In this document: piece after piece, positions 1 through 24,966 of the stretch | Position numbering within the stretch: position 1 is the stretch's first letter | Layout of the letters: each line of letters opens with the position of its first letter | DNA from: Akkermansia sp. | GTDB lineage: Bacteria; Verrucomicrobiota; Verrucomicrobiia; Limisphaerales; SIBH01 | Length of the DNA stretch: 24,966 nucleotides | Assembly (NCBI GenBank): GCA_043758205.1 | Contig: JAYVNY010000153.1 | Span: 1-24,966 of the forward strand | Reading direction: 5' to 3' | The notes under the pieces: model-generated | Seen by the model: the letters and a program-made list of their open reading frames with translations, nothing else | Database searches by the model: none | What the model was told of the DNA's origin: nothing | Translations under genes and position numbers: made by a program

Positions 1-2
1 TG

Positions 3-839
3 CTCGAAGGCGTGCCGGGACTGGCGAAGACGGCGTGCGTCAGCGCGCTCGCCCAGTGCATTCACACGAAGTTTCAACGCATCCAGTTCACGCCCGATCT
101 GCTGCCGAGCGATCTGCTGGGCAACCTGATTTACAATCCGCGTGAGGGAACTTACTCGACGAAGAAGGGTCCCATTTTTGCCAACCTGATTCTCGCCGAC
201 GAAATCAATCGCGCGCCGGCCAAGGTGCAGAGCGCGCTGCTCGAAGCGATGCAGGAGCGGCAGGTCACCATCGGCGAGGAAACATTTCCGCTGCCCAAGC
301 CGTTCCTCGTGCTGGCGACGCAGAATCCCATCGAACAGGAGGGGACCTACTCGCTGCCCGAGGCGCAGGTGGACCGCTTCATGTTGAAGGTCGTGGTCGG
401 CTATCCGAGCGAGGCCGAGGAGAAACAAATCATGCACATGATGGCGAAGACCAGCGCGCGCGAGCCGCTCAAGCCCATCATTCAGCCGGAGAAAATTCTG
501 GAGATGCGCCAACTCGTGGATCAGGTGCATGTGGATGATCAGATTTCCGACTACATCATCAAGCTGGTGTTCGCGACGCGCGAACCGGCCCGGCTCGCGC
601 CTGCGCTCGTCGGCAAGATTCGTTTCGGCGGCTCGCCGCGCGCCACGATCAACCTCACGCTCGCGGCCAAGGCGGCAGCCTTCCTTGGCGGGCGCGGTTA
701 CGTCACGCCGCAGGATGTGAAGAGCATCGCGCCCGATGTGCTGCGCCACCGCATTATCACCACCTTCGAGGCCGAGGCGGATGAGGTGACGAGCGAATTG
801 CTGGTGAAGCAGTTGCTCGACACGATTGCGGTGCCGTGA
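3..839 (+). CDS. MoxR-family AAA+ ATPase, 5' end cut by window edge
   Basis: The frame is open from base 3. LEGVPGLAKT is the Walker A P-loop and ILADEINRA is the Walker B. LATQNPIEQEGTYSLPEAQVDRF and GGSPRATINL are blocks typical of MoxR-type ATPases. Stop TGA at 837-839. It heads a DUF58/vWA gene string, as in MoxR/Bat operons. Confidence 0.93.
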   Translation, partial: LEGVPGLAKTACVSALAQCIHTKFQRIQFTPDLLPSDLLGNLIYNPREGTYSTKKGPIFANLILADEINRAPAKVQSALLEAMQERQVTIGEETFPLPKPFLVLATQNPIEQEGTYSLPEAQVDRFMLKVVVGYPSEAEEKQIMHMMAKTSAREPLKPIIQPEKILEMRQLVDQVHVDDQISDYIIKLVFATREPARLAPALVGKIRFGGSPRATINLTLAAKAAAFLGGRGYVTPQDVKSIAPDVLRHRIITTFEAEADEVTSELLVKQLLDTIAVP

Positions 840-861
840 GCGCAAGACACAAAAACTGTTA

Positions 862-950
862 AACCACGAAGACACAAAGGACACGAAGATGGATGAAGCA
901 AAGCACGCCACTCCTTTTCCCAGCTTTGTGTCCTTTGTGTCTTCGTGGTT
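862..950. repeat. Intercistronic stem-loop: 23-bp perfect inverted repeat, extendable to 27 bp with one G-U pair
   Basis: aaccacgaagacacaaaggacac (862-884) is the exact reverse complement of gtgtcctttgtgtcttcgtggtt (928-950). Pairing continues 885-888 with 924-927, leaving a 35-nt loop. The arms contain 9-mer tandem units gacacaaag/gacacgaag. The element ends 6 nt before the ATG at 957. Confidence 0.9.
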
Positions 951-956
951 AAAACC

Positions 957-1838
957 ATGATCCCCAAAGAGTGGCTCAAAAAAATCCGGCACATCGAGAT
1001 GCGCACGGTGCGGCTCGTCGAGGATCTCATGGCCGGTCAGTATCACTCCGTCTTCAAGGGACGTGGGATGGACTTCGACGAAGTGCGCCTCTACCAAGCT
1101 GGCGATGAAGTGCGCCGCATTGATTGGAACGTGACCGCGCGCACCGGCGAGACGCACATCAAGAAGTACGTCGAGGAACGCGAGATGACAGTGCTGTTGC
1201 TCGTGGACGCCAGCGCGTCGGGCGGCACCGGCTCGGTGAACCAGAGCAAACGCGAACTCGCGGCGGAACTGGCGGCGGTGCTGGCGTTCAGCGCGGTGCG
1301 GAACAATGATCGCGTGGGTCTCCTGCTCTTCACGGAGAAGACCGAAAAATACGTGCGGCCATCCAAGGGCCGCCAGCACGTGCTCCGCATTATCAGCGAG
1401 ATTCTCACGCATGAGCCGAAGCATCAGGGGACAAATCTCTCTGCCGCGCTCAATCACGTCAGCCACGCACTCTCGCGCCGCGCGGTGATCTTCGTCATCT
1501 CTGATTTCATGGACAAAGAGTTCGAGCGCGCGCTCAAGGTCGTCGGTCGCAAGCACGACCTCATCGCCGTGCCCGTGGTGGATGCCAGCGAGCGCGAGTT
1601 GCCGGACGTGGGCTGGATCGCTTTCGAGGATGCCGAGACGGGCGAAGTGCTGGAGATCAACACTGCTGATCCGGAGGCGCGCAAACTGTTCGCGACCGGC
1701 GCGCAGACGCGGCTGACGGGCTTGCGCCGCCTGTTCACCAAAGCCGGACTCGACACCATCGAGGTGCAGACCGATCAGCCCTACCTCAAGGCGCTGACCA
1801 AGTTTTTTGAAACGCGCTACCACCGGCTGCATCCGTGA
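957..1838 (+). CDS. DUF58 family protein (vWA-like partner of MoxR)
   Basis: MIPKEWLKKIRHIEMRTVRLV...GQYHSVFKGRGMDFDEVRLYQAGDEVRRIDWNVTAR is the hallmark DUF58 N-terminal block. LLLVDASASG is a MIDAS-like DxSxS. The ATG at 957 is preferred over the GTG at 945, which lies inside the hairpin arm. Confidence 0.88.
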   Translation: MIPKEWLKKIRHIEMRTVRLVEDLMAGQYHSVFKGRGMDFDEVRLYQAGDEVRRIDWNVTARTGETHIKKYVEEREMTVLLLVDASASGGTGSVNQSKRELAAELAAVLAFSAVRNNDRVGLLLFTEKTEKYVRPSKGRQHVLRIISEILTHEPKHQGTNLSAALNHVSHALSRRAVIFVISDFMDKEFERALKVVGRKHDLIAVPVVDASERELPDVGWIAFEDAETGEVLEINTADPEARKLFATGAQTRLTGLRRLFTKAGLDTIEVQTDQPYLKALTKFFETRYHRLHP

Positions 1839-2383
1839 ACACCGCCACAAACATCATTGACGACCTGCGGTTCCTGGAGCCGTGGCAAGCGCCGCCGGCG
1901 TGGGTCTGGGTGGTGTTGGCTGCACTGGTCTTGGGAGTCGTGATGCTTATCCAGCGTCGCAACGCCGCCCGCCGGGCGGCTCAAGGCGCGCAAGTCGCCG
2001 CGCACGCGCACGAGGACGCGTTGGCGGAACTTGAGAAGGCCCGCGCGCTGATGTCGTCGGAGAATTCGCGGCCCTACGGCATCGCGGTCTCGGGAATCGT
2101 GCGTCACTACATCGAGCGTCGGTTCAGCATCGTGGCCCCGCGCCGTTCCACGGAGGAGTTTCTCATCGAGGCCGCTGCTTCCGCGAAACTGGAGCCGGCG
2201 CACCGCCAGTTGCTCGCGGAGTTTCTCGGCTCCTGTGACTTTCTGAAGTTCGCCCGCGCCCGTGCTGAGTTGGCCGAGTTGGAAGGGCAACATCAGGCGG
2301 CGGTGCGCTTCGTGACCGAGACGCGCGTTGTTTCGGTGAAGGCGGAAGGCGGAACATTACAACCTTCGAGGAGGGGTGAGTGA
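1835..2383 (+). CDS. DUF4381-like small membrane protein of Bat/MoxR operons
   Basis: The GTG start overlaps the DUF58 stop (GTGA). There is one N-terminal TM segment (PPAWVWVVLAALVLGVVML) followed by RR. The C-terminal LLAEFLGSCDFLKFARA motif is typical of DUF4381. Its position between DUF58 and BatA is the conserved one. Confidence 0.72.
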   Translation: MNTATNIIDDLRFLEPWQAPPAWVWVVLAALVLGVVMLIQRRNAARRAAQGAQVAAHAHEDALAELEKARALMSSENSRPYGIAVSGIVRHYIERRFSIVAPRRSTEEFLIEAAASAKLEPAHRQLLAEFLGSCDFLKFARARAELAELEGQHQAAVRFVTETRVVSVKAEGGTLQPSRRGE

Positions 2384-2404
2384 TGGAACGTATCGCATCG
2401 CCTT

Positions 2405-2541
2405 CCCCCTCACCCCAGCCCTCTCCCCAGGGGAGAGGGAGCCACCGCATCCAGTCTTTAGAGCAGGCGTGGCGTCCCGATTTGTCGTGGCGCGGAAGGC
2501 CGCTCTCCCTCTCCCGGCGGGAGAGGGCCGGGGTGAGGGGG
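2405..2541. repeat. Composite GC-rich palindromic element: two inverted 35-nt hairpin modules around a 67-nt spacer
   Basis: Module A (2405-2439) is ccccctcaccccagccctctccccaggggagaggg. Module B (2507-2541) is ccctctcccggcgggagagggccggggtgaggggg. Apart from one mismatch and the short loop region, the reverse complement of B matches A. Each module has its own ccctctccc/gggagaggg hairpin. The outer 12 nt (2405-2416 and 2530-2541) are perfectly complementary. The element translates to the repeat-derived peptide LTPALSPGERE in the raw ORFs. Confidence 0.88.
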
Positions 2542-2603
2542 AACAGCACGTCCGTCTGTCCACATGTATTGATACCGGGGACCATCCAACCAGAGGTGCG
2601 CTC

Positions 2604-3584
2604 GTGAACTGGTCCGATCTCCAGCCGTTGCTGAAAACCTTTCGCTTCGCCGCGCCGTGGCTGCTGTTGCTGCTGCTGCTCATTCCGCTGTGGGCGTGGT
2701 TGCGGGGGCGGTTCGCGCCGGTGGCGGCGGTGTCGTTTTCTTCGGGCGAACTGTTGCGCGCGGCCGCACAGCAGGCGCGGTTTCGGCGCAAGTCGTGGCT
2801 GGCTGCGTTCCGTTATCTCGCGCTCGCGTTGCTGCTGCTCGCGTTGGCGCGGCCCCAAGTCGAGAAGGGCTTGGGTGACGAAGATGCGAAGGGCATCAAC
2901 ATCATGCTCGTCATGGATTTCTCCGGCACCATGAAGACGAAGGACTTCATGATGGAGAACAAAAAGGTGTCGCGCTCGGACGCGCTCATCAAAGTCATAA
3001 GCGAGTTTCTGCGTGCGCGGCCCAAGGACAAAATTGGCGCGGTGCGCTTCGACATGGACGCTTTTCTCATCAGCCCGCTGACGCTGGACCACGACTGGAT
3101 GATAGCGCGGCTCAAGGACGAGAAGCCCGGTCGCGGGACGGCACCCGGTTCCGGTTTGCTCATCGCGGCGGAGCATCTTCTGCCGGCGACGAATCAGACC
3201 AAGGTCATCATCCTCATCAGCGATGCGGAGCAGGTGAATGCCGGCCCGCCGCCGAAGGACGTGGCGAAGGAACTCGCGAAGCTCGGCATCAAGGTGCATC
3301 TAATTCAGGTCGTGGACTTCAAGGACATGGGCATGCTGCGTCAGGATCGCGAGAACGAGATGGTGCAGGTGCCGAAGCTCACGGGCGGCCAGTCGTTTCA
3401 AGTCGCGGACTTCGCCGGACTGCGCAGCGTGTATCAGCAGATCGACAAGCTGGAGAAGGCGCATTTCACCGAGGGCAAGCAGAAGAGCTACCGCGAGCTG
3501 ATGGCGTGGTTTGCCGTGCCTGCGCTCGCGCTGTTGCTGTTGGAACTGCTCTTGCGCCAGACCGTGTGGAGGCGGCTGCCATGA
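2604..3584 (+). CDS. batA: BatA-like vWA-domain membrane protein
   Basis: Probable start is the GTG at 2604, preceded by gaggtg at 2593-2598. The N-terminus FAAPWLLLLLLLIPLWAWLR and a second TM ending LALARPQ are classic BatA features. vWA MIDAS is MLVMDFSGTM. A C-terminal TM is present. The ORF-track start at 2376 runs through the repeat element and is rejected. Confidence 0.85.
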   Translation: MNWSDLQPLLKTFRFAAPWLLLLLLLIPLWAWLRGRFAPVAAVSFSSGELLRAAAQQARFRRKSWLAAFRYLALALLLLALARPQVEKGLGDEDAKGINIMLVMDFSGTMKTKDFMMENKKVSRSDALIKVISEFLRARPKDKIGAVRFDMDAFLISPLTLDHDWMIARLKDEKPGRGTAPGSGLLIAAEHLLPATNQTKVIILISDAEQVNAGPPPKDVAKELAKLGIKVHLIQVVDFKDMGMLRQDRENEMVQVPKLTGGQSFQVADFAGLRSVYQQIDKLEKAHFTEGKQKSYRELMAWFAVPALALLLLELLLRQTVWRRLP

Positions 3585-3586
3585 GG

Positions 3587-3675
3587 CGAATGTCGAATGT
3601 CGAATGTCGAATGTCGAAACCGCTTGGGGTTCTGGCATTCACCCGCCATTCGTCATTCGTCATTCGTCATTTCAT
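3587..3675. repeat. Complementary tandem-heptamer hairpin element
   Basis: (cgaatgt)x4 plus cgaa occupies 3587-3618. (cattcgt)x3 occupies 3647-3667, with degenerate copies at 3636-3642 and 3668-3675. cgaatg and cattcg are reverse complements, so the arms pair in 6-bp blocks separated by one T-T mismatch per heptad. The element fills the 97-nt BatA-BatB gap. Confidence 0.88.
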
Positions 3676-3681
3676 CCTCTC

Positions 3682-4725
3682 ATGAAATTCGCCGTCATCT
3701 ACTGGCTCATCGCCCTCGCCGTGCTGGTGCCAGCGTGTGTGCTCATCATCCGTTGGGGCGCGCGCCGCAAGCGGACCATGCTCGACCGCGTAATCGCGGC
3801 GCGGTTGCGTGAGCAGTTGTTGCGTTCGGTGGATTACGGCAAACGAAAATTCAAGACCGCGCTGTGGCTCTTCGCCGTCGTGGCGCTGCTCGTGAGTCTG
3901 GCGCGTCCGCTGTTCGGTCATCGCGAGATCAAGGTCGAGCGGCCCGGAGTGGACTTGATGATCGCGCTCGATATTTCCAAAAGCATGTTGGCCGAGGACA
4001 TGGGCAAATCGAACCGCCTCCACGCCGCGAAGTCCGCCATCCTGCGCCTGATCGACCGGCCCTCGGGCGATCGCGTCGGGCTGATCGCGTTCGCGGGCGA
4101 GGCGGCGCTCATCGCTCCGGTCACGCAGGATCATCAGGCGATTGTGCGTTCCGTCGAAGCTCTGACCACGACGGCGATTTCCAAGCCGGGCAGCGACATT
4201 GCCGCCGCGCTCAAGCTGGCCGTGCAATCCTTCGATCCCAAACAGCAGTCGGGCAAGGCCATCGTGGTGATCACTGACGGTGAGGAATTGCAGGGCGACG
4301 CCATTGTCGCCGCGCGCGAAGTGGCGACGAAGGGTATTTCAATTTTCACCGTCGGCGTCGGCTCGACGACCGGCGCGCGCATCGCGGACCGAACTTCGCC
4401 GCGCAATAATGACCGTCCGCAGTTTGACGTGAAGTATGCGAAGAACGAGTTCGGACAGGAAGTGGTGTCGCGGTTGAACGAGCGCGTCCTGCAGCAGGTC
4501 GCGGTGTCCGGGCGCGGATTTTACGTCGCGCTGGGCGAGGAAGGGCAGGGATTGCTGACCATCAGCGAACGCGGTCTGGCTCCGCTGGCGCGCGGCACGG
4601 AGGTTCGGCAGTCGAAGGAGTTGCGGGAGTTCTTTCAGATTCCGCTGGGCCTGTGCGTCGTATTGCTGCTTGGGGAAATGCTTGTGAATGAACGCCGAAA
4701 AGGTCAGAAAGTGAACACGGTATGA
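3682..4725 (+). CDS. batB: BatB-like vWA-domain membrane protein
   Basis: The ATG at 3682 gives MKFAVIYWLIALAVLVPACVLI (TM) followed by RRKR. A second TM ends SLARPLFG. vWA MIDAS is MIALDISKSM. Other blocks are VGLIAFAGEA and ITDGEE, and there is a C-terminal TM. The upstream part of ORF 3511 is repeat-derived. Confidence 0.85.
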   Translation: MKFAVIYWLIALAVLVPACVLIIRWGARRKRTMLDRVIAARLREQLLRSVDYGKRKFKTALWLFAVVALLVSLARPLFGHREIKVERPGVDLMIALDISKSMLAEDMGKSNRLHAAKSAILRLIDRPSGDRVGLIAFAGEAALIAPVTQDHQAIVRSVEALTTTAISKPGSDIAAALKLAVQSFDPKQQSGKAIVVITDGEELQGDAIVAAREVATKGISIFTVGVGSTTGARIADRTSPRNNDRPQFDVKYAKNEFGQEVVSRLNERVLQQVAVSGRGFYVALGEEGQGLLTISERGLAPLARGTEVRQSKELREFFQIPLGLCVVLLLGEMLVNERRKGQKVNTV

Positions 4726-6431
4726 AAAAAGAAATCCGAAATCCGATGGCCGAAATCCGAAAGGAATCCGAAGGCCGAAGCCCGAAGCGCGAGCCTGGCG
4801 CAAGGCCTCTTGACTCGGAGTTCGGAGTTCGGAGTTCTTTCGGGCCTCGGATTTCGAGCTTCGGATTTCGCATCGCCGCCGCGCTGCTCCTGAGCGCCCT
4901 GCCCGCTCTCGCCGACTTGCATGAGGCGAAGGAATTGATGAAGCAGAACCAGCCAGCCAAGGCCGGCGAAGTCTTGCGCCAGTTGCAGACGCAGCAACCG
5001 ACTGATCCGTGGCTCGCCTACAACGCCGGTGTCGCCGCCTACGCCGCCAAGGATTACCCGCAGGCCGACAAAATCTGGCAGGAACTCGCGGCCCGACCGT
5101 TGCCGAACAAGTTGCGCGACCAAGTCTGGACGCAGATCGGCAACGTCTCCTTCCGACTCGGCGAGCCGCTCGAAACGTCCGCGCCGGACCAGGCACTGAC
5201 GCAATGGGAGCAGAGCCGCGAAGCGTATCGCGTGTCCCTCGTCGCGCAGCCCAAGGACAAGGTGGTGGCGAACAATCTGAGCGTGGTGGAGCAAAGGCTG
5301 GCGAAGCTGCACGCTCAACTCGCCAAGAAATTGGTGCAGGAGACGCAGAAGGAACGCTCGAACCAGAAGGCGATTGAGAAGCTCGAAGCCGCGCTCGATC
5401 ACCAGCGCACGGCGCAAAACCTTGCGCCCAAGGACGAGGAGATTAAGCAGGACCAGAAAAAAATCGAACAGGCGCTGGCGGACAAATACACGAAGAAGGC
5501 AACCGAGGAAGAAAAGCGGGCCGACAACGCTCTCGAAAACAAGAACGCGAACACCTGGCAGCAGAAGGAGGCGGAGAAGAATTTGACCGCCGCGCTCACG
5601 GATTTTGCGCAGGCCAAAACACTCGACGAGAAGAATCAGGACGCCAAGGACGGCGAGCCGCGCGTGCAGGACAAGCTGGCCAAGCTGCTCACGCAACAGG
5701 GCGAGAAGCTGCACGAGGAAGCGAACAAGGAAGCTGACCGCCAGCCCGAGCAGGCCATCGCGAAGCTGGAGAAGGCGTTGGATAAGTTCGACGAGTCTTT
5801 GAACCTCAAGGCGGATCAGCCGGAGGCGAAGCAGGAGCAGGCGGAGACGAAGGGCGATTTGGAGAAACTTCTGGAAAAGCAGGGCGACAAGCTGGCCGAG
5901 CAGGGCGAGAAGAACGCCGAGAAACGTCAGGCTCAAGCCGCCGAGGAAAAGATGTCCGCGCTCGCGCACTATCAGGAGGCGCAGGCGTTGAATCCCGAGA
6001 ACGCAGGCTTGCCGCCGAAGATTGCCGCGCTGGAGAAAGGTTTGCCGGAATTGCTCAACGCCCTCGGCGAACGCGAGCAGCAGCGCGCCGCGCAGGCCGA
6101 GGCGAAATCCACCGAGCAGGCCGTGGGACATTTGGAACGCGCGGCAACGGCCTACCAGATGGCGCAGGAAATCACACCCGATAATCAGCAGGCCCAGCAA
6201 GAAGGTGAAAAGGTGCAGAGCAAGCTGGAACAACTCCGCGCCCAACTCGCCGCGCAACAGGCCCAGCAGGCCCAGAAGCAGAAGTCCGACAAAGACCAGC
6301 CCGGCCCGAGCTTCCAGCAGATGCTCGCCAAGGCTAAATCCGACGAGAAGCAGAAGCAGTATGAGCAGGCTCGCCGCCAGCCGACGGAGAAATACACGCC
6401 GGAGCAAAACCGGATCTTCAAGAATTGGTGA
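4722..6431 (+). CDS. TPR / coiled-coil protein (BatC-like position), start uncertain
   Basis: The ATG at 4722 overlaps the BatB stop (ATGA). A signal-peptide-like segment FGFRIAAALLLSALPALA/D sits at residues 47-64. A TPR-like N-domain follows (DPWLAYNAGVAAYAAKDYPQADKIWQELA). After that come about 430 aa of K/E/Q/A-rich sequence with about five degenerate repeats of the form A(I/V)xxLExA...A..L.P. The first ~50 codons are the heptad palindrome. Confidence 0.7.
   Translation: MKKEIRNPMAEIRKESEGRSPKREPGARPLDSEFGVRSSFGPRISSFGFRIAAALLLSALPALADLHEAKELMKQNQPAKAGEVLRQLQTQQPTDPWLAYNAGVAAYAAKDYPQADKIWQELAARPLPNKLRDQVWTQIGNVSFRLGEPLETSAPDQALTQWEQSREAYRVSLVAQPKDKVVANNLSVVEQRLAKLHAQLAKKLVQETQKERSNQKAIEKLEAALDHQRTAQNLAPKDEEIKQDQKKIEQALADKYTKKATEEEKRADNALENKNANTWQQKEAEKNLTAALTDFAQAKTLDEKNQDAKDGEPRVQDKLAKLLTQQGEKLHEEANKEADRQPEQAIAKLEKALDKFDESLNLKADQPEAKQEQAETKGDLEKLLEKQGDKLAEQGEKNAEKRQAQAAEEKMSALAHYQEAQALNPENAGLPPKIAALEKGLPELLNALGEREQQRAAQAEAKSTEQAVGHLERAATAYQMAQEITPDNQQAQQEGEKVQSKLEQLRAQLAAQQAQQAQKQKSDKDQPGPSFQQMLAKAKSDEKQKQYEQARRQPTEKYTPEQNRIFKNW
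4731..4870. repeat. Long imperfect palindrome built from CCGAA / TTCGG heptads
   Basis: The left arm holds gaaatccga at 4731-4739 and 4738-4746, cgaaatccga at 4751-4760, and ccgaagg/ccgaagc/ccgaag at 4768-4787. The right arm holds (tcggagt)x3 at 4815-4835 and tcggatttcg at 4847-4856 and 4861-4870. tcggatttcg is the exact reverse complement of cgaaatccga. Confidence 0.85.
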
Positions 6432-6489
6432 ATACCGCCGCCGCGTTTTCTCAGTTGCAGACTTTTACTCCAGCGGCTCAAATTTTTCC

Positions 6490-7443
6490 ATGCGCCCTCA
6501 ACTCGCCATCCTTGCGACCATTCTGGTTTTTTCCGCCGCGTCGTCCTACGCGGACGACGGATGGGAGCGGGCGTCGCTCACGCTGATCGAAGAGAATGAC
6601 GTGGCGCTGTCGGACCGGAACTACACGCAGGGCGCGAAGATTCAATTCCTCTCCAGTGACCACGAGGACCGCGGATTTTTCACGTCCGTCGTGCCTGCGT
6701 TGGGCTATGACGCTCCCCGTTGGAAGTGGGGGCTGGAGACCGGCCATCAGATTTTTACGCCGGAAAATTTGCTGGAGACAAAATTGATTCGCAATGACCG
6801 GCCGTATGCCGGCTGGTTTTACGGCGGTTTGATTTTTCAACAGCGCGGCACCAATGCGCACGGCACGGGGGTGATGGAGACGTTCCGCCTGCGCGGGGGC
6901 GTGGTGGGTCCGAACTCACAGGCGGATCATTTGCAATCGTCGTGGCATCGCATGTTTGGCTTTGATCGCCCGAGCGGTTGGCGCAATCAGCTCAAGAACG
7001 AGGGCGGAGGGCAGTTCATTTATGACCGGCGTTACCGTTACGCCTGGGGCGACGCGTGGGCGGTGCAGCTTTTCCCCGAGGGCGGCGTGGATCTGGGCAA
7101 CATCCGTGTGGACGCGCACGCCGGCGGCACACTGCGCGCGGGCTACAACATCCCGAATGAATTTGGCCTCGGCGGTAGCACGCACGACGCGGATTTCGGC
7201 TGTCATCTCCTCGCGGGCGTGACGGGCTATGCGGTGGCGCTCGACGTTTTTCTCGACGGCAACAACTTTCGCCACAGCCACAGCGTGGACAAACACGAAC
7301 TGGTCGGCGAGGCACGCGTCGGCATCGCTTTCACCGCGCGGCATGTGGAATTCACCGTCACGCATGTGCGCCGTTCGCATGAGTTCGAGGCGCAGGATGA
7401 AAGCACCGGCTATACCTCGCTGGCCTTTGCCTTCAAGTTTTAG
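6490..7443 (+). CDS. LpxR-family (DUF2219) outer-membrane lipid A deacylase-like protein
   Basis: The ATG at 6490 gives the signal peptide MRPQLAILATILVFSAASSYA. Family blocks are ENDVALSDRNYTQG, GHQIFTPENL, DRPYAGWFYGG and VVGPNSQADHLQSSWHRMFGFDRPSGWRNQLKNE. The C-terminus ends in aromatic F (FAFKF), as in beta-barrel OMPs. The upstream part of ORF 6022 overlaps the previous gene in another frame and is rejected. Confidence 0.8.
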   Translation: MRPQLAILATILVFSAASSYADDGWERASLTLIEENDVALSDRNYTQGAKIQFLSSDHEDRGFFTSVVPALGYDAPRWKWGLETGHQIFTPENLLETKLIRNDRPYAGWFYGGLIFQQRGTNAHGTGVMETFRLRGGVVGPNSQADHLQSSWHRMFGFDRPSGWRNQLKNEGGGQFIYDRRYRYAWGDAWAVQLFPEGGVDLGNIRVDAHAGGTLRAGYNIPNEFGLGGSTHDADFGCHLLAGVTGYAVALDVFLDGNNFRHSHSVDKHELVGEARVGIAFTARHVEFTVTHVRRSHEFEAQDESTGYTSLAFAFKF

Positions 7444-7569
7444 CCCACCGGGCGGTCGTGGAACCGCCTCCGCCACGCCCTTTCCCGGGAATTAGTGCGA
7501 ACGGTTCGTTGCTTCAAGCTCCGCCTTCGCGCTAGGCTTCCTGACCGGGGACACAACCCGAAAACTCGC

Positions 7570-9522
7570 ATGACAACCAAATTATTTTCTGAACTGGGCA
7601 TCTCGCCCGAAGTGCTCAAGGCCATTGACAAGCTCGGCTTCGAGCAGGCGTCGCCCATCCAGGCCGAGGCCATCCCGGTGCTGATGTCGGGCCGCGACGC
7701 CGTGGGGCAGTCGCAGACCGGTTCGGGCAAAACGGCGGCGTTCGCCATTCCCGCCATCGAGAAAACGGATCCGAATTTGAAGACCGTGCAGGTGCTGATC
7801 CTCTGTCCGACGCGTGAACTGGCGGTCCAAGTTTGCGAGGAGACGCACAAGCTCGCGCTGTTCAAGCGCGGTATCACGCCGCTGCCCATCTACGGCGGGC
7901 AGTCGTACGAGCGGCAGTTCTGGGGCTTGAAGCAGGGCGCGCAGATCGTCATCGGCACGCCGGGCCGCGTCATGGATCACATGCGGCGCGGCACGCTCCG
8001 GCTCGACACGTTGAAGATGGTCGTTCTCGACGAGGCCGACGTGATGTTGAACATGGGCTTCCGCGAGGACATCGAGACGATTCTCAAGGACGCACCCAAG
8101 GAACGGCAGACGGTGTTTTTCTCGGCGACGATGCCGAGGCCCATTCGCGACCTGATCGAAAAATTTTCCAAGGAACCTGTGACGGTGAAGCCTGAGCAGA
8201 AGGCCATGACCGTGCCGACGGTCGAGCAGATGTATTACGAGGTGGACCGCCGTTTCAAAGTCGAGCTGCTCACGCGGCTCATTGACATTCACGACTACAA
8301 GCTCGGCATCGTCTTCTGCAACACCAAGCGCATGGTGGATGACCTCGTGGATCACTTGAACGCGCAGGGCTATTCCGCCGACCGTTTGCACGGCGACATG
8401 ACACAGGGGATGCGCGACCGCGTGATGAACAAGTTCCGCAAGTCGGGCCTGGAATTTCTCGTCGCGACGGACGTGGCCGCGCGCGGCATTGACGTGGACG
8501 ACGTGCAGGTGGTGTTCAACTACGACTTGCCCTACGACCCGGAAGATTATGTCCATCGCATCGGCCGCACCGGCCGCGCCGGGCGCAGCGGACGCGCCAT
8601 CTCGTTCGTGGCCGGGCGCGAGTTGTTTCAAATCCAGCACATCGAACGCTTCACCAAAACGCGCGTGCAGCGCGGGAAAATTCCGACCGAAGGCGAAGTG
8701 GAGCAGGCCAAGGCCGGCGCGTTCCTCGACAAGCTGCGCGCCACGCTCAAGGGCAATGAGTTTGTGAAACAGGACCGCCTGATTGAGACCTTGCTCGAAG
8801 AAGGCTTCACCTCCACGGACATCGCCTCGGCGCTGATTCACCACTTGCAGAACAACGAGGGCGCGGCGGCGAAGGGGGCGGAACCGCGCGAAGAATTTGG
8901 CGGACGCGAGGATCGCCGTGAGGACCGCCGCGACGAACGCGGTCGTGGTCCGGACCGTCGCGAAGACCGTCGTGAACGTCCGACGCGTGACTTTGATCAG
9001 CGCGGCCCGCGTGATGAAGGGGTCGGACGTTTCGGCCCGCCGCGCCCGGAGTGGCGTCGCGACGAACCGCGTGAGGCGCGCGTCCCCGCCGCCAAACGTC
9101 CCACGCCGTGGAAGCCTGCGCCCGTCGTCAAACCCGCCGCTGCGTCCGCGCCTGCTGCGCCCAAGGTAATTGCCGCCGCGCCCGCCGCCGAAGTTCCCCT
9201 GGCGAAACCGGCTCCGCGCAAAGAGTTTTCCCCGAAGCCCGCGCCCGCCAAGGCGGCGTTCGCGCCGAAAGAAAGCCGCGCCACGCCCGGCGACAAGACG
9301 CGTCTCTACATCAACGTGGGCAGCGCGATGGGCGTGGTGGCCCAGGACGTGGTGGCGGCGATCATGGGCGAGACGGGGTTGCAGCCCGCCGTGGTCGGGA
9401 CCATTGACATCCGCGAGCGGCATCTCTTCGCCGACGTGGCGAGCGAGCACGCCAACAGCATCATCGCGAAATTGAACCGCGCGCGCATCAAGGAGAACCG
9501 TGTGAAGGTGAAGGTGGCGTGA
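7570..9522 (+). CDS. DEAD-box ATP-dependent RNA helicase with a C-terminal DbpA-type RNA-binding domain
   Basis: Motifs seen are Q (GFEQASPIQ), I (SQTGSGKT), Ia (PTRELA), II (DEAD), III (SAT), V (ATDVAARGID) and VI (HRIGRTGRAG). A ~140-aa R/E/D-rich then P/A/K-rich linker follows. The C-terminal part (RLYINVG...GTIDIRERHLFADV) resembles the DbpA/DeaD RNA-binding domain. The ATG at 7570 matches the usual helicase N-terminus. Confidence 0.95.
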   Translation: MTTKLFSELGISPEVLKAIDKLGFEQASPIQAEAIPVLMSGRDAVGQSQTGSGKTAAFAIPAIEKTDPNLKTVQVLILCPTRELAVQVCEETHKLALFKRGITPLPIYGGQSYERQFWGLKQGAQIVIGTPGRVMDHMRRGTLRLDTLKMVVLDEADVMLNMGFREDIETILKDAPKERQTVFFSATMPRPIRDLIEKFSKEPVTVKPEQKAMTVPTVEQMYYEVDRRFKVELLTRLIDIHDYKLGIVFCNTKRMVDDLVDHLNAQGYSADRLHGDMTQGMRDRVMNKFRKSGLEFLVATDVAARGIDVDDVQVVFNYDLPYDPEDYVHRIGRTGRAGRSGRAISFVAGRELFQIQHIERFTKTRVQRGKIPTEGEVEQAKAGAFLDKLRATLKGNEFVKQDRLIETLLEEGFTSTDIASALIHHLQNNEGAAAKGAEPREEFGGREDRREDRRDERGRGPDRREDRRERPTRDFDQRGPRDEGVGRFGPPRPEWRRDEPREARVPAAKRPTPWKPAPVVKPAAASAPAAPKVIAAAPAAEVPLAKPAPRKEFSPKPAPAKAAFAPKESRATPGDKTRLYINVGSAMGVVAQDVVAAIMGETGLQPAVVGTIDIRERHLFADVASEHANSIIAKLNRARIKENRVKVKVA

Positions 9523-9541
9523 CCGCCGTTTCGTGGAAAAG

Positions 9542-9577
9542 TTTCAGGTGGCAAAGTCCTCGTCGGGACTCCTGAAA
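9542..9577. terminator. Putative hairpin terminator between the helicase gene and tRNA-Ala
   Basis: tttcagg (9542-9548) pairs with cctgaaa (9571-9577). An inner stem pairs agtcc (9555-9559) with ggact (9566-9570). On the minus strand the hairpin is followed by cttttcc, a weak U-tract, so it fits best as the tRNA-Ala terminator. It is weaker for the plus strand. Confidence 0.4.
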
Positions 9578-9586
9578 TTAAAAGGT

Positions 9587-9662
9587 TGGTGGAGCCTAGG
9601 GGATTCGAACCCCTGACCCCCACAATGCCATTGTGGTGCTCTACCAACTGAGCTAAGACCCC
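9587..9662 (-). tRNA. tRNA-Ala (anticodon GGC), CCA encoded
   Basis: The reverse complement folds as ggggtct ta gctc agttggta gagc a ccaca atGGCat tgtgg gggtc agggg ttcgaat cccct aggctcc a cca. All four stems pair. The G3:U70 alanine identity pair is present. Length is 76 nt. Confidence 0.92.
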
Positions 9663-9674
9663 AACCGGGCGGCG

Positions 9675-9703
9675 AAGGTATGGAGGTGCGCGGAGGTTGT
9701 CAA
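9675..9703 (-). promoter_or_regulatory. Putative sigma70-type promoter of tRNA-Ala
   Basis: On the minus strand TTGACA (9703-9698) is followed by a 17-nt spacer and TACCTT (9680-9675). The hexamer ends 12 nt upstream of the mature tRNA 5' end. The same TTGACx/TACCTT pair occurs upstream of tRNA-Gln. Confidence 0.35.
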
Positions 9704-9780
9704 AAGGTGTTTTCATCCGGCGCGCTTTTACGCGGAGCGGAGAATTTTCGAGGGCGGGCCAAGTCAGGCGGGGCCGGAAA

Positions 9781-11316
9781 TCAACGCTGCGCGGTGACGC
9801 GGTCGGGCGCGTTCAAGCTGTGGAGCGCATTGAGCGAATCCGTGGCGCGGCTCGCCTGGGTCAGCAAAGGCTGAGGATACACCCCGATAAAAACGATCCC
9901 CGCCATGCAGACAAGCAGCGCAAGTTTTGTCGCCAGGGGAACATTGATGGAGGAAACTTCCGCTGAACCGTCCGACCAGTAAATCGCCCGCACCACGCCG
10001 AAGTAGTAGTAGAGCGAGATGACCACGCCCACGATGGCCACGCCCGCGAGCCAGTAATAACCGTGGTTCGTCGGGCCTTGTTCCACGATGGATTTGAGCA
10101 AAAGAAACTTGCCGAAGAAACCGGCCAGCGGCGGAATGCCCGCCAGGGAAACCATCGCCAGCGTCATGGCCGTGGCGAGGAAGGGCGAACGGCGGTTCAG
10201 TCCGACGAGATTGCTCACGTCGTCCGTCTCGGTCTGCCGCGAGACCACCGCGATGACGGTGAAGGCGGCGATGACGGTGAACAGATAGCCGGTGAGGTAA
10301 TAAACGATGGCGGTGGAACCCGCACGGGTCAGGGCGGCAAAACCCATCAGCAGATAACCCGCGTGGGCGATGCTGGAGTAGCCGAGCAGGCGCTTGAGGT
10401 TGCGCTGCGGAATGGCGCAGAGGTTGCCGTAGAGAATGGTGAGCGCCGACAGTACCATGAGAAATTTTTCCCAATGCAGCGTGATGTCCGGCACCGCCGT
10501 GAACAGCACGCGCAGCAGCAGCACGATGCCGGCGGCCTTCGATCCAACGGCGAGGAACGCGGTCGTGGGGGCGGGCGAACCTTGATAAACGTCCGGCGCC
10601 CAAATCTGGAACGGCACCATCGCAATCTTAAAACCAAGTCCCGCCATGATGAGCAGCACACCCGCGATCAGCGTCTTCGGCACGGCGTTGTGCTCGCTCA
10701 CATACTTCACGTATTGCGCGAGATCGGCAAAGTTCATGCCGTTCAACGCCGTGTTCGCGACGGTCGTGGTCGCCGTGCCATAAACCAGCGCAATGCCGAA
10801 CACCGTGAACCCGGTCGAGAGTCCGCCGATGACGAGATACTTCACGCCCGCTTCCAGCGACTGCACCTTGCTGCGCTGAAAACTCGTCAGCACGTAGAAC
10901 GTCACGGTGATGAGTTCGAGCGAAACGAAGAGCAGCACGAAGTCATTCGCTGATGAGGCGAACATCATGCCCGAAAGCGCGAAGAGGATGAGCGAGTAGT
11001 ATTCCGAAATGCCCGCCTCGATGCGGTCGGCAAACTCCGCCGCCATGATGAGCACAAGCACGGCGGCAACGAGAAAGAAGCGTTTGAAGAACAGGGCCAG
11101 CGGATCGAGCACGTAGCTTTTCCCAGCGGCGAACTGGGCGTCGCCAAGACTCGTGAAGAAACTGCTGAACGAGCAGGCGAAAATTACGGCCACGATCAGC
11201 GCGGCGGCGTAGCCGAGCTTGCGCTTGTGCTCGGGGGCCGTCCACAGGTCGAGCAGCAGAATGCCCAAGCCGGCGAGGACCACCGCGATTTCGAGACTCA
11301 TCAGGGAAGCGTTCAT
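9781..11316 (-). CDS. nuoN: NADH-quinone oxidoreductase subunit N
   Basis: A 511-aa polytopic membrane protein of the Mrp-antiporter-like fold. Family-typical stretches include GLSTGFTVFGIALVYG, PFQIWAPDVYQGSPAPTTAFLAVGSKAAG and LLGYSSIAHAGYLL. It is the last gene of the nuo string. Confidence 0.93.
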   Translation of the reverse strand: MNASLMSLEIAVVLAGLGILLLDLWTAPEHKRKLGYAAALIVAVIFACSFSSFFTSLGDAQFAAGKSYVLDPLALFFKRFFLVAAVLVLIMAAEFADRIEAGISEYYSLILFALSGMMFASSANDFVLLFVSLELITVTFYVLTSFQRSKVQSLEAGVKYLVIGGLSTGFTVFGIALVYGTATTTVANTALNGMNFADLAQYVKYVSEHNAVPKTLIAGVLLIMAGLGFKIAMVPFQIWAPDVYQGSPAPTTAFLAVGSKAAGIVLLLRVLFTAVPDITLHWEKFLMVLSALTILYGNLCAIPQRNLKRLLGYSSIAHAGYLLMGFAALTRAGSTAIVYYLTGYLFTVIAAFTVIAVVSRQTETDDVSNLVGLNRRSPFLATAMTLAMVSLAGIPPLAGFFGKFLLLKSIVEQGPTNHGYYWLAGVAIVGVVISLYYYFGVVRAIYWSDGSAEVSSINVPLATKLALLVCMAGIVFIGVYPQPLLTQASRATDSLNALHSLNAPDRVTAQR

Positions 11317-11317
11317 C

Positions 11318-11710
11318 TTATTCCAAACTGGCGACGTGCCGGTATCTTCGGATGCGGGTATCCGTCGTTACGACCGGACAATTGTTCAACCGAGCCTGCG
11401 CCACCACGAGCCGGTCAATGGGATCCTCGTGGAAATCCACGGGTAGCTTATCGGCGGCTTCGATGAGCGCCACGCCAATCGGAATTACCGACCAGTTGAA
11501 CCGGGCCACATGAAACTGAAACCATTCCGGCCACAAGCGGTCCAACTGGAGCCGCTGTCGGCGCACGGCGCAGGCGATTTCCCACGCGCTGGCCGCCAGT
11601 ACCTCCACCTCCGCCGCCGGGTCTTCGAGATCGCGACGGACTGCTTCGCTCAATCGCTGCGGCGTGAGCGAGAGAAAGATGACGGCGCAGGTATCCAGGA
11701 CAAATTTCAC
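11318..11710 (-). CDS. vapC: PIN-domain toxin (VapC family)
   Basis: The GTG at 11710 overlaps the antitoxin stop (GTGA). The four PIN acidic positions are present: VLDTCAV, SAWEIA, PIDRLVV and VTTDTR. The stop TAA at 11318-11320 lies 1 nt before the nuoN ATG at 11316. Confidence 0.85.
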   Translation of the reverse strand: MKFVLDTCAVIFLSLTPQRLSEAVRRDLEDPAAEVEVLAASAWEIACAVRRQRLQLDRLWPEWFQFHVARFNWSVIPIGVALIEAADKLPVDFHEDPIDRLVVAQARLNNCPVVTTDTRIRRYRHVASLE

Positions 11711-11958
11711 GGGAAGCTTTTGCCGGTGAGCATGTCCCAATCGCCTTCAGGGATGAGCGGCTCATCCAGAGGGCCGAGAATTTTTCCGGTGCCAGTCCCG
11801 CAACCGAACTTGGTCCGGTTTCGCTTTTCCGCCATCGGAACCAGTTTCGCGACGGGCACGCTTTCCTTCGTCAGCACGACCTCGTCCCCGCGTTGCACGT
11901 CGGCGAGGTATTCCGCGAGGTGGCTTCCGAAATCGGCAATGGTGGCGGTCTTCGTCAT
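11707..11958 (-). CDS. Phd/YefM-type antitoxin
   Basis: An 83-aa protein. The N-terminus MTKTATIADFGSHLAEYLADVQRGDEVVLTKESVPVAKLVP matches the Phd/YefM pattern (xxFxxxLxxxLxxVxxGxxVxITxxGxPVAxLVP). It overlaps the downstream PIN gene by 4 nt. The ATG lies 12 nt after the nuoM stop. Confidence 0.78.
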   Translation of the reverse strand: MTKTATIADFGSHLAEYLADVQRGDEVVLTKESVPVAKLVPMAEKRNRTKFGCGTGTGKILGPLDEPLIPEGDWDMLTGKSFP

Positions 11959-11970
11959 GGCGGCAGCGTA

Positions 11971-13560
11971 TCAGTGGGGCGGGGCGACAGCGAGCGCGGG
12001 TTGCGCCGTGCTGGCCACCTTCTTCGGCGCATTGGCCGGATTGGCCATCGGCGATTTGCCATTGGTCATCGCCACGATCTCCTTCACCGCTGGTTCAATC
12101 TTGCTCGTGAGCAAACGTGGCGCGATGCCGAAGAGCAGCAGCGCCACGATGAGCAAGGCGAACGGAACCTTGCGCCACAGGCTGGCGTCCTGAACGGCGG
12201 GCAATCCTTCCGCCGCCGGGCCGTGCAGGATGTTCCGCACCGCGCGCAGCATGTAGATGGCGCCCACGACCAGTGCGCCCCACGCAGCGACGACGACGAA
12301 GGGTGAAAGAGTTTTCCACGCGCCGAAGAGGGTGAGCAGTTCACCGGCGAAATTCGCGAAGCCCGGCAGGCCGCAGCCCGCCATCGCGGCCATGATGAGT
12401 GCGGTGCCGATGAACGGCATCTTCTTGAGCAGGCCACCGAGCTTGCTGATTTCCAGCGTGCCGGTCTGCTCGTTCAAGTAGCCGCTCAGGCCGAAGCTCA
12501 ACGCCGCGAGCAGACCGTGCGCGATCATCACGACCACCGTGCCAGTGATGCCGATGACGCTCAGGCTGGCAAGGCCGAGAAAACAAAAGCCCATGTGCGC
12601 CACGCTGGAATTGCCGAGCAGGAAATTGAAATCGCGCTGACGCATCGCCACCCAGCCGCAGTAAAGAATGTTGCCGAGCGCGAGCCACGCGATGAGATGC
12701 AGGTGCGCTTTGGCGACATCGGGCGCGAAGGGAATCGCGATGCGAATGAGACCGTAGAGTCCAAACTTCTTCAGCACGCCCGCGTGCAGCATGGCCGTGG
12801 CGGCGGGCGCGGAGCCGTAGCCGAGGGGAGCCCAGGTGTGGAACGGAAACAGCGATACGAGAATGCCGAAGCCGAAAAGCAGCAGCGGGAAGACGACCAT
12901 CTGCGAGGAGACGGACAGCGGCGTGGTTTTCAGAAACGCCGTGAGTTGCACGAGATCGAACGTGCGCAGGCCGGACTGGAGGTAGAGCGCGATGAGGCCC
13001 ATCAACGCGATGAGCGCCCCGATGCTGAGATACATCGTGATCTGGAAGGTCGCGTAGGTCTTCTGCTCACCGCGTCCCCACACGCCGATCATGATGAACG
13101 TCGGCACCAGCGCGAGTTCGTGGAACGCGTAGAAGAAGAACAGGTCGAGCGACGCGAACGCGCCGAGGATGCCGCCAATCATCACCAGCAGCAGCACGTA
13201 GAACATCTTGACCTGCTTTTCGATGCGGTGCGACACGCACGTCGCAGCGAAGGCGACGATGGCACCCATCAAAATCAGCCCGACGTTGATGCCGTCCACT
13301 CCGACGTGGAAATTCATGCCCAAAGCCGGAACCCAATCAACCAACTGCGTAAATTGGTAATTGCCATGAAGTGTCGCGTGTTCCGCTGAAGGCGCAAACA
13401 TTGGGTCGAACTTCGCAAACATCACCACGGCCAGAACCATCGACGCGAACGTGCTGACCAAAGCGACGATGCGGATGGCGAAGCGATACTCGCGCGGAAT
13501 CAACGCCACGATCAGCGCTCCGAGGAACGGTGCCAGGATGATGTAGGTGAGGAGCGACAT
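11971..13560 (-). CDS. nuoM: NADH-quinone oxidoreductase subunit M
   Basis: Polytopic antiporter-like subunit. Family-typical stretches include FFFYAFHELALVPTFIMIGVWG, PFHTWAPLGYGSAPAATAMLHAGVLKKFGLYGL and LGNSSVAHMGF. The ATG at 13560 lies 1 nt after the nuoL stop and is preferred over the upstream alternative at 13575. About 40 aa at the C-terminus form a low-complexity tail. Confidence 0.92.
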   Translation of the reverse strand: MSLLTYIILAPFLGALIVALIPREYRFAIRIVALVSTFASMVLAVVMFAKFDPMFAPSAEHATLHGNYQFTQLVDWVPALGMNFHVGVDGINVGLILMGAIVAFAATCVSHRIEKQVKMFYVLLLVMIGGILGAFASLDLFFFYAFHELALVPTFIMIGVWGRGEQKTYATFQITMYLSIGALIALMGLIALYLQSGLRTFDLVQLTAFLKTTPLSVSSQMVVFPLLLFGFGILVSLFPFHTWAPLGYGSAPAATAMLHAGVLKKFGLYGLIRIAIPFAPDVAKAHLHLIAWLALGNILYCGWVAMRQRDFNFLLGNSSVAHMGFCFLGLASLSVIGITGTVVVMIAHGLLAALSFGLSGYLNEQTGTLEISKLGGLLKKMPFIGTALIMAAMAGCGLPGFANFAGELLTLFGAWKTLSPFVVVAAWGALVVGAIYMLRAVRNILHGPAAEGLPAVQDASLWRKVPFALLIVALLLFGIAPRLLTSKIEPAVKEIVAMTNGKSPMANPANAPKKVASTAQPALAVAPPH

Positions 13561-13561
13561 G

Positions 13562-15499
13562 CTATTTGAGAACAAGAATCAGCACCAAGGCTACGCCGAG
13601 CGCGAAGAGGAAGGCGTAGGTCTGGAGATTGCCGGTCTGCACCATGCGCAGGGCGCGGCCGAAAATTTCCGTGCTGCCATGCACGCCGCGCACGCCGAGT
13701 CCGGCGATGATCCAACGGTCGAACCAATCAGCCAGTTTTGAGAGCGCCTCGTGCGTCACGGAGATGAGCGCGGAGTAAAGTTCGTCGAAGTAAAAGCGGT
13801 TCTGCATGGCGCGCGAGAGCCAGCCGAGCTTGGTGACGAGCGGATCCTTGGTCGCGTTCCAGTAGGTCGCGTAGGCCAGGCTGATGCCAACGAGCGCGGC
13901 GAGAATGCCGAACATCGCGGCGAGCAGGTTGTGGCCGAAGGGTTGCAGCAGTGACTCAATCCAGCCGCCGTGGTGCGCTTCGCCGGTAACAAACATTTTA
14001 CCGACAAAGACTTCAATGCCAATGAAGCCGCCGATGACGGAGAACACCGCGAGGATGATGAGCGGCGTGGTCATCACCTTCGGCGATTCGTGGGCGTGTC
14101 CGGCAGCGTCGCTTTTGGCCGGGCCGAAGAAGACTACGAAGAGCAAACGGAACATGTAGAACGCGGTGAGCGCGGCGACGAAAACAGCGACGGCGAACAG
14201 AATCGGTTTGTGCTCAGCGGCTTGCGCAAGAATCGAGTCTTTCGAGTAGAAGCCCGCCAGCGGCCAGATGCCGGCTAGCGCGAGCGTGCCGAGCAGGAAG
14301 GTCTTCCAAGTGACGGGCAGTTTGTGACGGAGCGCGCCCATTTTCCAAATGTCCTGCTCGTGGTGCATGGCGTGAATCACGGAGCCGGCCCCGAGAAACA
14401 GGAGCGCCTTGAAGAACGCGTGCGTGGTCAGGTGGAACATCGCGGGCGTCGGCCCGGCGAGACCGACGGACATGACCATGTAGCCGAGTTGCGAGAGCGT
14501 GGAGTAGGCGAGGATGCGCTTGATGTCGTTCTGTTGCACCGCGATGAGGGCGGCGAGCAGCGCGGTGAAGCCGCCGATCCACGCGATGACATCGAGCGCG
14601 GTCCAGCCGTTCATGAAGGCCATCGCCTCCGGCCACACGGTGCTGGAGCCGAAGATGAAGAACACGCGGCAGAGCATGTAAACGCCCGCGGCCACCATCG
14701 TCGCGGCGTGGATGAGCGCGGAGACGGGCGTCGGGCCTTCCATCGCGTCCGGCAGCCAGACGTGGAGCGGGAACTGCGCGGACTTGCCCATCGCGCCGCA
14801 GAAGATCAGCAGGCCGATGACGTTGATCCAGATGCCCAACTGTTCAGGATTGTTGGCCAGCTTCAATTGCAACGCATCGAAGTTCACGAGGCCGTTCGTC
14901 GCGGTCCACAACATGATGATGCCGATCAGAAAGCCAAAGTCGCCGAGACGGTTCGTGATGAAGGCCTTCTTCGCCGCGTCGCCTGCCGACGGTTTCTCGT
15001 ACCAGAAGCCGATCAGCAGGTAGCTGGAAACGCCGACGAGTTCCCAGAAGATGAACATCATCACGAAGTTGTTCGCGAGGACGATGCCGAGCATCGAGAA
15101 GGTGAACAGGCTCAGGCAGGCGAAGAAGCGCGAGAAGCCCGGGTCTTCGCGCATGTAGCCGTAGGAGTAGATGTGAATCATCAGGCCCACGCCGGTGACG
15201 ACGTGCAGCATCATCAGACTGAGCGCATCGAGGCGCAGGCCGATGTCGATCTTCAACTGATCGCCGCCGGGAAGTCCGACCGAGAGCCAGCCGAACGGCG
15301 TCGCCTCGATGCCTTTCGCCAAATCAATCCCCTGCAAACCGAAGAGCAGCACCAGCGTGATGACCAATCCCGCGCCAATCGCCCCGATCGAAATTAGTGC
15401 GCTGAGGTTCTTCGCGCGTTGCGTGAACAGGGCGATGACCACCGCCGCCGCGAGTGGCAGCAGCAGGACCAGCCAGGCCAGATTTTCCGGGTTGTCCAT
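13562..15499 (-). CDS. nuoL: NADH-quinone oxidoreductase subunit L
   Basis: The ATG at 15499 shares one base with the nuoK stop (TAATG). The N-terminus is [25 protein letters not shown]. Family-typical stretches include FIFWELVGVSSYLLIGFW, GKSAQFPLHVWLPDAMEGPTPVSALIHAATMV and LAYSTLSQLGYM. The ORF-track extension to 15934 reads through nuoK in another frame. Confidence 0.93.
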   Translation of the reverse strand: MDNPENLAWLVLLLPLAAAVVIALFTQRAKNLSALISIGAIGAGLVITLVLLFGLQGIDLAKGIEATPFGWLSVGLPGGDQLKIDIGLRLDALSLMMLHVVTGVGLMIHIYSYGYMREDPGFSRFFACLSLFTFSMLGIVLANNFVMMFIFWELVGVSSYLLIGFWYEKPSAGDAAKKAFITNRLGDFGFLIGIIMLWTATNGLVNFDALQLKLANNPEQLGIWINVIGLLIFCGAMGKSAQFPLHVWLPDAMEGPTPVSALIHAATMVAAGVYMLCRVFFIFGSSTVWPEAMAFMNGWTALDVIAWIGGFTALLAALIAVQQNDIKRILAYSTLSQLGYMVMSVGLAGPTPAMFHLTTHAFFKALLFLGAGSVIHAMHHEQDIWKMGALRHKLPVTWKTFLLGTLALAGIWPLAGFYSKDSILAQAAEHKPILFAVAVFVAALTAFYMFRLLFVVFFGPAKSDAAGHAHESPKVMTTPLIILAVFSVIGGFIGIEVFVGKMFVTGEAHHGGWIESLLQPFGHNLLAAMFGILAALVGISLAYATYWNATKDPLVTKLGWLSRAMQNRFYFDELYSALISVTHEALSKLADWFDRWIIAGLGVRGVHGSTEIFGRALRMVQTGNLQTYAFLFALGVALVLILVLK

Positions 15500-15804
15500 T
15501 ACAGTTTCATGGAGGTCAGGTCTTCGGTGTGCGCGGACTGGCGCTTGCGATAGAGCGCGACAATCAGCGCTAGGCCGACGGCGACTTCCGCCGCCGCGAC
15601 GGTGATGATGAAGAAGACCATGATCTGACCGTTCAGGTTGTTGTTGAAACGCGAGAAGGCGACGAGCGCGAGGTTCGAGGCGTTGAGCATGAGTTCGAGG
15701 CCCATGTACATGACCAGCAGGTTGCGCCGCAGGATGACGCCGAGCACGCCGAGGCTGAACAGCAGCGCGCTCACGACGAGATAATGTTCGAGAGTTACGG
15801 TCAT
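15499..15804 (-). CDS. nuoK: NADH-quinone oxidoreductase subunit K
   Basis: A 101-aa protein with three TM segments. [28 protein letters not shown] and [11 protein letters not shown]...[15 protein letters not shown] are typical NuoK blocks. The ATG at 15804 is chosen because upstream codons are repeat-adjacent and non-homologous. Confidence 0.9.
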
Positions 15805-15888
15805 GCGCGAAAAAGATTCCGGTTGCCCAATGCGTGGTGATCGAGAAAACGCGTGCCGCACATTGCAGTCTCAGCGCTGAAGACGCGT

Positions 15889-16034
15889 GATTCGACAGCC
15901 CAGGGCAAAGCCCTGGGTCGCGGTTGCAAAACATGGTTCAGCCCTGAAGGGGCGGGACAAAGTTGTTTTGCCCTTTCAGGGCTGGCCACAAATCGGAATA
16001 CGCCACCCAGGGCTTTGCCCTGGGCTATCGAATT
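15889..16034. repeat. 146-nt triple-hairpin palindromic element in the nuoJ-nuoK gap
   Basis: H1 is cccagggcaaagccctggg (15899-15917). H2 is cagccctgaagggg...ccctttcagggctg (15939-15984). H3 is cccagggctttgccctggg (16006-16024), the exact reverse complement of H1. The outer flanks ttcgacagcccagggc and gccctgggctatcgaa also pair with one mismatch, so the whole unit is an imperfect palindrome. Confidence 0.85.
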
Positions 16035-16084
16035 GCGCCCCGTTGGGGCTGGTGGCATGGGCTGAAATGGTTCGCGGCGGATTT

Positions 16085-16585
<501 letters not shown>

Positions 16586-16588
16586 GTC

Positions 16589-17161
<573 letters not shown>

Positions 17162-17209
17162 TTCGATTTTCTCGCGACTGCCGCCTCGCGGTGCGTTTGC
17201 CTCAAACCG

Positions 17210-17831
17210 CTCTCATTAGCACCCGGCTTTAGCCGGGTGTGAGCGTCGCGCGTCGAGGGAAACCGTTTCAACGGTTTTCCTCCGGATGCCAGACCAAGCC
17301 ATATTTCTCGACCAACAACTTCAATTCTTCCGTGAAGTTTCTCCTGCGATGGTGCTCTTCCTGATTCGCGATGTAGCCACCGACCTCCTCGACTCCCGAG
17401 TGCGAAACCGAGAACGCGCCGTAGCCGCGCTGCCAGGCAAATTTGCCCGGAACCAGATTGCTTTCGTTCACCCAGTGTGACGAGCCGCCCTTGAGCAGTT
17501 GGAGCACTTCCTCGACGGGCCGGGTGACGGGCAAATCGATCAACGCGTGAACGTGATCCACGTTCACGTAGTTGATACGCATGTAGATGCCCTTCTCCTT
17601 GGCATACTCGTACAGGTGCGCGGAGAGTTTCGCGGCGGCAGGCGGGGCGAGAAGTGGACGACGCCCCAGCGTGGCCCACGTCAGGTGCAGCCAGCTGCGG
17701 CAATAAGAATGGAGCGGCATGGGGCGTCATCCTTTCTTGGTCGAGTTGTGGGCGGAATGAGAAGCCGCTAAAGCGGCTGAAAACTCACGTGCGGATGGAG
17801 TCACCCGGCTAAAGCCGGGTGCTAATGAGAG
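17210..17831 (-). mobile_element. RAYT/IS200-like gene bracketed by perfect 30-nt inverted REP hairpins
   Basis: ctctcattagcacccggctttagccgggtg (17210-17239) is the exact reverse complement of cacccggctaaagccgggtgctaatgagag (17802-17831). Each copy contains an 8-bp GC stem with a tetraloop. Additional hairpins lie at 17258-17280 (ggaaaccg/cggttttcc) and 17763-17778 (agccgc taaa gcggct). Confidence 0.85.
17268..17720 (-). CDS. IS200/IS605-like Y1 (HUH) transposase, REP-associated (RAYT-like)
   Basis: A 150-aa protein. The HUH motif is VDHVHALI. The C-terminal GGYIANQEEHH matches the catalytic-tyrosine helix (YIxNQxxHH) of Y1 transposases. The size and the flanking REP hairpins fit a RAYT. Confidence 0.85.
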   Translation of the reverse strand: MPLHSYCRSWLHLTWATLGRRPLLAPPAAAKLSAHLYEYAKEKGIYMRINYVNVDHVHALIDLPVTRPVEEVLQLLKGGSSHWVNESNLVPGKFAWQRGYGAFSVSHSGVEEVGGYIANQEEHHRRRNFTEELKLLVEKYGLVWHPEENR

Positions 17832-17851
17832 AGGAACTGGAAAGTACGTCA

Positions 17852-18976
17852 TCATTTCGTCGTGCCTGTCGTGAACCACAGCACAATGGCGGTGAGCAAA
17901 ATATTCACCAGCGCTAGCGGGATGAATCTGCGCCAGCCCAGATCCATCAATTGATCGTAACGGAAGCGCGGGAGCATCCAACGCACCCAGATGATCAGGA
18001 CCATGAACGCCAGCAGCTTGCCCAGGAAGATTCCGATGTGCGCGAGTCCCATCGGGATGCTCGTCGCGGGTTGATCGAGTCCCGCGAAAGGCAGCGTCCA
18101 GCCGCCGAAGAACAGCACGACCATCATCGCCGACACCGCGACCATCGCCGCGTATTCGCCCATGAAGAACAGGCCGAAGCGCATCGAGCTGTATTCAGTG
18201 TGATAACCGCCGACGAGTTCGGTCTCGGATTCCGGCAAGTCAAAGGGCAGACGGTTCGTTTCCGCGAACGCCGCCACGAGGAAAATGCAGAACGAGAGGA
18301 AGGTGCAGGGCCAGAGCACGTAGCTCTGCCACGTCTGCTCGCTCGCCATGAACGGCAACGCGAACCAGCCAAACTTTGCCTGATAGGCGATCACTTCACT
18401 GAGGTTCAACTGCCCGACGAGCATGAAAATTGGGATGACCGACATGCCCATCGAAAGCTCGTAGGAAATCATCTGCGCGCTGGAGCGGATGCCGCCGAGG
18501 AACGGATACTTCGAGTTCGACGCGTAGCCCGCGAGCACGATGCCATAGACCGCGAGCGACACGATGCCGAACGTGTAGAGGATGCCGACGTTCAAATCGG
18601 CGATGACCATGCGCTGATTGCCGAGATTTGAGCCGAAGGGAATCACCGCCACCGTCATGAGCGCGGGAATCATCGCGATGGCGGGCGCGAGGGAAAAATA
18701 GATTTTGCGCACCCCCGCCGGCGTAAAGTCTTCCTTGAGGATGAACTTCAAGCCGTCCGCGAGCGGTTGGAAAATGCCGAGACTGATCAGGAACGGGCCG
18801 ATGATCGGAACCTTGGCGAGCAACGGCGGTGCCGTGCGGTTCGGTCCCACGCGATCCTGAATCCACGCCGAGATTTTGCGCTCCGCCAGCACCGCGTAGG
18901 CGACGATGGGCATGACCGCGAGGAAGATCACCGCGAGGATCTTCACCAGACTCCAAATGACAAAGTTCCAGTCCAT
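17852..18976 (-). CDS. nuoH: NADH-quinone oxidoreductase subunit H
   Basis: A 374-aa polytopic protein. Typical blocks are AERKISAWIQDRVGPNR, FQPLADGLKFILKEDFTP, AETNRLPFDLPESETELVGGYHTEYS and FFMGEY. The ATG lies 4 nt after the nuoG stop. Confidence 0.93.
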   Translation of the reverse strand: MDWNFVIWSLVKILAVIFLAVMPIVAYAVLAERKISAWIQDRVGPNRTAPPLLAKVPIIGPFLISLGIFQPLADGLKFILKEDFTPAGVRKIYFSLAPAIAMIPALMTVAVIPFGSNLGNQRMVIADLNVGILYTFGIVSLAVYGIVLAGYASNSKYPFLGGIRSSAQMISYELSMGMSVIPIFMLVGQLNLSEVIAYQAKFGWFALPFMASEQTWQSYVLWPCTFLSFCIFLVAAFAETNRLPFDLPESETELVGGYHTEYSSMRFGLFFMGEYAAMVAVSAMMVVLFFGGWTLPFAGLDQPATSIPMGLAHIGIFLGKLLAFMVLIIWVRWMLPRFRYDQLMDLGWRRFIPLALVNILLTAIVLWFTTGTTK

Positions 18977-18980
18977 CGCG

Positions 18981-20681
18981 TCAGATTTGCACCGTTACGC
19001 CGGTGTCGCCGAGTGCGGCCCAGGTCACGCCGTTGAAGCCCGGCACTTCCTTCGCCATCTGGTTGAACAGACCTTCGATGCTCACGAAGCCGTTCTGGCC
19101 TGTGACGCTGTGAACCAGCTCGTGCAGGAATTCCCACTCGGGTCGCGCATCGCCGCGCGGCTCGACGGCTTTCGTGAAACGCTGCACGCGGCCTTTGATG
19201 TTCGTGAACGAACCGCGCTTCTCGGCGTGCGCGCAGCCGGGCAACAGGTAATGCGCCGCCTCAGTCGTCTTGTTCGGCAAAATGTCGCTGACGATGAGCG
19301 TGTCGAGTTTCGCCAGCAAGTCGGCGCCGAGGCCATGCTTGGTAACGTCTTCACCGAAGACGATGAGTGTCTTGATTTTGCCCGCACGAATGCCGTCCGC
19401 GATCTTCGGGAAGTTGCGGCCCATCTCGGCGTGGCAATCCACGATGCCGGTCAGAATCGCGCCGTTGGTGTTCGGGTTCTTGTCGGCCACGACAAGCAGC
19501 TTGTCCGCTTCACCATTGCGCGGGACAGAATCAGTGATCGCATCCAGCTTGGTCGCAAGTTTTTTGAGCAGGAACAACTCTTCGTTGGTCTGGCGTGCCG
19601 AGGCAACGATGGCCACGGAGCCAGCAGCAGCTTTGCGCAACAATTCAGAAATCTCACCAAGCGCAGAATTCCAACCAGCAACCTTCAACTTTGAACCAGC
19701 CACCTTCGTCAGCCGCTTGTCGCTGCCGATCCATTTATAGTTCAGCCGCCCCGCGTCGCACATCCACGTCGCGTTCACCGCGTCATTCTCGCGCGGTTCG
19801 TAGCGATAGACTTTGTCCTCGCGCGACCCCATGACCGTGTTGCAACCGGTGCCGCAGCTTGTGCAGAGGCTCTTGGTTTCCTTGAGAAACCACACGCGCA
19901 TCTGGAAACGAAAATCCTTCGACGTGAGCGCGCCCACGGGACAGATGTCCACGGTGTTGAGCGTGTAGTTGTTGTCGAACGGCTGGCCGGGGAACGCGGA
20001 GATGGTGTTGTAGCTGCCGCGGTTCACGATGCCGAGCGCGTCATCGCCCGCGACGTCTTTGGTGAACCGGATGCACCGCGTGCAGAGGACACAACGCTCG
20101 GCGTCGAGCACTATGCGCGGCCCGAGATCGATGCGCTTGGGTTTGTGAACCTTCACCTCGACGAAGCGGCTCTGCGCCTGGCCATAATCGACCGAATACT
20201 CCTGGAGCTTGCACTCGCCGGCCTGATCGCAAATCGGGCAGTCGAGCGGATGATTGATGAGCAGCGATTCGAGCACGCCCTCACGCATCTGCTTCACGCC
20301 CGGAGTGGTCGTGTAAATCTCCATGCCCGGCGAAATCGGCGTGGCGCAGGCGATGGCGGGGCGCGGCGACTTGGCAATCTTCGGCGAGCCGTCTTCGTTG
20401 AGCAGCGGCTTGCGATCCGGTCCCATCGCCGGCGTGCCGAACTCGACGAGGCACATGCGGCAGTTGCCTGCGACCGGCAGCTTCGGATGATAGCAGTAGT
20501 GCGGCACGTCGATCTTCGCGAGTGCCGTGACCTGAATCATCGTGGTCGCCACCGGCTTGCCCGTGACCGGATCGGGCATCGTCTTCGGCACGGCGATGGC
20601 CTTGCCATCCACCTTCACGGTGATGGTTTCGACCGCCGGCGCGGCGGGCTTCGGTTCAGTTGTGGCTGCGGTGGACATCAT
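18981..20681 (-). CDS. nuoG: NADH-quinone oxidoreductase subunit G (short form, 566 aa)
   Basis: The N-terminal 2Fe-2S region reads VDGKAIAV...HYCYHPKLPVAGNCRMCLVE. Further clusters are HPLDCPICDQAGECKLQ and CVLCTRCIRF...CPVGA. A molybdopterin-oxidoreductase-like domain follows. The ATG at 20681 overlaps the stop of the upstream Uma2 gene (TAATG), and a second ATG lies at 20678. Confidence 0.9.
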   Translation of the reverse strand: MMSTAATTEPKPAAPAVETITVKVDGKAIAVPKTMPDPVTGKPVATTMIQVTALAKIDVPHYCYHPKLPVAGNCRMCLVEFGTPAMGPDRKPLLNEDGSPKIAKSPRPAIACATPISPGMEIYTTTPGVKQMREGVLESLLINHPLDCPICDQAGECKLQEYSVDYGQAQSRFVEVKVHKPKRIDLGPRIVLDAERCVLCTRCIRFTKDVAGDDALGIVNRGSYNTISAFPGQPFDNNYTLNTVDICPVGALTSKDFRFQMRVWFLKETKSLCTSCGTGCNTVMGSREDKVYRYEPRENDAVNATWMCDAGRLNYKWIGSDKRLTKVAGSKLKVAGWNSALGEISELLRKAAAGSVAIVASARQTNEELFLLKKLATKLDAITDSVPRNGEADKLLVVADKNPNTNGAILTGIVDCHAEMGRNFPKIADGIRAGKIKTLIVFGEDVTKHGLGADLLAKLDTLIVSDILPNKTTEAAHYLLPGCAHAEKRGSFTNIKGRVQRFTKAVEPRGDARPEWEFLHELVHSVTGQNGFVSIEGLFNQMAKEVPGFNGVTWAALGDTGVTVQI

Positions 20682-21388
20682 TACTTTCCAGCAATCTTTT
20701 TCACGAATGCGGTGTGCTCCGCGCTGCGCAAACCTTTGTCGAGGACCGTCGAGACGCGGCGATGTTCGCCGGCCAGCAAGGCGCGGAGATCGAGCCAGAG
20801 TCCCGGAAATACCTGGCTGCAATGCACGCCGTCGTGGCGCGGCTTGAGCGCGACGTACGCCCCGTCGCGCAACGTCCACCAGTCCAACCGTGCATCCAGC
20901 ACCCGCCAGAGCAAATACTCCTGCACGCCCAGGCGCTCGTACACATCGCGCTTCTCGTGCGAATCGTAGTCACTGCTGCTGACGGCGACTTCCGCGACGA
21001 GTTCGGGCGCGCCTTCAATGTAGTTGTCCGCAGAGATTCGAGAGCGGCCCAGCGCGGGCGATTCGATGCGTAAAAGGCAGTCGGGTTGGAATTCGTTTTT
21101 GTTGTCGAGACGGACGGATGGAGTGATGCGTGAAACCACGCCCGCCGTTTCGGAAGCGTAGCGGGCAAGATAGAGGAAGACATCGTTGTGCGATCCACTG
21201 TGCATCTCACTGGTCGGTGGTGGCATAAAGACAATCCCCTCAATCAACTCCGCGCGCCGCAGGTGGGGCATCGCATCCCAACGCCGTTCAAATTCGACGC
21301 GAGACAGATGATCGCCGTTGCACAACGGAGCCACCGCCGGCTTGGCGGGCTTGGACATTTTTGCTTTGTTGAGTGTGGCGGTGCTCAT
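20681..21388 (-). CDS. Uma2-family (DUF820) PD-(D/E)xK putative endonuclease
   Basis: AELIEGIVFMPPPTSEMHS, FQPDCLL and APELVAEVAVSSSDYDSHEKRDVYERLGVQEYLLWRV match the Uma2 pattern (ELIxGxxxMxP, PD, PxLVxEVxS...D...K...Y...GVxEYW). The putative D/E/K catalytic residues are intact. The start is 21388 or the internal ATG at 21358. Confidence 0.8.
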   Translation of the reverse strand: MSTATLNKAKMSKPAKPAVAPLCNGDHLSRVEFERRWDAMPHLRRAELIEGIVFMPPPTSEMHSGSHNDVFLYLARYASETAGVVSRITPSVRLDNKNEFQPDCLLRIESPALGRSRISADNYIEGAPELVAEVAVSSSDYDSHEKRDVYERLGVQEYLLWRVLDARLDWWTLRDGAYVALKPRHDGVHCSQVFPGLWLDLRALLAGEHRRVSTVLDKGLRSAEHTAFVKKIAGK

Positions 21389-21397
21389 GCGTGCAGC

Positions 21398-22837
21398 TTA
21401 CGTGCTTTGCGGACTCGCTGCGATCTTCAAATCTTGTGTCGGGCCAGCGCCGCTTTTGGGGCGACGCGCTTCGTCCGCCGCTCCTTTGGCGATGAACTCG
21501 TCTTTGAACTTCCCGACAAAACTTTGCACGGGCCACGAACAGGCTTCGCCGAAGGCGCAGATGGTGCGGCCGCCGGGAATGTTGTTCGCGATGCCGAGCA
21601 GGTAATCCGCGTCGCTCTTGCGGCCTTCGCCATGCGAAAGGCGATGGAGCGCCTTCGACATCCAAAGCGAGCCTTCGCGGCAGGGCGTGCATTGGCCGCA
21701 ACTCTCGTGCGCGTAAAACTCGGCGATGTTCGCCAGCGCCTCGACGATATCGACCGAGTCGTCCATCACGATGATGGCGCTGGAGCCGGACATCGAGCCG
21801 GCGGCGGCGAGCGAGTCGAAGTCGTAGGGCAGGTCGAGCATGTCGGTTTCGACCTCGGTCGTGGTGCCGTCCGCGCCTTTCTTCTTGAGCTTGAATTTCT
21901 CGCCGGCCTTGAAAACTTTTGCGGATGAACCGCCGGGGATGACCGCCTTCAACTTGCGGCCGTCGCGCAGACCGCCGCCGAAGTCCGCGTGGAAGATCAG
22001 TTCACCAATCGTGACCTTGCCGACTTCGATTTCGTAATAGCCCGGCTTCTTCACGTTTCCGCTCAGGCTCACGATGCGCGTGCCGGTGTTGTTCGGTGTG
22101 CCGAGCTTCGCGAACGCGCCCGCGCCCATCTCGACGATGTGCTTCACGTTGCAGAGCGTCTCGACGTTGTTGACGATGGTCGGGCACATCCACAGGCCGA
22201 GGATGGCCGGGAAATACGGCGGCTTGATGCGTGGGTAGGGCCGCTTGCCTTCGAGCGATTCAATCAGGCCCGTTTCTTCGCCGCAGATGTAAGCGCCGGC
22301 GCCGCGATGCACGTGCATTTCCAAATCGAAGCCGCTGCCAAGGATGTTCTTGCCGAGGAAGCCCTTCGCGCGCACCTCCTTCAACGCGCGATTCAAAATG
22401 CGCGCACCCTCGGGCATCTCGCCGCGAATGTAGATGTAGGCCAGCTTCACGTCGTTCGCGAAGCACGAGATGATCATACCCTCGATCAACTGGTGCGGAT
22501 CTTTGTGGATGATCTGGCGGTCCTTGAACGTCCCCGGCTCGGATTCGTCCGCGTTGCAGATGAGGTAAATGGGCTTGCCGCTGCGGCGATCCACGAACGA
22601 CCACTTGAGTCCGCACGAGAAGCCCGCACCGCCACGGCCGCGCAGCCCCGACGCCTTGACGTCTTCGCGGATGACTTCCTGCGGGGACAGCTTCTTGCCG
22701 TCCGGCAAATCCTTCGGCGCAGTCGCGAGCGCCTTCTTCAAGCCCTCGTAGCCGCCGTGACGTAGGTAGCACTCGAGGTCATTCGAGTAGCCGGCGGCGT
22801 CGGCGTGCTTGAGAATGAGGCGAAATTGCTCGGGCAT
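21398..22837 (-). CDS. nuoF: NADH-quinone oxidoreductase subunit F (FMN/NADH-binding, 4Fe-4S)
   Basis: GLRGRGGAGFSCGLKW is the FMN/NADH site, followed by CNADESEPGTFKDR. ESCGQCTPCREG is the N3 cluster. About 35 aa at the C-terminus form a low-complexity tail. Confidence 0.95.
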   Translation of the reverse strand: MPEQFRLILKHADAAGYSNDLECYLRHGGYEGLKKALATAPKDLPDGKKLSPQEVIREDVKASGLRGRGGAGFSCGLKWSFVDRRSGKPIYLICNADESEPGTFKDRQIIHKDPHQLIEGMIISCFANDVKLAYIYIRGEMPEGARILNRALKEVRAKGFLGKNILGSGFDLEMHVHRGAGAYICGEETGLIESLEGKRPYPRIKPPYFPAILGLWMCPTIVNNVETLCNVKHIVEMGAGAFAKLGTPNNTGTRIVSLSGNVKKPGYYEIEVGKVTIGELIFHADFGGGLRDGRKLKAVIPGGSSAKVFKAGEKFKLKKKGADGTTTEVETDMLDLPYDFDSLAAAGSMSGSSAIIVMDDSVDIVEALANIAEFYAHESCGQCTPCREGSLWMSKALHRLSHGEGRKSDADYLLGIANNIPGGRTICAFGEACSWPVQSFVGKFKDEFIAKGAADEARRPKSGAGPTQDLKIAASPQST

Positions 22838-22846
22838 ATCAGCGTC

Positions 22847-22874
22847 TTGACTCAGGAATGAAACTCCCTACCTT
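22847..22874 (+). promoter_or_regulatory. Putative sigma70-type promoter of tRNA-Gln
   Basis: TTGACT (22847-22852) is followed by a 16-nt spacer and TACCTT (22869-22874). The hexamer ends 16 nt upstream of the mature tRNA 5' end. The hexamer pair matches the one upstream of tRNA-Ala. Confidence 0.35.
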
Positions 22875-22890
22875 CTCGCGGCTCTGGCAC

Positions 22891-22964
22891 TGCCCGATGG
22901 TGTAACGGTAGCACAAGCGACTCTGAATCGCTTTGTCATGGTTCAAATCCATGTCGGGCAGCCA
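22891..22964 (+). tRNA. tRNA-Gln (anticodon CTG), CCA encoded, antisense to the nuo operon
   Basis: It folds as tgcccga tg gtgt aacggta gcac a agcga ctCTGaa tcgct ttgt catgg ttcaaat ccatg tcgggca g cca (74 nt). U1:A72 and G73 are the features known for bacterial tRNA-Gln. The T-loop TTCAAAT and the D-loop GG occur only in the plus orientation. Confidence 0.88.
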
Positions 22965-22966
22965 AT

Positions 22967-23503
22967 TCATTTGCACTTCCCCAAAATCTCGTCTGCCTTC
23001 GCATTTGAGACGCCTTCGTAAAAATCCTCGTTGCACATCATCACCGGGGCGGTCCCGCAGCTTGCGAGGCATTCGACAAATTCAACCGTGTATTTGCCGT
23101 CCTTCGTGGTTTGCGGGCCGTGCGCGTGGGAATTCAGCCCCAGGCGCGAGCAGAAATGTTCGTGCAGTTCGCCGGAGCCGCCGAGCGCGCAGCTCAATGT
23201 GCGGCAAACTTTGAGGTGATGCTTCCCCACCGGCGCGCGTTGCAGCATCGGATAGAAGGTCACGATCTCGTAGATGTTGATTGGTGAAAGTCCGAGCTTC
23301 TTCGCCGCCCAAGTCACGGACTCCTGCGGAATCCAGCCGTGCGCCTCTTGGATGGCGTGCAGCACCATGAGCGAGGCGGCGCGTGCCTTGTCCGCGGGAT
23401 AATGCGTGAGCAACTCGGCGACTTCCGCTTCGAGCGCGGGCGTGGGTTTCCACGTCGGGTCGGGCCGAAGCTCATTCGGGATTGGATCGAAGTGCTCGCT
23501 CAT
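22967..23503 (-). CDS. nuoE: NADH-quinone oxidoreductase subunit E (2Fe-2S)
   Basis: YEIVTFYPM is present. The cysteine pattern KVCRTLSCALGG ... VECLASCGTAP gives Cx4C...Cx3C. The ATG overlaps the nuoD stop (ATGA). Confidence 0.93.
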   Translation of the reverse strand: MSEHFDPIPNELRPDPTWKPTPALEAEVAELLTHYPADKARAASLMVLHAIQEAHGWIPQESVTWAAKKLGLSPINIYEIVTFYPMLQRAPVGKHHLKVCRTLSCALGGSGELHEHFCSRLGLNSHAHGPQTTKDGKYTVEFVECLASCGTAPVMMCNEDFYEGVSNAKADEILGKCK

Positions 23504-24804
23504 CGGTCACACTCTCCCATCACGAAATCAATCGAGCCGAGGATGCTCACCACGTCGCTCATCATGTGGCCGGGCAGCACATGCGACATGATGCTCAGGT
23601 TGCAGAAGGACGGCGCGCGAATCTTCAGCCGATACGGCGTACCGCCGCCGCGTGAGTTGATGTAGAAGCCCAGCTCGCCCTTCGGATTCTCCGCGCCGAA
23701 ATAAATTTCTCCGGGCGGTGCGTTCACGCCCTGCGTCACGTTGATGAACTGATGAATCAGTTCCTCCATGCTCGTCAGCACTTTGCTTTTCGGCGGCAAC
23801 GTCACCTTGCCATCCGCGATGTTCACCGGCTCCTGGCCTTCGTTATCCGCGCCGCCGGGAATGCGGTCGAGGCACTGGCGCACGATGCGCACGCTCTGGC
23901 GCATCTCTTCCATCCGCACGAGGTAGCGGTCGTAGCAGTCGCCGACCGAGCCGATGGGCACCTCGAACTCCAAATCCTTGTAGATGAGATACGGGTTGGC
24001 CTTGCGCACGTCGTAGTCCACGCCGCTGCCGCGCAGGTTCGGGCCGGTCAGTCCGTAGTCAATCGCGTCCTCCTTCGAGATGACGCCGACATCGCGCGTG
24101 CGATCCACGAAGATGCGATTGCGCGTGAGCAGCGTCTCCGACTCATCGAAGTTCACCACCACTTCGTCGCAGAACTTCCGCACCGCCGCGACCCAGCCCG
24201 GCGGCGTGTCGCGCGAAACGCCGCCGATGCGCGTGTAGCTCGTGGTGAACCGCGCGCCGGTCAGCGCCTCGAACAAGTTGTAGAGCTTCTCGCGTTCCGT
24301 GAACGTGTGCATGAACACGGTCAGCGCACCCACGTCCATCGCATACGCGCCCAGCCCGAGCAGATGCGCCGAGACGCGCGCCAGTTCGCAGCAGATCACG
24401 CGGATGTATTGGCAGCGCGGTGGCAGCTTCTGGTCAATACCCATCAGCTTTTCCACGGCCAGCGCGTAAGCCACGTTGTTCGCCAGCGGCGCGAGGTAAT
24501 CCAGTCGATCCGTGTACGGGATGAACTGGGTGTAAGTCATGTTCTCGGCGATTTTCTCGTCGCCGCGATGCAGGTAGCCGACATCGGGAATCGCCTTCGT
24601 GATGATCTCGCCATCCATCTCCAGCACGATGCGCAACACACCATGCGTGGACGGATGCGACGGTCCCATGTTAAGGACCATCTTCTCGCCTTCCATGTCG
24701 CCGGGCTGATTCTGCAACTCCGGCGCGACGACGCCCTGCTGCGCGTCCGCCGCGGCGATCCGCGAAGGCGCGTCACGAAAAGTGATTTCCTGGGTCGTGG
24801 CCAT
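23500..24804 (-). CDS. nuoD: NADH-quinone oxidoreductase subunit D
   Basis: Typical blocks are LNMGPSHPSTHGVLRIVLEMDGEII, GYLHRGDEKIAE and DRLDYL. The C-terminus reads PGHMMSDVVSILGSIDFVMGECDR. The ATG at 24804 directly abuts the nuoC stop. Confidence 0.95.
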   Translation of the reverse strand: MATTQEITFRDAPSRIAAADAQQGVVAPELQNQPGDMEGEKMVLNMGPSHPSTHGVLRIVLEMDGEIITKAIPDVGYLHRGDEKIAENMTYTQFIPYTDRLDYLAPLANNVAYALAVEKLMGIDQKLPPRCQYIRVICCELARVSAHLLGLGAYAMDVGALTVFMHTFTEREKLYNLFEALTGARFTTSYTRIGGVSRDTPPGWVAAVRKFCDEVVVNFDESETLLTRNRIFVDRTRDVGVISKEDAIDYGLTGPNLRGSGVDYDVRKANPYLIYKDLEFEVPIGSVGDCYDRYLVRMEEMRQSVRIVRQCLDRIPGGADNEGQEPVNIADGKVTLPPKSKVLTSMEELIHQFINVTQGVNAPPGEIYFGAENPKGELGFYINSRGGGTPYRLKIRAPSFCNLSIMSHVLPGHMMSDVVSILGSIDFVMGECDR

Positions 24805-24966
24805 TTACTTGTCTGGAGTGCGTACGCGCGGTTCACGATTCAACGCGCCGTTGCCACCCGCCACCGTAACGAACGGCCCGCCTTCCAGCGGCGCGGATTT
24901 GGTGAAAGCCACATCGGGAAGCTCCGACGGTTTGCCCGCGAGCGGAAAATCTTTGCGCAGCGGGAA
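24805..24966 (-). CDS. nuoC: NADH-quinone oxidoreductase subunit C, 3' end only (window edge)
   Basis: This is my own translation of the minus strand from 24966: FPLRKDFPLAGKPSELPDVAFTKSAPLEGGPFVTVAGGNGALNREPRVRTPDK then TAA (24807-24805). PLRKDFP is the conserved C-terminal NuoC motif. The fragment is too short to appear in the ORF track. Confidence 0.75.
   Translation of the reverse strand, partial: FPLRKDFPLAGKPSELPDVAFTKSAPLEGGPFVTVAGGNGALNREPRVRTPDK

Follow-up and report, generated by a model that had tools for sequence, protein, structure and literature searches.

A probable long-lived hot spot for gene cassettes at the cistron boundaries of a verrucomicrobial nuo cluster

RAYTs are described as single-copy genes that pass vertically from generation to generation (PMC5581495), and no description of a cassette hot spot in a nuo cluster of the kind considered here was found in the literature. 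The window (the whole stretch of DNA analysed, 24,966 nt, approximately an entire contig) is assigned by its taxon and by comparison with relatives to an uncultured member of Verrucomicrobiota subdivision 3 (Limisphaerales/Pedosphaerales), a lineage of soil and freshwater verrucomicrobia. Its nuoC-N genes, eleven of which (nuoD, E, F, G, H, I, J, K, L, M and N) are assigned by Pfam, all lie on the minus strand, and the sequence bears out the anatomy described in the first-pass annotation, with six tight junctions and five loaded ones:

24805..24966, minus strand: 3' end of nuoC, truncated where the contig stops (aligns to nuoC of related loci L165 and L167)
23500..24804, minus strand: nuoD (PF00346, E = 3e-116)
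22967..23503, minus strand: nuoE (PF01257, E = 3e-44)
21398..22837, minus strand: nuoF (PF01512 and PF10589)
18981..20681, minus strand: nuoG (PF22117, PF10588, PF00384)
17852..18976, minus strand: nuoH (PF00146, E = 6e-113)
16589..17161, minus strand: nuoI (Fer4 families)
16085..16585, minus strand: nuoJ (PF00499)
15499..15804, minus strand: nuoK (PF00420)
13562..15499, minus strand: nuoL (PF00361, PF00662, PF06455)
11971..13560, minus strand: nuoM (PF00361; start at 13560 as in the gene calls of L161, L165 and L168)
9781..11316, minus strand: nuoN (PF00361)

As read from the sequence, the nuoC TAA directly abuts the nuoD ATG, D/E overlap as ATGA, G/H and I/J are separated by 4 nt and 3 nt, nuoK and nuoL overlap as TAATG, and L/M are 1 nt apart, counted from the ATG at 13560 (the start also called in relatives). 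The loaded junctions hold an antisense tRNA-Gln (E/F, a gap of 129 nt), a Uma2 gene (F/G), a RAYT gene with REPs (H/I, 690 nt), a palindrome (J/K, 280 nt) and a Phd-VapC pair (M/N). The nuo cluster is probably an old, ongoing and lineage-wide polymorphic cassette hot spot at cistron boundaries, its five loaded junctions differing in age and kind. That the inserts are chimeric joins, as might be suspected of a contig from a metagenome-assembled genome (MAG), is very unlikely, because independent assemblies and recurring layouts reproduce the junctions: Logan assemblies from two sequencing runs match nuoF-Uma2-nuoG at 100% and nuoM-Phd-VapC-nuoN at 100% and 99.9% identity, nuoH-RAYT-nuoI recurs in another MAG at 98% nucleotide identity, the same layouts occur in MAGs and metagenomes of other studies, and the flanking reading frames are all intact, with precise stop/start geometry.

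The first-pass annotation took the occupants of the five junctions for independent colonisations by unrelated selfish elements, held in place since excision or polar mutation would harm an essential operon. At E/F, this does not fit:

22891..22964, plus strand: tRNA-Gln(CUG) gene, antisense to nuo (ARAGORN, CTG; Rfam RF00005, 62.9 bits)
22847..22874, plus strand: putative tRNA-Gln promoter (TTGACT, 16 nt, TACCTT), its -35 box separated by 9 nt from the start codon of nuoF

The tRNA-Gln gene had been counted as foreign material, but 86 of 88 related loci (51 of 53 in an earlier count) have it upstream of nuoF at this position and on this strand, as do L173 and L175-L178. An alignment of 70 spacers contains an invariant CTTGACTC and TAnnnT at fixed spacing, a motif shared by L175, which can be read as a sigma-70-type promoter that would drive tRNA-Gln away from nuoF and lies beside the nuoF start. 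These comparisons indicate that tRNA-Gln is an ancestral feature of the order and that E/F is no insertion. The linkage of tRNA-Gln with nuoF is kept in L175-L177 though a DHOR or GH2 gene, not nuoE, lies upstream, which argues against the single nuoC-to-nuoN transcript previously envisaged. The tRNA-Gln site is probably an operon boundary, and since the gene appears to have its own promoter near the nuoF start, the cluster most likely comprises at least two transcription units, nuoB-E and then nuoF onward.

The F/G junction is occupied by a gene with a different history:

20681..21388, minus strand: Uma2-family PD-(D/E)XK protein (PF05685, E = 8e-26; PADLOC PDC-S03, E = 1e-13; PDB 6okh, E = 3e-10)

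The gene follows the nuoF stop after 9 nt, and at its other end the stop codon overlaps the nuoG start (TAATG). All of its homologues with visible context are located at F/G, in 13 lineages and at 49-86% identity (loci L035, L043, L110, L131, L143, L148, L158, L165, L167, L173, L175-L177 and L178); throughout these lineages the gene stays whole and keeps its coupling to nuoG, and L175-L177, where nuoF-Uma2-nuoG stands as a separate unit, are no exception. The nuo-linked Uma2 proteins at about 50% identity are as distant from the query as are Uma2 genes of cyanobacterial plasmids. All F/G Uma2 genes likely share one origin, and they probably form a subfamily that, deep divergence notwithstanding, has kept its place between nuoF and nuoG; in most cases its stop codon is coupled to the start of nuoG.

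The H/I junction contains a module with the marks of a discrete insertion:

17268..17720, minus strand: RAYT-like Y1 (HUH) transposase (PF01797, E = 4e-18)
17802..17834, minus strand: upstream REP hairpin, TCTCATTAG-CACCCGGC-TTTA-GCCGGGTG (33-nt inverted repeat)
17207..17239, minus strand: downstream REP hairpin, in opposite orientation to the upstream REP (inverted-repeat search)
17764..17777, minus strand: second small hairpin 5' of the RAYT gene, GCCGCTTTAGCGGC (fold)
17851..17857, minus strand: left copy of a 7-nt duplicated target, AAATGAT, including the nuoH stop codon (comparison with the empty sites of L165 and L161)
17157..17163, minus strand: right copy of AAATGAT, including the nuoI start codon (empty-site comparison)

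In the RAYT sequence the HVH motif is present, as is the tyrosine of QRGY. The two 33-nt REPs that flank it are 97% complementary, where zero matches are expected by chance, and they are conserved in 10 orthologous loci, their stems with compensatory changes; the equivalent of the second hairpin in orthologous loci is AAACCGTTTTAACGGTTT. The empty H/I site of L161 and L165 is AAATGATTG, with an ATGA overlap, and positions 14108-14114 of L165 align to both flanks of the insertion. A REP-RAYT-REP module would thus have entered H/I with a 7-nt target duplication and been inherited in place, with occasional loss or truncation; L123 retains a truncated RAYT relic. Positional orthologues (59-99% identity) are always at H/I, in 12 lineages (the 10 loci plus L167 and L168), and in L104 and L112 RAYT matches the neighbouring NuoH in conservation (75-77% versus 71-72%). 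Because Uma2 and RAYT are common to distant relatives in the same positions, they are old residents rather than recent arrivals here; to that extent, synteny favours the ancient layout that the first-pass annotation had itself set against colonisation.

Another reading is domestication, in which the long-resident Uma2, RAYT and perhaps the toxin-antitoxin pairs would by now perform a function for the host, such as processing or balancing the long nuo transcript, or making growth arrest or abortive defence against phages depend on the transcription of a strongly expressed operon; the tRNA-Gln promoter, which overlaps the nuoF start, could regulate the NADH-oxidising module in step with growth rate. 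The NuoH-like conservation of RAYT, the vertical, single-copy inheritance recorded for such genes, the intact nuoG-coupled Uma2 of 13 lineages and a Phd-VapC divergence about equal to that of NuoM and NuoN all agree with this. However, most related loci lack Uma2 (present at about 7 of 108 F/G junctions) and RAYT (about 10 of 150 H/I junctions), so that neither is needed for complex I, and their conservation may merely mirror selection against polar damage together with toxin-antitoxin addiction; domestication is accordingly doubtful.

At J/K, the window carries no gene:

15872..16051, no strand assigned: REPIN-like palindrome within the 280 nt between nuoJ and nuoK, in which two inverted Acido-Lenti-1-type units enclose a central hairpin

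Its arms are 51 nt long (15872-15922 and 16001-16051) and include the Acido-Lenti-1-type units (16006-16050, plus strand; 15873-15917, minus strand), one of which scores 43.3 bits against Rfam RF01687 (gathering score 37) and the other 34.4 bits; the predicted fold has -142 kcal/mol (z = -8.3). The 280-nt gap is shared by L165, where by eye it departs from that of the window at scattered positions only, and the L165 nuoJ-to-nuoK block, palindrome included, is 95.8% identical to that of the window. In other lineages J/K is occupied either by a cassette in which inverted repeats enclose a PDDEXK_3 nuclease gene or by a derivative that has these arms but no gene; the element of the window is a gene-less REPIN-like hairpin.

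The M/N junction holds a toxin-antitoxin pair:

11707..11958, minus strand: Phd/YefM-type antitoxin (TIGR01552, 33.7 bits versus a cut-off of 20.8; Pfam PF02604, 27.3 bits, under the gathering score of 29.8)
11318..11710, minus strand: VapC (PIN) toxin (PF01850, E = 1e-12)

Phd begins 12 nt after the nuoM stop, Phd and VapC overlap as GTGA, and VapC ends 1 nt before the nuoN ATG. Plasmid homologues of the toxin are annotated VapC and adjoin Phd/YefM genes. The pair is present at M/N in L161, L168 and L170, and Phd is called there in L165, where the locus then ends; no Phd-VapC homologue was found in the 160 loci of two nuoH scans, 78 of which span M/N. Being confined on these comparisons to the four closest relatives, Phd-VapC appears to be the youngest of the five elements. 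Between L161 and the window, Phd and VapC are 83% and 82% identical, and NuoM and NuoN 85% and 84%, which are similar rates of divergence.

Recent colonisation is favoured by the narrow distribution of Phd-VapC, by the RAYT target duplication, as expected of a discrete insertion, and by the usually accessory nature of these families. It is opposed by the ancestry of tRNA-Gln, by Uma2 and RAYT being held in place down to about 50-60% identity, and by empty sites in near relatives, which indicate that loss is easy and harmless; at three of the five junctions it is to a large extent refuted, and as an account of the cluster it is improbable. Clean empty sites occur in L161 (F/G and H/I), in L165 (H/I) and in the window itself (C/D, I/J, K/L and L/M), and since near relatives (nuo proteins 84-98% identical) show them in both directions, the cassettes are not locked in by excision damage. 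Nor is the density of insertions unique, as up to about 8 junctions are occupied in relatives; the close ones have further kinds of cassette, among them MNT-HEPN, HicAB, DUF4160-DUF2442 and PDDEXK_3, at junctions other than those loaded in the window. Most gap ORFs of relatives belong to toxin-antitoxin, nuclease or defence-type families.

The co-orientation and stop/start coupling of the protein-coding inserts, as first reported, agree with junction geometry and with relatives, whose gap ORFs are co-oriented in 112 cases and antisense in 35. No promoter-like or terminator-like sites were found in any junction, and the lack of room for them suggests that co-oriented cassettes are most likely read through from nuo and, to judge from geometry only, translated by coupling. 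HicAB cassettes are antisense at K/L in L165, L167 and L170; together with the tRNA gene, they indicate that the cluster tolerates opposing transcription, so that internal promoters may exist.

An alternative is that nuo is not special, cassettes and palindromes being everywhere in these genomes and a 14-gene cluster merely offering many junctions to view. Three palindromes at junctions of the MoxR/bat operon in the same window, one of which shares its repeat family with the insert between nuoG and nuoH in L168, show that palindromes at least are genome-wide. However, the 9.5 kb that flank the cluster in the window and the flanks of L161, L165, L167 and L168 are free of protein-coding cassettes, whereas the corresponding nuo clusters have 3-8 each; HMMs of the junction-ORF families, which favour positional orthologues, find almost nothing in 0.57 Mb of flanks; and PDDEXK_3 and DNA-methylase genes recur at differing nuo junctions. 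The controls for cassette enrichment in nuo over the rest of the genome are weak, and the alternative is judged possible though unlikely.

The window differs from its closest relative exactly at gene boundaries only, its indels against L165 all being located at junctions, and the structure is mosaic: nuoH-RAYT-nuoI shares 97.9% identity with L168 amid neighbouring blocks at 88-92%, and NuoH is 68% identical to that of L161, whose remaining nuo proteins are 84-98% identical. On these identities the block is best read as a recombination tract. In the hot spot, cassettes would be gained and lost as clean presence/absence alleles, which homologous recombination through the conserved nuo genes would carry between lineages, while selection on complex I would spare only non-polar, co-oriented insertions. 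Small accessory elements landing exactly between genes are unusual for a core housekeeping cluster.

The window carries the complex I genes nuoD, E, F, G, H, I, J, K, L, M and N, identified by Pfam and all on the minus strand, together with a partial nuoC that was assigned through alignment to relatives and inside which the window ends. The genes nuoC-nuoN follow one another in an order that agrees with approximately 170 related loci, and their reading frames are intact. Four further protein-coding genes, co-oriented with nuo, lie at internal junctions:

20681-21388, minus strand: Uma2-family protein (Pfam), between nuoF and nuoG
17268-17720, minus strand: Y1/IS200-type transposase (Pfam), between nuoH and nuoI
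11707-11958, minus strand: Phd-type antitoxin (TIGR01552), between nuoM and nuoN
11318-11710, minus strand: PIN/VapC toxin (Pfam), between nuoM and nuoN

Direct reading of the sequence bears out each junction listed by the first-pass annotation.

Junctions between successive nuo genes in the window, from reading of the sequence
C/D: TAA abuts ATG
D/E: ATGA
E/F: 129-nt gap with a tRNA-Gln(CTG) on the opposite strand
F/G: Uma2 start 9 nt past the nuoF stop; Uma2/nuoG overlap TAATG
G/H: 4 nt
H/I: 690-nt gap; transposase flanked by 33-nt inverted repeats
I/J: 3 nt
J/K: 280-nt gap with a long palindrome
K/L: TAATG
L/M: 1 nt
M/N: Phd-VapC, from 12 nt past the nuoM stop to 1 nt before the nuoN start

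Runs SRR23617279 and SRR23617267 appear to contain this organism. Logan assemblies, made independently from two runs, match the F/G junction at 100% identity in both and the M/N junction at 100% in one and 99.9% in the other, and the H/I layout was found again at 98% identity in another MAG; the interrupted anatomy of the cluster is real and is no assembly artefact. Approximately 120 nt downstream of nuoN lies a co-oriented tRNA-Ala(GGC) (9587-9662, minus strand), and the same tRNA is found there in the related locus L168.

Scans of genome and metagenome collections with NuoH gave 160 loci, the named records among which are, with few exceptions, MAGs from subdivision 3 of the Verrucomicrobiota (Limisphaerales, Pedosphaera). 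No NuoH more than 76% identical was found among these 160 loci, and an exact look-up of NuoH gave no match. Close relatives were missed by the NuoH scans because nuoH is mosaic: in the related locus L161 the nuo proteins are 84-98% identical to those of the window and NuoH only 68%, and in the related locus L167 they are 81-95% identical and NuoH 74%. Closer relatives were recovered via homologues of VapC and Uma2, and their contigs were fetched. L165 (nuo proteins 89-98% identical), L170 and L168 are close relatives, of which L168 shares downstream synteny with the window, and L173, L175-L177 and L178 are more distant. In L165 (3164-3289) and L167 (1940-2214), the genes ahead of nuoB are unrelated ones and gene calling gave no nuoA there, so that nuoA appears to be absent from the cluster in this lineage.

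The tRNA-Gln at E/F, with a CUG anticodon, is recognized by ARAGORN and by Rfam (RF00005, 62.9 bits; gathering score 29). The first-pass annotation had counted it as foreign material, but 51 of 53 loci, or 86 of 88 with metagenome loci included, have an antisense tRNA-Gln(CTG) directly ahead of nuoF, and it is absent only from the two most distant of the 88. The spacer between the tRNA and the nuoF start is mostly 45-65 nt, and alignment of 70 spacers reveals an invariant CTTGACTC followed at fixed spacing by a TAnnnT box and then approximately 15 nt to the tRNA 5' end; CTTGACTC...TAnnnT is a predicted sigma-70-type promoter, whose -35 box is 2-25 nt away from the start codon of nuoF across loci and 9 nt away in the window. 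On this distribution the tRNA-Gln is ancestral, not an insertion, and it probably divides the cluster into two units, nuoB-E and the genes from nuoF on. In L175-L177, where nuoF-Uma2-nuoG stand alone behind an unrelated gene, the tRNA-Gln and its promoter are still present; because they persist without nuoE upstream, the conserved unit is the divergent pair of tRNA-Gln and nuoF, an arrangement that appears to be undescribed.

In these JGI metagenome contigs (L175-L177) the stand-alone unit has unrelated genes on both flanks, and nuoG is followed by a tRNA-Ala(CGC), so that here, as in the window and L168 with the tRNA-Ala past nuoN, tRNA genes stand at both ends of the nuoF-led unit. Either the cluster of this lineage has been broken up or the unit is a second NuoF/NuoG pair, with Uma2 still between both genes. 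A conserved co-oriented reading frame of approximately 190-210 amino acids, without a Pfam match, recurs between nuoE and the tRNA-Gln in other loci (L006, L009, L010, L035, L043, L064 and others), and is not present in the window; the 18 members of its homology cluster include some short frames that run across the antisense tRNA. At the same place, L165 and L167 have reading frames of 151-160 amino acids.

The Uma2 protein matches PF05685 at 91 bits (gathering score 27) over profile positions 5-171 of 172, shows the usual P(D/E)L..EV.S...D...K...Y..G..EY motif, and also matches the PADLOC single-gene defence candidate PDC-S03. Seven loci of the NuoH scans possess homologues at 49-54% identity, all seven between nuoF and nuoG and co-oriented; homologues sampled down the match list at 86, 80, 67, 60 and 53% identity are likewise all in the F/G junction. 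In most lineages 0-3 nt separate the stop of Uma2 from the start of nuoG, and no copy of this subfamily was found elsewhere in the approximately 2 Mb of DNA fetched. The gene thus resembles Uma2 (DUF820) genes generally in its full-length Pfam match and motif, whereas other Uma2 genes are scattered and multi-copy and this subfamily is tied to the nuoF/nuoG position and coupled to nuoG. Its position argues that the F/G Uma2 is an old resident; a single origin of these genes is only likely, because Uma2 genes of cyanobacterial plasmids are also approximately 49% identical.

The first approximately 20 codons of Uma2 (21326-21388) resemble the first codons of nuoG (20616-20681), with 18 of 21 nt matching in one stretch (MSTAT..KPAKPAV in Uma2, MMSTAAT..KPAAPAV in nuoG). 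Descent of the Uma2 N-terminus from a copy of the nuoG 5' end was considered and rejected: orthologues have the MSTAT start, not the KPAKPAV segment. Because they lack this second stretch, the similarity is left as an unexplained local resemblance, which may reflect local duplication, gene conversion or chance in GC-rich sequence.

The transposase gene at H/I lies between inverted 33-nt REP arms that are 97% complementary. Its product matches PF01797 (E = 4e-18), and DHVHALI and WQRGYGAFSV (HUH motif and tyrosine) are visible. It scores 23.7 bits against the cut-off of 80 for the curated RAYT equivalog NF047646 and 47.3 bits against 55 for the IS200 equivalog; because it is below both NCBIfam cut-offs, the protein is called RAYT-like by its organisation and not a member of the curated family, and it represents a divergent lineage of Y1 transposases organised like a RAYT. 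An exact look-up of the protein gave no match. The module follows nuoH in 12 lineages, at 59-99% identity (L123, a related locus, has only a C-terminal relic), with a conserved order of REP, second small hairpin, gene, hairpin over the stop codon and inverted REP. The REP stems show compensatory changes (for example CACCCGGC/GCCGGGTG, CACCGCGC/GCGCGGTG, CACCTCGC/GCGAGGTG). Exact-pattern searches of the window, approximately 25 kb of this genome, and of the loci found the module's REP only beside RAYT genes and in L165, and Rfam searches of the H/I gap gave chance-level matches only, the RAYT-flanking REPs not being recognized by the Acido-Lenti-1 model. L161 and L165 have an empty site, AAATGATTG, in which the nuoH stop overlaps the nuoI start; compared with it, the insert of the window is bracketed on both sides by the 7-nt AAATGAT. 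The conserved place and order of its parts indicate that the module is inherited in place. RAYTs are single-copy and vertically inherited (PMC5581495). As in the RAYT/REPtron, one Y1 HUH gene stands here between REP hairpins of inverted orientation, and like domesticated RAYTs (PMC5581495) it is passed on vertically at a fixed locus; the module differs in lying inside a respiratory gene cluster and in its scores below both NCBIfam cut-offs.

The J/K palindrome consists of two inverted Acido-Lenti-1-type units around a central hairpin, one unit scoring 43.3 bits (Rfam RF01687, gathering score 37) and its inverted partner 34.4 bits, and its predicted fold has -142 kcal/mol (z = -8.3). Such an inverted doublet is the layout of a REPIN and is more in keeping with a repeat element than with an sRNA gene; its hairpin sequence differs from that of the RAYT-flanking REPs. 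So stable a hairpin may act as a site for RNase III or for mRNA stability. L165 has the same 280-nt element, with scattered differences by eye in a block that is 95.8% identical, and L170 has a J/K gap of equal length (compared by length only). A bare palindrome of approximately 80-155 nt occupies J/K in many other loci. L161, L168 and the related locus L119 have there a PDDEXK_3 nuclease gene with inverted-repeat arms, of which another locus, L074, keeps the arms and only a gene remnant. The palindrome of the window was considered as a descendant of this cassette and rejected, since it shares no sequence with the arms.

Palindromes with arms of 34-55 nt occur also at 859-953, 2403-2543 and 4731-4869, at junctions of a MoxR-DUF58-DUF4381-BatA-BatB-TPR operon, the last of them falling within the start annotated for the TPR gene; the palindrome at 2403-2543 and a 247-nt nuoG/H insert of L168 are members of one repeat family (81% identity). 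Because this operon carries three at its junctions, palindromes are taken to be genome-wide.

At M/N, the VapC PIN domain matches PF01850 at 49.1 bits (cut-off 23.6), with D6, E43, D98 and D116 visible, and the Phd antitoxin matches TIGR01552 at 33.7 bits (cut-off 20.8) and falls below the gathering score of PF02604 (27.3 against 29.8 bits). The antitoxin gene comes first and the two overlap as GTGA. Both genes are at M/N in L161, L168 and L170 (82-98% identity), and L165 shows Phd before the locus ends, whereas none of the 160 NuoH-scan loci, 78 of which span M/N, has a homologue of the pair. On this distribution Phd-VapC is the youngest of the cassettes in the window. Modules of this kind in relatives include MNT-HEPN, HicAB, ParE and DUF4160-DUF2442. 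Phd-VapC resembles type II toxin-antitoxin systems (Phd/YefM-VapC) in its gene order, 4-nt overlap and PIN toxin, and plasmid homologues are annotated as Phd-VapC; it differs in that the usual autoregulated promoter has no room here, the gaps being 12 nt and 1 nt. No promoter-like site was found by scanning the 12 nt between the nuoM stop and the Phd start, and the pair appears to rely on transcription of the host cluster.

Gaps of at least 200 nt, scored as expanded junctions across the 160 loci, are most frequent at E/F (41%), F/G (25%) and D/E (17%), followed by H/I and I/J (11% each), L/M (9%), G/H (6%), K/L (5%), M/N (3%) and J/K (1%). Reading frames inside the gaps are co-oriented with nuo in 112 cases and antisense in 35, and belong to the families DUF2442, Uma2, N6/N4 DNA methylase, PDDEXK_3, Y1 transposase and DUF4160, as well as AbiEii, MazF, HicA, PIN, 23S_rRNA_IVP and a few enzymes. 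L165 has MNT-HEPN at C/D and L/M, extra reading frames at E/F, Uma2 with DUF4160-DUF2442 at F/G, a palindrome at I/J, an antisense HicAB at K/L and Phd at M/N; L167 has at least eight occupied junctions; and in L161 the F/G and H/I junctions are empty, with PDDEXK_3 at J/K and MNT-HEPN at L/M. The antisense HicA-HicB between nuoK and nuoL is present in L165 (15959-16374), L167 (17934-18334) and L170 (1072-1487), and its insertion shows that a transcription unit running against nuo is tolerated in the membrane-arm half of the cluster.

Between the window and L165, colinear blocks are 88-96% identical and all indels fall exactly at cistron boundaries. In L168, the nuoH-RAYT-nuoI block is 97.9% identical to the window and its neighbours 88-92%, with NuoH at 99% and the other nuo proteins at 87-98%; in L161 and L167, where NuoH is the divergent protein, the others reach 81-98%. 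The mosaic of nuoH (17852-18976) includes a rearranged loop region. These blocks of unequal identity mark the cluster as a recombination mosaic centred on nuoH, which would offer a route for cassette alleles to travel with conserved flanks.

Protein cassettes are absent from the 9.5-kb flank of nuo in the window and from the flanks of L161, L165, L167 and L168. Family HMMs built from the junction reading frames find almost no match in 0.57 Mb of flanks, in a test that favours positional orthologues, and genes for PDDEXK_3 and for methylases turn up repeatedly, at different junctions of nuo. For protein cassettes, an enrichment in nuo is thus indicated, not proven.

The cassettes are placed exactly at cistron boundaries, co-oriented and stop/start coupled; Uma2 and RAYT have persisted long in place, and near relatives have clean empty alleles. 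A scan of the window, whose -10 criteria also miss the conserved tRNA-Gln promoter, found no promoter- or terminator-like site in any junction and a total not exceeding that in shuffled sequence. The start codons of nuo and cassette genes in the window all lack a visible Shine-Dalgarno-like run of purines ahead of them (for example gacaagtaaATG, gacgcgATG, ctaggacATG, gaataagATG), and initiation or re-initiation there seems to be independent of Shine-Dalgarno pairing. Most likely, co-oriented cassettes share the nuo transcript and their translation is coupled, while selection on complex I would filter insertions to non-polar ones, homologous recombination may spread cassette alleles, and deletion between short duplications such as AAATGAT would restore empty sites. 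The first-pass annotation had proposed independent insertions of unrelated elements at five junctions, which the cost of excision could keep locked in; its anatomy stands, but the tRNA-Gln drops out as an insertion, and the locked-in idea is unsupported because cassette loss is evidently clean and frequent.

Extra reading frames occur within the nuo/nqo cluster of Paracoccus denitrificans. The nuo cluster of R. capsulatus has URFs, of which urf7 encodes a SAM-dependent methyltransferase (PMC9036352). The present inserts are like the Rhodobacter and Paracoccus URFs in being co-oriented extra genes between complex I genes, and the UbiE-like methyltransferase between nuoM and nuoN in two related loci (L009 and L017) may be compared with urf7; they differ in being mostly toxin-antitoxin pairs, PD-(D/E)XK nucleases, RAYT and hairpins, and in being polymorphic, at up to approximately eight junctions, among relatives whose nuo proteins are 89-98% identical. 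Intervening sequences of 23S rRNA carry small reading frames, and integration hot spots are flanked by core genes. With the former the nuo cluster may be compared for its hairpin-flanked small reading frames in a highly transcribed unit, PDDEXK_3 genes and one gene of the 23S_rRNA_IVP family being present at the nuo junctions of relatives, in some cases between inverted-repeat arms; with the latter it may be compared for conserved flanks that permit recombinational exchange. It differs in that the host is a protein-coding cluster and not an rRNA, occupied at a series of cistron boundaries and not at one inter-operon site. Literature searches on nuo, Verrucomicrobia and toxin-antitoxin found nothing, and those on toxin-antitoxin modules in essential operons nothing relevant; a polymorphic, order-wide series of toxin-antitoxin and nuclease cassettes in a respiratory cluster appears to be undescribed.

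A joint reading, put forward tentatively and as a whole doubtful, is that nuo of the Limisphaerales/Pedosphaerales is a cassette platform, where promoterless toxin-antitoxin, nuclease and defence cassettes are captured at cistron boundaries, coupled to respiratory gene expression and shuffled by recombination through the nuo genes; Uma2 and RAYT would be co-evolving parts, and the tRNA-Gln promoter at the nuoF start would be a device setting the NADH-oxidising module against tRNA (growth-rate) transcription.

Islands, prophages and plasmids are the usual reported sites of toxin-antitoxin and defence genes, and the general assumption is that core housekeeping operons do not admit them. In the nuo cluster, part of core respiration, such genes recur at internal junctions order-wide, with clean presence and absence between close relatives. 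For annotation, the nuo cluster of this clade should probably not be treated as one operon, and nuo-linked Uma2 and RAYT genes are positional markers rather than recent mobile DNA. The pairing of tRNA-Gln with nuoF, in which the promoter of a tRNA and the beginning of a respiratory gene would have sequence in common, is a separate case open to direct testing, and the cluster as a whole is a natural test system for how promoterless selfish or defence cassettes gain expression and persist, how they spread by recombination through conserved genes, and how much interruption a long operon bears.

Follow-up and report, generated by a model that had tools for sequence, protein, structure and literature searches.

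A tRNA-Gln gene with its own predicted promoter lies head-on between nuoE and nuoF in the complex I gene cluster of an order-level clade of Verrucomicrobia

Results

Gene organization of the locus

The window, that is, the whole stretch of DNA analysed here (24,966 nucleotides from Akkermansia sp., NCBI GenBank assembly GCA_043758205.1, contig JAYVNY010000153.1), carries a nuo cluster running from nuoD to nuoN in canonical order. The cluster is located entirely on the minus strand and extends from position 24804 down to position 9781. The genes nuoD, E, F, G, H, I, J and L were identified by Pfam matches and nuoK by its translation, and nuoM and nuoN were assigned by ORF size and position only. 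Two co-oriented inserts were present among the nuo genes: nuoF and nuoG are separated by a Uma2 gene, and nuoH and nuoI by an unassigned ORF. Two tRNA genes in all were called in the window by ARAGORN, one for tRNA-Gln with the anticodon CTG and one for tRNA-Ala. The features are listed in Table 1.

Table 1. Features of the window that are relevant to the tRNA-Gln locus
Feature	Position	Strand	Evidence and remarks
nuoF	21398..22837	-	Pfam PF01512 (Complex1_51K, E 6.7e-46) and PF10589 (NADH_4Fe-4S); ATG 22835-22837
nuoE-nuoF intergenic region	22838..22966 (129 nt)		Filled by the tRNA gene with its leader and putative promoter
Putative -35 box TTGACT	22847..22852	+	Conserved upstream of tRNA-Gln in relatives
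Putative -10 box TACCTT	22869..22874	+	16 nt from the -35 box; same hexamer in the putative tRNA-Ala promoter
tRNA-Gln(CUG)	22891..22964	+	ARAGORN, Rfam; anticodon 22923-22925, G73 at 22961, encoded CCA 22962-22964
Candidate extended -10-like motif TGcTACCGT	22905..22913	-	Speculative; antisense of the D-arm; would start near 22898
nuoE	22967..23503	-	Pfam PF01257 (2Fe-2S_thioredx), E 2.8e-44; stop TGA 22967-22969
tRNA-Ala(GGC)	9587-9662	-	ARAGORN, Rfam; only other tRNA gene of the window
Putative tRNA-Ala promoter TTGACA-N17-TACCTT	9675-9703	-	Follows nuoN closely, nuo strand

The tRNA-Gln gene is convergent with nuoE, with 2 nt between its 3' end and the nuoE stop codon, and divergent from nuoF, with 53 nt between its 5' end and the nuoF ATG. 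Its -35 box is only about 9-10 nt away from this ATG, and the control regions overlap. The alignment of NuoF with its relatives starts at residue 1. On the minus strand, the region between the two nuo genes is the sole possible 5' untranslated region of nuoF.

The Rfam model RF00005 matched positions 22891-22961 with 62.9 bits (E 1.1e-11; gathering score 29) and was covered from model position 1 to 71 of 71. Direct reading of the sequence gave U1:A72, G2:C71, G10, the discriminator base G73, a 7-nt anticodon loop and a C:G pair at position 3:70. The initial annotation of this DNA had described a tRNA-Gln(CTG) gene in a gap of 129 nt, together with the 2-nt junction to nuoE and the coordinates of a promoter, and every one of these details was correct when compared with the sequence, the ORFs and the ARAGORN call. 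It had also proposed the use of a tRNA finder; both ARAGORN and Rfam scored the gene high.

A scan of window positions 22300-23600 gave no terminator-like site near the tRNA-Gln gene on either strand. Neither an integrase nor a repeat or insert was found beside the gene in the window, where nuoE adjoins it directly, and a second copy of the tRNA 3' segment did not occur in the window.

Promoter of the tRNA-Gln gene

The putative promoter given in the initial annotation (22847-22874) turned out to follow a pattern that is conserved in all 166 distinct upstream regions obtained from relatives. TTGAC was present 39-45 nt upstream of the tRNA in every one of them, and the complete hexamer TTGACT in 158. 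After the -35 box, TAnnnT followed at a spacing of 16 nt in 165 regions and of 17 nt in the last one. The geometry of the boxes thus stayed constant among the relatives, while the sequence between them and the inner positions of the -10 box varied freely.

When both strands of the 25-kb window were searched with TTGAC-N17-19-TAnnnT, two matches were obtained (0.33 expected), and both were located directly upstream of tRNA genes, namely tRNA-Gln and tRNA-Ala. A strict consensus scan of positions 22300-23600 found no promoter and missed both tRNA promoters. TACCTT was missed because at least four of six matches were required per hexamer, and this box agrees with TATAAT at only three of six positions. 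The pattern derived from the clade was used in place of the consensus pattern. Judged by this pattern, the tRNA-Gln gene appears to have its own promoter of the sigma-70 type, directed towards nuoE. Transcription would start near position 22881, and a 5' leader of about 10 nt would be removed by RNase P.

Functionality and copy number of the tRNA-Gln gene

The 177 copies of tRNA-Gln from the relatives represented 21 sequence variants. Across these variants 99.8% of the stem cells were paired, and 8 of the 21 stem pairs had changed on both sides in a compensatory manner. Examples are AGCGA/TCGCT versus GCAGA/TCTGC in the anticodon stem and CATGG/CCATG versus CTAGG/CCTAG in the T stem. The observed values were reached in none of 500 shuffles, and slid controls paired in 30-44% of the cells. 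Because of this covariation in the stems and of the promoter pattern in all distinct upstream regions, we regard tRNA-Gln as a functional gene under selection and not as a relic. The opinion expressed in the initial annotation, that the gene was functional rather than a relic, was thus borne out. The identity features on which that opinion had been based fared differently; U1:A72 was invariant in all 21 variants, but G73 was replaced by A73 in 6 of them.

No other genomic context of the tRNA-Gln sequence was found among the metagenome contigs retrieved with the tRNA alone, which suggests that tRNA-Gln(CUG) sits at a single genomic location. The gene is probably also present as a single copy, since all contigs retrieved in this way place the tRNA at the nuo locus and since a cultured relative, Limisphaera, possesses only 46 tRNA genes in total according to a passage in PMC7193930.

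Distribution of the arrangement

Homologous loci were collected in two sets by independent routes. A protein search with NuoE, restricted to one genome per species, yielded 80 verrucomicrobial loci, and 120 contigs were obtained from metagenomes with nothing but the tRNA sequence as the query. Genomes whose NuoE was at least 62% identical to that of the window were treated as in-clade. These 59 species-level genomes bear the labels Pedosphaera, Limisphaerales, Verrucomicrobia subdivision 3 or similar ones, and some of the records are evidently misnamed.

An opposite-strand tRNA-Gln(CTG) between nuoE and nuoF was called by ARAGORN in 56 of the 59 in-clade genomes. The number increased to 57 when locus L030, in which the tRNA is partly masked by a run of N, was included, so that the conservation at the nuoE/nuoF junction that the initial annotation had proposed to examine extends to nearly the whole clade. 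In one of the two exceptions (L007) the sequence stops inside an insert; in the other (L056) toxin-antitoxin-like genes follow nuoE and no nuoF is within reach. Among the metagenome contigs, nuoF flanked the 5' side of the tRNA in all 73 that extended at least 800 nt in this direction, and nuoE flanked the 3' side in 46 of the 50 with at least 2 kb there.

None of the 21 outgroup genomes (Chthoniobacterales, Opitutales and Coraliomargarita; NuoE 44-55% identical) had a tRNA gene at nuoE/nuoF, and the gap between the two genes was 2-63 nt in these genomes. Because the in-clade genomes carry the tRNA and the outgroup loci do not, the arrangement is best seen as a derived character of one order-level clade of the Pedosphaera/Limisphaerales type, which was presumably fixed in the common ancestor.

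Flanking regions of the tRNA-Gln gene in relatives

The distance from the 5' end of the tRNA to the nuoF ATG was 44-59 nt in 71 of 157 loci, with a full range of 44-661 nt. Because of this short distance, the nuoF start codon lies only a few nucleotides from the -35 box on the opposite strand. The longer spacers were of two types. The first contained an ORF on the nuo strand that starts beside the -35 box and ends at most 23 nt from the nuoF ATG. The second consisted of non-coding DNA with hairpins or with tandem repeats of a heptamer; the heptamer motif was not found in the window.

On the other side of the tRNA the distances were more variable. The 2-nt junction with nuoE, which had been stressed in the initial annotation, is true of the window but of only about a quarter of the relatives. 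A distance of 2-3 nt between the nuoE stop codon and the tRNA was found in 15 of the 54 species genomes measured, plus the window; elsewhere it was 5-155 nt, and overall it ranged from 2 to more than 1700 nt. A cassette of about 600 nt recurred between nuoE and the tRNA in 34 of 177 loci and encodes an ORF of about 200 amino acids on the nuo strand. The stop codon of this ORF was 2 nt from the tRNA in 8 of 15 species genomes, the end being AAATGA plus AT (AC or CT in two). The ORF matched no Pfam, NCBIfam or PADLOC family. Its only lead in the PDB was a putative nucleotidyltransferase with a non-significant E value of 0.047. Other inserts after nuoE were PIN-domain genes, several of them with an ATG overlapping the nuoE stop (ATGA), and an ATPase gene. 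Wherever nuoE was retained, all ORFs inserted between nuoE and nuoF had the direction of the nuo genes.

Four contigs (L115, L128, L152 and L195) had no nuoE beyond the tRNA. The 3' end of the tRNA is directly followed in L128 by an integrase-like ORF, which is accompanied by HigB/HigA-like ORFs, all on the tRNA strand. This integrase-like ORF has a tyrosine-recombinase-like C-terminus (Pfam PF00589, E 2.9e-4, 21.1 bits, which is below the cut-off of 27.1) and had no NCBIfam match. Remnants of it were present in L115 and L195. In all three contigs the spacer between the tRNA and nuoF was of ordinary length (49-59 nt), and nuoF was full-length. In L152 nuoE was replaced by unrelated genes on the opposite strand. 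Locus L090 contained a 48-nt direct repeat of the 3' part of the tRNA, 932 nt away, and the two copies bracket an inserted PIN gene. Together these loci point to the 3' flank of the tRNA in the relatives as a hotspot of insertion or attachment, which repeatedly gained small accessory genes or islands. The 3' half of the tRNA was also considered as a phage attachment site, and a scan of viral contigs gave no match.

Such scars of mobile elements at the tRNA flank of some relatives are what would be expected if the tRNA were a relic or pseudogene, or had recently been carried in by a mobile element and had no lasting role at this site. This origin is nevertheless extremely improbable. The tRNA finders gave high scores, the stem changes are compensatory, the promoter pattern is invariant, the gene occupies the same site in 57 of the 59 genomes, and the window has neither a repeat nor an integrase beside it. 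On the grounds of covariation, promoter conservation and the synteny survey we consider this reading refuted.

Expression of nuoF

Neither the space between the tRNA promoter and nuoF nor that between the tRNA promoter and an ORF inserted before nuoF can accommodate a promoter for nuoF. The nuoF mRNA must therefore begin within the tRNA gene or on its far side, and as a minimum it includes the antisense of the promoter and leader of the tRNA. According to the initial annotation, any RNA reading through from nuoE to nuoF contains an antisense copy of the complete tRNA. Given the proximity of the nuoF ATG to the -35 box, this holds for the antisense of the tRNA promoter in RNA that reaches nuoF, but for the whole tRNA only most probably.

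Promoters on the nuo strand were searched for with relaxed and strict patterns. The relaxed scan of 154 loci revealed no consistent promoter upstream of nuoF, only scattered and weak matches that were not homologous to each other; the tRNA promoter was recovered by it in 173 of 177 loci. In 1.43 Mb the strict pattern matched the nuo strand eight times, and only one of these matches was relevant. It was located in L152, where TTGACT-N17-TAAGGT lies on the far side of the tRNA, at a distance of 53 nt, and is directed through the tRNA to nuoF. Such a placement is expected if transcripts crossing the tRNA normally serve nuoF. With the strict pattern no nuo-strand promoter was found in up to 5 kb upstream of nuoE either, where the nuoA promoter would be expected. 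The failure to see a nuoF promoter is weak evidence because ordinary mRNA promoters in these genomes evidently miss the strict pattern.

Terminator-like sites on the nuo strand were present within 200 nt of the tRNA 3' flank in only 9 of 169 loci. Terminators specific for the tRNA strand had been considered on account of hairpins in L012, L029 and L033. This idea was dropped, as 21 sites on the tRNA strand versus 9 on the nuo strand in the 169 loci were no clear sign of a bias, and the hairpins of L029 and L033 scored on the nuo strand. Contigs ending exactly at the tRNA were likewise rejected as evidence of transcript ends; assemblies break at this 74-nt sequence, which is common to co-occurring strains.

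Discussion

The best explanation of these data is, in our opinion, ordinary read-through of a head-on tRNA gene which is transcribed independently and has been kept as a frozen accident, and we give it about an even chance of being correct. The tRNA-Gln gene would have been fixed opposite to the nuo strand in the ancestor of the clade and kept since. The nuo-strand transcripts from which nuoF to nuoN are expressed would run through the tRNA gene in antisense, and in the window these transcripts would most likely continue from nuoE. The complex I cluster would thereby remain a single operon-like unit in which a head-on tRNA gene is nested. Continuity of this kind on both sides of the tRNA is suggested because the inserted ORFs are on the nuo strand and are tightly coupled to the nuoE stop codon or the nuoF ATG. 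The absence of terminator-like sites near the tRNA in the window and their rarity on the nuo strand of relatives point in the same direction. The arrangement may have persisted as a frozen accident, and not as a dedicated regulatory device, because neither the tRNA nor its two neighbours can be dispensed with and because very little space separates the tRNA from nuoF. Head-on encounters of the two transcription streams would then be an unavoidable side effect.

Some points speak against read-through. A tRNA gene that is strongly transcribed and has no terminator should lower the expression of nuoF-N relative to nuoA-E, which would be awkward for a stoichiometric complex. Furthermore, the island-bearing contigs L115, L128 and L195 fit better with a promoter of an unrecognised type close to nuoF, and the strict pattern gave no nuo-strand promoter upstream of nuoF in any of the three. 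These contigs retain a full-length nuoF and the short spacer although kilobases of DNA with opposite-strand genes occupy the expected place of nuoE, as would be expected if the locus consisted of two transcription units. The nuoA-E transcript would then end at the tRNA by collision or termination, and nuoF-N would have its own promoter inside the tRNA or in its immediate 3' flank. The linkage between the tRNA and nuoF, which was not broken in any contig, versus the breakable linkage between nuoE and the tRNA is in agreement with two units, and this asymmetry could reflect a functional tie. A candidate motif, TGcTACCGT, can be read in the window sequence and contains the one TAnnnT that the nuo strand offers from the nuoE stop to the nuoF ATG. 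However, its hexamer is weak (3/6) and is a by-product of the conserved D-arm sequence. No consistent sigma-70-like match on the nuo strand emerged from the relaxed scan, which detected the tRNA promoter at almost every locus, and the new promoter in L152 is located beyond the tRNA and not inside it. The island-bearing contigs may also be recent or minority variants. We therefore consider two separate units, the chief alternative to read-through, possible but rather doubtful.

The conservation of the arrangement across the whole clade could also mean that it was selected as a device for regulation or processing, acting by an RNase III cut of a duplex between the tRNA or its precursor and the complementary part of the nuo mRNA, by the action of tRNA-processing enzymes on a mirror cloverleaf in the mRNA, or by gating of the passage or initiation of nuoF-N transcription through a growth-rate-controlled tRNA promoter. 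RNase III cleavage and regulatory interference, like a separate nuoF-N promoter, had been put forward as possibilities in the initial annotation. The overlap of the tRNA promoter with the nuoF start region, at the preferred distance of 44-59 nt, would suit such a device, as would the cloverleaf-like fold predicted for the antisense RNA (-38.5 kcal/mol). This fold is, however, not unusually stable (z -0.86). Where a proper T-arm would be needed, the mirror of the D-arm forms an arm of just 3 pairs, as U13:G22 turns into an A-C mismatch. A precise geometry is not maintained on either side of the tRNA, and the variable spacers argue against a finely tuned device. Mature tRNAs have a tight fold and are poor partners for pairing in trans, and for this reason RNase III cleavage of a tRNA/mRNA duplex is unlikely. 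Regulatory interference is possible in principle, as the footprint of RNA polymerase on the tRNA promoter would cover the nuoF start. On balance, we consider a selected device improbable.

An opposite-strand tRNA-Gln between complex I genes is familiar from vertebrate mitochondria, in which it is encoded by the light strand between ND1 and ND2. As in the window, it separates two complex I subunit genes on the opposite strand, and the transcript of the mRNA strand carries a mirror tRNA. The tRNA punctuation model of mitochondrial RNA processing reportedly goes back to Ojala, Montoya and Attardi in 1981. In mitochondria, the flanking sense tRNAs (Ile and Met) are used in processing, and both strands are fully transcribed from distant promoters. 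The tRNA-Gln gene of the window, by contrast, has a predicted promoter of its own directly adjacent to it and no flanking sense tRNA. The resemblance is positional and not homologous, and the mitochondrial gene is the nearest positional analogue that we know of. It is conceivable, though we rate the chance as low, that tRNA-Gln together with its promoter acts as a conserved control point, at which nuoF-N either starts antisense inside the tRNA or must pass the tRNA promoter and the nuo mRNA is split at the antisense tRNA. If this were true, a single DNA molecule could either fire the growth-rate-controlled tRNA promoter or express the distal complex I genes, but not both at once. The locus would then be a bacterial counterpart of mitochondrial tRNA punctuation, in which respiration is tied to translational capacity.

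In E. coli, the tRNA-Gln(CUG) genes glnV and glnX are part of the metT tRNA operon. The gene described here resembles canonical bacterial tRNA-Gln(CUG) in its standard cloverleaf, U1:A72, G2:C71, G10, G73, encoded CCA and predicted sigma-70-type promoter. It differs from the canonical genes in being solitary and located on the opposite strand between respiratory subunit genes, in the C:G pair at 3:70, and in the A73 of some relatives.

Interruptions of complex I clusters as such are not new. In the nqo and nuo clusters of Paracoccus denitrificans and Rhodobacter capsulatus, unrelated co-oriented reading frames are interspersed among the subunit genes, and the window likewise holds foreign same-strand ORFs among its nuo genes. 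Unlike these, the interruption between nuoE and nuoF is a tRNA gene on the opposite strand with its own predicted promoter, and we know of no such gene in the alphaproteobacterial clusters.

tRNA genes are well-known attachment sites of integrative islands and prophages. The integrase-like ORF at the tRNA in L128, with its remnants in L115 and L195, and the 48-nt repeat in L090 resemble such islands, although the Pfam match in L128 is below the gathering score. The window differs from tRNA-targeted islands in having no integrase, repeat or insert at the tRNA.

Overlapping transcription units on opposite strands are known from transcriptional interference, from excludons and from the trimming of sense/antisense pairs by RNase III. 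One example of RNase III-dependent processing of such pairs is described in a passage of PMC3181467. Like excludon-type overlaps, the locus combines convergent units (tRNA versus nuoE) and units arranged face to face (tRNA promoter versus nuoF start) within 129 nt. Unlike in excludons, the antisense partner is a stable, structured tRNA and not an mRNA or a long antisense RNA, and the overlap of the transcripts would follow from the geometry of the locus.

Operons for complex I are generally regarded as co-oriented and free of interruptions, and the products of nuoE and nuoF belong to one tight subcomplex. Full-text literature searches gave no report of a tRNA gene located within a nuo operon. 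To our knowledge, an opposite-strand tRNA gene with its own promoter that is conserved in a clade between nuoE and nuoF was not known previously. The comparisons presented here indicate that the tRNA-Gln gene is real, functional and anciently fixed at this site, and that the arrangement represents an unusual variant of operon organization. The tRNA-Gln gene is probably essential. Should it be no more than a frozen accident, the arrangement would be a curiosity of genome organization. It provides a natural test case of how head-on transcription is tolerated or used inside an operon that requires balanced output of subunits. It also indicates that a tRNA attachment site can lie inside a core respiratory gene cluster, so that mobile elements repeatedly split the cluster. 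For a poorly cultured verrucomicrobial lineage, the nuoE-tRNA-nuoF junction may serve as a clean synteny marker.

Genes and repeats at other junctions of the nuo cluster

The complex I cluster of the window carries further elements between its genes (see the table). A gene for a putative endonuclease of the Uma2 family separates nuoF from nuoG and is tightly fitted to both neighbours, starting 9 nt past the nuoF stop codon and overlapping the ATG of nuoG with its own stop codon. A PADLOC search matched it to the candidate defence family PDC-S03 (E 1e-13), and homologues occupy the same junction in two homologous loci from relatives, L041 and L057. The 190-aa ORF between nuoH and nuoI overlaps the start of nuoI as ATGA; searches of Pfam, NCBIfam and PADLOC gave no match for it. 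The gap between nuoJ and nuoK contains two copies of CCCAGGGCnnnGCCCTGGG, which occurs nowhere else in the window, together with a compound inverted repeat and an Rfam match on the strand opposite to nuo. The tRNA-Ala(GGC) gene past nuoN is preceded by a promoter (TTGACA, 17 nt, TACCTT) of the same type as that of the tRNA-Gln gene.

Features in the window and in homologous loci (L) of relatives
Sequence	Feature	Position	Strand	Remarks
Window	tRNA-Ala(GGC) gene and promoter	9587-9703	-	immediately past nuoN, nuo strand
Window	nuoJ-nuoK gap	15805-16084		280 nt
Window	compound inverted repeat	15872-15922, 16001-16051 (arms); 15939-15984 (inner hairpin)		in nuoJ-nuoK gap
Window	Acido-Lenti-1 RNA	16006-16050	+	Rfam, 43.3 bits
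Window	190-aa ORF	17158-17730	-	between nuoH and nuoI
Window	Uma2-family gene	20681-21388	-	Pfam E 7.7e-26
L004	~600-nt cassette	5544-6137		
L008	~600-nt cassette	5539-6132		
L013	heptamer repeats	5537-5562		also in L099, L100, L106
L030	heptamer repeats	2395-2420		
L152	predicted strong nuo-strand promoter	2429-2457	+	gained beyond tRNA
L128	integrase-like gene	6148-7602	-	adjoins tRNA
L090	48-nt repeat of tRNA 3' part	1551-1598		retained

Elements flanking the tRNA-Gln gene in relatives

Some metagenome relatives, exemplified by L152, L128 and L090, have a complex I cluster that is physically divided, with the break at the tRNA. Tandem heptamer repeats of several kinds (AAATCGT, TTCACGT, GTCACTC, TTCAACG) were found in the nuoE-tRNA or tRNA-nuoF spacers of relatives, often immediately 5' of the nuoF ATG, and some form inverted arrays that give long hairpins; none of these repeats was present in the window. 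They are reminiscent of the heptamer repeats of cyanobacteria, which are called STRR.

A cassette of about 600 nt recurred between nuoE and the tRNA, being present at 34 of the 177 loci from which tRNA copies were collected. It codes for an ORF of about 200 aa, for which Pfam, NCBIfam and PADLOC yielded no family match, the sole lead being a non-significant PDB match to a putative nucleotidyltransferase. Within the first third of this ORF a second reading frame, with a product of 60-73 aa, is conserved in 39 loci. The two frames may represent either two overlapping genes or a frameshift.
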